From IMG/VR virus record IMGVR_UViG_3300028735_000003, positions 248,001-312,000 of that record: 64,000 nucleotides of DNA. One strand, given 5' to 3'. The notes under the pieces are model-generated. The model was not told the DNA's origin. It saw nothing but the letters and a program-made list of their open reading frames with translations, and made no database searches. The position numbers were made by a program, and so were the translations under genes. Shown one piece after another: positions 1 to 64,000 of the stretch. How positions within the stretch are numbered: position 1 is the stretch's first letter; every line of letters starts with the position of its first letter.

Positions 1-807
1 TCCTTTTCTATTAAAAAATAAACAATAATGTCCATTATATTTTTTATAATTACAAGAAATACCTAAATCATTAAATTTCTTTACAAATCTTATATGGCTA
101 TCTTCGTCGAACGAATAAGTGGAAATTCTACCAGAATAACCTGAAACACCAATATTATTTAAACTACAACTGTCCATAAACCATATTGCAATCCCCCTAG
201 CATCAATTTCATCTAATATCCACTGTGGGCAAGAAGTTTTTGTTTTAGGAAATTCTTGTTCTAAACCTATAATTTCTGTACAAAAATTAACAGCGGACTT
301 TTTTGCATAACCTTTATTTCTAACAATATTAGTTTTACAGTTAAATATATTAGCTTTCCATTGGCAATATTCTTTTTGATTAATGCTATGCGTAACCGAT
401 AATCTAATTTTAGATTTTCCTTCGGTCCTTATATGTCCATTACCTAAAAATGATCCTAATATTAGTTGCTTTTGATCAGAATTAATTGCTTTTACACTTA
501 AACCTTTATCTATAGAACCTTTTATTAAAGATCCTTTAGATAGTTTAGACGCTTCAACCCACCCATTTGATGTTAAAAATTTATGATTTTCTGTACATTT
601 TATCTTTCTTCCATTACAACTTATTTGTACTAATTTTTGCTTGCCTTTCTTAAAAATATTAGAAATTTCTTTATATTCAAATGTTTCTGATAACTCATTA
701 AAACTTAATACTAATGGCATATCATGATTTTTACAAAAATCATGATATAGTCTGCCAATTGATTTAGGTCCATTGTTTGTTACAACTCTTTGTTGATATG
801 GAAAGCA
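1..807 (-). other. Intein 2 in TerL, class 1, partial
   Basis: Starts CFPYQQRVVTNNG immediately after the Walker B DE. Block B KCTENHKF. Degenerate LAGLIDADG blocks LGSFLGNG and AIWFMDSCS. Confidence 0.88.
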
Positions 808-2454
808 CTCATCAAAAAAGATAACGTCAGCAGTATTATGTGTTGGAATACATTTTCTAGTTACCAAAAATAAATTACTTGGACTATCAACTGTAATACA
901 GCGCATTGGAACTGGATCAATAGGCTTTACATCAACTATAAATCTATGTGAACTATTTGTTGTATTTTTATTCTTTATATTTATTAATTTTCTTTTTAAT
1001 CTAAAAACTTGTAAATTAGTTGAGAATCTAATTCTATATTGGTCCTGATATCTTTTGTCATATCTGTAATTTTGCCCTTTATAAATATAAGCTTTAATTC
1101 CTAAACCTAATACAAGCTCATATACTTGATAAGCCAATCTCTTATTTATTTGTACGAATTCTATATTACCATTTTTATCACAATGACCGCTGCTATCTAA
1201 AAGCCCTTGCAATAAGGATAATCTCTGTACAAATGAACTTCTCATATAAATATCAGGTATATATTTGTCGTAAGTTACATTAAATTTCTTATAACTACTG
1301 ACTAATAAACCTAATTTGCGTAATTTTGCAGTAAGCCCTAAAATACGATAAGAATTTGATTTTGAAATACCAAAACTTCTATAATTGTTTATTGAAGATG
1401 GAATAATTCTATGTTTATAATTACTTAATACTTCAGGATCGACGGTATCTATTCGCCCTGAACCATCACCACTTCCTAACCACAATCCTAGCAAATACGG
1501 ATCTACAATTAATTCTTTTTCTGAAAATTGTAATGGTTTACAATTAGGTATAGAATGGTTTGTTTCACCAAAATAATTTAATGTTTGAAATATCTCTTTA
1601 GTATTTTTTATTTGAGGGTTAGGCGCATTTTGCCGTTTACCACATAAAAATTTATTAAGATTAATTCGATCTTTTTGGGTATATGTTTGCCATAAATGGT
1701 CTGCACAGGCATCTATTTCTGTTCCATCATCAAATATAATTCTATATGATTCTGGTTTCAAATCTATAGGATGTAATTTAATCACATGACATATATTACC
1801 ACTTTCATCAAATAATTCATCTCCCTCTTTAAGATTAATTAATTTAACAAAACCATTTGGAGTTGGAATCTCAGTATCTAATGATAACATACGACCCATT
1901 AATCTATCAGCATCAATGCCTGTAGACTCAATCCAAATATGATTACCACCAACGAATTGTTTAAAATGCAAAGAATCATTAGTAGGACTAGTGGGATCTA
2001 GTAGCGCCTGCATATATGATTTTATTTTACCGCCATTTTTTTTATCTGTTTTTTCTTTGTCTTCAAAAACGATAGATGAAGCTATCATTTGATTAAGTTT
2101 TGTTTTTGAATATGCGGCGGCTAATTCTAATAAAGGAAAAGCATGAATTACACGAATCGGAGGTTTATTTCCAACACCAAATAAACCAGACCCCATAAAA
2201 TACATTTCCAAGGCACCAGCCATGGTGGTACCACCAACCTGACGTCCTTTAACCATAATAACAGGCTTGGAGTTTGGCTCTAATGCCTTAATACCTATAT
2301 ACCTATATATATCTGCAAACGGTTTATACCCATTATTACTTAGTTTAAATGGCTTTCCATCCAAAGTAAGGTACTTCTCACAAAAATATACAGGGTCAAT
2401 TATAGATAACTGATCTTTGAGTTTTTTAAATAATTCATTACCTTCTTTATTCAT
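1..2454 (-). CDS. terL: Terminase large subunit, intein-containing (3' end runs off the window)
   Basis: Hand translation from ATG 2454 (MNKEGNELFKK...). Walker A-like VKGRQVGGTT. After removing inteins the extein reads RLMGR|TADVIFFDE (Walker B). Missing from the ORF track because it is truncated by the window edge. Confidence 0.9.
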   Translation of the reverse strand, partial: MNKEGNELFKKLKDQLSIIDPVYFCEKYLTLDGKPFKLSNNGYKPFADIYRYIGIKALEPNSKPVIMVKGRQVGGTTMAGALEMYFMGSGLFGVGNKPPIRVIHAFPLLELAAAYSKTKLNQMIASSIVFEDKEKTDKKNGGKIKSYMQALLDPTSPTNDSLHFKQFVGGNHIWIESTGIDADRLMGRMLSLDTEIPTPNGFVKLINLKEGDELFDESGNICHVIKLHPIDLKPESYRIIFDDGTEIDACADHLWQTYTQKDRINLNKFLCGKRQNAPNPQIKNTKEIFQTLNYFGETNHSIPNCKPLQFSEKELIVDPYLLGLWLGSGDGSGRIDTVDPEVLSNYKHRIIPSSINNYRSFGISKSNSYRILGLTAKLRKLGLLVSSYKKFNVTYDKYIPDIYMRSSFVQRLSLLQGLLDSSGHCDKNGNIEFVQINKRLAYQVYELVLGLGIKAYIYKGQNYRYDKRYQDQYRIRFSTNLQVFRLKRKLINIKNKNTTNSSHRFIVDVKPIDPVPMRCITVDSPSNLFLVTRKCIPTHNTADVIFFDECFPYQQRVVTNNGPKSIGRLYHDFCKNHDMPLVLSFNELSETFEYKEISNIFKKGKQKLVQISCNGRKIKCTENHKFLTSNGWVEASKLSKGSLIKGSIDKGLSVKAINSDQKQLILGSFLGNGHIRTEGKSKIRLSVTHSINQKEYCQWKANIFNCKTNIVRNKGYAKKSAVNFCTEIIGLEQEFPKTKTSCPQWILDEIDARGIAIWFMDSCSLNNIGVSGYSGRISTYSFDEDSHIRFVKKFNDLGISCNYKKYNGHYCLFFNRKG
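835..1890 (-). other. Intein 1 in TerL, class 3 (Met1, WCT triplet), with LAGLIDADG-type domain, 352 aa
   Basis: Starts MLSLDTEIPTPNG. Block B ACADHLW (Trp B12), block F PMRCITV (Cys F4), block G CIPTHN|T (Thr G5). Endonuclease blocks PYLLGLWLGSGDG and LQGLLDSSG. Confidence 0.88.
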
Positions 2455-2551
2455 ACCATGAATATATCACTAAAAATAATCACAAATTACTTTGTTACAA
2501 CTGTAATTGTGTGAAAATATTTTTTGATATTGTCTATATCAAAAAAGATCC

Positions 2552-3589
2552 CTAATACTTCGCGGGCATCAATCCAATGAAAGCATCGTTATTATCAAGA
2601 TCAATATCGTAAGAACTAAAAGCGTCCTCACGAGATCCTAAATTGGAAGATTCAACTACATCCGCATTTTTACTTTTTTCTTCTAGATTCTTTTTGCTTA
2701 CATATTGAATTAAATCATCAGAATCCCAGTATTTAGCATCTGATACGTCATTTTGATGTATTGATCTTACTCTATCTATAATAGCAGGAATAGATAAATT
2801 GCCTCGTGTACTTCTAATGACATTGTCAAATGTTGATTCGGCTTGAGGGCACTTAATAAGAATCATTGGTAATCTCTTACCTAATGGTATCTTTTTGTTT
2901 ATAACAGAATTATTATCAGAAGCTCTTTTTTCTCTCAGCATATATTCAAGTTGTTGCTTAGTTCTTCTAAAATCAGACTCTCTTTCCTCATCCGACAATT
3001 TTGCACCAACAGAATATCCAACAGAATAATTCAACCAATATTGCGGCGGAACAACAGCATTTGATATTATTGGATCATAAAAATACTTCAATGTTTTAAT
3101 TGATTCAACACTGTCTGTTATGTTATTTATTTTATGATCTAGTTCTCCATTTAAACGACCAAGTTCATACCAATCTTTGTTCTGTATTGCTATTTTCATA
3201 TCATTAATTAATTTCTCTTCTTTATCTAAATCGTCGCCTGGTTCTACTACAACTAGTTGATCAAACAATTCTTCTGTTTTATCTTCTGCAGTTTTAGTTT
3301 GTTGAGAGTCGTCAGCATCATTGGAAGTCTTATTAAGATTCTTCAAAAATGCAGACAGACCACTGCGTTCTTTCATGTCTTCAACTGCTGCTGCTACTGA
3401 TGGATATTTAGATTTTCCATTCATTATAGAACTAATTTGGTCATATAATGAATGCTCAGTTCCGCGAGGTTGTACAGCACCCTTTTCAAGCAATTTATTT
3501 TGAAATTGCTTTAGCCAATGATCTTCATCTAATTGACTTTCTGAATTTCTAGATATTACAGTTTGGTGCCTGTTATATTTGTTTGACAT
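2552..3589 (-). CDS. Hypothetical protein, possibly virion-associated
   Basis: Long ORF. Start revised to MSNKYNRHQ (3589), 1 nt from the upstream stop. Confidence 0.7.
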   Translation of the reverse strand: MSNKYNRHQTVISRNSESQLDEDHWLKQFQNKLLEKGAVQPRGTEHSLYDQISSIMNGKSKYPSVAAAVEDMKERSGLSAFLKNLNKTSNDADDSQQTKTAEDKTEELFDQLVVVEPGDDLDKEEKLINDMKIAIQNKDWYELGRLNGELDHKINNITDSVESIKTLKYFYDPIISNAVVPPQYWLNYSVGYSVGAKLSDEERESDFRRTKQQLEYMLREKRASDNNSVINKKIPLGKRLPMILIKCPQAESTFDNVIRSTRGNLSIPAIIDRVRSIHQNDVSDAKYWDSDDLIQYVSKKNLEEKSKNADVVESSNLGSREDAFSSYDIDLDNNDAFIGLMPAKY

Positions 3590-3590
3590 T

Positions 3591-4553
3591 TTAACCTTTA
3601 AAATTAGCTGCCCAATCAAATTGATCATCAACGCTAATATCAAAATCTTCATCAGGCATATAGCCTCTATCTTGACGTAGTGGGTAACCCATATCTGCTA
3701 ACAATTGCATTACTTCGGCTTGTTCTCTATCAGTCAATTTCCATTTCTTAACTTGTTTAGAAAACATTTCTTCGATATCATGCCCGCCAGAGACCATACC
3801 ATTAATACAAATTCTTGCTATTCTTGAGGCAAAAAGTGGAGCCATAATATAGATACCCTTAACTCCAGTTATCTTTTGTGCTTCTTTTATAAAAGAAGAT
3901 ATTTCTACATCAGACCTCTTCCTCTTGGTTTTCTTTGATTGTTTGATTTTATCTAATCTTTCATAAAGTCTATCGATTCCTTCTTCAATCTTAGCACGTA
4001 TTTCTTCTATTTTATTGGCATCCAATTCGCCATCCAGGTCTAGCCTCATAGCTTTGGAAATTTCAGAATCCAATTTTTCCAAATATGAAACAGCTCTCTC
4101 CAATCCTGCGGTATCATATCCTGAGTGTTTTGGAACAGTATCGAAACGTTCTTTAATCCAAGCTAAGAATCCCGTAGCCCCCTTAGATTCCCAATCCCAT
4201 CTTTCACTTTTCTTAGATTTTTTGGTATCATCTGAATCTTTTTCTGCAACTTCTAAATTAGCCTCATCAGATTTATCATCTACTTCTATTACTGGTTCCG
4301 GGCTATTTGGTGCTCCAGGTAATCCTATAAATTCAATTACGAGTTCTTCTCCTTGTTCAGGCTCCATAACCTCTAACTCTCCACGATTAGAGCGCTCAAA
4401 TGATTCAGGTTCATCAACAACTAATTCTGTGGAATCACCTTCCAAAAATTCTGCTATAGGGTCTGCATAATCGTTATGATTACCTTCTCCAGATTGTTCC
4501 AAAACAACTACTGGGGTGCCTGAAATTGATTGTGATGTAGATTTTAGTGACAT
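3591..4553 (-). CDS. Hypothetical acidic protein
   Basis: 320 aa ORF with GAGG-type RBS; no recognised motif. Confidence 0.7.
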   Translation of the reverse strand: MSLKSTSQSISGTPVVVLEQSGEGNHNDYADPIAEFLEGDSTELVVDEPESFERSNRGELEVMEPEQGEELVIEFIGLPGAPNSPEPVIEVDDKSDEANLEVAEKDSDDTKKSKKSERWDWESKGATGFLAWIKERFDTVPKHSGYDTAGLERAVSYLEKLDSEISKAMRLDLDGELDANKIEEIRAKIEEGIDRLYERLDKIKQSKKTKRKRSDVEISSFIKEAQKITGVKGIYIMAPLFASRIARICINGMVSGGHDIEEMFSKQVKKWKLTDREQAEVMQLLADMGYPLRQDRGYMPDEDFDISVDDQFDWAANFKG

Positions 4554-4622
4554 CGAGTACCTCTAGACTTAACTCTATAATACGTTTATATGCATTTATA
4601 TCCTAATATTCCACAAGAGTTA

Positions 4623-5401
4623 TTGAAGGTTATTCTACAAAGCCACAACATTGTCTTATAGGTTTATCAGTACAGCCATTTCTACCGATACTTTTATTGA
4701 TATAACATATCGATGCATTTGACTTTACAATATTAAAATTTGCATTGATATCGACATGATCAGTATGTCCACAATTGACACACTTAAATATTTTATCATT
4801 ACGCTTTTCAATATCACCACATTTACTACAAATTTGGCATGTATTGATCGAATCAATATATTGTACTGAAATACCCTGCAAAAGCGCGTTATAGGCTATA
4901 ATGTTGTCTAATTTGTAATATGACCAAGGGTTTAATGTATATCGAAATAACTTATTGTTTTTCTTATTATTGTGAATATCTTTTAGGCTTTCTAACTTAA
5001 TACCGCAGTTATTTTGTTTAACAAAATCAACTACTTGTTTGCTAATCTTATGATTAATACCTTTAACTTTTCTTATTTCTTTTTCTTTAATTTCTTTTAC
5101 TGATACTATGCTAATAGCATTTCCATCTATTTTAACAAATTGGCTTGGTTCGGACAATTTAATTTTGTCTTGATTAATACGTTTACATTTCTTATTTTTA
5201 ACATACTTACGAAGAATTTGATTACTAATAGCAGGCGGCAATCCAATATCAGAAATATTAGCTGAAGATAATTTATCTTTATTCTTAATCGCATAATTAG
5301 CAACGAATATTGCTTCATTTAATTGGTAGATTAAGTCAGCATTATGTTTAATCTTAACTATAAGATTGCTCATTTGCCCCTTTGATTCTCAATATAGTGT
5401 T
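4623..5401 (-). mobile_element. Degenerate IS200/IS605-family (tnpB-only) element
   Basis: TnpB-like ORF followed by a decayed hairpin and TTCAA (right-end-like, ending at 4623). TTGAT (TAM-like) at 5402-5406 upstream. Boundaries approximate. Confidence 0.55.
4630..5373 (-). pseudogene. tnpB: TnpB, internally deleted (RuvC-I segment missing)
   Basis: IKLESL (RuvC-II-like), CQICSKCG...CVNCG zinc ribbon, HVDINANFNI (RuvC-III). No GxD RuvC-I motif. Confidence 0.8.
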
Positions 5402-5415
5402 ATCAATTCCATTCA

Positions 5416-6171
5416 TTAAATCAACATCTTTTCATATAGAGTATTTCCAGAATCCGTGACACCATAATCCGGATCTTCATCATTTGGCGCATCTAGGTCT
5501 TCTTTTGGTGATATTCCATCAGGTAATCCATATAAATCTGATTCATGTGAATTAAGCGTTTCATTTAATTCATCCAACAATGATTGCATTAAACTAATAT
5601 TATCAGTAATAGCAGCGTCGTCATTGGTATAGTCTCTTCCAAAATCTAATTGATCTGGGCTCTTTCCCTCAAAGTCAGGAATTGTTAAATATTCATCTAA
5701 CTGTCCACCTATAGGTATAGAATCACCATATGATCCGGAATCTCCTAAAATCGGCGTAGAGTTAATTTGATCATCAGAACCAAAATCAATAGCATTTTTT
5801 ACTATTGTTGAAAGTAGAATCATTCTTCTGGCAATTCTATTGCTTTTCTTATCACCTTTAGTAATAGAACCATTATCTTCTATATATGAATCATCAGCCT
5901 TATATTTGCCCTTCAGTTTTTTTATTTTATCGTTTAAGAAATCTTTCACATTTTTAAACTCATGCATTTTATGATATCCTGCGCCAGGACCATGTTTCGC
6001 AGGACCATCTACACCTTGCACTTCATACAAATCGTAGTTTATATAAAATGGTTCCTTGAATCGTGGTTGAATTACGATGGCTCTATCAGATTTATACTTC
6101 TTCTTCTTTGGTGTTGGTTCATTAACGCCGCCACCACCTTGAAAGTATGCATTTTTATTAATGTTAAACAT
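5416..6171 (-). CDS. Hypothetical protein
   Basis: 251 aa ORF; overlaps the stop of the upstream gene. Confidence 0.7.
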   Translation of the reverse strand: MFNINKNAYFQGGGGVNEPTPKKKKYKSDRAIVIQPRFKEPFYINYDLYEVQGVDGPAKHGPGAGYHKMHEFKNVKDFLNDKIKKLKGKYKADDSYIEDNGSITKGDKKSNRIARRMILLSTIVKNAIDFGSDDQINSTPILGDSGSYGDSIPIGGQLDEYLTIPDFEGKSPDQLDFGRDYTNDDAAITDNISLMQSLLDELNETLNSHESDLYGLPDGISPKEDLDAPNDEDPDYGVTDSGNTLYEKMLI

Positions 6172-6934
6172 TGGCGGCAGTTCCTTTGATATGTTTTTTA
6201 TAATATGGATATACTTGTTCTGTTATCGGAATATAATTCCACAAGTTCATTTCTGTTAATAAATAGCTTGTTTTATCTGCATCCCACTTAAATGCATCAT
6301 TTAATTTTTCTGACAAAGACTTAGTAGATGATATTTTTATAGAAGTAGGGTTTCTTTTGACATAATCTATAATTGATTTATCAACATCAAAATTTAGCTT
6401 AGAAGCTAGATATATCGCACGGATTACTCTGTTTCTATTTGAAGTTAGAGTGATTTCTGGAGATAAACACGTCTTGATCTTCTTCTCTTTGATATCATTA
6501 AATCCACGACGTGTAGGATCAATAACATCTTTTAGATCAAAAGATAGCAATAGGGCATTACAAGTAAAATCTCTACTGAACAATTCTCTCTGCATATTCG
6601 TTGGTTTAGTTATTCCCATCTTTTGAAGAAAACCATCTATTCCTTCAACAACAAAATTAGAAGAGAAATCAATTTTAATGTTTCCAATAAAAATAGAACT
6701 ATGCCCATCAGACATGTTCTTTCGTATAATATTATAATCTTTCTTCAATTCTATGGCAAATTCTTGAGACAAATAATCGACTGTTTTATCCCCAGTAGTA
6801 ACATCGATATCAGATATTCTGTCTAATTTATTTAAGTACTTATCTCTTGACGTACCACCGCAAATATAGGGTTTAGATGCCCCTATTTTTTGTTGTACTT
6901 CGGTCATTTTTTGAAGAAGTTCGCGTAATTTCAT
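6164..6934 (-). CDS. Class II nucleotidyltransferase (CCA-adding/poly(A) polymerase head and neck), atypical template motif
   Basis: YICGGTSRD, DIDVTT (DxD), SRDFTCNAL. Motif D reads SNRNRVIRA instead of EDxxRxxR. Confidence 0.85.
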   Translation of the reverse strand: MKLRELLQKMTEVQQKIGASKPYICGGTSRDKYLNKLDRISDIDVTTGDKTVDYLSQEFAIELKKDYNIIRKNMSDGHSSIFIGNIKIDFSSNFVVEGIDGFLQKMGITKPTNMQRELFSRDFTCNALLLSFDLKDVIDPTRRGFNDIKEKKIKTCLSPEITLTSNRNRVIRAIYLASKLNFDVDKSIIDYVKRNPTSIKISSTKSLSEKLNDAFKWDADKTSYLLTEMNLWNYIPITEQVYPYYKKHIKGTAANV

Positions 6935-6948
6935 AAGTACTATTCATA

Positions 6949-8940
6949 TTATACGGCTAATGGTTTTACGGGCATTGGAGTAGGTGGGACTGGTTTATTT
7001 GCCAAATCTTCTTCCACCTCTATTTCTGGAGACTCTTTATTTAATGATTCCATCTCCATGTCTTTTCTAATTTGTTTTCTGGCTTTTTCTTTCTTATCTT
7101 CTTCTATTAATTTCTTTTTGGCTTGTTCTATTTCTAAAGAAGATGTGCTAGGAACATCTTCAATATCAATATCTCTAGTCTTCATTGTTCCTCTAAGTTT
7201 AGAGATAATATCTTCCAAACGAGTTGAAATGTAGTTATTAGCTTCAAGTGCCTTATTGGTAGCTTCTGATAATGCTGGAAAGAATGGAGCTAATCCCAAA
7301 CTATCTAGCATCATGTCTGCTAAAGCTAATTGTCTAGGCATTTCCCTTGTCTTATAGAACTTTGCAATATCTTCAAACTTTGCTACAACATCAGCTATAG
7401 TTAAATTAGAGAAAATTGATTCTATCATATGATCAAAATCTTTTGACGGGTCAGGCGGCGAAACTTTATCTTCTTTTATCTCTAGATTTTCATTTACTGA
7501 TTTAACTGGTTTCTCATCGAAAAGTGGGGGTGTGTTTGTAATTTGATGTGCATTCGGAAGTGAAGTGGTGTTTGGAGGTTGCTGCGCGTATGGCAACGCC
7601 TGTGCTGACACAGTAATCTCATCATCTATCACTAAGTCGTCATCAGCATCAGATACTTCTAAAGTATCGCCTTTACCCCCAGATTCTAACTTATTTAAGA
7701 ATTCATTTATTCCTTTAGATTCTGTATCATGTTCTTTTACATGCACTGGTGATGGTGCTGGAGTTGTGGTACCTGGAGTTGTTGCTGGCAATCCGCCAAC
7801 ATTACCGCTACCTTGCATTGGTGGTGCCGCTGAAGTTGGAGCAGGTATACTAGATGACGAGGGAGGTGGAAGGAAAGGTAGAGGGGAAGGGGAAGGGGAA
7901 GGCGAAGGGGAAGGGGATGGTAGAGGGGAAGGGGAAGGAGAAGGTGGAGTTGGAGGGGAAGGTGGAGTTGGAGGGGAAGGTGGAGTGGTAGGTGGAGAGA
8001 TAGGGGATGGTATAGATGAATGTTGCGGTGGAGATGAAGGGGACTCAGCATCAGATGGTATAGTACCCGAATTATTTGGCGCATCTTGAGCTATAGAATG
8101 TAATATTTCAGCAGCTTTTGCAAATCCCCTGTAGCTAAGTCTATTAGCCTCTCTAACAATCATATCATTGTATAACTTATCAGATGAGCTTATCTTATTA
8201 ACCATCTGAATTTTTTTCTTTAATTCATATATAGTATCTAATAATGATGCAAACTCTTTATCAGCAAATAACTGTCCTTCTTGGGATCTAAGAAGTTTTT
8301 CGGCTGAATCCAATCTCCCTATAATCTTATTACGTTGTTTTTCTATTATTTTTTTCTTTTCAGAAGTTGATAGTTCGTCAGTAACAGAATCTCTAGCAAA
8401 ATCAATACTGTTACCATCAACATTTTGATTCGTTTTTTCTTTTATTGGATCAGGCTTAATCGGAAGCAAATATCCAACATCAGCATCACCATACCAATTA
8501 TGTGCAACTTTGTATTTCAAGTGAGTACCCTCTTCATAAAATCGTAACCAGTTAAGAAAATCATATACTTCAGTTATAAACCAACCCTTAGTTGCAAAAC
8601 GAACTGCGGCATTTCTACTAAGTTGATTTTTCTTCTCCTCATAATATATGGTTTTAACGGCTTGTAGCCATTTCTGCATATCATGAGCGCCAGGTATATT
8701 TTGCATTTGTTCGAAATTAGGATATGCTGTTTTTGTCTTTACTTTTTTAAATAATTCTGGGTTTACGTCTCTAAGATCTTCAATATCTACTCCTAATTTC
8801 TCAAGAATCCTCAATTGTCTCAATAATCTTTCCATTTCTGAGGGATCTGACGTATATAAATGACTATCTGGATATATAATAATTAGATCACTCCATCTTG
8901 GGCAATCTTTTATATTAATTTCCGTTGAAGATTTTGTCAT
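6949..8940 (-). CDS. Hypothetical protein with Pro/Ser-rich low-complexity linker
   Basis: Start revised to 8940 (4 nt after the upstream stop at 8945). PS/PPT repeats centrally, coiled-coil C-terminus. Confidence 0.75.
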   Translation of the reverse strand: MTKSSTEINIKDCPRWSDLIIIYPDSHLYTSDPSEMERLLRQLRILEKLGVDIEDLRDVNPELFKKVKTKTAYPNFEQMQNIPGAHDMQKWLQAVKTIYYEEKKNQLSRNAAVRFATKGWFITEVYDFLNWLRFYEEGTHLKYKVAHNWYGDADVGYLLPIKPDPIKEKTNQNVDGNSIDFARDSVTDELSTSEKKKIIEKQRNKIIGRLDSAEKLLRSQEGQLFADKEFASLLDTIYELKKKIQMVNKISSSDKLYNDMIVREANRLSYRGFAKAAEILHSIAQDAPNNSGTIPSDAESPSSPPQHSSIPSPISPPTTPPSPPTPPSPPTPPSPSPSPLPSPSPSPSPSPSPLPFLPPPSSSSIPAPTSAAPPMQGSGNVGGLPATTPGTTTPAPSPVHVKEHDTESKGINEFLNKLESGGKGDTLEVSDADDDLVIDDEITVSAQALPYAQQPPNTTSLPNAHQITNTPPLFDEKPVKSVNENLEIKEDKVSPPDPSKDFDHMIESIFSNLTIADVVAKFEDIAKFYKTREMPRQLALADMMLDSLGLAPFFPALSEATNKALEANNYISTRLEDIISKLRGTMKTRDIDIEDVPSTSSLEIEQAKKKLIEEDKKEKARKQIRKDMEMESLNKESPEIEVEEDLANKPVPPTPMPVKPLAV
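7861..7998. repeat. Purine-rich GGGGAA hexamer runs plus 18-bp tandem repeat (GAAGGTGGAGTTGGAGGG x2.6 at 7940-7986)
   Basis: Read directly; encodes (PS)n and (PPSPPT)n on the minus strand. Confidence 0.9.
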
Positions 8941-8944
8941 GAAA

Positions 8945-9700
8945 TTACTCGTTAATTTTCTTGTTAATTGTTTCACTTAAAAGTTTAGCTTCAGCCAATC
9001 TCACTTCTGTATTAGGTGCATCTTTCTCACTTGGAAGCTTTAACTTTGAAAATTCTTCATTAAACACTTCCATAAAATACAAAGATGTTTCTAAGTCCAT
9101 TTGAGATAGAACTTTTCTTATTACATCATGAAATACAGAAATATGCTGATCTACAACCTGTAATGTGACTTTGTGTTCTACTGTTTGATTTACCGGGACT
9201 TCTGTAAACTTGTAATACTTCTCCAATATATTTCCAAGAACTTCGGCATAATCAATTAACAATCTATCTACTCTTGTATTGATGTTTCTAGGATCTTCTT
9301 GTATTTCATCGAAAACCTGAGCCAATCTGCTCTCGATAGCAACACATAAGTTAGTAACAATTTGCCTTATATCCAGTTCCTTGCCAGCCAACTCGAGCAT
9401 TTTATTCTTGTAAGTTGGATTATTTTGAATAGATAAAGATAGTTGCTCCTCAGTATTTGTAGCTAACGCTGATTTAGATTTAGCCAAATCAGCATTAATC
9501 ATATTATAAATGTCTAAATAATTAGATTGAAAAGACTTAATAGATTTTTCCGCAATTACAAACTTCATTTCGCTTACATTGGTATATTTAGCTTTCAACC
9601 AATCATGTATATCTTTAGCAGAGATACCAATAATTAGTTTAGAGATAATCTCGTCCTTATCTGGATGCTCCAAAATCTTCTTGAGTGCATTTTTGTTCAT
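8945..9700 (-). CDS. Hypothetical helical protein
   Basis: Start revised to MNKNALKK (GGAAGAG upstream). Helical N-terminus and coiled-coil middle. Confidence 0.7.
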   Translation of the reverse strand: MNKNALKKILEHPDKDEIISKLIIGISAKDIHDWLKAKYTNVSEMKFVIAEKSIKSFQSNYLDIYNMINADLAKSKSALATNTEEQLSLSIQNNPTYKNKMLELAGKELDIRQIVTNLCVAIESRLAQVFDEIQEDPRNINTRVDRLLIDYAEVLGNILEKYYKFTEVPVNQTVEHKVTLQVVDQHISVFHDVIRKVLSQMDLETSLYFMEVFNEEFSKLKLPSEKDAPNTEVRLAEAKLLSETINKKINE

Positions 9701-9757
9701 TACACGCTGCTCTTCCAATCATATTATTACCAAAATACCTTCTATATTGTGTTGAAA

Positions 9758-10465
9758 TTATTGTCTTAATCTATCTTCTCTAGAATCAAAAATATTATAG
9801 AATGGGGCATCAAATGCTTTAGTTTGATTAGATACATCACCGCCAGGAACCTTTGTTCCATTATTTAGAGTGAACCCAGTTTCAAAATTATAAATCTTTT
9901 TATCTAACTCACACTGCCACATATGTTCACCTACACGAGCCATTTGCGCCCCGGGATGGTCTGGACAATATCTAGAACTTAATGGTGCCTCTAATATATC
10001 CATTTGTTTTGTCATATTACTATTTTCTATTAACTTTTCAGAATCAGCGATTTTGTTTACTTCAGATAAGTCCTTTCTTGGTTGCTCATATTTTTTTTTA
10101 ACTTCTTCCAGCCTTTTGTCTAAAAGATCTTGCCTCTGAGCAACAGCATCAGGAGGAGATGCGATTGTTAATAGAAGTTCATCTATTACAGAGGCTTGTT
10201 TTTGTAAAGCTGGATCACCAGATTCATCAAGAGCCGTAGCAAGATTTGCTAATTCTTCTACTGATTCAGGAGTTATCTTAGATTCTTCAGGTGGTTCTAT
10301 ATCTTCAACCGCTTCCGCAGTTATTTTTAACAAAGCCGCTGCTTGAACACAAGAGTTTGCAACAATTTGCAAACATTCTTCGTCATATTCTGCAAGTAGT
10401 ATTGCTTCATTATCTGGACTTTCAAGCCAAGATGCTATTGCTGTTAACATTTCTGATATTCTCAT
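9758..10465 (-). CDS. Hypothetical protein with C-terminal Cys/His cluster
   Basis: CPDHPG...WQC motif; GGAG RBS. Confidence 0.7.
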   Translation of the reverse strand: MRISEMLTAIASWLESPDNEAILLAEYDEECLQIVANSCVQAAALLKITAEAVEDIEPPEESKITPESVEELANLATALDESGDPALQKQASVIDELLLTIASPPDAVAQRQDLLDKRLEEVKKKYEQPRKDLSEVNKIADSEKLIENSNMTKQMDILEAPLSSRYCPDHPGAQMARVGEHMWQCELDKKIYNFETGFTLNNGTKVPGGDVSNQTKAFDAPFYNIFDSREDRLRQ

Positions 10466-10527
10466 ATTACTCCACCTTCATTGCATTCGCCTTCACCGCC
10501 TAAGAACCTCTCTCATTTTTATAGTCT

Positions 10528-11418
10528 TTATATTTTAAATTCTTTTACACCAGCATTACGTAATTCCTCTTTGAATTCGTAGACATCTTTGGCAAATCCG
10601 CTATCAAATTTGGGCTTAGTTCTGCTATTATTCCATGCCCTAATTATATCTACCAAACGATTTCTCAAATTTATTGCAGTTTCTTTCAATTCTTCATTAG
10701 GTAAGGTATTTGGAGCATTATAAATATAATACCACAATGGATCCTCAACAGAATCTATTCCATAATAATCACCCATTGCTAACAAAAATGCCTTTATAAG
10801 ATGTCGATCAAGAATTTTCATATCAATATCACCGACCTCAGTAATTCCTGGTTCGTTATATTGCGCAACTAATTCTGAATCCACACCGCGAGCTTCCCAA
10901 ATAGACTTTATCTTCTCAAGCCTAGGAGCAAAAGATTTTGCAAAATTATATACACCCTGTATTATTTTGTCTCTATATTCTTTACCTGGAACATTTATAT
11001 TATGAGTATCTTTTATTTTCTCATATATAGCATAATCATTCGTAATGTTATTCAGATGTACCAATAGAGTACATATTCTATCATAAAACTCGTTTTTATC
11101 CATTGGATTATCTGGTGTTTCTTCCTCTAATTTAGTTCCGAATTCAGAGGCTGCGTTTAAAAAACTCATAGCAAGACCTTTGCGCTGTTTGCCTCCTGGT
11201 GTAACATTGCTCTGTTCAATTCTATATAATTCTCTTATAGCGTTGAATCTGGATAGAACGCCAGTTGTTTTTGAGGAATGACCTAAAATAGCTCTTAGAA
11301 CGCCAAGCATTTCGCCTTTGTGTTCTTTCAACATTTCGTCATCTGATTTAGCAGCAAATGACAAAATCTTATACTTGTAATTATAGATATCTGCTAATCT
11401 AAACAATCGTTGAGTCAT
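10528..11418 (-). CDS. Hypothetical protein
   Basis: 296 aa ORF, tightly packed. Confidence 0.65.
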   Translation of the reverse strand: MTQRLFRLADIYNYKYKILSFAAKSDDEMLKEHKGEMLGVLRAILGHSSKTTGVLSRFNAIRELYRIEQSNVTPGGKQRKGLAMSFLNAASEFGTKLEEETPDNPMDKNEFYDRICTLLVHLNNITNDYAIYEKIKDTHNINVPGKEYRDKIIQGVYNFAKSFAPRLEKIKSIWEARGVDSELVAQYNEPGITEVGDIDMKILDRHLIKAFLLAMGDYYGIDSVEDPLWYYIYNAPNTLPNEELKETAINLRNRLVDIIRAWNNSRTKPKFDSGFAKDVYEFKEELRNAGVKEFKI

Positions 11419-11421
11419 GAT

Positions 11422-13035
11422 TTATCCAAAAATTTTAGCATTCATAAAGCTTGCACCCTCATATGTTTCATCCATTCCGCGTCTGTATAATGGTCGACAA
11501 TTACCATCCTTATCCTGATAAACCTTATGTAATGGCAAACCAGTATGTCCACATATTGGGTACTTGCTAACCTTGCTATCACTAATAATCATGTTGCAAT
11601 GATTAGCAGAAGATGCTTCTACCCTCTTAGTTCCTAATCCATGTACAAAAGCTTGGAATCCAGTTGCATAAGCTTTCGCATCTCCAGAATTAGCCAACAC
11701 ATTTAGAGCGTCTTCTGCTTTGGCAACATTACCTTCAGATACTGCAGATCTGATATTATCAATTAATTCACTTGGTTTAAGATCGAACAACGGAGAAGCA
11801 ATTGCTGCTGCCTTATAATCTGATTCGTTGTTGACATATAGATTATCAATATTTTCTTTTTCAAAGACTGACACAGAGCCATTGCACAAAAAGACTGAAG
11901 GTTTATTCACTTTGCCATTAGTAATTTTGACCGGCACCACAAAAGCAACTTTGCCACCATCCAATGAAACACTATAAAATACTGTATTTTCGTTAACATC
12001 AGAAATCGCAAGTTGAGCATTAGAATAACCCATACTAACCAAGTCTCTCATTATATTGTTGCGAACAATATTAATTGTATCTTTACCAAACTTAAATGTT
12101 GCAAATCCAGTTGGTGTTGAAAATCGCTTCTCAAAAGACACAAATTCATCAGATTTTGGAAGGACAACATCTCCTTTTGCTGCTTCATCTACTTTTTGTC
12201 CAATAATTTGCCCCTGGAAGAATTCTGCCTTACCTTGACGAGTAGCATATAATCTTGTAAGAGCTAATTCAGCATCGCTGATTTCTCTGTTTTCGCTAGC
12301 AGCCTTTGTAAGAACACCTAATATATTGGCAGCACTAATCTTAAGCTTAGAACCTGCATTTGCAGTAATATAGTCTTTTACATTGTTGTGATTTAATTCT
12401 TGTGGTCCCAAATTACCCATAAATACAGATGCTTCGGAAATCTTATTATCAACTACTTCAATAGGAACATAAAAACTAGTAATTCCCTTTGGAGTCTCAT
12501 AATCAGCCTTAAGAACAAGAAATTTATCATTACCATCACAAACAGCTAAGGATGTTGGCTTGAGCCCCCAAGAATCCAAATCAGTATTAACTGATACAAC
12601 AGCTTTATTTGCAAGTGCCTGGGAATATAGTTTTAACGGAATATTTTTGTCGAATGCACTATTTAATGCATTTGATAGAATTGGGTCTGCTACTTCATAA
12701 AAATTCAAATTAGTTGAATCATCTCTTGAAGCTGTTTTAACTTTTTTTGGGGCTTCTACGATACCAAGTTCGTCCCTAAATAATTGGGCAAACTTTGTGT
12801 TTGTAGAATACAGCTTTTGATATAGACTTTTAAGATCTCCTCTGCTAATAAATAATGTATTATTAGCTGCCATTTGATCAATAACTCTCAACATAGTTCC
12901 AATTGTTTGGTCATGAGGATATAATTCGAGAGATTTTGCTAATTTAACAGCTAGCACAGGAGTAGCAATCTTATGATTATCCTCTATTGTATTTGTGATA
13001 GAACTAATTAACTGTTGTATTTTATCGAGGCTCAT
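11422..13035 (-). CDS. Hypothetical protein, probably virion-associated, with internally repeated beta domain
   Basis: 537 aa. Two similar segments (SFYVPIEVVDNKISEASVF and AFVVPVKITNGKVNKPSVF). C-terminal Cys cluster. Confidence 0.7.
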   Translation of the reverse strand: MSLDKIQQLISSITNTIEDNHKIATPVLAVKLAKSLELYPHDQTIGTMLRVIDQMAANNTLFISRGDLKSLYQKLYSTNTKFAQLFRDELGIVEAPKKVKTASRDDSTNLNFYEVADPILSNALNSAFDKNIPLKLYSQALANKAVVSVNTDLDSWGLKPTSLAVCDGNDKFLVLKADYETPKGITSFYVPIEVVDNKISEASVFMGNLGPQELNHNNVKDYITANAGSKLKISAANILGVLTKAASENREISDAELALTRLYATRQGKAEFFQGQIIGQKVDEAAKGDVVLPKSDEFVSFEKRFSTPTGFATFKFGKDTINIVRNNIMRDLVSMGYSNAQLAISDVNENTVFYSVSLDGGKVAFVVPVKITNGKVNKPSVFLCNGSVSVFEKENIDNLYVNNESDYKAAAIASPLFDLKPSELIDNIRSAVSEGNVAKAEDALNVLANSGDAKAYATGFQAFVHGLGTKRVEASSANHCNMIISDSKVSKYPICGHTGLPLHKVYQDKDGNCRPLYRRGMDETYEGASFMNAKIFG

Positions 13036-13055
13036 TTAAACACCTATTCCGTAAT

Positions 13056-13517
13056 TTAACCCAATTCAGGGTATTTACTTAATACCTCTTTTTTAGCTGA
13101 TTCACTAAGTTCATTTAACAATGAAGTGACTAATTTTTTATTATTGGCTAACTTTTGTGGTAAATATTGTTCTACCTTTGATAATTCAGAACGTGGAATA
13201 CCCAATTTATTGTACGCTAGTCTAACTAATGGATCTCCCTTATACGATATTTGCATATCGCCACTAATTTTATTAATTGAAACAGACCATGAATTTACTA
13301 TTTTTTCATTTGGATCTGGCTCATAAATAGATACAATATAGTCACCATCGTCAGCGCTCTGAATTTGCCATAGTTTGGCGCCATTGTCATCGTCATTAAA
13401 GCGAACCACATCAAATGCTACCCGTTCTATACGATCTTGTACATCTTGAAGACGATAAGCCTTCTTATAAATAGCTTTTTCTAAATCTGAGTAATTTATA
13501 GCAAATTTCGACATCAC
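13056..13517 (-). CDS. Hypothetical protein
   Basis: 153 aa ORF; AGGAG RBS. Confidence 0.7.
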   Translation of the reverse strand: MMSKFAINYSDLEKAIYKKAYRLQDVQDRIERVAFDVVRFNDDDNGAKLWQIQSADDGDYIVSIYEPDPNEKIVNSWSVSINKISGDMQISYKGDPLVRLAYNKLGIPRSELSKVEQYLPQKLANNKKLVTSLLNELSESAKKEVLSKYPELG

Positions 13518-13621
13518 GTCTCCTATTATACAGAATATGCCATACTATACATAAAGAAATATTGATAATAAGTATACCTTATTCTCTATATTACTATCCA
13601 ATAGAATTCAATTTTATTAGC

Positions 13622-13661
13622 AAAAAAAGAGATGTAGTTTTTAATCATAAAACTACATCTC
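13622..13661 (-). terminator. Rho-independent terminator
   Basis: 13-bp perfect stem GAGATGTAGTTTT/AAAACTACATCTC followed by T7 on the minus strand, downstream of the sigma-like gene. Confidence 0.75.
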
Positions 13662-13678
13662 CTATATACAATTATTGT

Positions 13679-13723
13679 GTCAATCACCACCAACATAATA
13701 CTGGTGGCTTTCTTGACATAAGA
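13679..13723 (-). repeat. Solo IS200/IS605-end-like hairpin, copy A
   Basis: TCTTATGTCAAGAAAGCCACCAGTATTATGTTGGTGGTGATTGAC; 38/45 identical to copy B. Confidence 0.75.
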
Positions 13724-13740
13724 TTATAAATTAAGTTATC

Positions 13741-14181
13741 TTACCAAGTCTCGTCGCGCAACTCTCTCATTTGGCTTAGTATCTCTTTTATACGAACGTC
13801 ATTCTCTATTATTTTTATAATCTTTTTTCTAGCCCCACCATATATCTTCTTGCCATTTTTGTAATCCACATTACCATTTAGTGATTTAGTAATAGAGCTT
13901 TGGTTCACATTAAGCATCTTAGCAATTTCCATCTGTGTGTAACCGTCAGCATATAGTCTAATGACTTCTCTCTGTCTTGGTGTAAGTAAAGTGTCTACAA
14001 CCCTCCAAAATTCAACTTTCAGTTGTTCTTCAAGTTCCATTAAGTCCTCATTATAGCCAAATGGATTTAATCTATTGTAGATTCCCTCCTCATTACAAAA
14101 AGACTCCATCATATCATTACTACAAACTGTTTCGAGCAAAACCCACTGATAATGGTCGCTCCTGTTCTGTCTTTTATTCAT
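13741..14181 (-). CDS. Sigma-70 region 4-like HTH protein
   Basis: LLTPRQREVIRLYADGYTQMEIAKMLNVNQSSITKSL. Start revised to 14181 (GAGGAG RBS). No region 2 recognised. Confidence 0.75.
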   Translation of the reverse strand: MNKRQNRSDHYQWVLLETVCSNDMMESFCNEEGIYNRLNPFGYNEDLMELEEQLKVEFWRVVDTLLTPRQREVIRLYADGYTQMEIAKMLNVNQSSITKSLNGNVDYKNGKKIYGGARKKIIKIIENDVRIKEILSQMRELRDETW

Positions 14182-14199
14182 GATGCTCCTCATTTATGG

Positions 14200-14244
14200 T
14201 CTTATGCCAAGAAGGCCACCAGCCTTGTGCTGGTGGTAATTGAC
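14200..14244 (+). repeat. Solo IS200/IS605-end-like hairpin, copy B
   Basis: TCTTATGCCAAGAAGGCCACCAGCCTTGTGCTGGTGGTAATTGAC; stem CCACCAGC/GCTGGTGG; ends in TTGAC like the right end at 37996. Confidence 0.75.
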
Positions 14245-14300
14245 GATATTTAAAGTTGTATTTTGAGCTTTAAGTTAATCAATATAACTATATCTACTAT

Positions 14301-15056
14301 TTAATCTTTGACAAGAAAAGATAATGACTCATAATCATTATGTGATAGGAACTCGTCTATATCTTTGTATTCCTTGGGCAAATAAAAGTTTCGAATGTTA
14401 GCATATTTCCCGAAACGTTCTACAATACGTCTTCTTCCTCGCTCACCAGCCTCATCATTATCCAACAATAAGAATATATTATTGGTGTATCTGCTAATTA
14501 TAGAAAATTGATAGTAAGTCATATTAGAATTCCCTAACGCAACAATATTTCTAAATCCAGACTCTACAGATTTAATAACATCAAATTGTCCTTCTACTAT
14601 ATAGACACTATCTTGTTGTATAATATTACGTTTATTTTCATATAAGCCAAATAAATAGTTTCTTTTCTGAAAAACAGTATTCTTATATTTTGCTATTCCT
14701 TCTTTAGATCTCTCTTCTTCTGACAATAACGTTCTTCCAACAAGAGCAACTATTTCTCCGTAAGCACTCTTATATGGCATAATAAGAGGATAATTATCAA
14801 AAAATGAAAATAAAAACGTTCTTGGATAAAAAGAGTCTTCAACATCCTTATTATATAGTAGTTTTGTTGAGTACAAATCTTCTTCTGATATTAAAGAGGT
14901 TAAAACCGATATATTACTTATATTCGGAAAATATCCAAATTGAAACATTTCTTGGCTAGTTTTATTAATACGTGAATCAAGATAATCCCTACATTCCTGT
15001 GCCTCTGGAAAGTTCTTTAATAAAAACTGACATGATTCTACGATTTTTTCTAACAT
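14301..15056 (-). CDS. dnaG: DnaG-type primase catalytic core (no zinc-binding domain)
   Basis: IMPYKSAYGEIVALVGR, KYKN, Toprim YIVEGQFD and LLDNDEAG. Confidence 0.88.
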   Translation of the reverse strand: MLEKIVESCQFLLKNFPEAQECRDYLDSRINKTSQEMFQFGYFPNISNISVLTSLISEEDLYSTKLLYNKDVEDSFYPRTFLFSFFDNYPLIMPYKSAYGEIVALVGRTLLSEEERSKEGIAKYKNTVFQKRNYLFGLYENKRNIIQQDSVYIVEGQFDVIKSVESGFRNIVALGNSNMTYYQFSIISRYTNNIFLLLDNDEAGERGRRRIVERFGKYANIRNFYLPKEYKDIDEFLSHNDYESLSFLVKD

Positions 15057-15066
15057 AGCGTCTTCC

Positions 15067-15405
15067 TTATGCTATATCCTTATCTACTGTTTTCAATTTT
15101 TCCTTCAACATATTCTTGAATGGAATACTAAGATTATCTAAAGATTTGCGGCATGAAGAGCATACAATGTCATCATTAAGTAATAATGGTCTATCCTGTT
15201 TTCCACACTTATCGCATTTAACTGCAAAAGATATAGGAACTTTCTTTTTATATTGTTTTAAGTTCTTCATTTGTACTTTTGTAAAGTATGTGACATTTGT
15301 AATCTCTTTATTACAGATAGAGCAATATACTTTATCGTCTTTTGGATCAATATATGGCTCTTGAACCTTACCACAACCTTTGTTATTACATGGCATAGAA
15401 AACAT
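15067..15405 (-). CDS. Double zinc-ribbon hypothetical protein
   Basis: CNNKGC, CSIC, CDKC, CSSC. Confidence 0.7.
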   Translation of the reverse strand: MFSMPCNNKGCGKVQEPYIDPKDDKVYCSICNKEITNVTYFTKVQMKNLKQYKKKVPISFAVKCDKCGKQDRPLLLNDDIVCSSCRKSLDNLSIPFKNMLKEKLKTVDKDIA

Positions 15406-15418
15406 ATTGTACCTTATA

Positions 15419-16357
15419 TTAAGCTAAAACATTAAGCAAAGCTTGTATATTGTCTGGATATTGAACGTTTAATATAACTCTTTGAGATCCAATACCTTCA
15501 ACTCCAAGTTTAGGAATAATCACTTCATCTTTGTTTTTTGATTTTGGAGGTATAGATATATCTATTTCTCCATTTATTGTATTTACCTTTTTATTACAAC
15601 CTGATAATGCTTCTAATAAAGAAATATCGATATGTGATACTACATCACGACCAATAATAGATAAGCCTGGTGCTGGCTCTACTTCAATATGAAGATGTAC
15701 ATCAGTATATTGAGCAAAACCCATAATACTTCCCATATAATTTCCCATTCCGTTTAGACGTAAAACATCGCCAGATTCAACACCACCCGGAATATTTACT
15801 TGAACAGACGATTCCACTTCAATATTTCCTGAAGCATTACACCTCTGACATGGTTGCATTTTACGAACCCCACCACATTTATCACATGTCTGAGAGAATA
15901 TCATTCCTCCGCGCCGCTGCGTAATCATTCCTGATCCCTTACACTTATCACATCCATTATTAATATGTTGTTCTCCTTGGCCTCCACAATTATCGCATTG
16001 TGTATATCTCTTAAAAGAGATATCTTTCTTACAACCAAGAACTGATTCCTTAAACGTGATAGTTATATTAATATTAATTAGCGGAACATAATTTCTATAT
16101 TGTTGTCTACCAAATGGATTTCTTATACCAAATTCATCAAATGGGTTTCTCATTATTGGTGGTTCTTTATCGGTTCCTTTTCCAGATTGAACACATCCAT
16201 AAGCTTCATTGATCTTTTTGAACTTTTCTTCCGCGCCAGGCTCTTTATTTATATCTGGGTGATACTTTCTAGTAAGTTCCCTATAACGTTTTTTAGCCTC
16301 TTCCTGAGAGGCGCTCGTTGGTAATCCTAAAATTGAATATGCTTCTTGTAAATTCAA
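15419..16357 (-). CDS. dnaJ: DnaJ chaperone
   Basis: J domain with HPD; CxxCxGxG repeats; C-terminal substrate-binding domain. Confidence 0.95.
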   Translation of the reverse strand: MNLQEAYSILGLPTSASQEEAKKRYRELTRKYHPDINKEPGAEEKFKKINEAYGCVQSGKGTDKEPPIMRNPFDEFGIRNPFGRQQYRNYVPLININITITFKESVLGCKKDISFKRYTQCDNCGGQGEQHINNGCDKCKGSGMITQRRGGMIFSQTCDKCGGVRKMQPCQRCNASGNIEVESSVQVNIPGGVESGDVLRLNGMGNYMGSIMGFAQYTDVHLHIEVEPAPGLSIIGRDVVSHIDISLLEALSGCNKKVNTINGEIDISIPPKSKNKDEVIIPKLGVEGIGSQRVILNVQYPDNIQALLNVLA

Positions 16358-16986
16358 TGAACTAAACCTTTCTTAACTATTTTAACTTTCTGAGCAACTT
16401 TCTTCTTGGTCTTTTTAACTGTTGCTCTTTTTTGCTTAATTTTCCCGGTTAAAACAAAGGCATAATATAGCGCAACTGCTATGCCGTCCGCTCTATCAAA
16501 ACTTTCGTCAACAATTTTCGTGACTTTACTGCGCTTGCCAGTTTTATACTCATAAGGAAATGTAATCCCTAAATGTTTTGCGACAAGCTCTGGTATATCT
16601 TCTTTTTTGGGAGATATTTTCCCAATTTTCAATCCGTTTCTAATTGTCATTACATTAAACAGTTCTGGTCTAAATTTAAGATAATCAAAAGCCAACACAC
16701 CAATCATTCTATTAAATGTTGTTAACATGATTATGGTATTTGCAGTACTTTTGCCTTTCATGAATTTAATAATGTCTTCTATTCCTATATAGTCTGGCTT
16801 GCATGCAATTATTATATCATTAACTTTATTTCTAGTATCAATTATTCTGTCTATTATTTGCCCATCTTTAATTGGCTTTAAATACCCGGAATCAATTAAT
16901 ATAATGTGTCCAGATGTATTATCTGTTGATACTAATCCCCAACCTATGGTTTCGCTTGAAACGTCAAACCCTAATATTCTACTCAT
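16354..16986 (-). CDS. ruvC: RuvC-like Holliday junction resolvase
   Basis: MSRILGFDVSSETIGWG, YIGIED, DRADGIAVALY. Start revised to 16986. Confidence 0.8.
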   Translation of the reverse strand: MSRILGFDVSSETIGWGLVSTDNTSGHIILIDSGYLKPIKDGQIIDRIIDTRNKVNDIIIACKPDYIGIEDIIKFMKGKSTANTIIMLTTFNRMIGVLAFDYLKFRPELFNVMTIRNGLKIGKISPKKEDIPELVAKHLGITFPYEYKTGKRSKVTKIVDESFDRADGIAVALYYAFVLTGKIKQKRATVKKTKKKVAQKVKIVKKGLVH

Positions 16987-17003
16987 ATCATAGTATATAT
17001 CTA

Positions 17004-17044
17004 CAAAAATAAAGGGGTCTAGACTAAAAGTACTAGACCCCTTT
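17004..17044 (-). terminator. Rho-independent terminator
   Basis: 12-bp stem AAAGGGGTCTAG/CTAGACCCCTTT followed by ATTTTTG on the minus strand, after the SSB gene. Confidence 0.75.
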
Positions 17045-17065
17045 CGCATTTTTTTAGCTTAACGA

Positions 17066-17785
17066 TCAACTTGCGTTTACGCTGTCACCGTCATATGCTG
17101 GGAATAATTCATCATCGTCATCTGACATACTTACTGGTGAAGGGGGTACTTTAACGGATTTATTTGTCTTTTCAGTTTTTGAATATGGTGTTGTCCCCAC
17201 TGCATCTACTGCTAATCCATTGATCTTATCAATTCTCTTTTGAACCATATCTGGTGTAGGTGGAGTAACTCTGCGCTTTAAATCTTCTAAATCAACTTGT
17301 GTATCTTTGATTTTTTGATCCGCTGCAGATAGTGGCTCTTTAGGGATGGGTTGAACTGCATAATATCCAGTTGCACCACCGTTCTTATCGACAACGATAT
17401 CGATATCATACTTGGTAGGATCGCCCCAACGAGCAGTATTACGGGCATATTTTCTTATTTGAGAAAATACTGCATATGAAATATCAAGAATTTGATACTT
17501 GCCAGTTTTACGACTAATTACGCCAATTAGCCAGCGTGGTTTTGGTTTATCTCCTGTTGCGCATAATGGGCAGCTTCCATGAATCATGGAACAGTATACT
17601 TTTTGTCCAAATCCAGTATCACCTTCTTTGTTATACTTATGAACCAAGTATTGGAAAGGTTGTGTTACTAGCCTCATCTCATTAGAGCCTTCATCTAATC
17701 TCAAGAATAAATCCTTCGAATTCTTCTTTTCTGAACCCAAATATAAATCATCATTCCAAGAAACTTCACCAAATGTAGTTGTCAT
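17066..17785 (-). CDS. Phage single-stranded DNA-binding protein (gp32-like)
   Basis: FLRLDEGSNEMRLV, CPLC, acidic/aromatic tail (DDDDELFPAYD); located among recA and ruvC. Confidence 0.65.
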   Translation of the reverse strand: MTTTFGEVSWNDDLYLGSEKKNSKDLFLRLDEGSNEMRLVTQPFQYLVHKYNKEGDTGFGQKVYCSMIHGSCPLCATGDKPKPRWLIGVISRKTGKYQILDISYAVFSQIRKYARNTARWGDPTKYDIDIVVDKNGGATGYYAVQPIPKEPLSAADQKIKDTQVDLEDLKRRVTPPTPDMVQKRIDKINGLAVDAVGTTPYSKTEKTNKSVKVPPSPVSMSDDDDELFPAYDGDSVNAS

Positions 17786-17873
17786 TTTGATCTCCTAATG
17801 TTATTTCATCTGTACTATAAGTACTATATCTACTTAACAAATCGAATGTTATATATCTATTTAACACATTAGA

Positions 17874-18209
17874 TTAGCGTGTTACAAATCTAACATAACG
17901 AGTACGAGTATGATCTGTTGTTCTACCAAACTTTACACTAATTCCCCTGACGCGAATTCTATTAACCACACGATTTAATACAACTCTTAGTGCGCTAGGA
18001 GAACGAGGTAAATTGCTCTTATTTCCTATGTAAGTAACTAATTCTTTTCGCAAATCAGTCATTGTACCTGTCCACACATTTCTATTATCAAGCACCCTCA
18101 AAACACCGTCCAAAACCGTATTATTCACATCGAATTTAACAACTTGCCCGGTCTTCTTAGATATTTTTACATTATTATTTGATATCATTTTATCACCTAT
18201 TGTTTGCAA
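17874..18209 (-). CDS. Hypothetical basic protein
   Basis: 111 aa Arg-rich ORF. Confidence 0.6.
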   Translation of the reverse strand: MQTIGDKMISNNNVKISKKTGQVVKFDVNNTVLDGVLRVLDNRNVWTGTMTDLRKELVTYIGNKSNLPRSPSALRVVLNRVVNRIRVRGISVKFGRTTDHTRTRYVRFVTR

Positions 18210-18230
18210 CTATTTTTGTTATTTTTAACC

Positions 18231-18557
18231 TTATTTTGCCCTGAAAACTAAACTTCTAATACTTACAATTTTGTGCCAGGGCAGCATCACTTCCAAGAAT
18301 AATTCTTTTTCTGCACTTGTCAAGATTTCCGAAAAAGAAGTTATTATCTTGTCTTCCGTCATATTTTTATCAGCATATAGCCCCTTCGCCTGTACAAATC
18401 CGTTCAATAACTCAGGCTTATCTAGCGTAATAAAAAATCGAAAAATTTTCGATTTTCCAACGTTTTGTTCTACTGTAATTAAATACGATGGCTTATTCAT
18501 AACAGGACTTCCAGCAGGAACTCTATTGGACATATTTATTGCAATATCAGTTGACAT
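18231..18557 (-). CDS. Hypothetical protein
   Basis: Start revised to avoid overlap with recA; AAGGA RBS. Confidence 0.6.
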   Translation of the reverse strand: MSTDIAINMSNRVPAGSPVMNKPSYLITVEQNVGKSKIFRFFITLDKPELLNGFVQAKGLYADKNMTEDKIITSFSEILTSAEKELFLEVMLPWHKIVSIRSLVFRAK

Positions 18558-18567
18558 TATCATTCCT

Positions 18568-19755
18568 TTACTTTTTAGATCTTCCCTTCTTAGTAGACTC
18601 AAGAGATTCAGTTGAATCTAAAACCTTTTCAGAGGCATTTCCAAGCTTTCTAAGTGCTTGTTCTGCGCGCTTTTGTTCTAACTTCGCTTCACGGGCTTCA
18701 CCGATCTTAACTATTAATTCTGACGCAAGTATAGGATCTTCTTTAATTGCTTCACAATACTTTGGAAAACCAACCCATTTTTTATCGCCATATTCATGCG
18801 TTAATGATGTTGTTTTTTGTACAACATCATAGTCCAAAGCTAATTGAGCAATTTCTTCATGTTGATCTATAATGCCAACTCCAAAATTAACCTTGAATTC
18901 ACATTTTCTTGGCCAAGGTCCGAACTTAGATTTTTCAATAGTTGCCCTCATACAATGACCAACCTTATTCTCTTTTTCATCCAATACCATTGCGTCTTTT
19001 CTTTGAACTGCTTCAAAATATACGTTAGCACTTAGGAAGTGAGAATATGTATTACCTCCAGAATATGTATGGTCTCCACCATACATATCCATACTATCTT
19101 TCTTGTGATTAATAACAATGAAAGGAACTTTTGCCTTATGCAATTCCAAACTTAGCTTTCTGAATGTAGTCGTCAAGAATCTTGCAAGCAAGGACATATT
19201 CATCTTTCCAACAGCAGCCGTATCTTCACCAGGAGGAAGAATAGATCCAAGGGAATCTAGAACAATCAGATTTATGTTTAACTCTCCCTTAATAATAAGG
19301 TCAAGCAAACCTTCTTTAGATTTACCCTTTAGTATATGTGTCTTAGCATCTTCTTTTGGCACACCTAAAAGCATTTCGAAACATTTACGACCATTAGCAG
19401 CCATATCGCCTTCTACAAGAATAACTCTAGAGGTATCGACTCCTAATATTTCAGCCCAATTAGGATCAAAAGTTTGCTCAGCATCAATAAATACTTGTTG
19501 TGAATTAATATCTTGTTTTTGTGCTTCATAAATAGCAAGAATAGCCATCAATGTCTTACCTGAACCCGCCGGTCCATAGTATTGGATAATACGTCCTTTA
19601 GGCAGTCCACCAGCAGACAAAGCATCATCTAAAGACAACGAACCTGTCGGAATAACAGGAACTTTTTCTCCAATTGTTTCATGGGCAAACCTGTAATCTA
19701 ATTGATCCTCTGATTCAGCATAACTTCTAAAGAATTCATCTAATTTATTTGACAT
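18568..19755 (-). CDS. recA: RecA/UvsX-like recombinase
   Basis: IPTGSLSLDDAL, GLPKGRI, GPAGSGKT, VFIDAE, LIVLDS. Confidence 0.95.
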   Translation of the reverse strand: MSNKLDEFFRSYAESEDQLDYRFAHETIGEKVPVIPTGSLSLDDALSAGGLPKGRIIQYYGPAGSGKTLMAILAIYEAQKQDINSQQVFIDAEQTFDPNWAEILGVDTSRVILVEGDMAANGRKCFEMLLGVPKEDAKTHILKGKSKEGLLDLIIKGELNINLIVLDSLGSILPPGEDTAAVGKMNMSLLARFLTTTFRKLSLELHKAKVPFIVINHKKDSMDMYGGDHTYSGGNTYSHFLSANVYFEAVQRKDAMVLDEKENKVGHCMRATIEKSKFGPWPRKCEFKVNFGVGIIDQHEEIAQLALDYDVVQKTTSLTHEYGDKKWVGFPKYCEAIKEDPILASELIVKIGEAREAKLEQKRAEQALRKLGNASEKVLDSTESLESTKKGRSKK

Positions 19756-19766
19756 ATTATCTCCGT

Positions 19767-19846
19767 TTATTCATAGTCTCTTGGCACATTCTCAGTAATA
19801 CCAGAACTATATCCGAGGATCGATTTTATCATATTTTTTCTAATAT
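19767..19846 (-). pseudogene. Decayed duplicate of the 3' end of the 19974-20489 gene
   Basis: Reads KSILGYSSGITENVPRDYE* versus KTILGITTQSCEKIPEGYE*, preceded by a frameshifted LEK-YD. Confidence 0.55.
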
Positions 19847-19973
19847 GAAAATTGCAAACGTTTATCTCTTGTGAATTTTTGTTATACTAAGTTTCCTTAT
19901 GTTTATATTTTATTTATAAAATAAGACATATTCGAAAATAATTCAATACAAACTTTTTTAACATAACCATCAA

Positions 19974-20489
19974 TCATTCATACCCTTCAGGGATTTTTTC
20001 ACAAGATTGAGTAGTAATTCCCAAAATAGTCTTTCTAATTCCAGAGGCTATATCCTTATAGTGATGATGCGACTTAATTAACACATCATATTTCTTCTCT
20101 AAAACAACTTTACTAGCTTTAGCCTTTGCCAATCTAATTTGTAACTCTTCGACTTCTGGCGCAGATTCAGAATACCATTTTTTCATATCAGATGTTGTTC
20201 TACTTCCATCTGGCGCTGTATAATTTAAAGCTGCCCTATTTTTCGCACTATTTATTTTAGCTTCCAAATAAGAAACCGTCTTAACTATCTTACAAAGATA
20301 CTCACTCAATATATCGGCTCCCCTTAATGCTTTTTGTTGAAGCATTTCGGCATGTGCCAAATCATGCGCAGTATTTTCGGCTAAAACATCTAACACATCT
20401 TGAATTTCTGTTAAATCGAAATCTAAAAAATTCTCTTCTAAATTATCGCCCAAAAAATCATTAAGCACAACCCTTGCAGTCATAATCAA
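19974..20489 (-). CDS. Coiled-coil protein, candidate UvsY-like mediator
   Basis: All-helical 171 aa protein directly upstream of recA; the function is inferred from context only. Confidence 0.5.
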   Translation of the reverse strand: MIMTARVVLNDFLGDNLEENFLDFDLTEIQDVLDVLAENTAHDLAHAEMLQQKALRGADILSEYLCKIVKTVSYLEAKINSAKNRAALNYTAPDGSRTTSDMKKWYSESAPEVEELQIRLAKAKASKVVLEKKYDVLIKSHHHYKDIASGIRKTILGITTQSCEKIPEGYE

Positions 20490-20537
20490 CTTCCTTCATA
20501 ACATAGGATTTACGAAATTATCTCTCGACAAACTAAA

Positions 20538-20846
20538 TTATTTGTCTTTTAACTTGTCGCGAACCTCTGCACACAAAGAATCTACTTTTTTGTGCATAAT
20601 TCTTAAATGCTGGTGCTGCATAACGCTCATAAGAAACAAAAACACTTCGAAACTTGTTTGTCGTCTTGAAGGCGGTTTTAGAAAGATTATTATACCATTA
20701 TCATCTGTCTCAAACAGATCTATAAACAGATCTTCTCCTTTGTTGGTTAGACTCGTATATGATGCAACAATCTTTTGATACATTTGATCTTCATCATACG
20801 TAAGATCAACTCGTTTATTATCAATTACTCTAAGTGGCATGCACAA
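20538..20846 (-). CDS. Hypothetical protein
   Basis: 102 aa ORF. Confidence 0.6.
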   Translation of the reverse strand: MCMPLRVIDNKRVDLTYDEDQMYQKIVASYTSLTNKGEDLFIDLFETDDNGIIIFLKPPSRRQTSFEVFLFLMSVMQHQHLRIMHKKVDSLCAEVRDKLKDK

Positions 20847-20855
20847 ATCCTACTT

Positions 20856-21683
20856 TCATCCGGACCTAGAAAACCCACCCTTCCCCCTACTTTCTCCCGA
20901 CTCGAAGTTTCTACGAGAGTTATATATCCTATCTTGCATTTTCTTCAATTTCAATAAATCAGCCGCATTTGAGGAAGAATTGCTCTTGCTAATTCCACGG
21001 TTAGCCATGGCTAGAACAACAGGAGGTATTTCATCATCCTCAGACACCGGCAAAGACGAAGTTATATTTGCATCTTCCTCAGAAATAAGTGCTTGCATCT
21101 CAGCCACAGCTTCTGGATCAGCATTTTCAATCATTTCAGCAGAAATAAATCCATTGCTATCGGAAGTTATTGCCGTAACCCCAGCCCTCTTAATTTGGTC
21201 CGCCATTTTTTTAAGACGTTGAGTCTTTTCTGCTGCTGACTTAAATCCATCGATGTTTGGCTTGACTGCTTCTGCTCTCTGAAAAAATGAGGATGTTTTC
21301 TCATCCGTTTGAATCTTTTCAGCCACAATTTCCTCTTCCTCACCGCTTTCATTCTTAACCTTTACAGTGAATTTTGCATTATCAATAACTTCTTTTTGTT
21401 GATTATTTTTGCTAGTTTCTTTAGCAAACTTATCGATCAACCCACCCTGCAAATAAGTCGGTAAATCAGGTGAGTCAGTTTTAATATAATTATAATTTGA
21501 TAATAGCCAATCATTTAGTTGTTCTGGATAACTCAATAAAGCATCTATAGTTTCTCGCAAATCAGATAACAAATCCCTTAATTTCTCTTCCATAATACTA
21601 TTGCCACAGAAGGGGCAGACATTACTATCTATTGCATGCTTCCACTTTGGATTGATTTCTGATTCGCATGACATACATTTCAT
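20856..21683 (-). CDS. Hypothetical protein with N-terminal zinc ribbon
   Basis: CMSC...CPFC. Confidence 0.7.
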   Translation of the reverse strand: MKCMSCESEINPKWKHAIDSNVCPFCGNSIMEEKLRDLLSDLRETIDALLSYPEQLNDWLLSNYNYIKTDSPDLPTYLQGGLIDKFAKETSKNNQQKEVIDNAKFTVKVKNESGEEEEIVAEKIQTDEKTSSFFQRAEAVKPNIDGFKSAAEKTQRLKKMADQIKRAGVTAITSDSNGFISAEMIENADPEAVAEMQALISEEDANITSSLPVSEDDEIPPVVLAMANRGISKSNSSSNAADLLKLKKMQDRIYNSRRNFESGESRGKGGFSRSG

Positions 21684-21995
21684 ATTTACAACCTTTATTA
21701 TAAACTATATCAAGATTATTTATATCAGCAGATAATTACAATTATGATACTTTGCAAAAAGAGCCCGACTTAGAAACTTTATTTAATGTTTATTACGGAT
21801 TCGACATTATATCTAAATTTAAAACTTTAGATATGATAAACACTCTAATTTATAAATGAAACCATCGACCTCTATTAAACTATATTATTGCTAAATAACA
21901 CAACCTTTTTCAAAATATGTTAAAACGCATCACTATTTGATGTGTCTGACATATTTTGTATAGTTTGCTACGATAATTCTTCATCTTCTATATCA

Positions 21996-23240
21996 TCAAT
22001 TCTCTGGATCTTCATCCAAATCTATAAGACCCTGATCATACAGGTGATCCTCAAGTATCTCCATTAAATTGTCAATCTTATCTGGGCTTCTATCTACATT
22101 TTCTGTTTTAACTTTAGATTCCTTTAGATTTACTTTCTTTGCTTTCAAGTCAGCAGGAAGAGATGGTATCATCGAAATATTAAACAAATTATCTAAAATC
22201 ACGCCAACATTGTCATCATAATCGTTTGTACTGCCAGAAAAATGCAACGCCAACCCCACATCGAACACAGCTCTACTATGTATTTGTTTCAATCTTTCTT
22301 GTACCATTTGCCATCTGTCAGGGAATATAGTACAAGAACACTGATCTCCGTGCATATCTTCTATCACAGCCTTAATCATTGATTGACCATAGTATCTGCT
22401 TGTCTCTTTCTTTACTTTAAACTCGAAAAAATCTTTAACAATTGCAATCATTGATTGGATCGAGGTTTTATTCTTAGATTTTCTAATCTCTTTAATAGCT
22501 GTATGCTCTTTATCGAAGAATTTTCCATGTGCTTGATATGGCTTGCACACAAAAGATTCACCAAGATAGAACTGTTCTAAAGCATATAATTCAGATACTC
22601 CCCATTCAGCATCGTTTGGCCAAGGATATATAAATTCTTCTTTTGTCGGATCATGCTTCTTACACCATACTTGTAATTTCTTTCTATAATCAGAACAATA
22701 CAGATAAATCAATTTTCTTGGAATTTTGAATTCATCTAAACAGCCACTTGCTGCCAAAGCTTGAATATTGTTGGCACGTACCTTCTTAGAATCTACTCTG
22801 ACCATAAAATCAAAAAAATTCTTAAATGGTCTCTTTGCAATTATCTCTTTTATTGCATCTTCTCCAACAAATTTCAAAGCATCTAAACCAGTGATTAACT
22901 TATTATCATCGCCTATCGTATAAGTAAGTTGTGATGTATTAATATTTGGTGCTACTATTTTTACATTATGATCTCTGATTTCTTTCTTAATCTTTTCTAT
23001 ATTACTCTTGGCATCTTGGGCGTTTGAATTAACTTCAAACATTAGATTTGCCAATAAAAATTCTATCGGATAATGCGCTTTTAGATAAGCAGTCTGATAC
23101 CCAACCATGGAATATAATGTGGCGTGAGAATTAGATGTTAATACTCCATTTGATAAATAAAATTGATGATCTAAATGATCCACTTCTAAATCATAAGTCT
23201 GAAGATCTCCAATATATTTAACAGATTTTATATTCCCCAT
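21996..23240 (-). CDS. dnaE: DNA polymerase III alpha, C-terminal part, preceded by split-intein C fragment
   Basis: After IntC reads SHATLYSMVGYQTAYLKAHYPIEF, then LITGLDALKFVG (HhH) and an OB-fold region. GGAGA RBS before ATG 23240. Confidence 0.93.
   Translation of the reverse strand: MGNIKSVKYIGDLQTYDLEVDHLDHQFYLSNGVLTSNSHATLYSMVGYQTAYLKAHYPIEFLLANLMFEVNSNAQDAKSNIEKIKKEIRDHNVKIVAPNINTSQLTYTIGDDNKLITGLDALKFVGEDAIKEIIAKRPFKNFFDFMVRVDSKKVRANNIQALAASGCLDEFKIPRKLIYLYCSDYRKKLQVWCKKHDPTKEEFIYPWPNDAEWGVSELYALEQFYLGESFVCKPYQAHGKFFDKEHTAIKEIRKSKNKTSIQSMIAIVKDFFEFKVKKETSRYYGQSMIKAVIEDMHGDQCSCTIFPDRWQMVQERLKQIHSRAVFDVGLALHFSGSTNDYDDNVGVILDNLFNISMIPSLPADLKAKKVNLKESKVKTENVDRSPDKIDNLMEILEDHLYDQGLIDLDEDPEN
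23130..23240 (-). other. Split intein C fragment (37 aa)
   Basis: MGNIKSVKYIGDLQTYDLEVDHLDHQFYLSNGVLTSN|S; blocks F and G, terminal Asn, Ser+1. Confidence 0.92.
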
Positions 23241-23351
23241 ATGCTTCTCCAATTTTATATTCCTGGTATTTTTTATCTAAAATATCTAACAACTTATTTA
23301 AATATTATTTCTAAATTATCAGTTTAATATGATCAATTATAATATCTAATT

Positions 23352-26057
23352 TTATCGATTTAAATGTTCCACAGCATCAACAATAATGGTTAATTTTTCA
23401 TTTATTATCTTCCACAATGGAAGCATCTCCCCACTTTCCTCTACACGAAATTTATGGTTAATTGTACATTTAACTTTTTCTCCAGTTACTAACTCTATTT
23501 CAACTAACGGCAATATTCCATGATCATATTTATTTGTTACTTCAACAAAAATATCTTTTTTAGTCTTTTCATCTCTAGATCTAATATACTCTCCAGGGAC
23601 AACATCACATATCATCTTTTGGTATAAAAATTTACCATCTGAAGTATATATGTCAATTTTTTCTAAAGCTGACAAACATAAATTGAAACCATATCCACCA
23701 AATTTTTCTATAGTTTCATCCCAAATTCTTTTGGCTATTTCTTCATTAATACCATTCTTAATAGCACCTTCAATAAATTCTATTCTCCACTTCTTCGCCT
23801 TTTCAGGATCCTTGCCCTTCGCTTTTGTAAGCTTTCTAAGACGATCAGCTTCATGCAATGACCATCCAGCAACATCTTGTGCCAAATACATTAAGCACTC
23901 TTCATATAAACCAAAACCATATGTATTACCGAATCCTCTCTTAAGGGCTGGATGTAATAATGTGATTGGTTTTTTACCATCTCTAGTTAGAATGAAATCG
24001 TCTCTCATATCTCGTGCCGATGGTCTAGCCAATGCGTTAATATTTGATATATCATTGATATTACATGGCTTAATTCTCCTACACAGATCTGTGGTGCCTC
24101 CACTAGTTCCTAGTTGGAATACGCGCAACGTATCTCCAGATGATATTAAATCATAGGTTTCTTTGTCATATTCATCATAATTTAACGGATCTGGCGGGGG
24201 TTGTTTTCCAGCCTGTATAATAAGTTCGGTTGTCTTGCTAATAATATCTAGAGTAGATAGACCTAACATATCCATCTTTACAAGACCATTATCCTCAGCC
24301 TTTTCTTTATCGTACTCAATGGCTAAGGCTCCATCTTTATCTTTTCTAAGAGGGACCAATCCAGTTAGGGGTCTTTGAGATATAATAATGCCACCAGCGT
24401 GAGTAGACCATGCACGATACTTACCACAAATATCCTTATACTTTAAGAATTCAGGATATTTCTTGCAATATTCTGCAAATAAAGGTACCTTTACTAGAGC
24501 ATCATCAATACTGTGAATATCAGCAGGTATACAATCTGCAACATCATTTCCGATCTTTATGGCTGCCTCTCTTGACCCGCCAAGCTCGCATGCTCTGGCA
24601 ATATCCCTAACAAATACTTTCGGAGTAATTGTATTAACATTAGATACATGCGCGACATGGTCTTCACCATATTTTAGCTTAAGGTATTCTTGTACCCTTG
24701 CCCTGCCAGACGGAGCGAAATCTGTGTCAATATCAGGAAAGCTAGACTTTTCCTTATTATGGAATCTTGCAAAAATCAAATTATATTTTATTGGATCTGC
24801 TTGGTGAATATTTAGCAAATAGGCGACCAATGAGCCACCCACAGATCCACGACCTGCTCCTACAGCAACCCCATTATTTCTTGACCAATTTATATAGTCT
24901 GCTACGATTAGCATATAGCTAGAAAACCCATGAAATTCTAATACATCGAGTTCTTCGGCTATACGGTCTTTATATTCTTGTATTTTATCTTCATCTATAT
25001 CTTTAAGTCTTATGCTAAAATTCTTATCACACTTAAATCTCAAATACCTCTTATCTTCATCTAGACTTTGAACAATATCAGGCTGTGTTGCGCTCCAACT
25101 AATAAACTCAGAATAATCACCCTCATCCTTAACTGGAAATATTGGTAATTCCTTTCCAGACGGATTAGAAAACTTAGGATCTATCCAATTAGGATACTCA
25201 CACATTTGAGAAAAATAAATGCTATTAGAACATAATTCCTCAGCAAGTGCATCTCCATAATTTCTGCTAAAGAAAGACTTTACTTCATCTCCAGATTTAA
25301 GATAAAAATCAGGAACAGTATATCTTAGTCTATAATTAGAATACACTGACTGATGAGATCCTATAGATAATAGCACATCGTGTGTCTCATGATCTTCTTT
25401 ATTCACATAATGTGAATTACAAGCTGCCACAACGCGCACACCATGCTTTTTACCTAACTCTATCATCCTGTGATTTATGAATTTTTGATCAATCTCATCG
25501 TTGAATATATTTGAACCTCGCTTCATATTATTTGGTTGAACTTCTAACCCAAGGTTATCACCAAATAATTCTTTAAGCCTAATTATGGTATTTTCTGCCT
25601 CATCTATCTTACCATTCATTAAAAGCTGGCTTACAATACCATTACCACACGCAGTTAAGCAAATCAAACCATTAGCATATTCATTCAACATATTCCAATC
25701 AATTATGGAATATACCCTCTTTCCAATCAAAGAGTTTTGATCGAAACCTTTTTTATTTAGGGTTAAAAGATTTTTATACCCCTCAGCATTTTTCGCTAAT
25801 AGAATAATGTGCCGTAATCGATCTGATGGTTTAGTAATATCGTCTTGAAAATATAATTCGCATCCTATTATAAGCTTAACTCCTGTTTCTTTTGATATCT
25901 TCAAAGCGTCCCAGGCGCCAGCTAAAGATCCGTGATCAGTAATAGCTATCGCTGTTTGACCTAACTCTTTTGCTTTTTTGAATAATCCCCTTACAGAGGA
26001 CAGTGAATCTAATATAGAAAAATCTGTTTGATTGTGTAATGATACGAAATCAATCAT
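23352..26057 (-). CDS. dnaE: DNA polymerase III alpha, N-terminal part, ending in split-intein N fragment
   Basis: PHP domain (SLHNQTDFS, AITDHG), GRGSVGG, FPDIDTDF, STHAGG, KMDMLGL; ends GGYGFNL|CLS. Start revised to MIDFVSLH. Confidence 0.95.
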   Translation of the reverse strand: MIDFVSLHNQTDFSILDSLSSVRGLFKKAKELGQTAIAITDHGSLAGAWDALKISKETGVKLIIGCELYFQDDITKPSDRLRHIILLAKNAEGYKNLLTLNKKGFDQNSLIGKRVYSIIDWNMLNEYANGLICLTACGNGIVSQLLMNGKIDEAENTIIRLKELFGDNLGLEVQPNNMKRGSNIFNDEIDQKFINHRMIELGKKHGVRVVAACNSHYVNKEDHETHDVLLSIGSHQSVYSNYRLRYTVPDFYLKSGDEVKSFFSRNYGDALAEELCSNSIYFSQMCEYPNWIDPKFSNPSGKELPIFPVKDEGDYSEFISWSATQPDIVQSLDEDKRYLRFKCDKNFSIRLKDIDEDKIQEYKDRIAEELDVLEFHGFSSYMLIVADYINWSRNNGVAVGAGRGSVGGSLVAYLLNIHQADPIKYNLIFARFHNKEKSSFPDIDTDFAPSGRARVQEYLKLKYGEDHVAHVSNVNTITPKVFVRDIARACELGGSREAAIKIGNDVADCIPADIHSIDDALVKVPLFAEYCKKYPEFLKYKDICGKYRAWSTHAGGIIISQRPLTGLVPLRKDKDGALAIEYDKEKAEDNGLVKMDMLGLSTLDIISKTTELIIQAGKQPPPDPLNYDEYDKETYDLISSGDTLRVFQLGTSGGTTDLCRRIKPCNINDISNINALARPSARDMRDDFILTRDGKKPITLLHPALKRGFGNTYGFGLYEECLMYLAQDVAGWSLHEADRLRKLTKAKGKDPEKAKKWRIEFIEGAIKNGINEEIAKRIWDETIEKFGGYGFNLCLSALEKIDIYTSDGKFLYQKMICDVVPGEYIRSRDEKTKKDIFVEVTNKYDHGILPLVEIELVTGEKVKCTINHKFRVEESGEMLPLWKIINEKLTIIVDAVEHLNR
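23355..23678 (-). other. Split intein N fragment (108 aa)
   Basis: CLSALEKIDI...block B VKCTINHKF...EMLPLWKII, then stop. Confidence 0.92.
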
Positions 26058-26182
26058 ATAGCTTCCATTACTTGATAAGTACTTTAACAAATACACATCT
26101 CACTTATTAGAAAGCAATTTTAACCTAATGTATAGGTTACGTGTGTTTTGTCAGGGAATACGGTACATTTATAGTTATATAG

Positions 26183-26863
26183 TTATAATAACTTACGTCT
26201 TATTAAGATAGATCGTAATTCTTTTTCGTCAAGAACTTTGTAATTTTCATAAATATTATCAATTATTTTAAATTGATCTTTCCAAAATTTCTTATCATCA
26301 TTATTGATTAATAGTGATTTAATATCAGAATAATACAGCCGTTTCTTTTGAAATAAACCATGAGCAATAATACTTACTGAATTCCAATTATCTTGTAATT
26401 CTTTCAATGTATTACTTATAAGTTTCTTTTTTAATTTATATCTTTGCTTACCTGGAGTAGCAAGTTTATATTTTTTGATTAATTTAGCAGCATTTTTAGT
26501 ATCATCAGACGATCCATCTTTTAGAAATATTGGTAACGTATCGGAACCAGATATTGTTTTGAAATGGAATTTTTCGGCTGTTAAACCAGCATATATTAAA
26601 CAAATTTCTGATTTGACGATATAAGTTAGCAAATCATTAGATTGCACATCGCTTGCTGTCAAAAAATCGAAATGGGTGAACCCACTTACTTTATTTTTTC
26701 CAAAAGGCATAACTTGTACAGACTCTATCCTAGCCAAATGTAGCAAACCATATATTGTATGACCAGCTTCGTGATAAGACGTAGATATCAAATTATGAAT
26801 AAATGCTACATTATTGTTAGCGACATTTTTGGAAATACTTATAGAGTCTATACAACATACCAT
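26183..26863 (-). CDS. Stand-alone peptidase M41 (FtsH-like) zinc protease domain
   Basis: SYHEAGH (HExxH), YAGLTAE, GSSDD. Confidence 0.75.
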   Translation of the reverse strand: MVCCIDSISISKNVANNNVAFIHNLISTSYHEAGHTIYGLLHLARIESVQVMPFGKNKVSGFTHFDFLTASDVQSNDLLTYIVKSEICLIYAGLTAEKFHFKTISGSDTLPIFLKDGSSDDTKNAAKLIKKYKLATPGKQRYKLKKKLISNTLKELQDNWNSVSIIAHGLFQKKRLYYSDIKSLLINNDDKKFWKDQFKIIDNIYENYKVLDEKELRSILIRRKLL

Positions 26864-26866
26864 ATT

Positions 26867-27145
26867 CTACACAATTTGTTTAAGTTGCTCTTCTAACGTA
26901 TTGAGTTTTTGGTCACAATCTGATCTCTTACATTTAATTTGCAACCTGTTGGAACCAAATGGTCCTGTCACTATAAAGTCCGAATTATCGACATATAGTA
27001 TTCCGGCAGCAGTAAAATGCGCAAGTTCTGTGAAACCAACACTAACCAGAGCGGATAACAAACTGGTATCAATAGGTCTATCTATCTTATAGATAGTCGA
27101 TTTCTTGCCACAACAAGCTTGAACAGTGAACTTCTCAATGTTCAT
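26867..27145 (-). CDS. Hypothetical protein
   Basis: 92 aa ORF, operon-like spacing. Confidence 0.6.
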   Translation of the reverse strand: MNIEKFTVQACCGKKSTIYKIDRPIDTSLLSALVSVGFTELAHFTAAGILYVDNSDFIVTGPFGSNRLQIKCKRSDCDQKLNTLEEQLKQIV

Positions 27146-27146
27146 A

Positions 27147-27467
27147 TTAATCCTTGTTGTCTAGATTGATTCCCTTACCCTCAAGCAAAAACATAGCATA
27201 TTTAACTTTTACAGTCTGCGCTTTAATTGCTTCACGATATGGCGCCGAATATTCTTTCACAAGTTCTTTGGCGCCATTTAGCTTTACATCTGCTTCTTTT
27301 TCCTTCTCGATAGTGTAAATGTTTCCTTCAGATTCTACAACTATCTTTTTGAGATCTTCTGCGCTGGCTGCATCAGCAATCTCTTTGAATTCAGGCATCT
27401 TTTCCAATAATTTTAACCACTTATCTGGAAATGTGGTTGGCATATCATCATCTTTTGTATTACTCAT
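27147..27467 (-). CDS. Hypothetical protein
   Basis: 106 aa ORF; AAGGA RBS. Confidence 0.65.
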   Translation of the reverse strand: MSNTKDDDMPTTFPDKWLKLLEKMPEFKEIADAASAEDLKKIVVESEGNIYTIEKEKEADVKLNGAKELVKEYSAPYREAIKAQTVKVKYAMFLLEGKGINLDNKD

Positions 27468-27478
27468 ATTATCTTCCT

Positions 27479-28726
27479 TTATTCTACAAACTTAACGGTT
27501 TTTACTATGAAATCTAATGTATTTTCATCTCTGATTCTTGAGAATAAGATTTGTAAATATCCTGTTCTATTCATTTCTTGAATAATATCGTCTGGAGTAG
27601 ACTTTGTCTGAGATTGCAAAATATTATGTTTGATTATATCAAACACTTCCTGATCTGATAATTGAGCCTCTGGTTCAACTTCACGAATCCTGTCCAATAT
27701 AAGCGAGAGTTTTACATTATTCTCTGCCATCTCCATAAACTTCCTTCTATCTAAATCCGTTAAATTATCCCACTCCAATTTAGATTGATGCGCCAAGTAT
27801 CTTGCTTCTGATAGAAGCAACCAATTTGGAACTTCAAATTTATGATTTGCTACTAGAAATTTAGATACAACTTCATTAAGTTGCGTTTTAATAGCAATAG
27901 CCATTTTGGCTGCGGCTGATTGCGAAACAAATTCTTTTAGTTCGGCAAAACTGCTTTTACCTACCTTCAATGCCAATTCATCATTTAATGGCATTGGATT
28001 ATTTTTCGCCCCCATATTTAATGTTACTGAGAAATGAATTGTCTTTCCTACCAGAGATGGTAGCCCACCTTCTGGTACAACCAAGTTAAACTCTCTAGTT
28101 TCACCTATAGTCATGCCAAGCAAATTGTCATCAAACGCCGTCAATTGACTATGACCAACTGTAAGCATTTCTCCTTCCGCAGATAGACTATCAACCTTTT
28201 GCCCGTCTATGGAACCAATATAACTGATAATTACATTATCACCCTTCTGAACAAAATCAGTCTCTTCATATGGAAGAGAAGTACCGAATCTAACACGCAA
28301 TTCTTGAAGCATCTTCTCGGCAAGTTCTGCAGAAGTTATTGCTTCATGAGGTTTTGGCAGTTCGAAATCTTTATACGTAGTTAATTCAAAATCTGGCTTT
28401 ACAGCGAGATCAAAATCACACATAAACTTACCATCAGCCATTAACAATGAATTGAATCTTGGCGCTCCATGTGGGCGCAACTTCTTTTCGAATAGAGTAT
28501 TGTGATAAGCATCTTCTGCTAAGCCGCGCTTTAAAGATTCTTCTATTTGGTTTCTATAATACATCTTTATTGCATCTATAGTTGCCCTTCCCTTTCTAAA
28601 ACCTGGAACTGGAGCTTTCCTAAAAGCTTTCAAGACTTCTACCCTCTTATTGAGAATTTCTTCAGCATCAGCTATATAATGAACAGATAACTTACACGGC
28701 TCTATTTCTTTTATTTCAATATCCAT
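27479..28726 (-). CDS. tig: Trigger factor
   Basis: Ribosome-binding signature VPGFRKGR; FKBP-like GDNVIISYIGSIDG...LLGMTIGETREF; helical C domain. Confidence 0.9.
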   Translation of the reverse strand: MDIEIKEIEPCKLSVHYIADAEEILNKRVEVLKAFRKAPVPGFRKGRATIDAIKMYYRNQIEESLKRGLAEDAYHNTLFEKKLRPHGAPRFNSLLMADGKFMCDFDLAVKPDFELTTYKDFELPKPHEAITSAELAEKMLQELRVRFGTSLPYEETDFVQKGDNVIISYIGSIDGQKVDSLSAEGEMLTVGHSQLTAFDDNLLGMTIGETREFNLVVPEGGLPSLVGKTIHFSVTLNMGAKNNPMPLNDELALKVGKSSFAELKEFVSQSAAAKMAIAIKTQLNEVVSKFLVANHKFEVPNWLLLSEARYLAHQSKLEWDNLTDLDRRKFMEMAENNVKLSLILDRIREVEPEAQLSDQEVFDIIKHNILQSQTKSTPDDIIQEMNRTGYLQILFSRIRDENTLDFIVKTVKFVE

Positions 28727-28740
28727 AATTCCTCTTTATA

Positions 28741-29532
28741 TTAATCAGTTAACCAATTAACTTCACCATAAATACTTGTAGGGTCTACCATTTTTCTCCC
28801 TTCAGGGCATATATTTACATGATCACAGAATCTGCACAAATTTGTTGGGTTTGGTTTAAATTCTTTCTCGGCAAGTATTTGATCTGCGTATTGCACATAT
28901 TTGTCAGCTACATTTAATATCTCATTCTTCTGAAATTCAGTAGTAATATACTCAAAATTATGCCTCAATAGAATATATGATGCCCTGACCTTTTCTATAT
29001 TAGGGTCTTCTGTAACTATAACATACGCATATGTTAATAATTGAAAGAAATCGTTCTTTAGATATTTTTTATTTTTTGACGTCTTGTAATCACAGACGTG
29101 TATAATATTATCATCATCAAGCTGTACTCTGTCAATCATGCCATTTAATAAAACTTTTCCTCCGATTAATAATTCGAAATTTTTCTCACACGCCAAAACA
29201 TTTGCAGTTAAATTATTTTTCTTGTCATTAGTTACCAGTCGCAAATATTCATCAATAATATGCCAACATTCTTTTTTCATATCAGGCGTTAATTCAGATC
29301 TGTACAACTCTACAGCATCTTTAAATGCAGTAGACATAGTAATATTATATGGCGCTTGAGATCCATTGATATACACATTGTGGAAATTTTCCAATACTTT
29401 ATGACAAAATTTACCAATCGTATGAAAGTCCCAGGTCTTACGAGGTAATTTATCGATGTATGTATACTTATATTTTGCTTTACAATCTAGATAAGTTTTA
29501 GTTTTCGAGACACTAAGTCTAAATTCATTCAT
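28741..29532 (-). CDS. Cas4/RecB-like PD-(D/E)XK exonuclease
   Basis: SVSKTKTYLDC, GMIDRV, DYKTS, QLLTY, CRFCDHVNIC (four Cys, Fe-S type). Confidence 0.88.
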   Translation of the reverse strand: MNEFRLSVSKTKTYLDCKAKYKYTYIDKLPRKTWDFHTIGKFCHKVLENFHNVYINGSQAPYNITMSTAFKDAVELYRSELTPDMKKECWHIIDEYLRLVTNDKKNNLTANVLACEKNFELLIGGKVLLNGMIDRVQLDDDNIIHVCDYKTSKNKKYLKNDFFQLLTYAYVIVTEDPNIEKVRASYILLRHNFEYITTEFQKNEILNVADKYVQYADQILAEKEFKPNPTNLCRFCDHVNICPEGRKMVDPTSIYGEVNWLTD

Positions 29533-29612
29533 GACGTACTCTGTTAATTCAATCTAAATCCATCTAAATAATTTTGTTTTTGAGTTTAATTTAGCACAGC
29601 TCCAATATCCAT

Positions 29613-29643
29613 GTCAATTACCACCAGCACAAGTCTAGTGGCT
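29613..29643 (-). repeat. IS200/IS605 right-end hairpin, copy C, with tnpB tail relic upstream
   Basis: AGCCACTAGACTTGTGCTGGTGGTAATTGAC, 28/31 identical to copy B. Upstream reads VNQTNV, like VVNQPNA at the end of the TnpB at 37.9 kb. Confidence 0.75.
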
Positions 29644-29758
29644 TATCTCTGTATCTCATAAACATTTGTCTGATTTACCATAATCTTGGTGTTAAATCTA
29701 AAATAACCTCTCTTACTTAATTTACAATCCAATAACTTTAACTTGCAGAATTTCACGA

Positions 29759-30739
29759 TTAAAACAAAACTCTTCTTGTGAACGGGAGCCACTCAAATAC
29801 AAAACCGGCGCCAGCATTCTTAGATAGTGCAATATTGGAAAGATTTCCATCGAATACGCCGCCTGGTTGATATGGTGTCTTTGAAATAATCCATCTGTTA
29901 GCATGAGTATCCAAATAGTAATACGTCATAGTGTTGTCCCTGGGATTATAATGCGAACGTAAAAATGAGCCCATAACTGGAGGAGAATCTAAACCACTAT
30001 TGTAATAGCTGTTCCCATCTCTAACAGTTTCCGTATTTTCCAGAGAAAAGAATTCACGATTAATATGAGCAGGGTCATCTGGATTTTCTTTAGAAAAATC
30101 CTGAAATATAACAAAAGCTCTAGGATCGAATAGATTACTAAATTGATAGCTCTCTTCTAGCGGTGCTTCTGGAATCACAATTTTTGCTGTAGCCGGAAGA
30201 TTACCTACTGTTGGCTGCCCCTCAGCATCACGATTTGTATAGACAATATTGTAATTTTCTATATTGTACGGTTCATTAGTAAATCCCGTTTCATTACCCA
30301 TTCCATCATAGCCGCTGGCGATTTCAATTTTTTCTTGATTATCTACTGTAATTCCAGCATCACCAGGATTCAAGAAATGTGTATTTGGCTGTATTGGATT
30401 AGTTCCGAATGGATATAAACCAGGAATGTTTTCTCCAGATTGAGCATCCGTTGCGGAACGTGGCAATCTGGCATTTACTAAAATATCTGTCTGATATACT
30501 TCTGTAATAATTGGAGAAAATATACTACCATTAGTGGCAAGAACTCTAAGTTCTATTCTTAGCGAATTATTTGAAAAAAATAGCGGTGCAGTATATATGT
30601 CAGATAATAATGTAGGATCAGTTCCATCCAACGTATAGAATATCGTTGCCGGAATATTTGTAGATATAGTGACAGATCTAGGTATCCCTGATACTACCTG
30701 CTCGGTCGATTCTATAATTGTCACACTTATAATTGCCAT
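29759..30739 (-). CDS. Hypothetical protein with N-terminal FN3-associated/CHB_HEX_C-like beta domain, probably virion-associated
   Basis: TIFYTLDGTDPT motif. Confidence 0.65.
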   Translation of the reverse strand: MAIISVTIIESTEQVVSGIPRSVTISTNIPATIFYTLDGTDPTLLSDIYTAPLFFSNNSLRIELRVLATNGSIFSPIITEVYQTDILVNARLPRSATDAQSGENIPGLYPFGTNPIQPNTHFLNPGDAGITVDNQEKIEIASGYDGMGNETGFTNEPYNIENYNIVYTNRDAEGQPTVGNLPATAKIVIPEAPLEESYQFSNLFDPRAFVIFQDFSKENPDDPAHINREFFSLENTETVRDGNSYYNSGLDSPPVMGSFLRSHYNPRDNTMTYYYLDTHANRWIISKTPYQPGGVFDGNLSNIALSKNAGAGFVFEWLPFTRRVLF

Positions 30740-30861
30740 TTTAGTTTCATACGGATATTAGTATGTCAACATAACCATATATTGTGAGAAACCTATATAC
30801 AAATTTAGGCTATTCATTTTTAGGCCCTGAGCATCTATCTTAAACATATACGGTATTATAC

Positions 30862-31476
30862 TTATTGTTTCAACTTACTAAGCATATCATTTACCTGAAT
30901 AAGAAGATCGTCTTTTGTTCCATTATTATCGATAACAAAATCGAATTCACTATCATTTATAGACTCCTGCTCAACTTCACTGGCATGATTCATTTGCAAT
31001 TGCTCATTGCGATTGATACGAACCATAGTACATCCAGATTTCTTCATGCTATCGAACTCATTGCGAAATCTAACGTCCGTTACAATAAATAACAGATATC
31101 CTTTTTTCTCTGCTTTTTCCATCTTATAATTTAACGCATCTATCCAGATATCTTCTTTAAACCTTCTGCCAATCTCAGTTCCCAATTCTTGCAATAACAT
31201 TCTATAAGTAAGCGGCACTCCATTTTTAAATACACCTGGAATTTCTGCCGACCTATATTTCGATGGTCCATACAATGTTTGTCTTGTTGTTCTTGGGAAC
31301 ATTAAACGAATCATCTCTTTAATTGGATCCGCAAGTGCTGCCTTCTGTACAGCTTCAGTTCTTTTCGATACATGAGTCTTATCATATGGGTACATAGTCT
31401 TCAAAACATCCCATATTATATCTGCAAGAGTATCTTTTCCAGAATTCGCTTTACCAGAAATAGCTATCTTGTACAT
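30862..31476 (-). CDS. Deoxynucleoside monophosphate kinase
   Basis: IAISGKANSGKD, LADPIKE, LQELGTE, IVTDVRFRNE, HASE. Confidence 0.9.
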   Translation of the reverse strand: MYKIAISGKANSGKDTLADIIWDVLKTMYPYDKTHVSKRTEAVQKAALADPIKEMIRLMFPRTTRQTLYGPSKYRSAEIPGVFKNGVPLTYRMLLQELGTEIGRRFKEDIWIDALNYKMEKAEKKGYLLFIVTDVRFRNEFDSMKKSGCTMVRINRNEQLQMNHASEVEQESINDSEFDFVIDNNGTKDDLLIQVNDMLSKLKQ

Positions 31477-31483
31477 TATCCTC

Positions 31484-33715
31484 TCACCATGTCGAAACTA
31501 CTTGCGCCTTAGATACCATGTTTATATCCTGATTGACAAGTATAGCGTGAGAAAACTTATCCTTCAGCCTATCATTGTGTGTTATGATAAGTATAGTAAA
31601 ATCCTTTTGAAAAAACTTAACAATATCAGCGAACGCATCGACACCTGCCTTATCTAAAGACTGATCAATTTCGTCCAACAATAAAAACTTAATATCTGTA
31701 CCAATCATCTTTTGAAGTAAAAATGATAGTCCTAGCTTAAGACTAAAAATAACAGCTAATTTCATAGCGCCAGATAATTGTTCATACGATCGTTTTCTAC
31801 CATTCATCATATAATTAATCTCTAATGTATCGTCTTGACTTCCATCGCCCTTAGTTTTCTCAATTACAAATGATAATTGAAGACCTGGTTTTAATTGAGT
31901 TAAAATAGCATTTGCTTCTATTTGCAAATCATCTAACACATTTTGTATGATAAGATTTGGTATTCCTACCGACGAAAAAGCCTGAACTACATTAGGATAT
32001 ATAGAGAATTTTGCTTCTAATTTTTCGAGATTATTTTTAAGGGACTTTAGTTTGTTAATATTATCTTCAGATTGGGACACATTATACACAAGAACTGCCT
32101 TAATTGAATTAAGGTGTGCGATTTCTTTGTTAATTGAAGCAAGTTCAACATTTATATTTGCAAGATTGTTTTTCGCGGCGTCTATTTTAGACTGAATATT
32201 TTTTGCCTCTTCCAAAGAAGAGTTATTTAATTCATCTTTTACTTCATTTATTTCTCTTATTTTCTCGGATAAATCAGCAGTAAACTTATTTAAAAGTTGA
32301 TTGTATTCTTCATATATTACTTTTTTATCCTTGATTTCATTATTTTTGTTAGTTATCTGTATATTAATATCTTCCAATTTCTTCTTTGACAGATTTAAGC
32401 TATTAATTTCCTGTTGTAATTTTGAAATCTGTGCTGTCAAAGACACAACTGCTTCTTTAGAAGATTTTATGTTTAATTGGCAATCTGCGATTTCTTTTGA
32501 TACCTGGGCTTTGCATGCCTTTTTGTGTTCTTCTGTGAGCGGTTGACGGCAGTGTTTGCAAATATTATCATCTGGAACAGGTATCTTAAGTTCCTCATAT
32601 CTAGCAACATTTGACTGAATATTGAGATTATGTTTAGTAACCTCTTCTTTCAATAAATTTACATTATCGGACAAAATATCTATTTGCGCATAATCTAACG
32701 ATGCTAATTTCACTTGTATGGCTTTAAGTTCTTCTATCTCTCTAACAATAATCTGTGCTGACTTGATAACATTTGATTTTTTTATTTGGTATTCTTTAAT
32801 AGAATTCTCAAGTTTAGATTTATCCGATTGTAAATTCTTTTCTTTTAATAGTAGTTCTGAAAACTTACTTTCAAGTACAGAATGCGCACTAGTTAGATCA
32901 CTAATTCTTAGAACCTCTTGATCTCTATTATACGAGATATCTCGAAGTAAAGATTGTTTATCACTAATCTTAGTATCGACCTCAGATAATTGTATCTTAA
33001 ATGAAGATAAATCGGATTCTGGATCTTTCAGGCTATCTATTAATGTTTTGTGTTTTTCAATATCTTTTGATATTACTGCCGCTTTATCTTTGGCTATTTT
33101 TTCTAATTTCGAGTAAATTCCAAGCTCCAGAGCATCTTTTAAGATTCCTTTGCGCTTGGCGGGGGTAACAGTACTAAGACCAGTGAAATCATTTTGTATA
33201 AAGTGCAGTGTACTTCTAAACGCACTAAAATTAATCTTGACCAACTTACCTAATTCTTTCTCTGTATCAGACGCTCTACGCCCACCAATATCCTTCCAAT
33301 ACTTAGAAATTAGTTTGTCATCACTTATTGGGACATAAATATCATCAATCTTTAAAGTATGATATACCTCATCATCTGGTCCACCAATCGCGTTTCTCTG
33401 CCATAAAGAAATGTCTGTTGCCCCCTTTCTTGTTCTAGATCTTGACAAACGATACTCTTGACCGTCTATCTCAAAATCAAAAACTATCTTACATAATGAG
33501 GCGTCCTCTCGAATTATCATATCTAGGTTAACATCTGCTTGGTTAAACAATACATATTCTATTGATTTAAATATACTTGTCTTTCCAACTCCGTTTGAAT
33601 ATAGATCATTATTTTCGATTTTCCCAACTATTAAAGCCGAATTAAATTTAGTAAAATCTATAAAGCCATTCGAATAGCACATAAAGTCTTCGATATAAAG
33701 TCTAAGTGGCTTCAA
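31484..33715 (-). CDS. sbcC: SbcC/Rad50/gp46-like ATPase
   Basis: NGVGKTS, FIQNDF, CKHC hook within coiled coil, LSGA signature, LLLDE, ITH. Confidence 0.92.
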   Translation of the reverse strand: MKPLRLYIEDFMCYSNGFIDFTKFNSALIVGKIENNDLYSNGVGKTSIFKSIEYVLFNQADVNLDMIIREDASLCKIVFDFEIDGQEYRLSRSRTRKGATDISLWQRNAIGGPDDEVYHTLKIDDIYVPISDDKLISKYWKDIGGRRASDTEKELGKLVKINFSAFRSTLHFIQNDFTGLSTVTPAKRKGILKDALELGIYSKLEKIAKDKAAVISKDIEKHKTLIDSLKDPESDLSSFKIQLSEVDTKISDKQSLLRDISYNRDQEVLRISDLTSAHSVLESKFSELLLKEKNLQSDKSKLENSIKEYQIKKSNVIKSAQIIVREIEELKAIQVKLASLDYAQIDILSDNVNLLKEEVTKHNLNIQSNVARYEELKIPVPDDNICKHCRQPLTEEHKKACKAQVSKEIADCQLNIKSSKEAVVSLTAQISKLQQEINSLNLSKKKLEDINIQITNKNNEIKDKKVIYEEYNQLLNKFTADLSEKIREINEVKDELNNSSLEEAKNIQSKIDAAKNNLANINVELASINKEIAHLNSIKAVLVYNVSQSEDNINKLKSLKNNLEKLEAKFSIYPNVVQAFSSVGIPNLIIQNVLDDLQIEANAILTQLKPGLQLSFVIEKTKGDGSQDDTLEINYMMNGRKRSYEQLSGAMKLAVIFSLKLGLSFLLQKMIGTDIKFLLLDEIDQSLDKAGVDAFADIVKFFQKDFTILIITHNDRLKDKFSHAILVNQDINMVSKAQVVSTW

Positions 33716-34905
33716 TCTTTTACCTCTATTTTGTAAGTGTTGTAAATGTCTATCGCCAACTCAATAAAATCGGACTGTAGTTTATCTTCAACATATGCTT
33801 TAGCATATGTTTTTATTGCAGAAGGAACATCCATTTTAGTATTCAGAATATTATTAGCATTCGTCTTAATAAGTGTGACCTTTTTAGATTCAAAAATACC
33901 AGCGACATTAAACACGCCTTTTGATACCAAAAACTTATCTATTGCAGATTTGTTTATTGACTCTATGTCAGAAGATTCTAATGATATCTCCACCTTAACT
34001 ATAGATTTATCAAACACGTCTCCTAGCTTATTAATTTCTTCTACGACGTATTCCGTTGAGTTTTTAACTGTTTTTGGTACAGATATTGATATTTTCTTTA
34101 ATGGTCTTGTAGGCAAGATAATCTCAGAATGCTGACCATATATACAATTAAATAAAACAATGCGTTTACTTTGGTCAGTCTCTGCAAAATTAGAAATGTC
34201 CATGCTACCGATATGACAAATCATAGGTTTGTTCTTGATTACCTGCGGTTTATGAACATGTCCCATCCAGACATAATCATATCCAGAAAACATATCTAAT
34301 GGGCAAAACAACTCATTGTTTATATCATCCAGTTCATCTCCAATTGGTATTGATCCCTCAATTGCAATATGACCTATCATAACTTTATGATATGTCACCG
34401 GAATACTAGCTAATTCATAAATTATAGAGTCTTTAAGCATAGATAATGCGGTAGCATAATTATTACTTCCCAAAAACTTTCTATCCTTAAATGGAACCAA
34501 CGTAAACGCAGTAGTATCTATAAATATCGTCGTTATATTCTTATAAACAAAAACATTATCAATTTCTGCCTCAGAAATAATATCCAGAGGAGAATAAATT
34601 ATATTACCATTTCGAAGAATATCGTGGTTTCCAAGTATTATGTGCACTGACACATCATATACTCTACATTTATTTAACCAGGACATGAATAATGTGATAA
34701 GTGACGGATGTGGTTTAGGATCATCAAACACATCTCCAGTAATTATAATATTACTTGCATGGTGTTCTACCGCCTGATCCAACGTCCAATCAAGCAGATC
34801 TAGTTGATCAGATATTCTACTATTTAAACTACTACCTATACCAGCCTTACCTATATTCGTAGACTTACCTATATGCGGATCTCCTAATATTATTATATTA
34901 CTCAT
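33712..34905 (-). CDS. sbcD: SbcD/Mre11/gp47-like nuclease
   Basis: LGDPHIG, ITGDVFD, LGNHD, IGH, MGHVH. Confidence 0.92.
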   Translation of the reverse strand: MSNIIILGDPHIGKSTNIGKAGIGSSLNSRISDQLDLLDWTLDQAVEHHASNIIITGDVFDDPKPHPSLITLFMSWLNKCRVYDVSVHIILGNHDILRNGNIIYSPLDIISEAEIDNVFVYKNITTIFIDTTAFTLVPFKDRKFLGSNNYATALSMLKDSIIYELASIPVTYHKVMIGHIAIEGSIPIGDELDDINNELFCPLDMFSGYDYVWMGHVHKPQVIKNKPMICHIGSMDISNFAETDQSKRIVLFNCIYGQHSEIILPTRPLKKISISVPKTVKNSTEYVVEEINKLGDVFDKSIVKVEISLESSDIESINKSAIDKFLVSKGVFNVAGIFESKKVTLIKTNANNILNTKMDVPSAIKTYAKAYVEDKLQSDFIELAIDIYNTYKIEVKD

Positions 34906-34915
34906 GCATTTATAT

Positions 34916-35539
34916 TTATAGATACGATGATATCCACAACTTTAACTCATCGACCATAGATCGTAGAGCTTTATTGTCCAACTCTCGCTTCAGATTTATA
35001 GCATCATATACCATGCATACGTGTTCGATAAACTTAAAAGGTTCTTCGCCAGGATGGTTCTCTCGAAATTCGCGAACCGCTCGCGAAAAATCCATCATTA
35101 TGTCGAACCTCTCCGAAAAATCTGCTAATTGCTGACGGTCAGTACTTACAACATCCGAAGAATTAAATAACTCCAAAATCTTGTATGCAGCTATAACTTT
35201 CGTAGTATTTTCTATTAGAGACACAAAATCGCAACAAGTTGATCCTTTATTACAACCAAAACAATAAAATGTATTGGTTTCCTTATAATAGGAAAAAGAC
35301 GGAGTCCTTTCTTTTCCACCTTTATGGAATGGGAATGGACATGTCGTTTTTCTATTAGCATCAATATGAATGCCGTAATGATTCAATACTTTAATAATTG
35401 GAACAGAATTAGCTTTATTTATTAGTCTTTGATAAAATAGTTTCCCTTCAGAATGAGGTGATATGTCTCCATCTTCCCAAGATGTCTCGCCGTTACTAAT
35501 GGGTCCGGTTGTACTTGATACATCGCGCATAATTGACAA
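34916..35539 (-). CDS. Stand-alone CHC2 zinc-finger (primase ZBD-like) protein
   Basis: TCPFPFHKGGKERTPSFSYY...FYCFGC. Confidence 0.85.
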   Translation of the reverse strand: MSIMRDVSSTTGPISNGETSWEDGDISPHSEGKLFYQRLINKANSVPIIKVLNHYGIHIDANRKTTCPFPFHKGGKERTPSFSYYKETNTFYCFGCNKGSTCCDFVSLIENTTKVIAAYKILELFNSSDVVSTDRQQLADFSERFDIMMDFSRAVREFRENHPGEEPFKFIEHVCMVYDAINLKRELDNKALRSMVDELKLWISSYL

Positions 35540-35601
35540 TATTTGCTATACGTTTCTTTTTCCTCAGATATGAGAGATAATAACATATCCTTAGTTAACA
35601 T
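35422..35601 (-). CDS. Small hypothetical protein overlapping the CHC2 gene
   Basis: MLTKDMLLSLISEEKETYSKYCQLC...; starts 7 nt after the upstream stop. Confidence 0.45.
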   Translation of the reverse strand: MLTKDMLLSLISEEKETYSKYCQLCAMYQVQPDPLVTARHLGKMETYHLILKGNYFIKD

Positions 35602-35608
35602 AACTAAT

Positions 35609-36115
35609 TTACCCACTATTTCTGCGCCTGTCAAGATCATTATTAATTTCTTTTTTTACTTCCACATTAGCAACAGATTCTAGTTTTTTCTCTAATTGAA
35701 AAATGGAGTATTCCAAAAAATTAATTTTGTCTCTTTGCATCAAACAAGTTTTTAACAAAAGAATTATCCACATTAATGAACCCATACCTTCTTGTTCATT
35801 AGGGTCATTATTAACTTCTACCGCCAATTTAATCATATTAGACAGAAGTTCAGATTCTAATTCTTTAGCGAAAACACTTTTGTTCTGCTGCAAAGTCTTA
35901 TCAAGCATAGACTTCTTAAATTGCGCAGAATATTCTGCAGCCTTTTGTTTATATCCAGAAGCACGTTCCTGAAGATCTTTGACTTTGCGATCAAACTCTT
36001 GCTGAGTTTGTTTTTGTGTCGCTCCGTCAAAAATAGATTTTTGCGAACTTACTTGCCGCAATCCCCTTTTATTAGGAACCAGCTCAACATCATTATCTTC
36101 CTCATCGAATGGCAT
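35609..36115 (-). CDS. Hypothetical protein
   Basis: 168 aa helical ORF. Confidence 0.65.
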   Translation of the reverse strand: MPFDEEDNDVELVPNKRGLRQVSSQKSIFDGATQKQTQQEFDRKVKDLQERASGYKQKAAEYSAQFKKSMLDKTLQQNKSVFAKELESELLSNMIKLAVEVNNDPNEQEGMGSLMWIILLLKTCLMQRDKINFLEYSIFQLEKKLESVANVEVKKEINNDLDRRRNSG

Positions 36116-36121
36116 GGTGCC

Positions 36122-36424
36122 TCATTCTTTTACAATTGGTGTTACGCAAATATATTTATCAATCATCTCAACTTTATAATCATCTTTTAATGCAGTTTCA
36201 AGCGCAGGCAAAACAGCAGGTACTGTAAACTTAAGATACAACTTAGCATTTGGTTCTATAGCCACTGGCTCACAATACATTTCAACGAATTGTTTTGGTA
36301 ATGCAAAAATATCTAACCGTTCATCTTTAATATCATCCCAGATTTTATCTGCTAGAGTGGAGACCTTAGCAGGTTTAGATGTATCAATCTTATCGGAAAC
36401 TTGTGTATCAATATTTTTTTCCAT
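36122..36424 (-). CDS. Hypothetical protein
   Basis: 100 aa ORF. Confidence 0.6.
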   Translation of the reverse strand: MEKNIDTQVSDKIDTSKPAKVSTLADKIWDDIKDERLDIFALPKQFVEMYCEPVAIEPNAKLYLKFTVPAVLPALETALKDDYKVEMIDKYICVTPIVKE

Positions 36425-36439
36425 ATTCTATCTCCATAC

Positions 36440-36751
36440 TTATTTAGTACTAACACTACATATATCAGCAAATACACTCCTAAAAACACTGGTAAGAACT
36501 AAGCCAGTAATTCGCTTAAGTTCTTTTTTATTAAAAATCAATACTGTTGGTACACTATTAATGGCGAATCTTTTTGTAACTTGCTTAAAATCATCAACAT
36601 TAATAGCAAAAAATTTAATATGGTTATATTTCTGTTCCATTTTATCCAACATAATTAACATCTTCTTATTATATGGATACCATGATGCATAAAAATATAA
36701 CACGCACATATCATCAAATGATAAATCAGATTCTTTATCGATAAATATCAT
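36440..36751 (-). CDS. Thioredoxin-like protein lacking the CxxC motif
   Basis: VLYFYASWYPYNKKM, FFAINVD, FAINSVPTVLIF; active site reads WYPYN. Confidence 0.8.
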   Translation of the reverse strand: MIFIDKESDLSFDDMCVLYFYASWYPYNKKMLIMLDKMEQKYNHIKFFAINVDDFKQVTKRFAINSVPTVLIFNKKELKRITGLVLTSVFRSVFADICSVSTK

Positions 36752-37996
36752 GAAAACCTCGCAAGTAGACCCACGGCTTTAGCCGTGGGAGGAATTGCGG
36801 ATTATAAAAGTTAATCAGCTTATTATTTTTATTTTCTAATAATGATATATATATCTGTGATGCGAAGAACTTATAGTTTTTATTTATCCGCTCCTGATGG
36901 GTTTTTAGATTTCCTAAAAACCTGCGCAGATATTTATTCGCATCATGTCGAGTGGGCTTTCGAAAATAAATCGACCAATAAAGTTAAAGCTCATCAAGAT
37001 TTATATCAGAAATTACGATCTCTTTATCCTGATATTCCTTCTAATATCCTGCAAGCTACAAGAGATCAGGCATTAGAGGCAGTTAGAAAGTTAAAATTCA
37101 AAATTAAACCGAAAAAGAAACCATATTCTGCAGTTAGATATGATGTAAGAACTATTTCTCTTCGTGGTAATCTATTAACTTTCTCTTGGTCAGGTAAGAG
37201 AATCAGAACTCTAATTAACTTACCTAAATATTTTAAACAATATCAAAACTGGACGATGAAGTCTGGAACTATTGGATATGATCAACAAAAAAAGAAACTT
37301 AAAGTCAGCTTAATTTTCGAAGCTCCAGATACTCTTCCTATTAAAAACTCTAATCGAATAGTAGGAGTAGATAGAGGATTATATAATATCGTCTCGTTGT
37401 CGGATGGTCAATTATATAATGCGAAACAAGTAAGAAAACAAAAACGAAAGTTTCTATATGTTAAAAGACAACTTCAAGCAAAAGGCACTCATTCTGCCAA
37501 GAGAAAATTACAGAAAAGGTCAGGACGAGAAAAGCGGTTCAGCTTGAATATTAATCATATTATTTCGAAATGGTTAGTTAATCAACCTTATGATATTTTT
37601 GTTCTTGAAGACCTTAAAGGAATAAGGAAACAGAAAAAAGCAAGAAATTAAACGGTTGGTTATCTAATTGGACTTTCTATCAGTTAGAAAAATTTTTAGA
37701 ATATAAAGCATTAGCATTAGGAAAACAAGTAGTTAAAGTTGATGCAAGATATACTTCTCAAAAATGTTCTAATTGTAGAATTATTGAAAAGTCTAATAGA
37801 AATAAGTCGAAATATATTTGTAGCAAATGTGGTTACATAGAACATGCAGATATTAATGCTGCTAAAAATATTAAGACAAATTATTTTATCTCGTTAGCTG
37901 AAAAGAATAACGAGCAGGCTGTTGTCAATCAGCCAAACGCAGCCAAAACTGATGTTTTGAGCAGCAAGCCCACGACTTTAGTCGTGGGTTATTGAC
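36752..37996 (+). mobile_element. IS200/IS605-family tnpB-only element with exact ends
   Basis: Left hairpin CCCACGGCTTTAGCCGTGGG, right hairpin CCCACGACTTTAGTCGTGGG then TTATTGAC. Inserted after TCAT. Removing it restores the def stop overlapping the trx start (ATGA). Confidence 0.92.
36842..37995 (+). pseudogene. tnpB: TnpB with single -1 frameshift near 37640
   Basis: VGVDRG, FVLEDL; in the -1 frame KKLNGWLSNWTFYQL...CSNC...CSKCG...HADINAAKNI. Confidence 0.9.
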
Positions 37997-38532
37997 CGAA
38001 TACTCCCACAACATTTCTTAAATTTTTTACCTGACCCACATAAACATATATCATTTGGAGCTTGTTTATTCTTTGCAATAATAGGGGATAACTTGGGAGC
38101 CGCTCTGTCCATAAACAATGTTCCATATATATGATCTATTTCGTGTTGACAAACTATAGAGACAATACCGGTAGCAATAAAGCTATAAGGATATACTAGA
38201 TTGTTTGTCACATATATTTCTTTATATCTGATCGTATCTTCACTTCTACCTGGAAAAGATAAACAACCTTCTTGTGTAAATATTATTGGATCAAAAGCTT
38301 TTTCTATCTTACAATTTACAAGGTTTATATTTACCCCATCCAACCTAACAATTGCAATCTTTTTTGATAAACCAATTTGTGGCGCAGCCAAACCAATACC
38401 GCTACGACCTATTTTATTAGCTTCCATTAATTCTTTATCAAGAAGCTCAATTAAAGATGCGACTTCTTCTTCCGTCACATCTTCACATGGCGCCCTTAAT
38501 ATATTTTCGTCGTTTATTATAATCATAATCAA
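37978..38532 (-). CDS. def: Peptide deformylase with C-terminal SEC-C motif
   Basis: GIGLAAPQIG, EGCLS, QHEIDH; PNDICLCGSGKKFKKCCG. The stop codon is supplied by the IS end. Confidence 0.93.
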   Translation of the reverse strand: MIMIIINDENILRAPCEDVTEEEVASLIELLDKELMEANKIGRSGIGLAAPQIGLSKKIAIVRLDGVNINLVNCKIEKAFDPIIFTQEGCLSFPGRSEDTIRYKEIYVTNNLVYPYSFIATGIVSIVCQHEIDHIYGTLFMDRAAPKLSPIIAKNKQAPNDICLCGSGKKFKKCCGSIRSITHD

Positions 38533-38537
38533 TCCGT

Positions 38538-38750
38538 TTATTTATGCCCACACCTACCACAACCTCTATAACTTTGCTTTCGTGGATCTGGATTTATTCT
38601 TTTAAGACAAACAGAACATATCTTTTGAGAATTAGAACATGACTCACATAATACTGAAATATTATTTAATACTAAAGCATTACATTTTATACATTTCTTT
38701 TGTGTGACTAATAAAGCTAATTTGGCGCAATTGCTGCAAAACATTAACAT
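38538..38750 (-). CDS. Small Cys-rich zinc-binding protein
   Basis: Five CxxC pairs in 70 aa; AGGAG RBS. Confidence 0.7.
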   Translation of the reverse strand: MLMFCSNCAKLALLVTQKKCIKCNALVLNNISVLCESCSNSQKICSVCLKRINPDPRKQSYRGCGRCGHK

Positions 38751-38788
38751 CTCCTTAATAATATTCCGTTATATTAATGGAGGCTTAA

Positions 38789-38947
38789 ATGTATACTTTT
38801 GCCCAATTTATACAAGAGAAAAATAGTCACAAAGAAAAAGAGAAACAAATTCAACTATATGTGGAAGGGACTCTGTATTACGATAAAAAAGAACAGGACA
38901 AAGCAGACGACGAAGCTATACAGGTAATCATTATAGATATAATGTAA
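38789..38947 (+). CDS. Small hypothetical protein (52 aa, below the track cutoff)
   Basis: GGAGG RBS, MYTFAQFIQEK...QVIIIDIM*; its stop abuts the stop of the convergent gene. Confidence 0.6.
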   Translation: MYTFAQFIQEKNSHKEKEKQIQLYVEGTLYYDKKEQDKADDEAIQVIIIDIM

Positions 38948-39241
38948 CTATTTCTTCATTGATTCTAAAATCTCCTTAGCTTCTTTGAACCAGTGTTTAG
39001 CATTTACAAATTCAATGTAAGAACTTATTATTGTTCTTACTTGCTTATAGTCTTCTGCAGGATCAGATTTGTCAAAGCATTCTTGACAAATCTTAAAGCT
39101 GGTCATATTGATCTCTGATAATGTAACGCTATTAAGCTCATCAGGATTAAATTCTTTAGCACAAACTATACAATTGCAATTTTCCTGGTTCATAGCAAAT
39201 CCTATATCAGCAGATACTATATAGTATTCAAAATTATTCAA
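38948..39241 (-). CDS. Hypothetical protein with two CxxC
   Basis: CIVC, CQEC. Confidence 0.6.
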   Translation of the reverse strand: MNNFEYYIVSADIGFAMNQENCNCIVCAKEFNPDELNSVTLSEINMTSFKICQECFDKSDPAEDYKQVRTIISSYIEFVNAKHWFKEAKEILESMKK

Positions 39242-39256
39242 TTGTTACAATTTATT

Positions 39257-39766
39257 TCATGTGTAACCTAAAAAGTCATTCCAATCGTTATGCCAATATT
39301 CATTAGGATCTGCGTCGTTATAAGCTGCAAAAGACGGATGTGTTGGTTTCTTTAGCAAAACCATTCCAGCCTGTTCAGGTGTTCTATTTGCCTTCTTATT
39401 ATTACATTGTTTACAACAAACTACACAATTCGTAAAAGACGTAATACCACCCTGTGCCTTAGGTAAAACGTGATCAATCGTGATCTGAGAGGCAGTTAAC
39501 TTTTCATTACAATATTGACAACGTGATTTATCTCTTTTGATCAAAGCCTTTCTGCTAAAATTAGCATTAAAGTAATTTCTTTTGACATAGTTTTTTAATA
39601 TAAGAATTGATGGGTGGTAAATCTTTTCCTGACCCCAATTGATAATATCATCCCAGTTAGAAATTACATCTACCTTTTTCTTCCACAAAAGATTAAAAGC
39701 CTTCCTTTCTGGAATAAAAGCTAATACTTCATAGCTAGCATTTAATAAAAGAGTTTTTTTCGACAT
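39257..39766 (-). CDS. HNH endonuclease (McrA-like)
   Basis: RDKSRCQYC, TIDHVLPKAQGG, NCVVCCKQCNNKK. Confidence 0.92.
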   Translation of the reverse strand: MSKKTLLLNASYEVLAFIPERKAFNLLWKKKVDVISNWDDIINWGQEKIYHPSILILKNYVKRNYFNANFSRKALIKRDKSRCQYCNEKLTASQITIDHVLPKAQGGITSFTNCVVCCKQCNNKKANRTPEQAGMVLLKKPTHPSFAAYNDADPNEYWHNDWNDFLGYT

Positions 39767-39889
39767 ATTCGCAAAACGTCATTATATTATAATTAGCTTT
39801 CGCTAATCTATCAATATCAGACATACATAGTGGATCAGAAAAATATAACAAAGGACCGCTAACTATTACATGAAATTTCATATAATTCA

Positions 39890-40642
39890 TTATTTGAATA
39901 TCAGAATTGGTAAATCTAACGGAGATGTCTTACCATCAACCACAATCTCCTGAGTCAACTCAACTTTTTCTTTTGTTAACGACTCTCTCTTACTTATAAC
40001 TACTTTGTAGATATCCGGAGCTAGACTTGCCATCCATTTTCCGGTTCCATTAGTACGTCCTTTGAAAACTCTATCTCCTGAACTAGCCTTAAACACTTCT
40101 ACATCAGCTAGAAATACAGATTTGCTATTTTTATCTACAACTCTTTGTTGTACAGGTATAGAGTTGTTCATAATGACATTTGTATGCGCTTGTTGAGTAT
40201 GATCAGAAGATTGCTGCTGCATAGCAGCAGCCGGAACAATTACTTCCGACTTTGGGACTTGTATTGGAAACTTTGGCGAAACTGTTGTTTTAGATGGAAG
40301 ATATGAATTATCTCCAGCATATGTCTCAGGTCTAGATGTTCTTCTAAAACCCTTTGGTCTATTCTCTAGTGGTAATTTATCTTCGGAAGAAATTGGAATT
40401 TGTACCGGTGTCTCTGGAACATTTCCAAAAATTGTCGCAGTATTAACCGCTTCAACTGTAACTGGAGCTGGAGCTGGAGCTACATTCTGCACTTGCTGTG
40501 TTTGTTTCGCAAGCAAAGAGTTAATCTTATTTGATAAAACCTTCATATTGAGGTCTTGGTTTCTAACAAGATTAAGCAAAATATCTACTTTTGTCTCTAA
40601 CTCTAACAACACATCTGTTGCTTTTCTTGGTTCATTTGTCAA
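39890..40642 (-). CDS. Hypothetical protein (N-terminal coiled coil, C-terminal beta-sandwich-like)
   Basis: 250 aa; RTNGTGKWMASLAPDIYKV resembles a carboxypeptidase-regulatory-like fold. Confidence 0.6.
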   Translation of the reverse strand: MTNEPRKATDVLLELETKVDILLNLVRNQDLNMKVLSNKINSLLAKQTQQVQNVAPAPAPVTVEAVNTATIFGNVPETPVQIPISSEDKLPLENRPKGFRRTSRPETYAGDNSYLPSKTTVSPKFPIQVPKSEVIVPAAAMQQQSSDHTQQAHTNVIMNNSIPVQQRVVDKNSKSVFLADVEVFKASSGDRVFKGRTNGTGKWMASLAPDIYKVVISKRESLTKEKVELTQEIVVDGKTSPLDLPILIFK

Positions 40643-40653
40643 GGTATGTCCCC

Positions 40654-41346
40654 TTATTCTAAGAATAAACCTAGTTTAAGTTTTATCTTTTTAAGAACAA
40701 CAATATCTTCTACTGGAATTTGTCTACCATCACATAAAGGATGGTCTCCAAATACCAACGAACCAGCTAACTCTTCTATATCTTTCATAGAACCAGTGCT
40801 TACTATTGTGCCTTTTAACAATAAGATATAATGATCGTCTGGCAATACAGACAGATCATTTTTTACTTCATGTAAAAGATCTTGTTTTGTCATGAATTGC
40901 TTTGGTTCAGTATCATTTGGCGCATCTAGTTGAACTTCTTCTAATAACCCAGGAATGTTAACTGTATAATTATTATCGATCATCTGATGATCCGGGTTCA
41001 AATTTTCTTGAACTACTTCTCCACTAATATCGTCAATCATTTGACTATCTACTCCTGCCCAAGTCTGTTCTATATTATTACCAACATTTGGTATAGGACT
41101 ATTTCCTATAGTAGAAGACAACTCTTCTGGTTTAGCATATGGCTGTCTAATATTAAGTCTTCGAGTTCTCGGATTATCTTCCTGAGATGGAATCCTAGCG
41201 ATTAGAACATTAACTGGCAGTGTTTTTATATCTTGTGTGATAGGCTCAATACCAAGAGTTTGGTATTGAGGTACATATGGCTGCCTGACGGCATCGATTT
41301 TTGTCCTTGCCGGATTTTTATATGTTTTTACGGTGTCGTCAGACAT
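40654..41346 (-). CDS. Hypothetical protein
   Basis: 230 aa ORF; AGGAG RBS. Confidence 0.65.
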   Translation of the reverse strand: MSDDTVKTYKNPARTKIDAVRQPYVPQYQTLGIEPITQDIKTLPVNVLIARIPSQEDNPRTRRLNIRQPYAKPEELSSTIGNSPIPNVGNNIEQTWAGVDSQMIDDISGEVVQENLNPDHQMIDNNYTVNIPGLLEEVQLDAPNDTEPKQFMTKQDLLHEVKNDLSVLPDDHYILLLKGTIVSTGSMKDIEELAGSLVFGDHPLCDGRQIPVEDIVVLKKIKLKLGLFLE

Positions 41347-41392
41347 CCATATACTCCTTATTCTTTAAATTTTGAAGGGTGGTTTACCATAT

Positions 41393-41746
41393 TTATACAT
41401 CTTTAGACTTCTTCTCAGAAGAATGAGTGTTGACGCAACGTCCTTTCGTACACTCATCCATTGCCTTTCTGCGCGATTCATTGCGCTTCCTTCTGCGTTT
41501 ATCAGAAGGCTTCTCATAAGTTCGTTTCTCCTTATAAGAAGATAATATTCGTTCCTTTTGAACAAGCGCCCTAAATGCTTTTAGAGCCTTTTCAAAGTTA
41601 TTTCCATAAACTTTGACTTCAAGTGGAGTAGCCTGTACTGCATCACTTATTGAATGAGTAGACGAATCTCGGCTTTCTGTGTCACCTCCCTTCAACGCCT
41701 TTTCTGAATTGTCATTACCACGTTTATTATGTTTGTGTTCTTTCAT
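41393..41746 (-). CDS. rpsU: Ribosomal protein bS21 with terminal extensions
   Basis: EVKVYGNNFEKALKAFRALVQKERILSSYKEKRTYEKPSDKRRRK. Confidence 0.88.
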   Translation of the reverse strand: MKEHKHNKRGNDNSEKALKGGDTESRDSSTHSISDAVQATPLEVKVYGNNFEKALKAFRALVQKERILSSYKEKRTYEKPSDKRRRKRNESRRKAMDECTKGRCVNTHSSEKKSKDV

Positions 41747-41776
41747 ATATACTAACTAACCTATATTTAACTTTCT

Positions 41777-43090
41777 TTATTTATTGAAATATTTTTCAGT
41801 TTTAATAACGTTACTACCATTTAAAATATTTTTATCCTTTATTAAGGACTTAAGCGCCGCATTTATATCAGAAGCTATAGGAGACTTGCGATTGTGTGAT
41901 AATGCTTCGAACATAGCTGAAATATAAAGCTCTTTCAAATATGCATAAGAAAAATTGTTTTGAACAGCATATCTTGCAAGATCTTTAGCCTTCGCCATAT
42001 TGATCATATTACCAAACCATCTCTTAATATATATATAAGCCATTTCTTGAGTTGGTAAAGGAATTTCGAATTTTCTATCAAATCTTGATGGTCTATCAGT
42101 AATATTCTTTTTTAATTTTGTAATATCATTGGCAGTAGCTATAACAAGCAAACCGTTTGTCGCAGATATACCATCCATTAGGTTTAAGAAAGATGATGTA
42201 TCAATATTCTCTAAAAGAGAATCTAAATCCTCAAAATATAACAAAGATGGACTTTGTCTTTCGGCGTAATCAAATGCATCACGAACCATACTGGTTGTTG
42301 CATCAGAAACGATAGTTACAGGTTTAAAATTATAAACAGATATAATTGTCTTAATTATAGAAGTCTTGCCATTGCCTGGTTTACCATACAACAGAATTCC
42401 GCGCTTCCAAGGAATCTTGTTTTGTATATAAAATTCGCGTGATGACAAAAAACTTTCAACTAAGCCCCTTAAACTATTCTTAATAGAATCAGGTAAGAAC
42501 AGATCATCCCAAGTAGAACTTCTATCATAAGGTATATCATCATCGCCAATAACCCTAATATGTAGATTAGATCTATCTCTGTCTTGCACCCAACTATCAA
42601 ACCTATTTCTCATAGAGACATAAGCTTCATAGTTAGATTCAGAAACCAATACAAAAAAACTTATTTCATCTTCATTTTGATTTCCTTTATGGAAAAGAGC
42701 AGCATGAATAAACTCAAGACCTTTTCCTTTAATTAAGAATACCCCTTGAATAAAGAATTTTTCGAAATCGTGTTCTGTTTTCCATGAAATTATTGAATCC
42801 TTGTACACACACTCAACGGTCAAATTTTGCTCTTTACAAAACTGTAAAAATTGCCCATCAATAATTATTCTATTTTGAACAAACTTATTTATATTATTAC
42901 GATCACTTAGTAATGATAATGAACCTTCCAGTACCCAATTCATCAGATCTATAAAGTTAGCTGTTGGTCTGGGCGCCCTAGAAGAAAAACGTCCAGTAGA
43001 TGATAAATCTGCAAGATATTTCTCAGTTAAGTGTTCCTGGCGTTCTAACTCTTCTGAAGATACATAAACTAAATTATTATTATTTTTCAT
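41777..43090 (-). CDS. AAA+ ATPase (classic clade) with unknown N-terminal domain
   Basis: KRGILLYGKPGNGKT, LLYFEDLD, IATAN, RPSRFDR. Confidence 0.9.
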   Translation of the reverse strand: MKNNNNLVYVSSEELERQEHLTEKYLADLSSTGRFSSRAPRPTANFIDLMNWVLEGSLSLLSDRNNINKFVQNRIIIDGQFLQFCKEQNLTVECVYKDSIISWKTEHDFEKFFIQGVFLIKGKGLEFIHAALFHKGNQNEDEISFFVLVSESNYEAYVSMRNRFDSWVQDRDRSNLHIRVIGDDDIPYDRSSTWDDLFLPDSIKNSLRGLVESFLSSREFYIQNKIPWKRGILLYGKPGNGKTSIIKTIISVYNFKPVTIVSDATTSMVRDAFDYAERQSPSLLYFEDLDSLLENIDTSSFLNLMDGISATNGLLVIATANDITKLKKNITDRPSRFDRKFEIPLPTQEMAYIYIKRWFGNMINMAKAKDLARYAVQNNFSYAYLKELYISAMFEALSHNRKSPIASDINAALKSLIKDKNILNGSNVIKTEKYFNK

Positions 43091-43097
43091 TTAACTC

Positions 43098-44906
43098 TTA
43101 CTCAGACTTTGTTGTAACCTGTTCGTTTTGTGTTAATGATTTCGTATTATTACATTTTGGATATGCAGAACATGCTAGGAACTTACTTCCGTCTCTCTTT
43201 GCCGTTCTATTATACATTGGACTTCCACATTTGTCGCATAATACCCCACCATGTCTCAAATATGCTTTATCTAGCTCAGCTTTAAAAGCCGGGTAGAATT
43301 TTTTAAGCATATCTATATAGTCTACTTTTTTATGTTCTACATCATCCAATTGTTTTTCCATCTTAGCTGTATAATCATAATCCATAAAAGTAAAATATTC
43401 TTTTAAAATATCTGTAATCTTCTTTCCAAGATCAGTTGCATGAAATACGTTATTTTTATTTTCAACATAATTTCTAGCAGTAATCTTACTTAACAATTCG
43501 GCATAAGTAGCTGGACGACCTATATTTTTTGAATCAAGCTCTTTGATAAGTTTATCTATAGAGTATCTGGGGGGTGGCTGAGTTTGTTTCTTCTCCATCT
43601 TGACAGCTTTGGGTCCGGATAATTTAAGAATATCTCCTTTTTTCAAATTAGGTATATCTATTGAGCTGGTGTCGTTGACACCTAATATATCCAAGAATCC
43701 TTTAGACTTCAACGCTTTTCCTGACGCCTTAACTTCTGCTGACTTGTCACCTTTAACATGTGCAGTAACTTTTAACGTATTATATACGGCAGGAAGCATT
43801 TGGCTTGCTACAAAATATTTCCAAATTGTCTCATATACTAGTTTTTCATCTGGATCAATAATTGCCATATTATTGTGTGGAAGCAAAGTTATCTCTGTTG
43901 GCCTAATGCATTCGTGTGCATCTTGAGCGGCATCTTTGTTATTATACTTGTTAGGTGTTGCTGGTATCTTATAACCTTCATTAGTTAACCAATCTCTTAC
44001 ATCAACAATCGCCTCCTCACCGACTCTAACAGAGTCAGTTCTAATGTAAGAACAATATCCACTTTCATATAATGACTGCGCAGCTTTCATAGTTCTATCT
44101 GCTGCAAATCCATGATTCTTAGACATGATACGTTGTAGGGTGGAAGTAACTAATGGTGCAACAGGATATTTTAGCTCTTCATTGGCAATCACATTTGACA
44201 CTATATATTCTGCATTTTTGTCACCCAACTTATCCTTCATGGCATTTGCCGATGCCAAATCTGTAAGCTTTCCAGAATATTTAGCGATAAAGCTATCGTT
44301 ACCATTTGATAGATTTACTTGAATAGTCCAGAACTCTTCTGGAAGAAAAGCTTCAATTTCTCTTTCTCTATCAACAATCATTCTAGTTACAACAGATTGG
44401 ACTCTGCCTGCTGATAACTTCGGACCAAAAAAGTTCATCAAAAATGGCGACGCCATAAATCCAACTATACGATCTAAAATTCTTCTTGCTTCCTGAGCAT
44501 GGAAAAGATCCATGTCAATATCTCTTGGGTTCTTTAAAGACTTCATTACTACAGATTTCTTAATCTCATTAAAAACTACACGTTTTATTGGTTTTCCAAT
44601 ATCTTCAAGCCTAGTTTTCAGATGCCAAGCTATTGCTTCTCCCTCTCTATCAGGGTCAGATGCAATCAATATTTGATCACATTCTTTTGCAGCAGACATA
44701 AGATCATCTAATACCTTTACCTTATCATCACTTAATACATACCTTGGCTTAAAATTATTTTCAATATCAACTCCAATCCCTAATCTTCCACCCTTTGCTA
44801 ACTCAGTAATATGACCAATACTAGCCATAACAACATAGTCTTTACCAAGAAAACCCTGTATAGTATTAGCCTTATGCGGTGACTCAACAATTATTAATGT
44901 TTTCAT
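43098..44906 (-). CDS. topA: DNA topoisomerase IA
   Basis: LIIVESP, ASDPDREGEAI, LSAGRVQS, CSYIRTDS, DAHECIRPT, IGRPATY, one C-terminal zinc ribbon. Confidence 0.96.
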   Translation of the reverse strand: MKTLIIVESPHKANTIQGFLGKDYVVMASIGHITELAKGGRLGIGVDIENNFKPRYVLSDDKVKVLDDLMSAAKECDQILIASDPDREGEAIAWHLKTRLEDIGKPIKRVVFNEIKKSVVMKSLKNPRDIDMDLFHAQEARRILDRIVGFMASPFLMNFFGPKLSAGRVQSVVTRMIVDREREIEAFLPEEFWTIQVNLSNGNDSFIAKYSGKLTDLASANAMKDKLGDKNAEYIVSNVIANEELKYPVAPLVTSTLQRIMSKNHGFAADRTMKAAQSLYESGYCSYIRTDSVRVGEEAIVDVRDWLTNEGYKIPATPNKYNNKDAAQDAHECIRPTEITLLPHNNMAIIDPDEKLVYETIWKYFVASQMLPAVYNTLKVTAHVKGDKSAEVKASGKALKSKGFLDILGVNDTSSIDIPNLKKGDILKLSGPKAVKMEKKQTQPPPRYSIDKLIKELDSKNIGRPATYAELLSKITARNYVENKNNVFHATDLGKKITDILKEYFTFMDYDYTAKMEKQLDDVEHKKVDYIDMLKKFYPAFKAELDKAYLRHGGVLCDKCGSPMYNRTAKRDGSKFLACSAYPKCNNTKSLTQNEQVTTKSE

Positions 44907-44997
44907 ACCAAATCCTTATTAGACAACTTATGTTCAGTCGCATACGCCCAATGTAAATATTCAAAAAAACTGCACAAGTTCTACAAAATATTTAATA

Positions 44998-45441
44998 TTA
45001 GAATAATTTATCAAATATTCTGTCGGATTTTCTGTTTACAATTTCTATAATATTCTGTATTGCTTTTTGTTTAAAACACCAATTTGTTCTTCCACAATCA
45101 CATGTTAAATATTCATAATAATCATTTTTAATATCTAAACCGTGTTTATGATGAACGCTGGAATCATATGACTTATATGATGGATCAAATGATAATAATG
45201 ATATGTTCTTAAAATCTCTTGGTGACTCAATATAATAAAAGTCGCTACACATTCTATCAGTATTTCTTACCACCCACCTAAATGCACTTAAGAAGTGTAC
45301 TATATCTTTTTGATGTACATTTAATCTGGTTTTAAAATAATAAGTTGGTGGAGATGAGCAATATTTGCATCTTGCACGAGCCAAAAAAGTTGATGATAAC
45401 TTAATATGTATTCCATCTTTATATTCGTTTCTTTTTGACAT
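44998..45441 (-). CDS. Hypothetical protein with split Cys pairs
   Basis: CKYC near the N-terminus, CDC near the C-terminus. Confidence 0.55.
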   Translation of the reverse strand: MSKRNEYKDGIHIKLSSTFLARARCKYCSSPPTYYFKTRLNVHQKDIVHFLSAFRWVVRNTDRMCSDFYYIESPRDFKNISLLSFDPSYKSYDSSVHHKHGLDIKNDYYEYLTCDCGRTNWCFKQKAIQNIIEIVNRKSDRIFDKLF

Positions 45442-46781
45442 TATTCGTATCTTTTGCCTAAAAGATCAAGCGCACTATCTACAATCTTTTTCCTGATTCT
45501 GTTAATATATACCATGCCGCCCATTTGATAGTGTGGTGGTACACGAAGATGTGTTACTGTAACCTCTGTGCCAGGCAATATATCTTGCATTTTGATCTTA
45601 GAAAACCCATAGCTCTTTACATTGGCTAGCAGAGGTTCTTTCGTAGTTTTATCAATCACATTCAAAAGCTTTCCAATATAAAATGGCTGAGAATAGGAGG
45701 CTTTTCTTCCTCCAATATAAAATTCTTGCGTGTTGTTTTTTATATCAAGTTTATCATTTACTACAGCATCAAATACACTTATTCCGTCGAATATATGTAA
45801 ATTAGGATCTAATAAAGAATCTACCCTATAGATCTTACCCCTTTTCTTAAAACAGAATGGGAATGAATCTTCCAACAACCTAATATACTCTTGAAAAATC
45901 TTGTTCTGAAAGCCACCAGTACGTCTTTTATGCAAAAGATACTCAACAATTTCTTCCGGATATATCTCCAGCATGTTCTTAAAAGCCTGATAAACTAGTA
46001 CTTTATGAATTAAAGTAAAATCCGTTCCATTATATGGAACATTATTGCTTTGATTGTCAATAATATCTTTTAATAGTCTTACATTATTATCTAGTTCTTC
46101 ATTACGCTTTAATTGTGTATGAGAATCTATACTTAATAAGCTATTATCTACTTTTATAACAAGATCTGTGTCTCCGAAAAATCTTTCCGGATTTGTTTGT
46201 GAACTTGGATGGTTCATCTTTTTTAGATCTGTTATGTTACCAACAAAATAACAATCCAAGTACGGACAAGAAATCGTATCAGAACCGCCATATATTGGCT
46301 TTGGAATAAATCTATTACAATTTGGGCATTTATAACCATTCTTGTTGTGATGCTTAAACGATTTAAAAAAGCTCTGTTTTTTATGGTCTGTTGTTGATAA
46401 GTATGCGCGTGAACACTCATCACATTTAAATATATTGCCTGTAGGTATAATAAGATTGGTCTTACACAAGAACAAACAACCGGGACATAGATATTCTATG
46501 GTTTTCTTATAAGATTGCGCCGCAAGTTGCTTTGCAAATGTATTAGATATATAGAATAAATATGAGTCTACGCCCTCAGTGGAATTATTATTATTGACAA
46601 ATGTCACACAACCAGATCTTAATTTACCTATTAATTCTGATATAAAGGCATCAAAAGATAAATTAGTAGCGTATGGATTAGATACTCTATGCAGAGTAGA
46701 TAACCCTCTATCATACCTTTCCAAAAAATCTTGAACTATAGCATCAATATCTGATAGATTTAACTGACTAGTTTCTTCCAT
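45441..46781 (-). CDS. Hypothetical multi-zinc-ribbon protein
   Basis: CPGC, CDEC, CPNC, CPYLDC. Confidence 0.65.
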   Translation of the reverse strand: MEETSQLNLSDIDAIVQDFLERYDRGLSTLHRVSNPYATNLSFDAFISELIGKLRSGCVTFVNNNNSTEGVDSYLFYISNTFAKQLAAQSYKKTIEYLCPGCLFLCKTNLIIPTGNIFKCDECSRAYLSTTDHKKQSFFKSFKHHNKNGYKCPNCNRFIPKPIYGGSDTISCPYLDCYFVGNITDLKKMNHPSSQTNPERFFGDTDLVIKVDNSLLSIDSHTQLKRNEELDNNVRLLKDIIDNQSNNVPYNGTDFTLIHKVLVYQAFKNMLEIYPEEIVEYLLHKRRTGGFQNKIFQEYIRLLEDSFPFCFKKRGKIYRVDSLLDPNLHIFDGISVFDAVVNDKLDIKNNTQEFYIGGRKASYSQPFYIGKLLNVIDKTTKEPLLANVKSYGFSKIKMQDILPGTEVTVTHLRVPPHYQMGGMVYINRIRKKIVDSALDLLGKRYE

Positions 46782-47781
46782 TTAACCTACCAAAAAAATT
46801 GCAAACTTCAGCAGCATCTGTATATGCAATCTGGAATCTTTCCAAAAATCTTAAATGATCTTTTAGTAAAGCATCACCCATTCCATACAAATGTTCTGCA
46901 CCAATAGTGTCTAATATAATCTTAGAATCGACATGACTAGCTACTTGACATGCGATACGAACTGGAAAATTAGATTTTATTGTTCCATCAATAATATTAG
47001 CTGATGGACGCTGAGTAGATAAAACTATAGAAATCTTAGCCGCTCTACACTTTTGCGCTAAACGACATAGTTTAGTGTAGAATTTATTATCGGCGTCTTG
47101 TAATATAATGTCAGCAAACTCATCAATCATCAATACGACATATGGAATATGTGAAGATGGTATTCCTTTTTTTAGTAGTTCGTATCTGAACTCCATCACC
47201 TTTAGCAATGTATCTAAAGTATTAATTGTATCTTTATATGTATAACCGACTTGTACATTCTTGAAATTATACTTTTCATATTCATAAAATTCAATGCCCT
47301 TTGGATCTATCAAAAATGTAAAAACATTGTTATAGTTCATAATATTAGCGATTAGGTTATGCATCAGTGTACTCTTGCCTGAGCCAGTGGTTCCAGCAAT
47401 AATCATATGAGGATTCTTAGCTAAATCCATCCAAACACGCTTTCCAAAAATATCTTGCCCCAATAGGCAAATCACATCACCATCTGGAACTTCATCGTCA
47501 ACAGCAAAGTACTCAAATAGATTTAATGTCGAAGTTCTACGTGTAACAAATTCCAATCTCACAATACCTTCGTCATAAAGTACTTTTATTGTAGGTCTTC
47601 CTGGCGCCTTAAGTGACATGGAAATTTCATCACAATATTTATGGACGTCTTTAACTTTGGCGCCCCGTTCTAAAACCAAATCATAGAATGCATAGTTATC
47701 AGTGTTTTTGTAATTTATACAATTAGCCCTAATATGAAGAGATTTTAGAATCTCATTCATTCTAGCAACATTATCCATCAC
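46768..47781 (-). CDS. FtsK/SpoIIIE-like ATPase (soluble, no transmembrane or gamma domain)
   Basis: PHMIIAGTTGSGKS, LIDPK, VLMIDEFAD, STQRPS, AEHLYGMGDAL. Confidence 0.9.
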   Translation of the reverse strand: MMDNVARMNEILKSLHIRANCINYKNTDNYAFYDLVLERGAKVKDVHKYCDEISMSLKAPGRPTIKVLYDEGIVRLEFVTRRTSTLNLFEYFAVDDEVPDGDVICLLGQDIFGKRVWMDLAKNPHMIIAGTTGSGKSTLMHNLIANIMNYNNVFTFLIDPKGIEFYEYEKYNFKNVQVGYTYKDTINTLDTLLKVMEFRYELLKKGIPSSHIPYVVLMIDEFADIILQDADNKFYTKLCRLAQKCRAAKISIVLSTQRPSANIIDGTIKSNFPVRIACQVASHVDSKIILDTIGAEHLYGMGDALLKDHLRFLERFQIAYTDAAEVCNFFGRLNGRN

Positions 47782-47850
47782 TACACCTCTGAGATAGATA
47801 CCCCTCTATTTCAGTAGAAATATAATCACGAATTTAGTACGTGCAAGGGC

Positions 47851-48258
47851 TCAGTATTTTACTAAATTGTTATATTTTCTAGCAATAATTTTTTTTAATT
47901 CAGATTCAGTGGGGGTAATAAAGCCAACTTTATCGCCCACCTTTATATTAGCACTATCTATTGTACCAAATGGAAATTCTACAACCAAATCACTAGGCTG
48001 ATCTTCTCCGACAGTATGTGTAGTGAACGGTTCTCCAACACATATTTGCGTAATTTTTCCATTACAGCAGAACACAATGTCTAATGGGCTTGGCGTATTT
48101 TTCATCCAAAATTTATTAATCCTAGGCGAAGAATATACAAAAGACATGATTGGCGGTGGAAATGGCTCAAACATCAATCCCATAGATTGTTCATCTTCGG
48201 ATATTGCCAATAATGTAGGAAATACATTATCATTGATATATATGTAACCATGTTCCAT
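47851..48258 (-). CDS. DUF192-family protein
   Basis: GLMF, FWMKNTPSPLDIVF, LVVEFP. Confidence 0.85.
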   Translation of the reverse strand: MEHGYIYINDNVFPTLLAISEDEQSMGLMFEPFPPPIMSFVYSSPRINKFWMKNTPSPLDIVFCCNGKITQICVGEPFTTHTVGEDQPSDLVVEFPFGTIDSANIKVGDKVGFITPTESELKKIIARKYNNLVKY

Positions 48259-48269
48259 TACTTATTGCC

Positions 48270-49760
48270 TCATCTAGACGTATCCACTGGAAAAGTTATT
48301 CTTGGAACCAATCTTTCAGCCAATTGTCTATTCTTACGGCTCATGATCAATTTATCAAGTCTTGTCTTTTGATCTAAAGGTAGATTACTAGTATCTAGTT
48401 GCATTGTAGACAATATAGATTCCAAACTTTCTTTCATTACAAAATAAGGTTTTATGATGCGCTCACTCAGTAACTCTGTAAGCTTATCTGGAATAAAATC
48501 TTTTTCAAGTTCATTCATAAACTCATCTAAACCTTTTCTCATATCTTCAGCATAATTATACGCCAATAATCTGCTTGAATTCGTTTTTCTAGTAATAATA
48601 GATCTTAGCAATTTACCATGCATTTTGCTAAGCAAATAATCTGCTTGAACTTCTAAACCAGAACCAGAATAATCTTCGAATGCAATAGCAGATAGTTCAG
48701 CAATCTCAGATAATGATGTCGCATTTGTGTTTCGTACAGAATTTAAACCCATCAAAATCGCATTATATGTGGAAACTATTTGCTCTGCTAGAATGGTTTT
48801 CATTTTAGCATTATCTGTATTAAGATATTTATCTAATAACGAAATAATTTCAACTCTCATGGATTGATCCATATCCAAGAATAAAGTGGAAGCCTTTTGC
48901 CAATCTGGTATAATCTTGGTATCCACTTCTTGAATGATTCTATTCGCTATAGATTCAGTAGATTTACTAGGTGCTGCTAGCGGGATTTCTCTAGTACCAA
49001 TTGGGGTTACTTCTGATGCACCTCCGGATGTTCTTTCTGGCGATTTTTCCACTACATTTGGTTTGGGTTCCATGTCTTCAAGTTTTTTTGCAGCTACTTG
49101 CAAAGATTGAAACATTTCATTCCATCTATTCTCAATTTCTATAAGAATAGAATTTGCTTCTTCAAGTCCCTCAAAATCATCACTAAAGGATTTAAACTTT
49201 ACTATATTGGATTGAAATTTAGAACACAACTTATATATTTGATGTGCCGAAGTTAATAGACTAATTCTTGCTCTACGTTTGATAGCAGCAGCACTATTAC
49301 CAAATCTCGGTCCCCTTAGCGTTGATAAGAATCTAGTTAAAGGATTTGATCCTACTGAAATTAATTCTGCCATTTCTACACTAGCTGACAATGGTAATGA
49401 CAATTGTTTAGTTAAATCTGGTGACACTGGAGTTTCTGGCGAAGCAGCGGGTTGTTTAGGTCTCTTCTTCCTTCTAGTTTGAGAATATGCAATTTGTGCT
49501 GCAATTATATCATTTCCTTCGTTTACAATTTCTACAAAATCTTTACCTAACACACCAAGTATGGTTGCCGGATCTTTTGGAATAGGATCAGTTATCCTAG
49601 ATCTTTCCATTAAAAACTTAGATGGCCAACCGTTCATCATCTTTTTCAGATGAATAAGATCATCAATGAATTCTGACACTTTCTTGTTCCATCTGGCTTT
49701 GCGCTCTCTAAGAGATTGCTGAACAGGATCAGATGATTTTTTTTGTGCTGTAACAATCAT
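48270..49760 (-). CDS. Hypothetical helical protein
   Basis: 496 aa ORF. Confidence 0.7.
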   Translation of the reverse strand: MIVTAQKKSSDPVQQSLRERKARWNKKVSEFIDDLIHLKKMMNGWPSKFLMERSRITDPIPKDPATILGVLGKDFVEIVNEGNDIIAAQIAYSQTRRKKRPKQPAASPETPVSPDLTKQLSLPLSASVEMAELISVGSNPLTRFLSTLRGPRFGNSAAAIKRRARISLLTSAHQIYKLCSKFQSNIVKFKSFSDDFEGLEEANSILIEIENRWNEMFQSLQVAAKKLEDMEPKPNVVEKSPERTSGGASEVTPIGTREIPLAAPSKSTESIANRIIQEVDTKIIPDWQKASTLFLDMDQSMRVEIISLLDKYLNTDNAKMKTILAEQIVSTYNAILMGLNSVRNTNATSLSEIAELSAIAFEDYSGSGLEVQADYLLSKMHGKLLRSIITRKTNSSRLLAYNYAEDMRKGLDEFMNELEKDFIPDKLTELLSERIIKPYFVMKESLESILSTMQLDTSNLPLDQKTRLDKLIMSRKNRQLAERLVPRITFPVDTSR

Positions 49761-49840
49761 ATATTAATGAACAAATATTACTATTTAATGGCTATACCCA
49801 CACTATCTAAGTAGTACACCAGACAACACAAAATAACAAA

Positions 49841-50422
49841 TCATATTACATGATCAATTATGCCATATTTCAAAGCTTCATTTGGTTCCAGAAATAAATC
49901 CCTTTTGCAATCTTCCTTTACTTTATTCAAATCATTTCCAGTACTATCTGCTAACATCTTCATAAGTTTATCATTATTCTTCTTAGCGAATTCAAAATAA
50001 TTTTTCGAATTAACCTGGTCATCTCCAGGTATAGGAAATTCGAATTGAATACCATGGATCATGATTTTAGAATTTTTGTAAGCATATCTTTTGCCCTTAG
50101 TACCGGATGCCAATAATATCGCTGCGGCAGAAAACGCTTTACCTAAACATATTGTTTTTACAGGGGCTCTGATCATATTAATAACGTCATAAATTTGCAC
50201 TAACGCATCTCCATCTCCACCATTTGAATGTATATAAATACTAATATCATCGGTTGGGCTCATATTATCATAATACAATAATAAAGCCGACAATTCTGAT
50301 GCCACCTCTTTTGTAATACCTTCCTTAAGAAATATTATTCTGTCTTTTGACAAAAAAACATATGATGTGTCATATTTTGTGTTCTTTAATAGTAAAAGAT
50401 TCTCTGCTTCATATAATTTCAT
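49841..50422 (-). CDS. clpP: ClpP protease subunit, catalytic triad intact
   Basis: YIHSNGG, CLGKAFSAAA (Ser), IMIHG (His), KRDLFL (Asp). Confidence 0.92.
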   Translation of the reverse strand: MKLYEAENLLLLKNTKYDTSYVFLSKDRIIFLKEGITKEVASELSALLLYYDNMSPTDDISIYIHSNGGDGDALVQIYDVINMIRAPVKTICLGKAFSAAAILLASGTKGKRYAYKNSKIMIHGIQFEFPIPGDDQVNSKNYFEFAKKNNDKLMKMLADSTGNDLNKVKEDCKRDLFLEPNEALKYGIIDHVI

Positions 50423-50434
50423 AATACAAAAACC

Positions 50435-51019
50435 TTATTTCCTAAAAGGAACCACCTTATCTATAAACCCTCTTTTAAGTGCTTGACGACTATCCATAAA
50501 AACAAGTCTTTCATATTTAGACATTGCTTGTTTTAATGATATATTAGTTTTTCTTGCAATTATATCCATCATCTTTTTATTATCGCTTAAAGAATGGTTT
50601 AGCATGGTTTGAGCATCAGTTATATCAGAATGATGTACCCAGCTATTAACTAACTGCCCTGCGCAAATAATAGAATTCTTAGTTGCCAACCTCATACCAG
50701 GTGTTCCAGCAACCAATAAAATGACTGCCTCTTTCATAGCTGAGCCGATACATACAGTCTCTATTGGAGAATCGATCATAGTAATCATATCATAAATTGC
50801 CAAAGCACTTCTTATGTCTCCTCCTCTAGAATTAATAAATATGGTTATTTTATTATCAGAATCTTCACTATCTAGTAATAATAATGTGGCTGATATATCT
50901 GCAGCCATGTCATCATCAATATCTCCAGATACGAATAATATTCGATCATTAGATAACTTCTGAAACACATCAATAGATACTTCGCCTTCTTCAGTATTTT
51001 CAGTTACTATAGTATTCAA
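50435..51019 (-). CDS. ClpP paralogue lacking all three catalytic residues (ClpR-like)
   Basis: DRILFV, FINSRGG; CIGSAMKEA (Ser to Lys), NSIICAGQ (His lost), ERLVFM (Asp lost). Confidence 0.88.
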   Translation of the reverse strand: MNTIVTENTEEGEVSIDVFQKLSNDRILFVSGDIDDDMAADISATLLLLDSEDSDNKITIFINSRGGDIRSALAIYDMITMIDSPIETVCIGSAMKEAVILLVAGTPGMRLATKNSIICAGQLVNSWVHHSDITDAQTMLNHSLSDNKKMMDIIARKTNISLKQAMSKYERLVFMDSRQALKRGFIDKVVPFRK

Positions 51020-51381
51020 CTTTGTTCCCTATTCCTCTGTTTTTCCTCTATCTCTCGATCTTCTGCACAATCAACACATATTTCGACGTAAGGATTGAAT
51101 AACAATCTTTTCTCTGGAATATCTTCACCACAATCATCACAAATTCCATATGTGCTGTTTTTCAGTTTAGCTAATGCGGTCTCAATCTGAACAAGCTTTT
51201 GAGCATTTCGTGTACTTAGTTGGTTTTGCATTTCAATTAATAAATTACCCTGGATTTCGTCATATTCATCTCCGTCAGTGTCAATCTCTATATCCTGTTC
51301 CATATTAGCTGTAATTATAAGCTGACGTTTCTGCGCCAGCAATTCTTCTTCAATCTTCTTAAGAAAAGCTTTACTTAACAT
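51016..51381 (-). CDS. dksA: DksA/TraR-family C4 zinc-finger protein
   Basis: Coiled-coil tip DEYD (DxxD), YGICDDCGEDIPEKRL...CVDCAE. Confidence 0.9.
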   Translation of the reverse strand: MLSKAFLKKIEEELLAQKRQLIITANMEQDIEIDTDGDEYDEIQGNLLIEMQNQLSTRNAQKLVQIETALAKLKNSTYGICDDCGEDIPEKRLLFNPYVEICVDCAEDREIEEKQRNREQS

Positions 51382-51761
51382 TACATAAACCTCAAGTCAG
51401 AAATGGGTACTGTAATAGTACCAGTTGGTGCAGATGCTTTCTTACCATCTACTCGTTTAATAAAAACGAGATATGCCTGATTTTCAGGCTCTTTTAACAA
51501 AAAGGCATTAACATACCAATCATTGAATATTGCTTTCTTGGTCTGATTAGAAAATTTTAACATTCTTGTAGTCTCCAGTACATGCGATTTTTTCTTATAA
51601 AAAGGACCAAGAATTTCTTTTGCTTTTAAAGATGTTTGCTCACTGAACAAATTTCCAGCTTCATCCTGAGATGAAGCGGCAATAATTCTATTAATTAGAT
51701 CGCCATTTTCTCCAATAGAACTACATACATATACTACCTGTCTGGCACCCTTTCTACTCAT
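51381..51761 (-). CDS. Hypothetical protein
   Basis: 126 aa, coupled overlap with dksA. Confidence 0.65.
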   Translation of the reverse strand: MSRKGARQVVYVCSSIGENGDLINRIIAASSQDEAGNLFSEQTSLKAKEILGPFYKKKSHVLETTRMLKFSNQTKKAIFNDWYVNAFLLKEPENQAYLVFIKRVDGKKASAPTGTITVPISDLRFM

Positions 51762-52094
51762 TTAGCCATCCTTAAACGTCCTGTCAATATCTAAAAAATC
51801 ACAGATTTTTTTTCTAATTTTTGTAACAAGTGAAAATCGCAATATTTTGTTACCATTAGATTGAAGAACCTTATTATACCTAACATCATGATATCGTCTT
51901 GGTTTCATCTGCTTTAATGAAATAGTTCCAAAATTAACTATCTTTATGTCTTTTCCATTATTCAAATCCTTAATCAACTCGTCAAATAATATTGATATAA
52001 CACTATAAACATGTGCGTGATGAATAGCCCTATTAATTCTTAGATTAACATATTGCCATAGTATTTTTCTACTTATGCTTGTTGGTATATTCAT
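51762..52094 (-). CDS. HU/IHF-like DNA-binding protein
   Basis: ISILFDELIKDLNNGKDIKIVNFGTISLKQMKPR. Confidence 0.85.
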   Translation of the reverse strand: MNIPTSISRKILWQYVNLRINRAIHHAHVYSVISILFDELIKDLNNGKDIKIVNFGTISLKQMKPRRYHDVRYNKVLQSNGNKILRFSLVTKIRKKICDFLDIDRTFKDG

Positions 52095-52097
52095 TAA

Positions 52098-52559
52098 TCA
52101 ACTCTTCAACACAAATTTTACATATTCACCGAATAATTCTCCTCTTAACAAATAATTTCCGACTTTTGATACTACTTTGTGCTCCAACAATTGCTTCACA
52201 CAAAATATAATGTCCTCAACAGAATATCCTTTGTTATAAAGAGAATCCATGCTTATTGCCGAATCTTTTATATTATCACATATCAATTTGCATATATGCT
52301 GATTTTGAATTTTAAAGAGAGATAATATTTTAGATTCGGCATTTTTTTTAGAATTATCTTGTTTTTCAAAAACAGAAACGACATCAATAAGATTACACCT
52401 AACTCTTTTGAGAGTTTCTGCTTCTCTAATTTTAGAATCAATCGTATCAATCTGAGATTTAGCACATCTAACAATATCTTCCGTTGAAGATATGTTTTTT
52501 GAAACACATTCACTTATAAATTGGCTCAAAAAGTCAGAATCGATCTTCCTTCCTCTCAT
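52098..52559 (-). CDS. Hypothetical protein, possible C-terminal winged helix
   Basis: 153 aa ORF. Confidence 0.6.
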   Translation of the reverse strand: MRGRKIDSDFLSQFISECVSKNISSTEDIVRCAKSQIDTIDSKIREAETLKRVRCNLIDVVSVFEKQDNSKKNAESKILSLFKIQNQHICKLICDNIKDSAISMDSLYNKGYSVEDIIFCVKQLLEHKVVSKVGNYLLRGELFGEYVKFVLKS

Positions 52560-52561
52560 AG

Positions 52562-53092
52562 TTACTCTGCCTCATAATGTGCATCATGAAATTCTATAAA
52601 TGATTTCATCATTTCATATTGAGATTTATAGTCCGTACACTTTTTCCATGTAAAACCAAGTTCTTTAAGATTTTCCATTGCAGCTAAAAATGTTGCCTGT
52701 AAATATGTATTGCACTCTAACCAATCCTTCTCATTCATTGTGCACGCAATCATTGGCTCTGCAGAAATTTCAGAATCATCAGTATCTATTAAATACAATC
52801 CATAAGCGGGAGATCCTTTCAGTTGAATTAACAAACAATACTCTTTAGTTAAAGTATCCTGAGAACAATCTCCAAGTAATATTTTTACTTCATGATCTAA
52901 TGCTGACAGTTGACACCCCCAAACTCTATTAAAAATCTTTCCATTATCTGTATCAAATGACAATTTCTCTTTTAACAAAAAATCAGTTGACATTAACGAT
53001 TTAGATCTTTTTTCGTTAACAAATTCAGATGAAACTATCATAAAATTAGCAAATATGTGCCGCACAATTTGTTCAAGTAACTTTAAATTCAT
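52562..53092 (-). CDS. Hypothetical protein
   Basis: 176 aa ORF. Confidence 0.6.
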   Translation of the reverse strand: MNLKLLEQIVRHIFANFMIVSSEFVNEKRSKSLMSTDFLLKEKLSFDTDNGKIFNRVWGCQLSALDHEVKILLGDCSQDTLTKEYCLLIQLKGSPAYGLYLIDTDDSEISAEPMIACTMNEKDWLECNTYLQATFLAAMENLKELGFTWKKCTDYKSQYEMMKSFIEFHDAHYEAE

Positions 53093-53403
53093 CGTTTAAA
53101 TCCAGATATTATTTTAATTATAGAAGATTGTACATCAGCAATTGAAAAATCAAGTTTTGGCAATGCATTATATTCTCTCTCGATATATGCCTCGAAATCG
53201 AATGTGTCTCCATTTTCCCTCCTCATACCTAATTCCTCCATACATACTGTGGCTAGTTTATCACTAAATCCCAAATACCTATCACAAATAACAATATCAC
53301 ATAGTTGTATCATACTATAATTGTGCAGATTTTTTATAATCTCGTCTAAATTAAGTTCTTCAATTTGATAATCTTCAAGATTATTGTCGTCTTCGTCGAT
53401 CAT
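53089..53403 (-). CDS. Hypothetical acidic protein
   Basis: 104 aa ORF, overlapping neighbours. Confidence 0.6.
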   Translation of the reverse strand: MIDEDDNNLEDYQIEELNLDEIIKNLHNYSMIQLCDIVICDRYLGFSDKLATVCMEELGMRRENGDTFDFEAYIEREYNALPKLDFSIADVQSSIIKIISGFKR

Positions 53404-53740
53404 TTTTCCTCATTTTTGGTGGAGTAGACATTTGTACTTTCAAAGAAGGTATTATATGCCCTCTTCGATGTTTATCAAAAAATAACAATTTCGTGTCAAA
53501 AAATAAATTATTGAAATTCAAAACTTTTCCTAACAGCAATAGCTCCCTAAAACTACTAAACACAGCAGTTACAATTAAACTGATTTCATATTTAGATATT
53601 AGAGGATATCTTGAATGAATTCGATTCACTAAATCTTCATTATATCTAATACCAACTGGATAATGCGTATTCAATAGATCTATTATCTCATTGGTATCTG
53701 TATTAAAGAAGAAAGGTTTAACTATTTTTTGTTTCTTCAT
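53381..53740 (-). CDS. Divergent HU/IHF-like protein
   Basis: LISKYEISLIVTAVFSSFRELLLLGKVLNFNN resembles HU helix 2-3; weak. Confidence 0.5.
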   Translation of the reverse strand: MKKQKIVKPFFFNTDTNEIIDLLNTHYPVGIRYNEDLVNRIHSRYPLISKYEISLIVTAVFSSFRELLLLGKVLNFNNLFFDTKLLFFDKHRRGHIIPSLKVQMSTPPKMRKNDRRRRQ

Positions 53741-53884
53741 ATATCCACACTTACTTTGGTAGCCACAAAATTTTCTCTATGATATGTATATACTAACTCC
53801 CCCTATTATATATCCCCATGCGTTTGTCGAGAGTCAGTTCAGGTAATTTCAAATAATAATAGCTATTTTTTATAAAAATGCCAC

Positions 53885-54523
53885 TTGATATATAAAGTTG
53901 GCATGACAATGCGTATTATGTCAAATATTAATGAAGAAATCCTTGTTGTTGGATCCATATACGACAATTTTGAGAAAATAGAATCAATAGAAAAGTTAAT
54001 ACACAAATATGCTGCCGTTATTTTCAATGGCAATTTATTGTATCCATTTGATAATATTTCGTCTGTTTATACTAGAATATCTATAATGAAAGCACTTCTT
54101 CAAACTGGTAAAGTGATATACAATTTAGGAGCATATGATTTGAAATTATCTAATATATTATACCAAAATAATGACCATATAGATATTCAGCAATGGATTA
54201 TATCTAATCCAAATGTAATTAACATAGATTTTGCTAACTCCTCATCTGTACTAATCATTAGCGGTGGATTAACGCCAAACATAAATAACAAAAAATTGTT
54301 AACTGATAATATTGAAGTTAGTTTTGTATCCAAAATAAATGGTAAACCATGGCAAGTATATTACAACGGTATGTTGGGATACGTTATATCTAATAATCCA
54401 CTTGGAAATAAGCCTATGTTTTACTCTAATGCAGCGCAAATAGGAATACAATATAAACATAAGTGCGATGTCTATGCCCAAGAAATAAATAAGTTTGGTC
54501 TAAAAAACATAATTAAGCTGTGA
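53885..54523 (+). CDS. Calcineurin-like metallophosphoesterase fold, metal ligands degenerate
   Basis: VVGSIYD (vs GDIHG), FNGNLL (vs GDLV), LGAYD (vs GNHD). Confidence 0.65.
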   Translation: MIYKVGMTMRIMSNINEEILVVGSIYDNFEKIESIEKLIHKYAAVIFNGNLLYPFDNISSVYTRISIMKALLQTGKVIYNLGAYDLKLSNILYQNNDHIDIQQWIISNPNVINIDFANSSSVLIISGGLTPNINNKKLLTDNIEVSFVSKINGKPWQVYYNGMLGYVISNNPLGNKPMFYSNAAQIGIQYKHKCDVYAQEINKFGLKNIIKL

Positions 54524-54573
54524 TATACTAATAAACACATATCTTTTACAAAATACGATCATAAGCAGGAATC

Positions 54574-54840
54574 ATGGATAAATACCATAAAGTTACAGCA
54601 CTATATTTAGCTGCTGAAAAATTAGTTGGTTATGATACTCCAGCCTATGATCTTCATACCGCATTATTAAACAAAGTATTGCTTAAGTATAAAAATTTAG
54701 AGGAGTCTACAATCAAGATGTCCTTAGCCATCGAAAAAGATTTTCTTAAATTCTCTAAGATGGTATACAATTGTTTTGAAGATGAAGGTAAGCTAACTTT
54801 AGGACTTGATGATATAATAATGTCAAGTGTGATGAAATAA
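54574..54840 (+). CDS. Hypothetical protein
   Basis: 88 aa; AGGA RBS. Confidence 0.6.
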   Translation: MDKYHKVTALYLAAEKLVGYDTPAYDLHTALLNKVLLKYKNLEESTIKMSLAIEKDFLKFSKMVYNCFEDEGKLTLGLDDIIMSSVMK

Positions 54841-54865
54841 CAGCAATTATATAAGAGGATATACA

Positions 54866-55207
54866 ATGAATACTGACAAAGAGGTTTTACAAAAACTATT
54901 TAAGATTGCCAAAAATCAACAGAAGATTATTAGAAAACTTGCTCAAACGTCTTCTCAAGTGCAAGATATTAGAGCAGAAGTTAACAACCTTATCGTATCA
55001 CTTGGTTCTAAAGTTCCAAGAGGAACTGTATGTTTAAAGGCTTATTTTTATCCGATTGAGAATATAGTAGATTCAACAATTAAATTACAAAACGCCCAAC
55101 CATTGGATGAGAATAATAAAAAAATAAGAGCTATATTAGCTTCAGCTATCGCTGATATGAAGAAAATACCTGTGGGTAATGTCAAGATTATTTTAGCATT
55201 AGGTTAA
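54866..55207 (+). CDS. Hypothetical protein
   Basis: 113 aa; GAGGA RBS. Confidence 0.65.
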   Translation: MNTDKEVLQKLFKIAKNQQKIIRKLAQTSSQVQDIRAEVNNLIVSLGSKVPRGTVCLKAYFYPIENIVDSTIKLQNAQPLDENNKKIRAILASAIADMKKIPVGNVKIILALG

Positions 55208-55506
55208 TCAGAATACTTGTTTGAAAATATAGCAATATTTCGTTGCATTAATGCCGTATGTAATGCATCAAATACGTTTATATTGTCTTTCAATGAAATT
55301 GATGTAATTGACAATAAAATCTCGCCCATAATGCGAGATTTTGCTATATTTTTGTCTTCCGAAGAAATATCCGATTTTTTATCTATCATAGAATAAAGAT
55401 TTAACTTCATCGTTAACTCGTCTATGATGTCCAATATGCTTTCATCATAGGAATTATTGGAGTTAAATTCTTCGCACTTTTCCCATAATTCTTCGAAATG
55501 TATCAT
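55204..55506 (-). CDS. Possible MazG-like all-alpha NTP-PPase fold, degenerate
   Basis: MGEILLSITSISLKDNINVFDAL resembles the LGDxLF...xIDxEEAL pattern; weak. Confidence 0.45.
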   Translation of the reverse strand: MIHFEELWEKCEEFNSNNSYDESILDIIDELTMKLNLYSMIDKKSDISSEDKNIAKSRIMGEILLSITSISLKDNINVFDALHTALMQRNIAIFSNKYSD

Positions 55507-55508
55507 TT

Positions 55509-55700
55509 TTAGTCGTCATCCTTTTTATCCATCGTGGCAATCTGTAGTTGTTCATCTCCTTTATCAGATACAAATACTAAAAATACTGCACCCTCAGAAC
55601 AATCAATCATTACTGGGCACTTAAGCTTTCCAACATAAAATGTTTGCCCATCCACATCTTTTCTAGCTTTTAAATCAATAGTTAGATTATTATTAGACAT
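55509..55700 (-). CDS. Small hypothetical protein
   Basis: 63 aa; GGAGG RBS. Confidence 0.65.
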   Translation of the reverse strand: MSNNNLTIDLKARKDVDGQTFYVGKLKCPVMIDCSEGAVFLVFVSDKGDEQLQIATMDKKDDD

Positions 55701-55713
55701 ATAACCTCCAATA

Positions 55714-56024
55714 TCAAGTATTTTTTATGTATTCTTTCTCTTTCATTTTTTGTTCTAATGCTTCACTAGAATTTTTCATAATAAATCCGGCTTTGTTATT
55801 TTACGCATTTAATATATAAATTGGACTTTTGATAACAGTGATTTTACAATATCAGTCGCAGATAATGGTCCAGGATTTGTTGCGTGGAAAATACTAGGAA
55901 CAAGCTCATGTACGTTTAGAATATAATTAATTTGTCGTGTGTTTAGTCCAACACGATCTGTGATTATCTGATAATTCATATGGTTGCTAATAAAACCACT
56001 ACCACCACGTGTGAAAATTCTCAT
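55714..56024 (-). pseudogene. RmlB N-terminus fused by deletion to RmlD-like C-terminal fragments
   Basis: MRIFTRGGSGFISNHM (GGxGFIG Rossmann relic); IFHATNPGPLS; later frame KAGFIMKNSSEALE. Confidence 0.55.
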
Positions 56025-56030
56025 TAATAT

Positions 56031-56226
56031 TTAGCCTTTAACGAAAGTGCAATCCAAATCTTCTTTATTGGTATACATTATTTATAATATCAGTGGTCTC
56101 ATACTCACCAGGCGCTAGGCTTCAGCGAGCTAAAGAACTTAAAAAATGCCCGCCAAATAAAGAATTTAATGGAAGCAATCTACTGCCAGTCCCGCTTGTT
56201 AATATGATACCTGTACTTACTTGCAT
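56031..56226 (-). pseudogene. RmlA (glucose-1-phosphate thymidylyltransferase) relic with large internal deletion
   Basis: GIILTSGTGSRLLPL (vs GIILAGGxGxRLxP), then frameshifted PGEYETTDIINN (vs RGExEITD). Confidence 0.7.
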
Positions 56227-56251
56227 GATATACAATATAACATGTCTTTTG

Positions 56252-56323
56252 CATCCCTAGCAGGACTCGAACCTGCATATATCAGTTTAGGAAACTGACG
56301 CCTCTCCTTTAGGCTATAGGGAC
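56252..56323 (-). tRNA. tRNA-Arg(CCU), CCA not encoded
   Basis: Acceptor GTCCCTA/TAGGGAT (G1:U72), D stem GCCT/AGGC, anticodon arm TCAGT-TTCCTAA-ACTGA, T arm GCAGG-TTCGAGT-CCTGC. Confidence 0.92.
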
Positions 56324-56358
56324 ATTATAATTTATCTAATTAATTTACTAATGTCTAA

Positions 56359-56658
56359 TTATTTGAATTTTCTATACAAATGTTCATACTGTCTTGCTAA
56401 TTTATATAGGTCAACACCAATATCATATTCTGAAGAATCTGGTCCATTTTCAATCATAGTCTTAGCTATATTAATTAAAGCCGTCATTGGAACATTAATT
56501 TGTATAAGATTATCTCTAATGTTGTTTATTAGATCATCATTAATTGGACTCTTATACACTTTTTCTTCAAAAGATTCCGCGAGCGACCACAAACGTTTTA
56601 GATTATACATGTCAATTACTCTGATCACAAAGTTGATTGCTTGTTTCTGACTTTCCAA
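56359..56658 (-). CDS. Hypothetical protein (start uncertain)
   Basis: 99 aa ORF with TTG start. Confidence 0.45.
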   Translation of the reverse strand: MESQKQAINFVIRVIDMYNLKRLWSLAESFEEKVYKSPINDDLINNIRDNLIQINVPMTALINIAKTMIENGPDSSEYDIGVDLYKLARQYEHLYRKFK

Positions 56659-57330
56659 GACATTCGGTTAATTGGCACACAACCTGCTGTACCTTTTTAG
56701 CAGTATGATTAAATATCGCTGCAAAGCGTTAAGATAGGTTAAAACTGTTGCGGTGCCTCAATTTTTAGTGATATGGCTCTTTAAATATTCGTATCTATTT
56801 TGTTAGATACAAGTATAGTAGTAGATTTTTCACCACCAAATAGACCATTAATAGACAATTGTGAAAACAATATAATGATAACCACACGATATACGAATTA
56901 GAACAAATCACATGATCGTATTAATAGAGATAGCCAAAACACCAAAAACAATTAGTTCAGTATATCTTTTTACTATTTTTCTAAAACTAAAAGCTGAATA
57001 AGAAAAATATTAAATAGAATTTGTACACTTAGTTTTATGGACTACGACACAGCCACTATACCAATTAAGCTTTCAAAGCTAAATATATAATTAGAGTGTT
57101 GCATCCAGTTATTAACTATTTCTTTATGTTCATTTGCAAATAAATTAAACGTAAATTAAACGCATAGCTCTGTAAACTAAAAACATTGTGTTATTTAGAA
57201 TGATCTCTATTATGAACTTATGAACACTTGATAGTCTTTCAATCTCCAACGACACTATATAGGCTTATTGTAAATAATTTTTAAAATCTTATATGAAAAG
57301 CAGCATCTATTCATCAACAAGGAAATCGTA

Positions 57331-57651
57331 TTATCCTACCCACCAGTGACTAATGTTTTGTAACTCCTTGGGAATATCGATTTTTGAGATCACTACACTT
57401 TCATCAACGAAATCAGCCTTATACCACCATTGTTTAGGTACTGGAGTATAAACACTAGCACGATCATGAACTACAATTTCCTCTATCAATGCATAGTTGT
57501 AATAATGTTCGAAAAAATCGCCACAATTTGACATAATAGTAGCTTCAGCCGCCTCAAAATTATCAAACAATGACCATAATCTTGAACCTTTTGTAGTATA
57601 TTGGGGCAGAACAATACATATAGCTCCCGCTGCATATAGCTCCCGCTGCAT
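57331..57651 (-). CDS. Hypothetical protein with 16-bp duplication at the 5' end
   Basis: Original start probably ATG 57664 (MNKIYAAGAICIV); the duplication shifts the frame but creates a new in-frame ATG. Confidence 0.6.
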   Translation of the reverse strand: MQRELYAAGAICIVLPQYTTKGSRLWSLFDNFEAAEATIMSNCGDFFEHYYNYALIEEIVVHDRASVYTPVPKQWWYKADFVDESVVISKIDIPKELQNISHWWVG

Positions 57652-57654
57652 ATA
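57617..57654. repeat. Perfect 16-bp tandem duplication CATATAGCTCCCGCTG x2.4
   Basis: Read directly. Confidence 0.9.
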
Positions 57655-57680
57655 TCTTGTTCATGTTAAACACCAATTAT

Positions 57681-58210
57681 GTGAACTACTTCTGGCTAAA
57701 GCCAGAAGCTTCCACAATCGTTGCCGACTGTGTACATCGTTTAGAAACGATGGCTTGTCCCAAGCAAAGAATATTTTTAGCAGCATTTTCATCTCGGTCA
57801 TAACTATTTCCACATGTACAACTTATTGTTCTATCTGATAATTTCAGATTATGAATTGCGCTAATTTGGCATTTCTTATTGCCTTATTCAATCTCGTATA
57901 ATTTTCTTCTGACATATATTTTACTGACAAGTTTTCTGCAAAAATTGTATCATATTTACGAGATAGGTTTTTAGAAACCTTATGCTGAAAGTCATTGATT
58001 TTTCTAACTTTCGCATCATACAACCTTTGCTTCGCTCGTCTTAATCTACGGTACCTTCGTGATCCTTTCTTTTTATTATCTATGTTAGTTTTATCTGTTC
58101 TATACATTTCTTGCCTACTGTAATATATAACGAACTATTGATAAAGATTTTAAAATTTTTAGCAGCATTCATCCTCCACCTAAAGGTATAGGATTTCTGC
58201 TGATTTTAGG
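57681..58210 (-). mobile_element. Internally deleted IS200/IS605 tnpB element (about 530 bp)
   Basis: Right end GAAGCTTCTGGCTTTAGCCAGAAGTAGTTCAC; left hairpin TCCTATACCTTTAGGTGGAGGA; fragments IFAENL and RDENAAKNI. Confidence 0.85.
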
Positions 58211-58509
58211 TTAAAACACCTTTTATTGTTGGCTCGTTCCATTCCAAGAACAGTCATTTGATCAATCATCAAATTAACCGTTTGCAAATTCTTTGCAGCT
58301 TGCAACGCAACATCTTTATCATCAGAATTCAAATAGAATAACATATCATGTCGATATTTGATTAACGTATAATATTTGCCACGCTGGCAATAATTCAGTG
58401 GTTGAGCAATTTTTTGTTCTATTAATGTTGGCTCAGTATTTGGTGGGTGCTGCAATCTTGTATGAGAACAACCTAACAGTGATAATAAAATTATGAGGGC
58501 ATATCTCAT
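58180..58509 (-). CDS. Predicted lipoprotein
   Basis: MRYALIILLSLLG|C lipobox; the stop codon lies inside the IS left-end hairpin. Confidence 0.65.
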   Translation of the reverse strand: MRYALIILLSLLGCSHTRLQHPPNTEPTLIEQKIAQPLNYCQRGKYYTLIKYRHDMLFYLNSDDKDVALQAAKNLQTVNLMIDQMTVLGMERANNKRCFNLKSAEILYL

Positions 58510-58536
58510 ATAATAATACCAAATTAGTAGTTGTTA

Positions 58537-58898
58537 TGGTGGAGGATCGGGGGATCGAACCCCGGTCTTGAATACTTCGCGATTAAACTCATTCACAAAC
58601 TTAGTTGATGTTTATCTGTCATCAGCACCAGTGAAAGAATTCGCTCTAACTGGCTAGTTACTGTTCATTTCGAATGTTAAATCCGTAACCGACAAAACAT
58701 TCTATCCTTAGTGTGTTGAGCATTCATCAGATACCAAGAATATCTCTCCTAGAACACTCCAATTAAGCAGCTTGTGCCATTGGAACAAATGCATTGTCGT
58801 TTGCATTTATACGTTGATTGCTTTTTAACGAGTCCCTGCAATCATCCCCGGTTTGCATTTAAATCGCTATTTACCCAATCGAAACCAAATTATCCCCC
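58537..58898 (-). ncRNA. ssrA: tmRNA; tag peptide (A)ANDNAFVPMAQAA
   Basis: 5' GGGGGAT pairs with ATCCTCC-ACCA (G3:U70); T arm GGTTCGATCCC; resume context ATAAAT-GCA AAC GAC; tag ends GCT GCT TAA. Confidence 0.95.
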
Positions 58899-59009
58899 AT
58901 ATCTATTATATCCAATATTTTACTATAATTTCTACGTATTTGTCCCTGTTATTTTTTTAAGCTTAATACAATAAGTAATTTAACTCAACATCACAGCCAC
59001 CACGTATAT

Positions 59010-59037
59010 AATATAACACAATATGCACCGCCGTCAA
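59010..59037 (-). promoter_or_regulatory. Sigma70-like promoter upstream of ssrA
   Basis: TTGACG-N16-TATATT with TG extension, about 110 nt upstream of the tmRNA. Confidence 0.5.
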
Positions 59038-59145
59038 GTGTCTCATTATTTTTTTGAAAAAAACTGATCTATGAAGACCATTTTTAGATATAATTATTTC
59101 ACTAGTTTGCCAATTGGAAACAATCATCTAATGCAGAACATCGTT

Positions 59146-59931
59146 TTATATGCTGTCACTTCTAAAGATGTCTGCTCCATTTTTGAATATATTAGAAAGA
59201 AATGACTGATCTTTTGTAAATATTGGAAGTTCTGTGTTAATAGCCCATTTATTTTTGACTACACCGTTAACAATTTTAGGAATCTTGTAGCAAGCAGCGC
59301 CGCGCCTAAATGATGTATGATATTCATTGAAATCTATGTCGCACTCTTGTTTCAATAAATCAATCTTTTCATCTATACTCAAATCGCTCAACATCTCTTT
59401 TATTGTTGTTTTGTCATATTTCTTTAATAACTCATAGAAACATGCAAACTGAATAGATAAATAAAAATTACTTTGTTGTTTGTAAATAATTGTATTAATG
59501 GCTTCTGCTATTGTTGGCACAACAAACACTTGTGACGTAAATAGGGCATCACCCATTAAATTCAACTTAGTATTTACAGCAAATAAATTGAAATGTTGTG
59601 TTGCTATTGATGAAGTTATAGAGCATATATTTTGTAACTTATTATCATACCATGGCAATGTTTCTTGTGTTTGGTCATTACGCACAACAATAGTTATTTC
59701 GTCATTATGTTGATAAGCGAACAAAGCGCCATCAATTTCCATACATAACTTTACTGTTGTTGATAACATACCCTCAGCAAATTCAGTACAATAAGGTTTG
59801 TCAAGCAGCGATGTAATCTTATGAAACGAGCGCCCATTAATATTTATTATTAATGGCACTTTGTTCAATAAACGATAATTAGACATATCGATATAGGAAT
59901 CGATCCTGTCTTTAAGCTTAATAGTATACAT
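59146..59931 (-). CDS. Thg1-like 3'-5' nucleotidyltransferase
   Basis: KLKDRIDSY, ININGRSFHK, YQHNDEIT, SITSSIAT, FRRG. First metal Asp appears as Asn. Start revised. Confidence 0.88.
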   Translation of the reverse strand: MYTIKLKDRIDSYIDMSNYRLLNKVPLIININGRSFHKITSLLDKPYCTEFAEGMLSTTVKLCMEIDGALFAYQHNDEITIVVRNDQTQETLPWYDNKLQNICSITSSIATQHFNLFAVNTKLNLMGDALFTSQVFVVPTIAEAINTIIYKQQSNFYLSIQFACFYELLKKYDKTTIKEMLSDLSIDEKIDLLKQECDIDFNEYHTSFRRGAACYKIPKIVNGVVKNKWAINTELPIFTKDQSFLSNIFKNGADIFRSDSI

Positions 59932-59970
59932 ATAGAATAATATAACCAAGCACACAAGTTCTGCAACACA

Positions 59971-60378
59971 TTACGAAATTGATTTTTTTATGTATCGTAA
60001 ATAGTTTAGTATGTTAGTTTTAAGTACGATCATATTCATTATGATCATTTCTATATATTGGGAAAATAGATCGTCATTAACTTTAATAGTTAATTGACCT
60101 AATGTATCGGTATTTGACAGTGAATTTAATTCATGACTTACACTAAGAAAATCAATTCTACTAGATATTTCTTTTGAAGTTAACTATTTTGTAAATGCAG
60201 TTTTGTTATTTAATAAATAGTGTGCTCATCTGATCAGCAATCGTTCGACCAAATCCAATATAAATAGATGGAAATAAAGACTGAAGTTGAAAAGACGGAA
60301 GTGTTTCAGTAGCAGATGGTATTGAAATAAACTCAGTATTTTTAACTGCTTCCTGTGCTATTTTCTTAATTTTTAATA
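59971..60378 (-). pseudogene. Decayed hypothetical gene
   Basis: Protein-like segments (KIKKIAQEAV...; LTSKEISSRIDF...KKSIS*) broken by a stop and a frameshift. Confidence 0.4.
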
Positions 60379-60391
60379 CCCTTTTATAATA

Positions 60392-60928
60392 TTACCCGTT
60401 TACAACAATTAATATATCATCCCATCGATTGTTTATATGCCTGTTATCAACTACTATAGTTTTATTTTGCAAAGAATGAGGTAAAACGTTAATAATGTTT
60501 TTTGTCCAATTTATAGATGGAATGTCTTCAATAATCATTACCCCATCTGGATTTAGTTTTTGAGAATAATACCTAGCACAAAATATCATACTTTCATATG
60601 TATGAGGACCATCATCAATAATCATATCAAATTTTATATTTTTGAGTTTATCATCAATAAATGATGCATCATATGCATTAGCTGTAAAATGTATCATTCT
60701 GTCTTTAAGAATAAAATCAGGAGGAAGAGGGTTGATATCTACGCTATAAATGTTTGAATTAGGTAAAAAATCGTGCCATAATAATATCGAGCCTCCAAGC
60801 CAAACACCAATCTCAAATAAATTTTTAATACTATCTTTTCTTGGAGATAGTATTTTATCATAAGTATCAAGATAGGTATGAGACGTAAACTTATCTGTTT
60901 TATAATTGGTTGCTATTTCTCTAAACAT
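60392..60928 (-). CDS. Class I SAM-dependent methyltransferase (sugar O-methyltransferase-like)
   Basis: TDKFTSHTY, LFEIGVWLGGS, YSVDI, IIDDGPH, IIEDI. Confidence 0.85.
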   Translation of the reverse strand: MFREIATNYKTDKFTSHTYLDTYDKILSPRKDSIKNLFEIGVWLGGSILLWHDFLPNSNIYSVDINPLPPDFILKDRMIHFTANAYDASFIDDKLKNIKFDMIIDDGPHTYESMIFCARYYSQKLNPDGVMIIEDIPSINWTKNIINVLPHSLQNKTIVVDNRHINNRWDDILIVVNG

Positions 60929-61627
60929 TTATTGCCTATAAGATGATTGGGCGCCATGTCCAATTGTTGCGCACGCTGAATTTAAAAGATATGCGGCTCT
61001 ATACCCATATTTCATAGCATGCTCATTACAACGAAACTCATCTATCCATCTAGCCTCGTCAGGTCTCTGAAATTCTGAATATCCATTTGGAAACATTTTA
61101 TTGTAGTCTTCAGTTCGTCTTAGACCAGCATTGAAACTAAATCCACACCAATAGCTACAATGAGGTGAAATTATTTTCTTATAATAAACATTTGTTGATG
61201 TTTTTAGAGTTTCAGACTCTAAATAATTATTTATATCACCATGACTAACACGATAATTGTCCGCATGTCTAATCCATATTTGATGGACACTTTTATCTTC
61301 TTCTAAAATATCAATTGAATCTTGTATAAAATTAGCATTACCATAAAATAGATAATCATCCTCACTATGGAAAATATAATCGCTTGTTACTGTTTTATAC
61401 ATTTTATCTATTGATCTAACTTGACCGATATTTATTTCGTTGAAAATAAACTCTACTTTATTAGAATAATTAGTAGAAATCAAATTTTTTATCTCTGGAT
61501 TTGTAGAATCATCAATAACAATAATTCTTTCTATAGGAAACTTATTAAGAGACAAAAAACTATCAATTGTTTTCTTTAATAGACTAAATCTATTATAAGA
61601 TGTTATGCACACAGTAACTGTTTTCAT
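60929..61627 (-). CDS. Glycosyltransferase family 2
   Basis: VCITSYNR, IVIDDS, IFHSEDD. Confidence 0.85.
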   Translation of the reverse strand: MKTVTVCITSYNRFSLLKKTIDSFLSLNKFPIERIIVIDDSTNPEIKNLISTNYSNKVEFIFNEINIGQVRSIDKMYKTVTSDYIFHSEDDYLFYGNANFIQDSIDILEEDKSVHQIWIRHADNYRVSHGDINNYLESETLKTSTNVYYKKIISPHCSYWCGFSFNAGLRRTEDYNKMFPNGYSEFQRPDEARWIDEFRCNEHAMKYGYRAAYLLNSACATIGHGAQSSYRQ

Positions 61628-61633
61628 TTTGAA

Positions 61634-61786
61634 TCACAACTGAATAAACCAAGATGTTTCTATTATTTCAAATCTATATTCGACAACTTTATTTACTCCA
61701 AGCCAGACATTATAGCCATGTTCTGCAATAATTCCATTCAGTTTTCTACTATATGTAGAATTATCTTGCAATGAGTTAATAACATT
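61634..61786 (-). pseudogene. C-terminal relic of a methyltransferase
   Basis: Start-less frame NGIIAEHGYNVWLGVNKVV...IETSW*, resembling the GHDY...WPGV tail of small methyltransferases. Confidence 0.4.
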
Positions 61787-62349
61787 TACTTTTCAAAAAT
61801 CATAATAGTATTTTTAAACCACGGAGCAGAATTATCGATACAAGATCTTGCGCTTAAGCTGTCTTGTTCTAAATATTTAAAGCCTCTATCAGTCATCTTT
61901 TTTATAACTTCATGATTATCATAACAATTAACATGACCATATCCTGGTTGATTTCTTATTGCCCATGACATTATTAATTTACCATTACAACACGATGATA
62001 CATTATTTAATAATGTATCTTCAAATTGTGCTGGAACATGTTCAGCAACTTCCAGAAAAATACAATTACCCTTATCAGTAACAGTAAAAGATTTCGTTAA
62101 ATCTTGTTGTTTAATATTTTGAAATACTTTTTGTTTTGGAATATCACCCTCAAACCCAGTTAAATTCTTAAAGCCAGCTTTTTGTAAAGCTAATAAATAA
62201 TTACCAAGTCCGCAACCCAAATCATATAATGGCTTTTCTTTGTCATCTTTTAGATATTCTATAATCCATTTTGCCAATACAGGGCAATGAACATGATGAA
62301 TATGAGCAGAATCGCCAGACCAAAATCCAGTGTTTGATATTACTGACAT
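61786..62349 (-). CDS. Class I SAM-dependent methyltransferase
   Basis: YDLGCGLG, GFEG, QDLT, FLEVAEHV, GYGHVN. Confidence 0.88.
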   Translation of the reverse strand: MSVISNTGFWSGDSAHIHHVHCPVLAKWIIEYLKDDKEKPLYDLGCGLGNYLLALQKAGFKNLTGFEGDIPKQKVFQNIKQQDLTKSFTVTDKGNCIFLEVAEHVPAQFEDTLLNNVSSCCNGKLIMSWAIRNQPGYGHVNCYDNHEVIKKMTDRGFKYLEQDSLSARSCIDNSAPWFKNTIMIFEK

Positions 62350-63056
62350 TATTTTTCCTTAATCTTAGTTACATAACTTCTAGCCTGTATAAATGATTGT
62401 CTTATACTTTCCTCAGATTGAAGATAATGATTACCCCAACCATGTTGTTTATTTTCTGGGCTCAATCTAGAAGCAAATAATTTATATCTTTCAACCTTAT
62501 AATCTGGATTTATACAATTATAGTGATATGTCTTGTAAACATTCGTATTGTACTTAACTGCTCCTATAGGATTACAATTATGACACCCATGTGTATATCT
62601 AATATCTGTAATAAATTTTTTGTTAAATAGATAAGATTTATCATATGGTGTACATCTAGAACCATAAACTATTTTTGGTAAATCAAAATTATCTTCCATA
62701 TTTACCATATTATAACCTTCGCCTTTTATGATTGTTGTTCCAGATGATTCTTCCATAAGAAGTTGTTGCTGATTGATTTCTAACATCTCATCAACATCAC
62801 AAACAAGTACCCAATCTGTTTTTGCGCCCTTCCAGCAATTATTCTTAATTTCGAGATATTTGTTATCATTAATCATGTTATTTGTATTGTAATATATTAT
62901 TTCGCAATTATTATCCTTAGCAATTTTTACAGTGTTATCGGTGCTAAAATTGTCATATATTACAATATGACAATTTGGAAATCTTAATCTATAATGGTCA
63001 ATCATAAATTGAATTAAAACTTCTTCATTAAAAGCAACTGTATATATAGTAATCAT
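62349..63056 (-). CDS. GT-A glycosyltransferase (GT2-like)
   Basis: FNEE, IDHY, IYDNFSTD, WVLVCDVDE. Confidence 0.85.
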   Translation of the reverse strand: MITIYTVAFNEEVLIQFMIDHYRLRFPNCHIVIYDNFSTDNTVKIAKDNNCEIIYYNTNNMINDNKYLEIKNNCWKGAKTDWVLVCDVDEMLEINQQQLLMEESSGTTIIKGEGYNMVNMEDNFDLPKIVYGSRCTPYDKSYLFNKKFITDIRYTHGCHNCNPIGAVKYNTNVYKTYHYNCINPDYKVERYKLFASRLSPENKQHGWGNHYLQSEESIRQSFIQARSYVTKIKEK

Positions 63057-63760
63057 TATTCTCTAACCCTTATAGATTCTCTTCTTAATAAATCAAATTT
63101 GTCTTTAAGTTCTTGTTCACTAATAGTATAATGAATACCCCAACCGTGTTTGATATTTTCTTTACTAAGTCTAGTGATATTTCTTTTATATTTAGACATT
63201 ACAAATTCAAAATTAATAAAATGATAGTGGTACAAATTATATGAACAACAACTATATTTAATAGTGCCTACTGGATTACAAATATGACATCCTGCCTCAT
63301 AATTTATGCTATGTATAAATTCTTTATTGAACATAATATATTTGTCATATTGCGGCGCCCGTTTTCCATACTTAATTGATTTAATATCCAAATTATCATT
63401 AAAATTAACCATATTATATCCGCAAGATTTGATAATAGATACTCCGTTATTTGCCTCTTTTATAAGTTGTTCCTGATTTATGTCTAAAAGCTCATCAACA
63501 TCACAAACTATAACCCAATTATTATCCGAATTTTTCCAACAATTATTCTTAATTTCCAAATATTTTAAATCATTTATTTGGTTATTTGTATCAAATTGTA
63601 AAACTTTGGCGCCATTTTTTATGGCGATTTCTGGTGTCTTATCAGTGCTCATGTTGTCGTAAACAATGATATTACAATTTGGGAATCTTTTTTTATAATG
63701 ATCTATCGTAAATGGAAGAATTATTTCTTCATTATACGCCACTATATATATAGTTATCAT
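63056..63760 (-). CDS. GT-A glycosyltransferase (GT2-like), tandem paralogue
   Basis: YNEE, IDHY, VYDNMSTD, WVIVCDVDE; colinear with the neighbour. Confidence 0.85.
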   Translation of the reverse strand: MITIYIVAYNEEIILPFTIDHYKKRFPNCNIIVYDNMSTDKTPEIAIKNGAKVLQFDTNNQINDLKYLEIKNNCWKNSDNNWVIVCDVDELLDINQEQLIKEANNGVSIIKSCGYNMVNFNDNLDIKSIKYGKRAPQYDKYIMFNKEFIHSINYEAGCHICNPVGTIKYSCCSYNLYHYHFINFEFVMSKYKRNITRLSKENIKHGWGIHYTISEQELKDKFDLLRRESIRVRE

Positions 63761-63766
63761 TATACC

Positions 63767-64000
63767 TCAAACCAAACACCTATATATTTCTCTAGTTCCA
63801 GATTGTTTGGATGTACCCAACAACTCAACAGATGAGAAATTATTCTTAAGATACACAATAAAATTGTCTTTATTGAAATCTTGCACCGTTGCATCTTTAT
63901 TGAAATCTAAATGATGAAGCATACATGATATACAATCATCAGAAGGGTCAATCCATTCAACATATAAAACATACTCAGTTAAATTTCTTAAATGTAAAAC
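63767..64000 (-). CDS. Partial CDS (C-terminus; start beyond the window)
   Basis: Open frame ...YVEWIDPSDD...REIYRCLV*, followed by GAGG RBS of the next gene. Confidence 0.55.
   Translation of the reverse strand, partial: VLHLRNLTEYVLYVEWIDPSDDCISCMLHHLDFNKDATVQDFNKDNFIVYLKNNFSSVELLGTSKQSGTREIYRCLV

What the first reader, a model, noticed from the sequence alone, without database searches (positions are those of the whole stretch)
1..1890. Two inteins bracket the 9-residue Walker B of the terminase; the first is a Met1 class 3 intein
Seen: GR|MLSLDT...IPTHN|TADVIFFDE|CFPY. Only 27 nt of extein separate the two inteins. Intein 1 has no N-terminal nucleophile (Met) but has the WCT triplet (ADHLW, MRCITV, PTHN). 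Known: WCT defines class 3 inteins, which splice through a Cys branched intermediate, and they occur in phage terminases. Inference: packaging ATPase activity needs two mechanistically different splicing events, which could act as a conditional checkpoint.
Basis: partly seen in the sequence, partly recalled or inferred. Interest (0 to 1): 0.72.

Follow-up and report, generated by a model that had tools for sequence, protein, structure and literature searches.

The report
Two inteins flank terminase Walker B
The DNA-packaging enzyme gene of a 354-kb phage from a microbial mat carries two self-splicing protein inserts of different, already known mechanistic types, nine residues apart; this pattern is common among related phages and nothing in the sequence suggests they act as a regulatory switch.

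Summary
On the minus strand, a 1,333-aa GpA-type large terminase (TerL) runs off the window's left edge. It carries two ~350-aa inserts at exactly GR|M…THN|T and DE|C…HN|C. They are separated only by TADVIFFDE, the Walker B strand. Removing both gives 627 aa, which aligns without gaps to hundreds of intein-free homologues.

Intein 1 meets every sequence criterion of a class 3 intein. It has non-nucleophilic Met1, Trp B12, Cys F4, Thr G5 and Thr+1. Its best solved relatives are the class 3 inteins 6RIX and 6BS8. Intein 2 is a canonical class 1 intein.

None of this is unusual:
- Eighty-two related TerLs carry the same-site class 3 intein, with Gln1 (61), Met1 (19) or Leu1 (2).
- Twenty-seven of 120 intein-bearing relatives carry both inteins.
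- All four occupancy states occur among the closest relatives.
- Met1 is 12 of 108 in the wider family.

Published precedents exist for two inteins in one TerL (cyanophage Mic1) and for class 3 plus class 1 in one protein (M. smegmatis DnaB). The "checkpoint" idea is unsupported and untested.

New here: all four LAGLIDADG catalytic Asp are substituted, so the endonucleases look dead. The genome also holds at least four more inteins. Verdict: a new member of a known kind, of modest interest.

The parts
1891..2454 (-). TerL N-extein (residues 1-188). It includes the deviant GpA-type Walker A, KGRQVGGTT, at window 2224-2250.
   Evidence: ORF and translation. It aligns gap-free with intein-free homologues. 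In the model of homologue P0001 this region is strand 64-67, loop, helix 74-87, which is P-loop geometry.
835..1890 (-). Intein 1, 352 aa: a class 3 (WCT) intein with a LAGLIDADG_3 endonuclease domain, inserted at GR|T. Key positions: Met1 codon ATG at 1888-1890; His B10...Trp B12 at 1690-1698; Cys F4 (C519, TGT) at 898-900; Thr G5-His-Asn at 835-843.
   Evidence: Clean insertion relative to homologues. W67, C331, T350 and H65 are invariant in 82 same-site inteins. The best PDB matches by sequence are the class 3 inteins 6RIX/6RIY/6BS8, with C331 aligned to Cys124. The model has pLDDT 91.5. It matches PI-SceI overall, and its HINT part matches 6BS8 (TM 0.87 by target) and 6RIY (0.83).
1468..1494 (-). 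Intein 1 LAGLIDADG motif 1 (LLGLWLGSG). The catalytic Asp is replaced by Ser (S328, AGT).
   Evidence: Asp in 66 of 76 aligned relatives, Ser here.
1186..1215 (-). Intein 1 LAGLIDADG motif 2 (LLQGLLDSSG). The catalytic Asp is replaced by Ser (S422, AGC).
   Evidence: Asp in 66 of 75 aligned relatives; this is the only Ser.
808..834 (-). The 9-residue inter-intein extein TADVIFFDE (residues 541-549): the Walker B strand plus the catalytic Asp-Glu. T541 is the +1 nucleophile of intein 1 and E549 is the -1 residue of intein 2.
   Evidence: It is contiguous with both flanks in intein-free homologues (GR-TADVIFFDE-[CVA]Q). In the P0001 model it is a beta-strand (192-195) ending in D196-E197. That model matches solved large terminases.
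1..807 (-). Intein 2, first 269 of 354 aa: a class 1 intein with a LAGLIDADG_2 endonuclease domain, inserted at DE|C. Key positions: Cys1 codon TGC at 805-807; block B TENH at 583-594. The remaining 85 aa, block F (VYDLEV..NHNF), the C-terminal VHN and Cys+1 (C904) lie outside the window, at L001:7743-8000(-).
   Evidence: Pfam Intein_splicing and LAGLIDADG_2. Cys1, T-x-x-H, Asp F4 and Cys+1 are invariant in all 65 same-site inteins, with [HS]-Asn at the C-terminus (His 61, Ser 4). The best PDB matches are the class 1 inteins Spl DnaX, Npu DnaB and Ssp DnaB.
436..465 (-). Intein 2 LAGLIDADG motif 1 (LILGSFLGNG). The catalytic Asp is replaced by Asn (N672, AAT).
   Evidence: Asp in 47 of 48 relatives.
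163..192 (-). Intein 2 LAGLIDADG motif 2 (IAIWFMDSCS). Asp-Gly is replaced by Ser-Cys (S762 AGT, C763 TGT).
   Evidence: Asp-Gly in 45 of 48 relatives. Runs X2 and X4 carry Gly at 763 (A>C at L001 8168).

Best explanation
The gene encodes the large terminase (GpA-type TerL) of a ~354-kb phage assembled from a microbial-mat metagenome. Two unrelated selfish inteins interrupt it, and both target the ATPase catalytic centre.

Intein 1 (352 aa) sits between GR and the Thr that opens the Walker B strand. It most likely splices by the class 3 route:
1. The block F Cys (C519, intein position 331) attacks the R188-M189 peptide bond and forms a branched thioester.
2. The N-extein passes to the side chain of Thr541 (+1).
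3. Asn540 cyclises, and an O-N shift restores the peptide bond.

Met1 is a bystander residue.

Intein 2 (354 aa) follows the Walker B Asp-Glu directly and most likely splices by the canonical class 1 route (Cys550 N-S shift, attack by Cys904, cyclisation of Asn903).

Both events are needed to rebuild the continuous ...GR-TADVIFFDE-CQRT... motif of the 627-aa mature enzyme. They most likely happen constitutively and independently after translation.

Both embedded LAGLIDADG endonucleases have lost their catalytic Asp residues in this genome. The inteins are therefore probably no longer mobile here and persist only because imprecise loss would destroy an essential gene.

Shown: boundaries, motifs, homology, distribution. 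Inferred: the chemistry, constitutive splicing and endonuclease inactivity.
For: - Boundaries: clean gaps against intein-free homologues, and a spliced length of 627 aa that equals theirs.
- TerL identity: Pfam GpA_ATPase; PHROG 675, terminase large subunit, E=1e-51 for the 89%-identical homologue; annotated Bacillus phage TerLs by tblastn; fold matches to T4 gp17, HK97, D6E, Sf6 and P74-26 terminases.
- Class 3 signature: Met1/WCT/Thr+1 present and invariant across 82 same-site inteins. The sequence aligns to the solved class 3 inteins 6RIX/6RIY/6BS8, placing C331 on the catalytic Cys124. The confident model superposes on them. The definition and mechanism come from PMC2807308.
- Intein 2 is class 1.
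- Selfish, independent elements: site B and site C occupancy change at least 31 and 37 times on a 128-tip extein tree. None, B-only, C-only and both all occur among the eight nearest relatives, which have >=85% extein identity.
- Paralogous inteins sit in other ATPase motifs of the same genome.
- Endonuclease decay.
- Real DNA.
Against: - No experiment shows that either intein splices.
- The genome is a metagenome assembly, so phage viability is assumed. Support for that comes from depth ~65 and recurrence in a second, independent sample.
- The set used for occupancy counts was length-selected, so frequencies are not population estimates.
- Three cysteines (intein positions 34, 62 = block B7, and 331 = F4) are invariant in the site-B family. 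This leaves room for redox sensitivity, so 'constitutive' is an assumption.
- The loss of endonuclease activity is inferred only from the catalytic-residue rule for LAGLIDADG enzymes.
Confidence: 0.82

Rival explanations
1. Conditional checkpoint. One or both inteins splice only under permissive conditions such as reducing state or temperature, so DNA packaging is gated after translation. The two mechanisms provide two different sensors.
For: - The class 3 intein MsmDnaBi1 is reversibly inhibited by oxidation through its catalytic Cys, while the class 1 intein in the same DnaB is not (PMC6195587).
- Both inteins here use Cys nucleophiles.
- The site-B family has extra invariant cysteines at positions 34 and 62 (block B7), near the active site.
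- Both inteins sit in the ATPase centre, so an unspliced protein should be inactive.
Against: - Occupancy is sporadic and the two inteins are gained and lost independently. Close relatives do well with none, either or both.
- The DnaBi1 disulfide partner Cys48 is Ser48 here (alignment).
- Location in conserved catalytic motifs is explained equally well by homing-site conservation.
- Similar inteins sit in four other genes of this genome, which looks like a general intein load rather than a dedicated packaging switch.
- No data bear on splicing kinetics.
Confidence: 0.1
2. Intein 1 is a decaying, non-splicing remnant, so this terL allele is dead. Alternatively, it splices by a class 2-like direct attack of Thr+1 on the N-terminal junction rather than through Cys F4.
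For: - Met1 cannot start a class 1 reaction.
- The endonuclease domains are visibly degenerating.
- The genome is a metagenome assembly. Class 3-like pseudo-inteins exist, for example Arth_1007 (PMC3196547, title and abstract only).
Against: - Every splicing residue (H65, W67, C331, T350, H351, N352, T+1) is intact here and invariant in 82 relatives whose other positions have diverged to 55-70% identity. That indicates purifying selection on splicing.
- The ORF is intact over 1,333 codons.
- The same allele recurs in a second metagenome.
- Known class 2 inteins lack WCT and use Cys+1 (PMC2807308).
Confidence: 0.05
3. Assembly or annotation artefact: a chimeric contig joins intein-bearing variants, or the 'inteins' are really free-standing endonuclease genes or introns.
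For: The source is a metagenome. Related huge phages often have genes split by group I introns and free-standing endonucleases (PMC12880540).
Against: - There is a single uninterrupted reading frame through both inserts.
- One 41.5-kb contig at uniform depth has no differences, and independent contigs from another study bridge the junctions.
- More than 25 relatives share the same architecture.
- No ORF of 40 aa or more lies on the opposite strand at window 1-2266.
Confidence: 0.01

Closest known systems
Class 3 inteins: prototype mycobacteriophage Bethlehem DnaB intein (Tori et al. 2010, PMC2807308); solved MchDnaB1 (6RIX/6RIY) and MsmDnaBi1 (6BS8)
   Same: - Non-nucleophilic residue 1; Trp B12, Cys F4 and Thr G5; Thr+1; His B10; C-terminal His-Asn.
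- His65 and Trp67 sit at the same intein positions as in the prototype.
- Embedded LAGLIDADG endonuclease, as in 82.5% of 1,701 class 3 inteins (PMC7891396).
- Host is a phage ATPase, and terminases are named as class 3 hosts in PMC2807308.
   Different: - Residue 1 is Met (Pro in MP-Be DnaB, Ala in the DnaB1 inteins).
- Block B7 is Cys (Ser or Asp in those).
- The insertion is before Walker B of a GpA-type TerL rather than in a P-loop.
- The endonuclease catalytic Asp residues are lost.
- Splicing is untested.
Mycobacteriophage and actinobacteriophage TerL inteins (Kelley et al. 2016, PMC5050341; Gosselin et al. 2025 preprint)
   Same: Class 1 and class 3 inteins are concentrated in the TerL ATPase domain at the P-loop and Walker B. 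Representative ones were shown to splice and to have active endonucleases.
   Different: - Those are in terminase_1 and terminase_6 families; this one is GpA-type (PF05876).
- Those papers describe one intein per TerL at any of seven sites. They do not describe two flanking the same motif.
Cyanophage Mic1 TerL with two different inteins (PMC7156551)
   Same: One TerL carries two different inteins, one of them with a homing endonuclease. The authors offered the same speculation, that they are biosensors controlling packaging.
   Different: The Mic1 inteins lie in different domains (ATPase and nuclease). Here both lie in the ATPase centre, 9 residues apart.
M. smegmatis DnaB with DnaBi1 (class 3) plus DnaBi2 (class 1) (PMC6195587)
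   Same: One essential ATPase holds a class 3 and a class 1 intein. It is the precedent for different behaviour of the two.
   Different: - DnaBi1 is a mini-intein in the P-loop, with an experimentally shown Cys48-Cys118 redox switch.
- Here Cys48 is Ser.
- Both inteins here are full-length, and they are much closer together.
[quoted passage not shown]
   Same: Several insertion sites lie close together in one ATPase. Single and double occupancy coexist among relatives.
   Different: - That study tested homing interference experimentally; homing was not tested here.
- Here the endonucleases look inactive.

Membership tests
Class 3 intein (intein 1) | HINT splicing domain with blocks A, B, F and G at the two ends of the insert | tested here: met
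   Sequence alignment to 6RIX/6RIY/6BS8 over blocks A-B and F-G. Model pLDDT 91.5. The HINT part superposes on 6BS8 (TM 0.87) and 6RIY (0.83).
Class 3 intein (intein 1) | Residue 1 is not Cys, Ser or Thr | tested here: met
   Met189, codon ATG. The boundary is fixed by intein-free homologues. Same-site relatives have Gln 61, Met 19 and Leu 2.
Class 3 intein (intein 1) | WCT triplet: Trp at B12, Cys at F4, Thr at G5 | tested here: met
   W67, C331 and T350 are invariant in all 82 same-site inteins. C331 aligns with the WCT Cys124 of MchDnaB1.
Class 3 intein (intein 1) | [quoted passage not shown] | tested here: met
   Thr541. Relatives have Thr 78 and Ser 4.
Class 3 intein (intein 1) | Splicing depends on the block F Cys and passes through a block F branched thioester | not testable with these tools
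   This needs expression, C519 mutants and detection of the intermediate.
Class 1 intein (intein 2) | Cys/Ser1, block B T-x-x-H, block F Asp, C-terminal His-Asn, Cys/Ser/Thr +1 | tested here: met
   C550, T-E-N-H, VYDLEV, VHN|C904. The best solved relatives are class 1 inteins. Pfam Intein_splicing scores 66.7 bits.
Active LAGLIDADG homing endonuclease (both inteins) | Two LAGLIDADG motifs, each ending in a catalytic acidic residue (rule from established knowledge of PI-SceI and I-CreI-type enzymes) | tested here: not met
   The domains and motifs are present. All four acidic positions are substituted: Ser and Ser in intein 1, Asn and Ser in intein 2. Relatives keep Asp.
Large terminase, GpA type | GpA_ATPase family match, Walker A and B, terminase fold, packaging-gene context | tested here: met
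   PF05876. PHROG 675. The top 42 fold matches are terminases. P-loop and Walker B geometry appear in the model. The portal gene is adjacent.
Redox-gated conditional intein of the MsmDnaBi1 type | Non-catalytic Cys48 that forms a disulfide with the catalytic block F Cys | tested here: not met
   In the gap-free alignment 2-70 to 6BS8, position 48 is Ser here. Other invariant cysteines (positions 34 and 62) exist, but their role is unknown.

The most novel reading that the evidence does not exclude
The site-B class 3 intein family could be a redox- or order-sensitive gate on DNA packaging. Its invariant extra cysteines sit at intein positions 34 and 62 (block B7), next to the catalytic Cys F4. 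In the tandem arrangement the whole Walker B strand is a 9-residue linker between two ~40-kDa domains. That could force a fixed splicing order, or let one intein's state control the other's.
Probability: 0.08. Interest if true: 0.6.

Novelty: new member of a known kind. Interest (0 to 1): 0.3.

Why it matters
The practical value is mainly for annotation. Huge-phage TerL genes of this GpA-type clade often carry one to two inteins at three sites in the ATPase centre. That inflates the ORF to 950-1,350 aa and can confuse gene calling and TerL phylogenies.

The locus also offers natural material for intein biochemistry:
- a compact class 3 / class 1 pair separated by nine residues;
- a large family of Gln1, Met1 and Leu1 class 3 inteins with a Cys at block B7;
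- matched relatives with active-looking and dead-looking endonucleases.

These could be used to study the order of splicing, interference between neighbouring inteins, and what happens to an intein after its endonuclease dies. It does not by itself reveal a new mechanism or a regulatory system.

Tried and rejected
- Plus-strand reading of 1-2400: no ORF in any of the three frames. The gene is on the minus strand.
- Nucleotide search against deposited phages: no match.
- Protein-level matches to deposited phages: only about 26% identity, to Bacillus phage TerLs.
- Fixed regex anchors for junctions missed many relatives. I replaced them with an alignment to intein-free references.
- The negative association between site B and site C in the independent-pairs test is rejected as a sampling artefact. 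The 120 sequences were chosen by length, so each must hold at least one intein.
- Sequence search of the intein-free homologue against the PDB found nothing. I used a fold search of a model instead.
- Promoter- and terminator-like sites around the gene are no more frequent than in shuffles.
- DNA identity between the insertion sites of the paralogous inteins is modest. TerL site C against PhoH Walker B is 25 of 42 nt; TerL site B against the AAA P-loop is 18 of 42 nt. Ectopic homing between them is therefore plausible at the protein-motif level (DE|CQ) but not demonstrated.
- No contig skipped exactly one intein. Contigs drop rare variants, so this says little about polymorphism.
- Model coordinates are not exposed, so I could not measure the distance from Cys F4 to the scissile bond.
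- The supplementary tables listing residue 1 of published class 3 inteins are not held, and Tori & Perler 2011 is not in the library. I could not establish whether Met1 has been explicitly reported.
Full report
**What is there.** The three plus-strand frames of window 1-2400 are closed. On the minus strand a single frame opens at window 2454 (MNKEGNELF...) and runs off the left edge of the window.

The window is G000:C1:248001-312000 of a single 353,765-bp contig with 33.4% G+C. In the genome the ORF is 246453-250454(-) and encodes 1,333 aa. Pfam finds GpA_ATPase, Intein_splicing, LAGLIDADG_2 and LAGLIDADG_3 in it.

**Boundaries.** A search with the C-terminal 430 residues found about 1,000 relatives. 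The best are 620-635 aa long and 72-89% identical, and they come from contigs of up to 491 kb. Aligning eight of them to the full protein gives two clean gaps, R188|M189...N540|T541 and E549|C550...N903|C904.

Removing both inserts leaves 188+9+430 = 627 aa, the length of the nearest homologue. The nine residues between the inserts, TADVIFFDE, are contiguous with GR on one side and [C/V/A]Q[R/K]T on the other in every intein-free homologue.

Intein 2 is only partly in the window, and its C-terminal junction lies 255 nt beyond position 1.

**Host protein and motif.** The intein-free homologue P0001 has 89% extein identity. It matches PHROG 675, terminase large subunit, over its full length.

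Its AlphaFold model (pLDDT 71.8) has strand 64-67, the loop KGRQVGG and helix 74-87, which is a P-loop. A strand at 192-195 ends in D196-E197, which is Walker B and corresponds to TADVIFFDE. All 42 fold matches at E<=0.001 are large terminases: T4 gp17, HK97, D6E, Sf6, P74-26 and others. The portal gene is the next gene downstream. The Walker B label is therefore sound.

**Intein 1 is a class 3 intein by every sequence criterion.** The class is defined by a non-nucleophilic residue 1 that co-varies with Trp B12, Cys F4 and Thr G5, plus Ser or Thr at +1 (PMC2807308). Here the residues are:
- Met1, codon ATG
- H65-L-W67
- C331 in MRCITV
- T350-H-N, then Thr+1

By sequence, the best solved relatives are exactly the class 3 inteins MchDnaB1 (6RIX, 6RIY) and MsmDnaBi1 (6BS8). 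In those alignments H65 and W67 are in register, C331 lies on the WCT Cys124, and PTHN lies on PTHN (Cys124 is identified).

A model built with 56 relatives is confident (pLDDT 91.5, pTM 0.89). Overall it resembles the bifunctional intein-endonuclease PI-SceI. In its HINT part it resembles 6BS8 (TM 0.87 by target) and 6RIY (0.83). The chemistry itself, Cys F4 as obligate nucleophile, is inferred from family membership and cannot be tested here.

**Intein 2 is canonical class 1.** It has Cys1, T-E-N-H, VYDLEV...NHNF and VHN|Cys+1. Cys1, the T-x-x-H, Asp F4 and Cys+1 are invariant in 65 same-site relatives, and the C-terminus is HN in 61 and SN in 4. Its nearest solved relatives are the Spl DnaX, Npu DnaB and Ssp DnaB inteins.

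**Neither Met1 nor the tandem arrangement is unusual.** A search restricted to proteins of 733-2,333 aa returned 435 TerL relatives that must contain inserts. In the best 120, insertions fall at three sites:
- inside Walker A (GRQVGG|T): P0151, and probably P0172
- site B (GR|T): 82 proteins
- site C (DE|C): 65 proteins
- both B and C: 27 proteins, with full-length or mini versions

All 82 site-B inteins lack an N-terminal nucleophile (Gln 61, Met 19, Leu 2). All end in THN and are followed by Thr (78) or Ser (4). H65, W67, C331 and T350 are invariant.

An exhaustive search with intein 1 found 17,207 representative proteins. In 108 full-length segments taken from the best 150, residue 1 is Ala 64, Met 12, Pro 12, Gly 5, Gln 4, Leu 4, Arg 3, Cys 2, His 1 and Asp 1. 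WCT is near-invariant, and most insertions lie in P-loops (GK|...|T/S). Met1 is thus one of several interchangeable bystander residues. Within TerL it marks the subclade closest to this phage.

**Selfish elements or switch?** On an extein-only tree of 128 sequences, site-B occupancy changes at least 31 times and site-C occupancy at least 37 times. Among the eight relatives with at least 85% extein identity, three have no intein, one has only B, one has only C and three have both.

The inteins are more diverged than the exteins. Intein 1 is 61-69% identical and intein 2 is 49-84%, against 79-89% for the exteins of the same proteins. This is the pattern of independently gained and lost mobile elements.

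The negative B/C association is an artefact of the length filter, so I disregard it.

- Cyanophage Mic1 TerL has two different inteins and drew the same biosensor speculation (PMC7156551).
- M. smegmatis DnaB carries a class 3 and a class 1 intein, with experimentally shown redox gating of the class 3 one through Cys48-Cys118 (PMC6195587).

Here the Cys48 position is Ser. The site-B family does have invariant cysteines at positions 34 and 62 (block B7). In the wider family B7 is Asp in 72 and Cys in 19 of 108. The checkpoint idea is therefore neither supported nor excluded.

**Endonuclease decay (new observation).** The acidic residue that closes each LAGLIDADG motif is kept by relatives but substituted in this genome at all four positions:

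| Intein | Position | Here | Relatives |
|---|---|---|---|
| 1 | 140 | Ser | Asp in 66 of 76 |
| 1 | 234 | Ser | Asp in 66 of 75 |
| 2 | 123 | Asn | Asp in 47 of 48 |
| 2 | 213-214 | Ser-Cys | Asp-Gly in 45 of 48 |

 The nearest dual-intein relative, P0122, keeps all four. The splicing residues are untouched.

By the established catalytic rule for LAGLIDADG enzymes (my knowledge, not tested here), both endonucleases should be inactive. That fits the late stage of the homing cycle. The inteins are also more A+T-rich (27.8% and 25.5% G+C) than the exteins (34%).

**Reality of the DNA.** The likely source run (X1, microbial mat) holds the gene in one 41.5-kb contig at depth ~65 with no differences. 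A hot-spring metagenome from another study (X2) has near-identical contigs. One bridges intein 2-start, Walker B and intein 1-end (L001 8750-9303). Another bridges the intein 1 N-junction (9700-10547). X3 bridges the intein 2 C-junction (7661-7811).

No difference is listed at the Met1 codon, although 41 differences were not shown. No contig skips exactly one intein.

**Wider context.** The same genome holds at least four more inteins:
- A second Met1/WCT intein, 47.5% identical to intein 1, sits in the P-loop of an AAA ATPase.
- An Ala1/WCT intein sits in the P-loop of a UvsW-like helicase.
- A paralogue of intein 2, 49% identical, sits at the Walker B (ILLDE|C...HN|CQN) of a PIN-PhoH ATPase.
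- A class 1-like intein sits in the adjacent portal gene.

Each of the three paralogues of the TerL inteins has also lost at least one LAGLIDADG Asp.

**Verdict.** Met1 and the tandem layout are common in this clade. The regulatory inference is unsupported and not original. This is a new member of known kinds: a class 3 and a class 1 intein in a phage TerL. The closeness of the pair, the size of the Gln/Met/Leu1 family and the dead endonucleases give it modest interest.

Noticed in passing
window 163-192, 436-465, 1186-1215, 1468-1494 (minus strand): All four LAGLIDADG catalytic Asp positions of the two TerL inteins are substituted in this genome (Ser, Ser, Asn, Ser-Cys). Relatives, including the closest dual-intein one (P0122), keep Asp. 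The splicing residues are intact. Both homing endonucleases are probably inactive.
   Followed up: yes
outside the window: G000:C1:320512-321543(-), locus L002: A second Met1/WCT class 3 intein, 47.5% identical to TerL intein 1, sits in the P-loop of an AAA-type ATPase (GVGK|MLDLETELPT...RCITVD...PTHN|T). Its first LAGLIDADG Asp is replaced by Lys.
   Followed up: partly
outside the window: G000:C1:148997-150049(-), locus L003: An Ala1/WCT class 3 intein sits in the P-loop (GSGK|AQPLD...QCILID...LTHN|T) of a UvsW-like helicase (ResIII, Helicase_C, UvsW_N). Its second LAGLIDADG Asp is replaced by Asn.
   Followed up: partly
outside the window: G000:C1:136742-137815(-), locus L004: A class 1 intein, 49% identical to TerL intein 2, sits at the Walker B of a PIN-PhoH ATPase (ILLDE|CFPYEQ...IAHN|CQN). 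The local DE|CQ site motif is the same as in TerL. This suggests past ectopic homing between Walker B sites, but DNA identity of the sites is only 25 of 42 nt. It shares the MDSG variant of motif 2.
   Followed up: partly
L001:3324-6377(-), the gene immediately downstream of terL (outside the window): The 1,018-aa portal protein also appears to carry an intein (...NVFE|CYDEETEVLT...TPNH...LAGLIDADG-like domain...ITIQGN|SAQ) with Gly instead of His before the terminal Asn. The two adjacent packaging genes therefore hold three inteins. I did not check the boundaries against intein-free portals.
   Followed up: partly
relatives P0151 and P0172: This TerL family has a third insertion site inside Walker A (GRQVG[GK]|T). 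In P0151 it is occupied by a class 3-like mini-intein starting with Asp (DLDINT...PTHN|T), together with a site-B intein. P0172 seems to start inside such an intein.
   Followed up: no
window 1705-1707 (Cys250 = intein position 62, block B7) and 1789-1791 (Cys222 = position 34): Two cysteines besides the catalytic Cys F4 are invariant in all aligned site-B inteins. Block B7 is Asp in most other class 3 inteins (72 of 108) and Cys in 19 of 108. Their role is unknown. They are candidate redox partners.
   Followed up: partly
L001 8168 and 9874 (window 168 and 1874): Near-identical variants appear in other metagenomes. Runs X2 and X4 read Gly instead of Cys763 in intein 2 endonuclease motif 2. 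Run X2 reads Ile instead of Thr194 (block A position 6 of intein 1), a state also seen in 2 of 82 relatives.
   Followed up: no
L001:2710-3246(-): A 179-aa ORF two genes downstream of terL matches transposase PHROGs (phrog_506 and phrog_12300, E about 1e-17). This is another mobile-element trace inside the packaging module.
   Followed up: no

Follow-up and report, generated by a model that had tools for sequence, protein, structure and literature searches.

A naturally split class-1 intein encoded by two adjacent dnaE genes of a large phage, and its alleles in related loci

As a rule, split inteins that occur in nature have a higher activity than artificial ones. The gp41-1, NrdJ-1 and IMPDH-1 split inteins use the nucleophile pair Cys1/Ser+1, and the cyanobacterial DnaE intein sits between ..EY and CFNKSH, with Cys+1. 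Novikova et al. 2016 (PMC4760082) located the PolIII-alpha intein sites a-d and g in a 75-residue finger stretch, without giving the residues, and the cyanobacterial split DnaE inteins (Npu, Ssp) correspond to their insertion point 'a'. Dassa, London, Stoddard and Pietrokovski 2009 (NAR; PMC2677866) described 'fractured genes', including DnaE-1, DnaE-2, DnaE-3 and the endonuclease-less gp41-7. None of their three fractured phage-like DnaE loci has the cyanobacterial integration point, the DnaE-2 locus has a Vsr-like enzyme of at least 315 aa, and in step III of their model loss of the endonuclease leaves adjacent halves. A 2025 survey (bioRxiv 10.1101/2025.01.02.630785) recorded Pol III alpha inteins in actinobacteriophages, Pol III alpha being a new host protein there. 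Natural split inteins with Ser1/Ser+1 have recently been described as rare and sought after (PMC11923092, PMC12707363). Our literature search found nothing specific on huge- or jumbo-phage inteins, mycobacteriophage DnaE inteins or InBase-style names of DnaE sites.

In this study, we analyzed a dnaE locus in a stretch of 64,000 nucleotides (hereafter the window) from the 354-kb phage contig IMG/VR UViG_3300028735_000003; contigs of the same clade reach ~490 kb. It was confirmed that dnaE is split here across two adjacent ORFs with a naturally split intein, and the features are listed in Table 1. The anatomy given in the original prediction (the junctions, a 108-aa IntN, 111 nt, GGAGA and a 37-aa IntC) was correct to the base, and the predicted non-cyanobacterial site, four residues downstream and with Ser+1, was likewise verified in the sequence. 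FNL precedes the intein, and its terminal TSN is followed by SHA, whose Ser is residue +1. The PHROG DNA-polymerase profile phrog_405 is covered from 42 to 792 by the N-half and from 793 to 1063 by the C-half, and because the exteins abut exactly on this profile the arrangement is not a matter of chance. The locus belongs to an intact replication module that also contains genes for UvsX-like and SbcCD-like proteins, an exonuclease, topoisomerase IA and a dNMP kinase. A GTG at 26096 is an alternative start of dnaE-N.

Table 1. Features of the split dnaE locus (positions in the window)
Feature	Position	Strand	Remarks
dnaE-N, 901 aa	23352..26057	-	start ATG 26057
dnaE N-extein, 793 aa	23679..26057	-	Pfam PHP, pol3_alpha and finger domain (PF02811, PF07733, PF17657); ends KFGGYGFNL; final codon 23681-23679
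IntN, 108 aa	23355..23678	-	starts CLSALEK; Cys1 (TGT), His53, block B T72-I-N-H75
TAA stop of the N-precursor gene	23352..23354	-	from the sequence
Spacer, 111 nt, non-coding	23241..23351	-	last ~90 nt = decayed endonuclease 3' end
GGAGA ribosome-binding site	23246..23250	-	5 nt before the IntC ATG
dnaE-C precursor, 414 aa	21996..23240	-	ATG 23240, stop 21998-21996
IntC, 37 aa	23130..23240	-	MGNIKSV...D17...H25...VLTS36-N37
dnaE C-extein, 377 aa + stop	21996..23129	-	starts S+1-H-A-T-L-Y (SHATLYS); Pfam HHH_6

A class-1 (HINT) intein has a nucleophile as residue 1, which is Cys1 in the window, and a C-terminal Asn followed by a nucleophile at +1, for which N37 and S+1 are present. The class-1 blocks were also found: T72-I-N-H75 in IntN, and D17 and H25 in IntC, which align with YDIGV...DHNF of Npu. 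Pfam analysis of the whole halves returned no intein domain; with IntN alone, Intein_splicing scored 18.3 bits, under the cut-off of 35.8, and IntC alone had no Pfam match. A profile built from five IntN sequences matched the Npu/Ssp DnaE intein structures at E = 1e-5 to 5e-5, and phmmer with IntC as query found the Npu IntC (4lx3_B) at E = 0.0037. Similarity to solved inteins is weak, the best value of E = 1e-5 being reached with a profile only. The gp41-1 structures had no sequence match to either half at E <= 10, and the locus had no blastn match in the phage collection. The assignment of the feature to the naturally split class-1 inteins, in a phage DnaE, is supported.

Conservation was assessed across a C-half set of at least 88 clusters at 90% identity, with C-halves of ~410 aa. 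All of these clusters open with Met and the same IntC, and S36, N37 and S+1 are invariant among them, which argues for functional trans-splicing, although Ser+1 is not independent evidence because the DnaE motif itself also explains it. One homologous C-half is annotated in GenBank as "Intein C-terminal splicing region". Among the 54 N-half clusters with a parsed junction, 47 have an ORF end shortly after IntN. A nucleophile invariably occupies residue 1 (Ser in 50 clusters, Cys in 7 and Thr in 2), and the family conserves the His of block B and the Asp/His of block F. Identity across the 88 clusters is 78% for IntC and 61% for the C-extein. IntN is 65% identical and the N-extein 67%, with dN of ~0.15-0.26 and dS saturated. 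Purifying selection acts on the exteins and on IntN and IntC alike.

Trans-splicing, as originally predicted, is the best reading of these data. We give little credence to the alternative that no splicing occurs and that the polymerase works as two chains, either as separate subunits or with IntN/IntC serving as a tight non-covalent dimerisation module. It is true that nothing in the sequence proves catalysis, that the halves of split inteins bind tightly before they splice, and that the DnaE of Rossellomorea phage phiT1 consists of two ORFs without room for an intein. However, Asn37 does not vary among the 88 clusters, only Cys, Ser or Thr occurs at residue 1 and the block B and block F residues are kept, constraints that binding alone would not need. 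Moreover, an unspliced domain of 145 aa would interrupt the most conserved motif of the finger domain, and contiguous versions of the same intein exist, which must cis-splice to give a normal enzyme backbone.

The same site was then compared among 119 related loci, 88 of which are intein-less and read GYGFNxSH[AS] without interruption. One intein-less protein (P0331) has 1178 aa (= 793 + 385) and is 95-96% identical to the exteins of a split pair (P0123/P0330). An endonuclease ORF is present in five loci (L005, L035, L063, L076 and L089), with spacers of 918-1196 nt, while one locus (L037) has a remnant spacer of 257 nt and the window and two others (L052 and L041) have short spacers of 35-117 nt. 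Contiguous inteins occur in L050, L086, L111 and seven protein clusters. In the C-extein tree intein presence is scattered and requires 15 changes, and well-supported branches make 9 of these unavoidable; homing with subsequent loss typically leaves such a distribution. The two-ORF DnaE of Rossellomorea phage phiT1 was considered as a cultured example and rejected, as the gene is split elsewhere and leaves no room for an intein.

These alleles also bear on the question of whether the stop and the spacer are assembly or sequencing errors in a genome that in truth has a contiguous mini-intein or no interruption, as the metagenomic source and the contiguous variants in relatives might suggest. 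We find this hardly credible. Many independent assemblies show the same layout of stop, spacer, ribosome-binding site and ATG, the spacer ranging from 35 to 2332 nt, and the C-half on an independent 6.5-kb contig (P0001) is 99% identical and begins at the same Met. The 111-nt spacer is more than a one-base problem and is homologous to an endonuclease remnant. The shared Met and IntC start of 88 independent C-half clusters and the 47 of 54 N-half clusters that end shortly after IntN tell against an artefact as well.

About 90 of the 111 nt of the spacer align with the 3' end of the free-standing endonuclease gene of relatives. When the spacer was aligned locally with the 3' ends of the endonuclease genes in L005, L063 and L089, z was 5.6-6.8, and 0 of 500 shuffles scored as high. 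The GGAGA of the window falls where the endonuclease gene once had its ...K-I-G-E-A codons. In relatives the endonuclease is a free-standing ORF of ~305 aa with a Ros/MucR zinc finger and a DUF559/Vsr-like domain; when a profile of this endonuclease family was run against the PDB, it matched the Ros zinc finger only, and neither Vsr nor I-Bth0305I. The spacer contained no terminator, its promoter signals did not exceed chance, and its RNA folding was not significant (fold z-score 0.09). The claim that the halves are adjacent and have no endonuclease thus holds for this genome but fails as a mark of a distinct design, since the spacer is an endonuclease remnant; as judged from the alignments, the absence of the enzyme is a derived state. 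It might be argued that decay has gone further, so that either intein or polymerase no longer functions and replication is left to the host replisome: the endonuclease has already decayed, and the homing-cycle model, in which inteins are lost in the end, expects a final loss of the intein. A decaying pseudogene is nevertheless very unlikely, as both ORFs are intact and retain every catalytic residue, purifying selection acts on the exteins and on each intein half, and the gene lies within an intact replication module.

Taken together, the sequences very probably reflect an ancestral intein fractured by an endonuclease gene, a later loss of that gene, and two precursors that are trans-spliced into one DnaE. 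The host gene encodes a replicative DnaE-type polymerase, with the class-1 intein at the conserved finger-domain motif GYGFNx/SH[AS] (the slash marks the insertion point). The ancestor would have carried a free-standing homing-endonuclease gene within the intein, at the place that endonucleases usually occupy, and its insertion would have left the intein as IntN and IntC on two ORFs, a 'fractured gene' in the terms of Dassa et al. (2009). In the lineage of the window the endonuclease gene would then have been deleted, except for ~90 nt of its 3' end that still provide the ribosome-binding site of the C-half. The two genes are probably co-transcribed, because no terminator lies between them, and would be translated separately. 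The N-precursor of 901 aa and the C-precursor of 414 aa would meet through IntN and IntC, after which a thioester at Cys1, attack by Ser+1, cyclisation of Asn37 and an O-to-N shift would yield a DnaE of 1170 aa carrying GYGFNLSHATLY. Replication of the phage would then depend on splicing.

Residue 1 was found to covary with IntN position 53: Ser or Thr at residue 1 goes with His, and Cys with Asn. The window, with Cys1 and His53 together, is the sole exception in the family, which could be a recent switch or a one-base sequencing error. Independence of the Cys1/Asn53 switches was not recovered from the IntN tree, which has 98 columns and is poorly resolved. With Cys1, the window intein is not cysteine-less (oxyester) in the sense of Ser/Thr at both junctions, and it differs in this from the cysteine-less Aes123 PolB1, PolB16 and LCGC14 PolB2, which have Ser/Thr at both. 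Most of its relatives do have Ser/Thr at both junctions (50 Ser1 and 2 Thr1 clusters), and these keep a conserved non-junction Cys directly before the block-B Thr. A broader reading, possible but on balance doubtful, is that the GYGFNx/SH[AS] allele is an undescribed split-intein family that combines all stages of the cycle with non-PolB Ser1/Thr1 variants and a retuning of residues 1 and 53. If so, one allele would preserve endonuclease-bearing, remnant, endonuclease-less, re-fused and empty stages, and natural, typically split Ser1/Ser+1 and Thr1/Ser+1 variants would exist outside the PolB polymerases. The covariation could then record active-site retuning between oxyester and thioester chemistry, with the window as a single intermediate, and family members could supply new orthogonal ligation tools.

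In a widespread clade of very large phages, protein trans-splicing may often produce the replicase, and the intein/endonuclease element cycles in and out of dnaE. For intein evolution, the relatives form an unusually complete series of the gene-breaking model of Dassa et al. within one allele. For protein engineering, they offer dozens of diverged natural pairs, with an extein context (FNx/SHA) unlike that of present tools.

Among inteins of solved structure, the cyanobacterial DnaE inteins Npu and Ssp come closest to both halves, with ~15 of 34 IntC positions identical to Npu. The host protein, the finger-domain hot spot and the split position within the intein are the same (102 + 36 aa, against 108 + 37 aa here). 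The original prediction rightly noted that the penultimate His is absent (TSN), but this does not distinguish the window from the cyanobacterial intein, as the Npu and Ssp DnaE inteins also lack it and end in SN, the Npu IntC (4lx3_B/4qfq_B) with ...fiasn. The real differences are that the site lies four residues downstream (FNx/SHA against EY/CFNK), with Ser+1 instead of Cys+1, and that the halves are 111 nt apart and probably co-transcribed, whereas the cyanobacterial halves are at distant loci. Furthermore, the cyanobacterial split is fixed, whereas the window allele occurs sporadically, and close relatives include carriers of intein-less and of contiguous alleles. Contiguous mini-inteins already occupy the site itself in deposited phage genomes. 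Rhodococcus phage NiceHouse gp90 (MT521992) and the gut phage contig MT835601 have exactly the insertion point of the window, with Ser+1 (...SFNK/C...HN/SHA...); they differ from it in being single cis-splicing ORFs that end in HN or CN instead of SN and are distant in sequence. The characterized fractured-gene members gp41-1, NrdJ-1 and IMPDH-1 share Cys1/Ser+1, the IntN and IntC sizes and phage origin with the window, but reside in other host proteins.

The closest match is found among the fractured genes of Dassa et al. (2009), whose definition of a split gene describes the window's anatomy: a phage-type replication gene on two adjacent same-strand ORFs, with an IntN of ~100 aa and an IntC of ~37 aa. 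The proposed contrast with other phage split inteins does not stand, since PMC2677866 already includes non-cyanobacterial DnaE sites and the endonuclease-less gp41-7. The relatives of the window with a free-standing ORF of ~305 aa resemble the DnaE-2 locus in its Vsr/DUF559-like C-terminal domain and its endonuclease position. Unlike a full fractured gene, the window has only the ~90-nt remnant between its halves; as its spacer is a remnant and L005, L035, L063, L076 and L089 keep the gene, it matches the endonuclease-less derivative (step III, gp41-7). The host contig is ~354 kb, compared with a short GOS fragment for the Dassa loci, and the DnaE-1, -2 and -3 sites were compared by the description in that paper only. 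The window element is a new example of the fractured-gene class of 2009 and not a new kind of system.

All of the elements on which the original prediction was built, namely the stop codon, the 108-aa IntN, the 111-nt gap, the GGAGA ribosome-binding site, the 37-aa IntC and the junction residues, were found on the minus strand. The N-extein ends in KFGGYGFNL, while IntC (MGNIKSV...DLEVDHLDHQFYLSNGVLTSN) is followed by a C-extein starting with SHATLYS. Pfam analysis assigned PHP, pol3_alpha and finger domains to the N-half and HHH_6 to the C-half. The N-half matched the PHROG polymerase profile phrog_405 at 42-792 and the C-half at 793-1063, so the two exteins are exactly complementary, and the predicted spliced DnaE comprises 1170 aa with the junction region GYGFNLSHATLY.

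Locations of features in the window (no prefix) and of corresponding features in related dnaE loci (L) and protein clusters (P)
Feature	Location	Strand	Description
dnaE-N	ATG 26057 to TAA 23354-23352	-	901 aa: 793-aa N-extein and 108-aa IntN
IntN	23678-23355	-	108 aa; N-terminus CLSALEK; block B T72-I-N-H75
Cys1 codon	23676-23678	-	
His53 codon	23520-23522	-	
Spacer between dnaE halves	23351-23241	-	111 nt
GGAGA RBS	23250-23246	-	5 nt upstream of dnaE-C ATG at 23240
dnaE-C	23240-21996	-	37-aa IntC, then C-extein
226-aa protein	26183-26863	-	HEAGH motif; weak Peptidase_M41 (FtsH-like) match
Trigger-factor homologue	27479-28726	-	complete (Trigger_N, FKBP_C, Trigger_C)
tRNA-Arg(CCT)	56251-56323	-	
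tmRNA, full-length	58537-58898	-	Rfam 117 bits
Free-standing ORF between IntN and IntC	L005:5070-6011; L035:5085-6005; also L063, L076, L089		~305 aa
Spacer, 2332 nt	L051		
Spacer, 918-1196 nt	L005, L035, L063, L076, L089		one ORF of ~305-311 aa
Spacer, 257 nt	L037		recognisable C-terminal fragment of the ~305-aa ORF
Spacer, 117 nt	L041, L115		
Spacer, 35 nt	L052, L068		
Contiguous intein	L050, L086, L111/L112; P0145, P0149, P0153, P0156, P0168, P0173, P0174		seven protein clusters of 845-1398 aa

The source contig (353,765 bp; UViG_3300028735_000003 of IMG/VR, Ga0272446_1000003) places dnaE among phage replication and recombination genes, including those for a UvsX-like recombinase, SbcC/SbcD-like proteins, an exonuclease, a topoisomerase IA and a dNMP kinase. 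The trigger-factor homologue and the 226-aa protein, both encoded just 5' of dnaE-N, are unusual phage cargo, and the same contig carries a tRNA gene and a tmRNA with the tag peptide ANDNAFVPMAQAA. Among the 120 clusters listed by a search with the C-half protein, at least 88 were ~410-aa C-halves with an initiator Met and the same IntC, on contigs of up to 486 kb, and with the IntN region as query about 45 N-halves of ~900 aa were recovered that terminate soon after IntN. Many independent assemblies thus show the same divided arrangement, and the split is not an artefact. A cultured case was sought in Rossellomorea phage phiT1 (PV767480.1, L042) and rejected, as its DnaE is broken elsewhere with no space for an intein; in its annotation two ORFs of 574 and 470 aa flank one of 50 aa (gp20/gp19/gp18), reflecting either a split of another kind or a frameshift.

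Conservation was compared between intein and exteins. Across the 88 clusters, identity to the window was 78% for IntC vs 61% for the C-extein, and L34, S36, N37, S+1 and H+2 (the last two being the first C-extein residues) were invariant. IntN was as conserved as the N-extein (65% vs 67%), with dN of ~0.15-0.26 and saturated dS, and residue 1 was a nucleophile in every cluster (Ser 50, Cys 7, Thr 2). Neither a terminator-like site nor significant RNA structure was found between the dnaE halves, so the two are likely co-transcribed. For the window allele we infer class-1 trans-splicing by the standard route, in which Cys1 would form a thioester, Ser+1 would effect transesterification, Asn37 would cyclise and an O-to-N shift would yield the ligated DnaE.

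Relatives vary widely in how much DNA separates the IntN stop codon from the ATG of IntC. Where the free-standing ORF is intact, its 3'-terminal bases overlap with the start codon of IntC. Its family (265 representative clusters) has an invariant N-terminal C-x2-C...H...H finger with a Ros/MucR match (Pfam, 20/42 members; PDB 2jsp, E = 9e-6) and a C-terminal E-x-D-G-x2-H...D...R region matching DUF559 in 9/42 members, features in keeping with the free-standing, Vsr-like endonucleases that Dassa et al. 2009 described. The window spacer can be aligned to the 3' end of this ORF (alignment A1), scoring 5.6-6.8 SD over shuffles against L005, L063 and L089 (0/500 shuffles as high), and the GGAGA site corresponds to its former ...K-I-G-E-A codons. 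By this alignment the spacer is a remnant of the putative endonuclease gene; the predicted lack of an endonuclease thus holds for the gap itself, which nevertheless descends from an ORF still present in five relatives. In contiguous versions IntN, a short linker and IntC form a single ORF, and in some the former IntC initiator Met is still in frame (e.g. P0145, ...ITMTNIKS), which suggests re-fusion of the split intein after endonuclease loss and not an ancestral mini-intein. One further single ORF, P0006 (511 aa, on a 1.9-kb ENA contig), consists of an odd N-terminus, distal IntN, an in-frame linker ..ILKLEKYIGNIES.., IntC with Ile in place of the initiator Met, and C-extein; it represents a re-fused allele or else a short contig assembled as a chimera.

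Uninterrupted GYGFNxSH[AS] was found in 88/119 related loci (IMG/VR and JGI metagenomes). The intein-less DnaE P0331 (1178 aa = 793 + 385) matches the P0123/P0330 split pair at 95-96% identity over its exteins and is a textbook empty-site allele. On the C-extein tree, which recombination can blur and in which the search length filter under-samples full-length intein-less proteins, the distribution of the intein requires no fewer than 15 changes, 9 of them forced by well-supported branches, and intein-bearing tips cluster no more than shuffled labels. This scatter fits repeated gain and loss.

Within this single allele, intein residue 1 and residue 53 of IntN vary together. His53 accompanies Ser1 or Thr1 in 52/52 clusters and at all such loci, and Asn53 accompanies Cys1 in 6/7 clusters and in L063 and L111/L112 (relatives compared: P0121-P0179, L063, L111). 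The window (K-Y-D-H53-G) is the sole Cys1 and His53 combination in the family. Its residue-1 codon is TGT, and Ser1 relatives use AGT, TCG or TCC; a single base change could plausibly have turned Ser into Cys on a Ser1-type background. The IntN tree is too short to resolve the residue-1 and residue-53 switches of the family as independent events. A Ser1-intein-specific His ('NX motif') was proposed by Pasch et al. 2023 (PMC10189870), of which His53 may be a natural counterpart, although Lys or Arg precedes the NX His whereas Asp or Asn precedes His53.

Among solved structures, those of cyanobacterial DnaE split inteins are nearest to both halves (five-sequence IntN profile vs Npu and consensus DnaE inteins, E = 1e-5 to 5e-5; IntC alone, E = 0.004). 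The missing penultimate His, predicted to set the window apart, is not distinguishing, since Npu IntC likewise ends in ..ASN. The site four residues downstream, Ser+1 and the adjacent halves do differ, and therefore the window intein is not the cyanobacterial allele; as predicted, a naturally split intein interrupts DnaE at a site other than the cyanobacterial one. In PolIII-alpha, sites a-d and g all fall within a 75-residue hot spot in the finger domain, a being the split cyanobacterial one (Novikova et al. 2016, PMC4760082). Unannotated contiguous mini-inteins occupy the exact site of the window intein in the deposited DnaE genes of Rhodococcus phage NiceHouse gp90 (L001; SFNK|CLAKD...FLTHN|SHAVAY, ending HN|S) and gut phage contig MT835601 (L002; FNK|SHA, ending CN|S). 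Actinobacteriophage Pol III alpha inteins were listed in a 2025 survey (bioRxiv 10.1101/2025.01.02.630785). A homologous C-half from an uncultured Caudovirales phage, CAB4197062.1, is labelled 'Intein C-terminal splicing region' in GenBank and adjoins the N-half CAB4197060.1. Some N-halves (1280-1367 aa; P0131, P0140, P0142, P0165, P0166, P0169, P0170; L005:1222-5064) hold an additional intein elsewhere in DnaE, one that contains LAGLIDADG; in P0166 it ends ...VVHN|SVGGSLVGYLL inside the GRGSVGGSLVAYLL motif. The window dnaE lacks an intein at that position.

Natural cysteine-less split inteins were called rare in recent papers, with PolB examples only (PMC11923092, PMC12707363). The present element is of value for its large family of natural relatives, including Ser1/Ser+1 variants that may serve protein engineers. 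Among fractured genes, three DnaE loci have integration points other than the cyanobacterial one, the DnaE-2 locus carries a Vsr-like endonuclease, and the gp41-7 locus without one was read as endonuclease loss (Dassa et al. 2009, PMC2677866). The proposal of an independent split is abandoned: the window element is a split intein that derives from a fractured gene and has already lost its endonuclease, a kind already known, and presents no new architecture.

Follow-up and report, generated by a model that had tools for sequence, protein, structure and literature searches.

An uncultivated, myovirus-like megaphage encodes a set of bacterial-type ribosome-associated genes that is vertically inherited under purifying selection. 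The set comprises ribosomal protein bS21, peptide deformylase, trigger factor (TF), DnaJ, two ClpP-family proteins, a DksA-like protein, a tRNA and a tmRNA, to which the present analysis adds a methionine aminopeptidase, the release factor RF2, an M41 protease domain and a YjoB-like AAA ATPase. We favor, with somewhat better than even confidence, the interpretation that this exit-site gene set plugs into host machines rather than forming an autonomous pipeline.

The phage lineage

The window, i.e. the entire stretch of 64,000 nucleotides analyzed, corresponds to bases 248,001–312,000 of a viral contig of 353,765 bp (GC 33%), which originates from a microbial mat or hot spring. As this contig is ~79% complete, the full genome can be placed at ~450 kb. 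Tail sheath, portal and large terminase are all encoded on the same record, the terminase carrying an intein and extending into window positions 1–2454. The synteny around the TF gene is common to 41 IMG/VR contigs, and the related set used below consists of 14 large viral records (6 of them 97–100% complete, 1 with terminal repeats); a relative of 451,956 bp combines direct terminal repeats with the same gene set. These observations bear out the original identification of the source as a phage. An alternative reading takes the contig as bacterial DNA, as an integrated element or as a chimeric assembly, with translation genes that belong to the host, and both the 'provirus' label attached in IMG/VR to 6 of the 14 related records and the bacterial type of the genes might be cited in favor of this. 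We consider it extremely improbable, given that the hallmark genes share the contig, that the full set recurs in the terminally repeated relative and in published circular genomes of 437–462 kb (Al-Shayeb et al. 2020 clade), and that o106-TF-PD-(D/E)XK is also bridged in an independent hot-spring assembly, which joins TF to phage neighbors. Furthermore, neither GC content nor strand bias changes along the window, TF is at most ~31% identical to any bacterial-like sequence of the phage collection, and searches with TF-clade peptides against 185,579 species genomes returned no match. The lineage very probably corresponds to, or includes, the 'Judaphage' of Al-Shayeb et al. 2020 (Nature 578:425), with genomes of 426–462 kb and a GC content of ~35%; the gene-taxonomy profile given there is 81% 'unknown'.

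Factors of the ribosomal exit site

All eight elements named in the initial annotation lie inside the window and on the minus strand, as do the further features given coordinates below. In bacteria, TF, deformylase and methionine aminopeptidase form an exit-site triad on uL23/uL29/uL22, and established biochemistry shows that they act at one ribosomal site. All three are encoded by the phage, with their catalytic or binding motifs intact. The TF (27479..28726; 415 aa) is full-length, combining an N-terminal ribosome-binding domain (Pfam Trigger_N, 2e-20), an FKBP domain (FKBP_C, 2e-5) and a C-terminal domain (Trigger_C, 4e-12). It scores 209 bits against the NCBIfam tig equivalog (cut-off 180), and its family profile matches E. 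coli TF (1w26) at 1e-28. An AF2 model (pLDDT 86) superposes on ribosome-bound E. coli TF: its top Foldseek matches are 1w26 and the ribosome-bound 2vrh (TMq, the TM-score normalized to the query, 0.64), with T. maritima TF-S7 (PDB 3gty) also among the matches. It differs from the E. coli protein in that identity in the Foldseek structural alignment is only ~21% and in that the signature loop reads GFRxGKA[ST], the final proline of GFRxGxxP being missing; G42 and R44 of the ribosome-binding loop are invariant. TF had been singled out as the least commonly reported member of the set, and this agrees with our searches: the BFVD viral structure library yielded no TF fold, no paper on a phage TF was found among 8.4 million full texts, and TF is not mentioned in the main text of Al-Shayeb et al. 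2020.

The deformylase (37978..38532; Pfam Pep_deformylase, 2.8e-28), found in all 14 related records, retains intact GIGLAAPQ, EGCLS and HEIDH motifs. Whereas E. coli deformylase contacts the ribosome through a plain C-terminal helix, the phage enzyme ends in a SEC-C-type zinc motif (SEC-C, 1.2e-7; tail sequence CLCGSGKKFKKCC), a feature shared by 25 of 25 clade deformylases. A type I methionine aminopeptidase is present in 10 of the 14 records, including 6 of 6 complete genomes, and an RF2-type release factor in 5 of 5 records tested; both lie more than 100 kb from the rest of the set.

Ribosomal protein bS21 (41393..41746; Pfam 4e-15; TIGR00030 53 bits, cut-off 29), likewise present in 14/14 related records, possesses a conserved basic N-terminal extension of ~40 aa, whose motif KKAxKGGE[ST] aligns in 14 of 14 sequences (the window and 13 relatives), and a variable C-terminal tail. 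Its neighbor in every one of the 14 records is a classic-clade AAA ATPase (41777..43090; Pfam AAA, 1.4e-17; 59–70% identity), with B. subtilis YjoB (7w42, 2.3e-33) as best PDB sequence match; it is a candidate phage unfoldase or chaperone.

The TF-M41 locus and DnaJ

On the lower-coordinate side of TF, and parted from it by two small conserved ORFs of 92 and 106 aa (26867..27467), lies a stand-alone FtsH-type (M41) zinc-protease domain without an AAA module (26183..26863). Its HEAGH and GSSDD motifs align with the zinc ligands of E. coli FtsH, HE[AS]GH is found in 42 of 42 orthologs, and the top Foldseek matches of its AF2 model (pLDDT 87.5) are all FtsH, AFG3L2 or YME1 protease domains. The two small ORFs have no Pfam match and occur in 41/41 related loci, with dN/dS of 0.21–0.25. 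In the same 41 of 41 loci TF and the M41 domain are situated between DnaE and PD-(D/E)XK/SbcCD. TF representatives range in identity from 59% down to 26–30%, and the order SbcCD - PD-(D/E)XK - TF - DnaE is kept at 41%, 32% and 28% TF identity, these being the only three divergent representatives with judgeable context; the neighbors of divergent TFs have diverged to the same degree as TF itself.

The DnaJ (15419..16357; Pfam DnaJ 8e-18, DnaJ_C 3.8e-25, DnaJ_CXXCXGXG 1.2e-6) is of type I, with a J domain bearing the HPD motif, four CxxC zinc-finger motifs and the C-terminal domains, and a DnaJ is present in all 14 related records. It is encoded in the window as proposed, but ~11 kb outside the interval 27479–58898 in which it had been placed, between genes for a DnaG-type primase and RuvC.

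The location of DnaJ, and the locking of TF and the M41 domain between replication and recombination genes even at 28% TF identity, would also fit a scheme in which the chaperones and proteases work for the phage replisome or for assembly of the virion instead of for quality control of nascent chains. Under it, helicase-primase complexes would be remodeled by DnaJ, in the way that host DnaJ/DnaK act for lambda, replication proteins would be the targets of TF and the M41 domain, and ClpP/ClpR would turn over regulators. Phage lambda does require DnaJ/DnaK, and TF can serve as an assembly chaperone, as exemplified by T. maritima TF-S7. However, we know of no role outside translation for bS21, deformylase, methionine aminopeptidase, RF2 or tmRNA, G42 and R44 of the TF ribosome-binding loop are invariant, the closest structural matches of TF include the ribosome-bound form, and adjacency of phage genes often reflects timing rather than function. 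We accordingly view this scheme as improbable.

The ClpP pair and the DksA-like protein

A conserved trio starts with a DksA/TraR-family C4 zinc-finger protein (51016..51381; Pfam 1.9e-14) and continues with a ClpR-like protein (50435..51019; Pfam 1.6e-42) and a ClpP (49841..50422; Pfam 1.7e-47). The DksA-like protein, with its C4 finger and acidic tip DTDGDE[YT]DE[IV]Q, occurs in 14 of 14 records, each time directly upstream of the Clp genes, of which there are two in every record. Alignment to solved ClpPs reveals an intact triad, Ser98-His123-Asp175, in the ClpP, conserved as S-H-D or S-H-E in 15/15 genomes. The initial description of a ClpP pair thus holds in that there are two ClpP-family genes, but one is a catalytically dead paralog: aligned with H. 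pylori ClpP (2zl0), it has Lys in place of Ser, Gly in place of His and Leu in place of Asp, and in 15/15 genomes none of the three catalytic residues remains, at a dN/dS of 0.26. Such adjacent paralogs, one with the full triad and the other having lost all three residues, both of them conserved, recall ClpP/ClpR of cyanobacteria and plastids and ClpP1P2 of actinobacteria and Listeria. In contrast to those systems, the phage pair lacks a Clp ATPase and is coupled to a DksA-like gene, and its heteromer is putative.

Many tailed phages use ClpP-fold proteases for head maturation, and NCBIfam has dedicated models for these, to which both proteins give weak matches of 43–46 bits; the pair might hence be regarded as a capsid (prohead) maturation protease with no part in protein quality control. 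Yet both score ~154–156 bits against the cellular ClpP subfamily (156 versus 46 for the intact ClpP), while the head-maturation cut-off is 120. Moreover, the Clp genes adjoin DksA and HU, the terminase/portal end of the window being ~50 kb away and the tail-sheath gene farther still, and a dead yet conserved copy is the pattern of a ClpP/ClpR heteromer, not of prohead proteases. A prohead role is highly improbable on these grounds.

RNA genes

ARAGORN and Rfam both recover a tRNA-Arg(CCT) (56251..56323; Rfam tRNA 62 bits) and a one-piece tmRNA (58537..58898; RF00023 117 bits, positions 1–374 of 374), the latter in 13 of the 14 related records. The tmRNA has an encoded 3' CCA and specifies the SsrA-like tag ANDNAFVPMAQAA, which ends in AA; tags in related phages are ANDNAFAMAA and ANDNAFAPMALAA. 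Two further genes are peripheral to the set: a Thg1-like tRNA 5'-guanylyltransferase (59146..59955; Pfam Thg1 1.8e-18, Thg1C 8e-4), which directly adjoins the tmRNA, and a CCA-adding enzyme-like nucleotidyltransferase of tRNA/tmRNA 3'-end maintenance (6164..6934; Pfam PolyA_pol head domain 3.7e-12).

Conservation, clustering and missing partners

Pfam, NCBIfam, ARAGORN and Rfam confirm the identities first given to bS21, deformylase, TF, the ClpP-family genes, DksA, tRNA and tmRNA, and a survey of co-occurrence found the set kept in the 14 large related records, in unchanged order. Values of dN/dS are 0.21–0.32, equal to those of neighboring replication genes; TF, deformylase, ClpP, the ClpR-like protein and DksA fall at 0.24–0.26, as against 0.22 in neighboring nuclease genes. 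With catalytic or binding motifs also intact, the proteins look functional, the inactive ClpP paralog apart. Altered specificities are possible, since deformylase, DnaJ, both ClpPs and DksA score below the NCBIfam equivalog cut-offs. No RNA runs holding the sequence were found.

The genes do not constitute one operon: they extend over ~53 kb, mixed with replication and recombination genes, with the aminopeptidase and release factor elsewhere. They could be an uncoordinated collection of independently useful auxiliary genes of a very large phage, the 'pipeline' being the reader's grouping of unrelated, host-like genes in an early/replication region. True neighbors are limited to DksA - ClpR-like - ClpP and AAA - bS21, the remaining genes being 3–13 kb apart with replication and repair genes between, and assorted translation genes are general in huge phages (Al-Shayeb et al. 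2020). Nevertheless, the whole set is found together in every complete genome examined, with order and spacing unchanged in complete relatives; a stretch of 52.8 kb, 12% of the 452-kb genome, takes in at least 6 of 8 loci, for which random placement gives P = 0.003; TF, deformylase and methionine aminopeptidase share a ribosomal site; and joint retention down to 28% identity is hard to credit to chance. An uncoordinated collection is thus a rather unlikely explanation, though one carrying real weight.

The claim that the pipeline is near-complete was overstated, because obligate partners and engines are absent: neither SmpB, nor DnaK, GrpE and GroEL, nor ClpX/ClpA-type unfoldases were found in the record or its complete relatives, and one ClpP is inactive. 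The coordinated takeover of translation quality control first suggested is hypothetical.

Relationship to previously described systems

The supplementary GenBank files of Al-Shayeb et al. 2020 already label the genes of the set, and BM_PHAGE_CIR_35_55 and SR-VP_PHAGE_40_16 are annotated with the same genes. In the former, a 'Trigger factor' of 415 aa matches the present TF family at its N-terminus and is accompanied by methionine aminopeptidase, DnaJ, a ClpP and a Ser-to-Asp ClpP; in the latter there is a 'DksA1' annotation as well. Huge phages were reported in that study to encode N-extended S21, deformylase, tmRNA, release factors and CCA-adding enzymes, with Clp, DnaJ, DksA and chaperones, like TF, missing from its main text; SmpB is listed among the huge-phage genes, unlike in the present clade. 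Phage-encoded bS21 is known from the viral ribosomal proteins of Mizuno et al. 2019 and from Bacteroidetes phages, where its substitution into host ribosomes has been suggested (Chen et al. 2022, ISME Commun 2:31). The phages of Chen et al. are at most 331 kb and have bS21 in a structural/late module, whereas here it lies beside the AAA ATPase in the replication region; TF, deformylase, tmRNA, ClpP and DnaJ are not mentioned there. From a cyanophage, an apparently active deformylase is reported and proposed to sustain translation in infection (Frank et al. 2013, cited in Al-Shayeb et al. 2020); the present clade adds the SEC-C fusion in all 25 members, together with methionine aminopeptidase and TF. 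The present analysis newly describes how the genes co-occur conservatively across the clade, the fusion of the deformylase to SEC-C, the catalytically dead ClpP paralog, the M41 domain standing alone and the pairing of bS21 with the AAA ATPase.

Proposed role in infection

We propose that the phage supplies ribosome-proximal adaptors that would depend on host engines. As most genes of the set share one strand in the replication-gene region, their joint expression, ahead of genome replication or in the course of it, is probable. bS21, deformylase, aminopeptidase and TF would dock onto host ribosomes, so that neither N-terminal processing nor co-translational folding becomes a bottleneck while the host ceases to renew its own factors, and they may bias both towards phage products. 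DnaJ would recruit host DnaK, and the tmRNA would free stalled ribosomes with host SmpB, EF-Tu and AlaRS, the tagged products being degraded by host ClpX with either host ClpP or a phage ClpP/ClpR-type heteromer. RNA polymerase would be the target of the DksA-like protein. Since the ATP-driven partners are not encoded, the most likely outcome is that the phage adjusts how the host handles its new proteins and does not supplant this machinery.

Phage origin of the source genome

The window is C1:248001-312000 of an IMG/VR virus record, a linear contig of 353,765 bp (C1, to which all coordinates so prefixed refer) that CheckV estimates to be 79% complete, with a GC content of 33%, almost all genes on the minus strand, and a complement of 9 tRNA genes and 1 tmRNA gene. 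All translation followed table 11, with no alternative genetic code. The initial annotation had named a bacterial or chimeric contig among the threats to its reading. This possibility is rejected, because a tail sheath (C1:194311-197115), a portal (C1:243321-246377) and a large terminase of 1,333 aa (C1:246453-250454, its N-terminal part being 1-2454, minus strand, of the window) are hallmark phage genes encoded on the same contig, which is accordingly that of a phage. The terminase gave no match to Terminase_6N with Pfam and was recovered by a PHROGs search; it carries intein and LAGLIDADG insertions. Since a helicase and an ATPase (C1:147926-150454 and C1:319519-321660) produce the same intein-type PHROG cross-hits, the genome is unusually rich in inteins. 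A 934-aa protein (C1:152932-155736, minus strand) weakly matches the phage tubulin PhuZ family (8e-8).

Sequencing runs with matching DNA were derived from a microbial mat, which is probably the source, from a hot spring and, with a weak match, from rhizosphere; all runs recovered in this search were DNA runs, and no RNA run carried the sequence. In an independent metagenome from a hot spring, a 99% identical contig of 2,084 bp spans a 106-aa ORF (o106), the adjacent trigger factor gene and a PD-(D/E)XK nuclease gene. Six related records of 267-481 kb (G003, G004, G005, G008, G010 and G012) are classed as 'provirus' by IMG/VR; yet four of these (G004, G005, G010 and G012) reach 97-100% completeness, and direct terminal repeats occur in a syntenic relative. 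The many bacterial-type genes of this clade may thus have misled the caller into some of its 'provirus' assignments in IMG/VR.

The trigger factor and its genomic neighborhood

The protein encoded at 27479-28726 (minus strand) matches all three Pfam domains of trigger factor (TF), namely the N-terminal ribosome-binding domain (PF05697), the FKBP-type PPIase domain (PF00254) and the C-terminal arm (PF05698), and it passes the cut-off of the curated NCBIfam tig equivalog TIGR00115 (209.1 bits against 180.2). Its AF2 model has a pLDDT of 86, and the top Foldseek matches are full-length TFs (1w26, 2vrh, 3gty). The signature loop in this clade reads GFR[KP]G[KR]A[ST] as against GFRxGxxP, with the last proline replaced by serine or threonine; in the clade alignment G42 and R44 are invariant and F43 is nearly so.

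A word-based protein search, which covers proteins of 0.55-1.75 times the query length and hence leaves TF fusions and fragments outside its range, returned 415-aa TFs with 61-98% identity in at least 120 clusters, many of them on contigs of 204-467 kb. Searching IMG/VR with the single TF protein yielded no match because the exact-peptide patterns were too strict; the same search with an alignment of 25 of the 415-aa clusters (A1) found 41 loci. In every one of these, DnaE, a stand-alone M41 protease domain and two small ORFs lie on one side of the TF gene. On the other side, as far as the fetched flanks reach, are a PD-(D/E)XK nuclease (40 of 41), SbcCD (34-36), thioredoxin (31) and peptide deformylase (29). 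The location of TF and DnaJ among DnaE, primase and RuvC speaks for a rival explanation of the set, held to be unlikely, that its chaperones and proteases serve the replisome.

At a distant locus (L100, with a TF 32% identical to that of the window), the small ORFs that separate TF from DnaE include a Cpn10/GroES gene (L100:1827-2114, plus strand), which adds a further chaperone to the TF neighborhood in this sub-lineage. The DnaE (Pol III alpha) of the window (21996-26096, minus strand) is itself encoded in two pieces, a 914-aa ORF and an adjacent one of 418 aa, 99 bp apart; an N-intein-like block (…CTINHKFRV…) closes the first, and a C-intein-like block of about 41 aa (…KYIGDLQTYDLEVDHLDHQFYLSNGVLTSN, with S directly after it) opens the second. 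These blocks resemble the split DnaE intein of cyanobacteria. In a close relative DnaE is uninterrupted and 1,166 aa long, and a distant relative has a LAGLIDADG-bearing intein at this place.

Distribution and antiquity of the trigger factor

An exhaustive HMMER search of 1.84 billion representatives recovered 164 TF clusters (at 50% identity) with E <= 1e-30, whose identity to the query forms a continuous gradient from 59% down to 26-30%. The SbcCD - PD-(D/E)XK - TF - DnaE context is kept by TFs at 41%, 32% and 28% identity, the contig with a 36% identical TF being too short to tell. At the locus with the 28% identical TF the neighbors are equally diverged (DnaE 37-46%, PD-(D/E)XK 38%, SbcD 35%, SbcC 29%). 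Given the identity gradient, the kept context and the equally diverged neighbors, the TF is no recent capture but has long belonged to the core genes of a broad megaphage lineage and has been inherited vertically within it. Such a history fits the results from other collections: GenBank phages furnished no member of the TF clade and only TF-like matches of at most 31% identity, mostly from short unannotated records resembling bacterial carry-over; the BFVD viral structure library contained no TF fold; and 185,579 species genomes, scanned with peptides of the TF clade and thus only for those patterns, offered neither a relative nor a clue to the host.

Deformylase, methionine aminopeptidase, bS21, DnaJ and release factor

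Domain and RNA searches bear out every element named by the initial annotation, that is TF, peptide deformylase (PDF), bS21, two ClpP-family genes, DksA, tRNA-Arg(CCT), tmRNA and DnaJ. The PDF (37978-38532, minus strand; PF01327) has the catalytic motifs GIGLAAPQ, EGCLS and HEIDH, which are kept in 23-25 of 25 clade members, and scores below the cut-off of TIGR00079 (89.4 bits against 103.95). A SEC-C-type zinc motif is present at the C-terminus of all 25 clade PDFs, and the protein is a divergent family member with an extra SEC-C tail; a literature search for a deformylase-SEC-C fusion returned nothing relevant. An IS605-type transposase gene beside the PDF gene (36842-37651, plus strand) is private to this genome, having no counterpart in any of the 41 related loci. 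Outside the window (C1:135134-135955) is the gene of a type I methionine aminopeptidase, which passes the TIGR00500 cut-off (222.8 bits against 171.35).

The bS21 protein (41393-41746, minus strand) likewise passes its curated cut-off (TIGR00030, 53.2 bits against 28.95), with residues 43-95 forming the core. Phage-specific extensions flank this core; the one at the N-terminus, about 40 aa long, is basic, conserved and always present, and the gene is always preceded by that of a YjoB-like classic AAA ATPase (41777-43090, minus strand). The DnaJ that the initial annotation had placed within 27479-58898 does exist as a complete type I protein, but lies outside that range, at 15419-16357. The HPD motif is found at residue 33, and two of the four CxxC motifs are canonical, the other two being degenerate; there is a DnaJ_C match of 3.8e-25 and a short linker that is not Gly/Phe-rich. 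The score of the protein against TIGR02349 is below the cut-off (202 bits against 377).

An RF2-type release factor with SPF and GGQ motifs is also encoded outside the window (C1:94134-95261, minus strand). Its gene is broken by a single in-frame TAA (C1:95019-95021), and those of the relatives are uninterrupted and encode 367-388 aa; the TAA might have arisen by nonsense mutation or by a sequencing error, or might be a site of regulated read-through.

The ClpP-family pair, the DksA-like protein and the M41 domain

Two adjacent ClpP-family genes are indeed present, as the initial annotation had it, but only one of them has the features of a protease. Alignment to solved ClpPs indicates that the downstream copy (49841-50422, minus strand; PF00574) has an intact triad of S98, H123 and D175, and that the upstream copy (50435-51019, minus strand) has Lys in place of Ser, Gly in place of His and Leu in place of Asp. 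All three positions are replaced in the dead copy of 15 of 15 genomes, and the active copy of the 14 relatives has the triad S-H-D or S-H-E. The upstream protein is thus a ClpR-like version of the ClpP fold that should not be called an active ClpP, and the pair is a ClpP/ClpR-type arrangement. A complex prediction for the two proteins, run without controls, scored 0.01 and has no bearing on their binding in either direction. The model scores, the position in the genome and the presence of a dead paralogue all disfavor an alternative reading of the pair as a prohead protease. Searches for a ClpX/ClpA/ClpC-type unfoldase in this record and its 14 relatives detected none, the only signals being weak AAA_2 matches to an ATPase of about 370 aa.

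Among the relatives the genes always run in the order DksA, dead ClpP, ClpP. The DksA-like protein (51016-51381, minus strand) has a C4 finger (CDDC...CVDC) and an acidic coiled-coil tip with the motif DxxDx[IV] as against DxxDxA, and misses every curated cut-off. Two genes upstream of TF, the M41 protein (26183-26863, minus strand) has a zinc site comprising HEAGH and a conserved Asp, and its model (pLDDT 87.5) matches only the folds of FtsH, AFG3L2 and YME1. As it is 226 aa long and lacks the membrane anchor and AAA module of FtsH, it is not an FtsH but just the protease domain.

The tmRNA and tRNA region

The tmRNA, which lies in the window together with the tRNA-Arg(CCT), is a full-length, one-piece molecule with a tRNA-like domain and a 3' CCA (Rfam RF00023, 117 bits against a gathering score of 47), and its tag is ANDNAFVPMAQAA. 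When 55700-60500 was scanned permissively against Rfam, the one addition was a 'permuted tmRNA' match below threshold that overlaps the 5' part of the tmRNA. Besides the gene next to PDF, IS605 OrfB/TnpB-type genes or remnants are found at 4630-5373 and 57331-58509 (both minus strand); the latter is in the stretch between tRNA-Arg and tmRNA, where 57300-58520 has no readable translation and appears to be a TnpB decayed into pieces. A CCA-adding-type nucleotidyltransferase (6164-6934, minus strand), a Thg1-like tRNA 5'-guanylyltransferase (59146-59955, minus strand) and two tRNA-Ile(TAT) genes suggest phage-side repair of tRNA and tmRNA ends. Just past the tmRNA/Thg1 region are two SAM-dependent methyltransferases and three family-2 glycosyltransferases (60392-63760, minus strand).

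Conservation, clustering and missing partners

Fourteen large related records were searched whole; completeness reaches 97-100% in six of them, and a record of 451,956 bp carries direct terminal repeats. All 14 encode bS21, the two ClpP genes, DnaJ, PDF, DksA and the YjoB-like AAA ATPase. The tmRNA is present in 13, missing only from a 45%-complete fragment, and the methionine aminopeptidase in 10, including all 6 complete genomes. Gene order and spacing are fixed across relatives: in the 451,956-bp genome the tmRNA is followed after about 11 kb by DksA-ClpR-ClpP, after a further 9 kb or so by AAA-bS21, then at intervals of about 3.5, 11 and 12 kb by PDF, TF (with the M41 domain just beyond) and DnaJ, the whole run falling within 52.8 kb.

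Another rival explanation regards the set as an uncoordinated collection of genes. If loci were placed at random, 6 of 8 would cluster in this manner with P = 0.003, a null that is generous because the replication region is probably a temporal module; the genes of the set may be co-regulated. Pairwise dN/dS values (TF 0.25, PDF 0.24, ClpP 0.24, dead paralogue 0.26, DksA 0.26, M41 domain 0.32) are similar to that of the neighboring nuclease genes (0.22), and the constraint on these genes is accordingly the same as that on core replication genes.

The near-complete nascent-chain pipeline proposed in the initial annotation is, on the other hand, not autonomous, with SmpB, DnaK, GrpE, GroEL and a ClpX/ClpA-type ATPase all missing. 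SmpB is absent from this record and from all 14 relatives, including the six complete genomes. Neither this record nor the complete relatives encode HSP70/DnaK, GrpE or GroEL, and the same is true of an EF-Tu-type GTPase, one relative excepted.

Published relatives

The huge phages described by Al-Shayeb et al. 2020 (PMC7162821) include forms with N-extended S21, PDF, tmRNA with SmpB, release factors and CCA-adding enzymes, and the main text makes no mention of trigger factor, Clp, DnaJ, DksA or chaperones. The present clade is nevertheless contained in the supplementary GenBank files of that study. BM_PHAGE_CIR_35_55 (437,772 bp, circular) encodes a 'Trigger factor' of 415 aa that agrees with the TF family of the window over its first 44 residues, together with methionine aminopeptidase, DnaJ and a ClpP beside a second ClpP in which Asp takes the place of the catalytic Ser. 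SR-VP_PHAGE_40_16 (426,196 bp) encodes TF, methionine aminopeptidase, DnaJ, ClpP and 'DksA1'; this genome and the GD_PHAGE_CIR_35 genomes are named 'Judaphage' in a table of the same paper, and its trees place BM_PHAGE_CIR_35_55 in the Judaphage group with an IMG contig from sample 3300010403, the sample of one of our TF loci (L046). Genomes of the clade are hence already published and machine-annotated, and it is the set itself that has not yet been analyzed. The bS21-bearing phages of Chen et al. 2022 differ in being at most 331 kb in size and in having bS21 in the structural module. Full-text searches, which did not extend to subscription journals, found no paper on a phage-encoded trigger factor.

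Functional implications

The components that the phage supplies are ribosome-proximal and ATP-independent, and the engines are missing; each phage product must therefore, we propose, dock on a host machine. The bS21, PDF, methionine aminopeptidase and TF would act on the host ribosome, DnaJ with host DnaK, the tmRNA with host SmpB, EF-Tu and AlaRS, ClpP/ClpR, possibly as a heteromer, with host ClpX or ClpA or perhaps the phage AAA ATPase, and DksA on RNA polymerase. The set would thereby probably augment and retune co-translational processing and quality control in the host while a very large phage proteome is being made, a more restrained role than the coordinated takeover envisaged in the initial annotation. 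A bolder scheme, which we regard as rather unlikely, is that of an ancient megaphage with an exit toolkit of its own: TF, the SEC-C-tethered PDF, methionine aminopeptidase and N-extended bS21 would turn host ribosomes into phage-specialized ones, and the tmRNA tag would route products to the phage ClpP/ClpR-type protease. In this scheme the virus would encode a network for co-translational proteostasis, driven by host ATPases and needed to make its very large proteome.

The translation genes of huge phages mostly concern initiation, tRNA supply and elongation. To these, the present lineage adds the step after peptide bond formation, comprising N-terminal processing, co-translational folding, rescue and degradation, in a set that has been kept through divergence down to 28% protein identity. 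If the phage proteins do operate on host ribosomes, viruses would remodel the ribosomal exit port, beyond the decoding side, and highly diverged natural variants, namely the phage TF, the PDF-SEC-C fusion and the ClpP/dead-ClpP pair, would be available for work on the sharing of one docking site. The presence of adaptors along with the absence of ATPases and SmpB would then mark the host proteostasis components that are limiting during infection.
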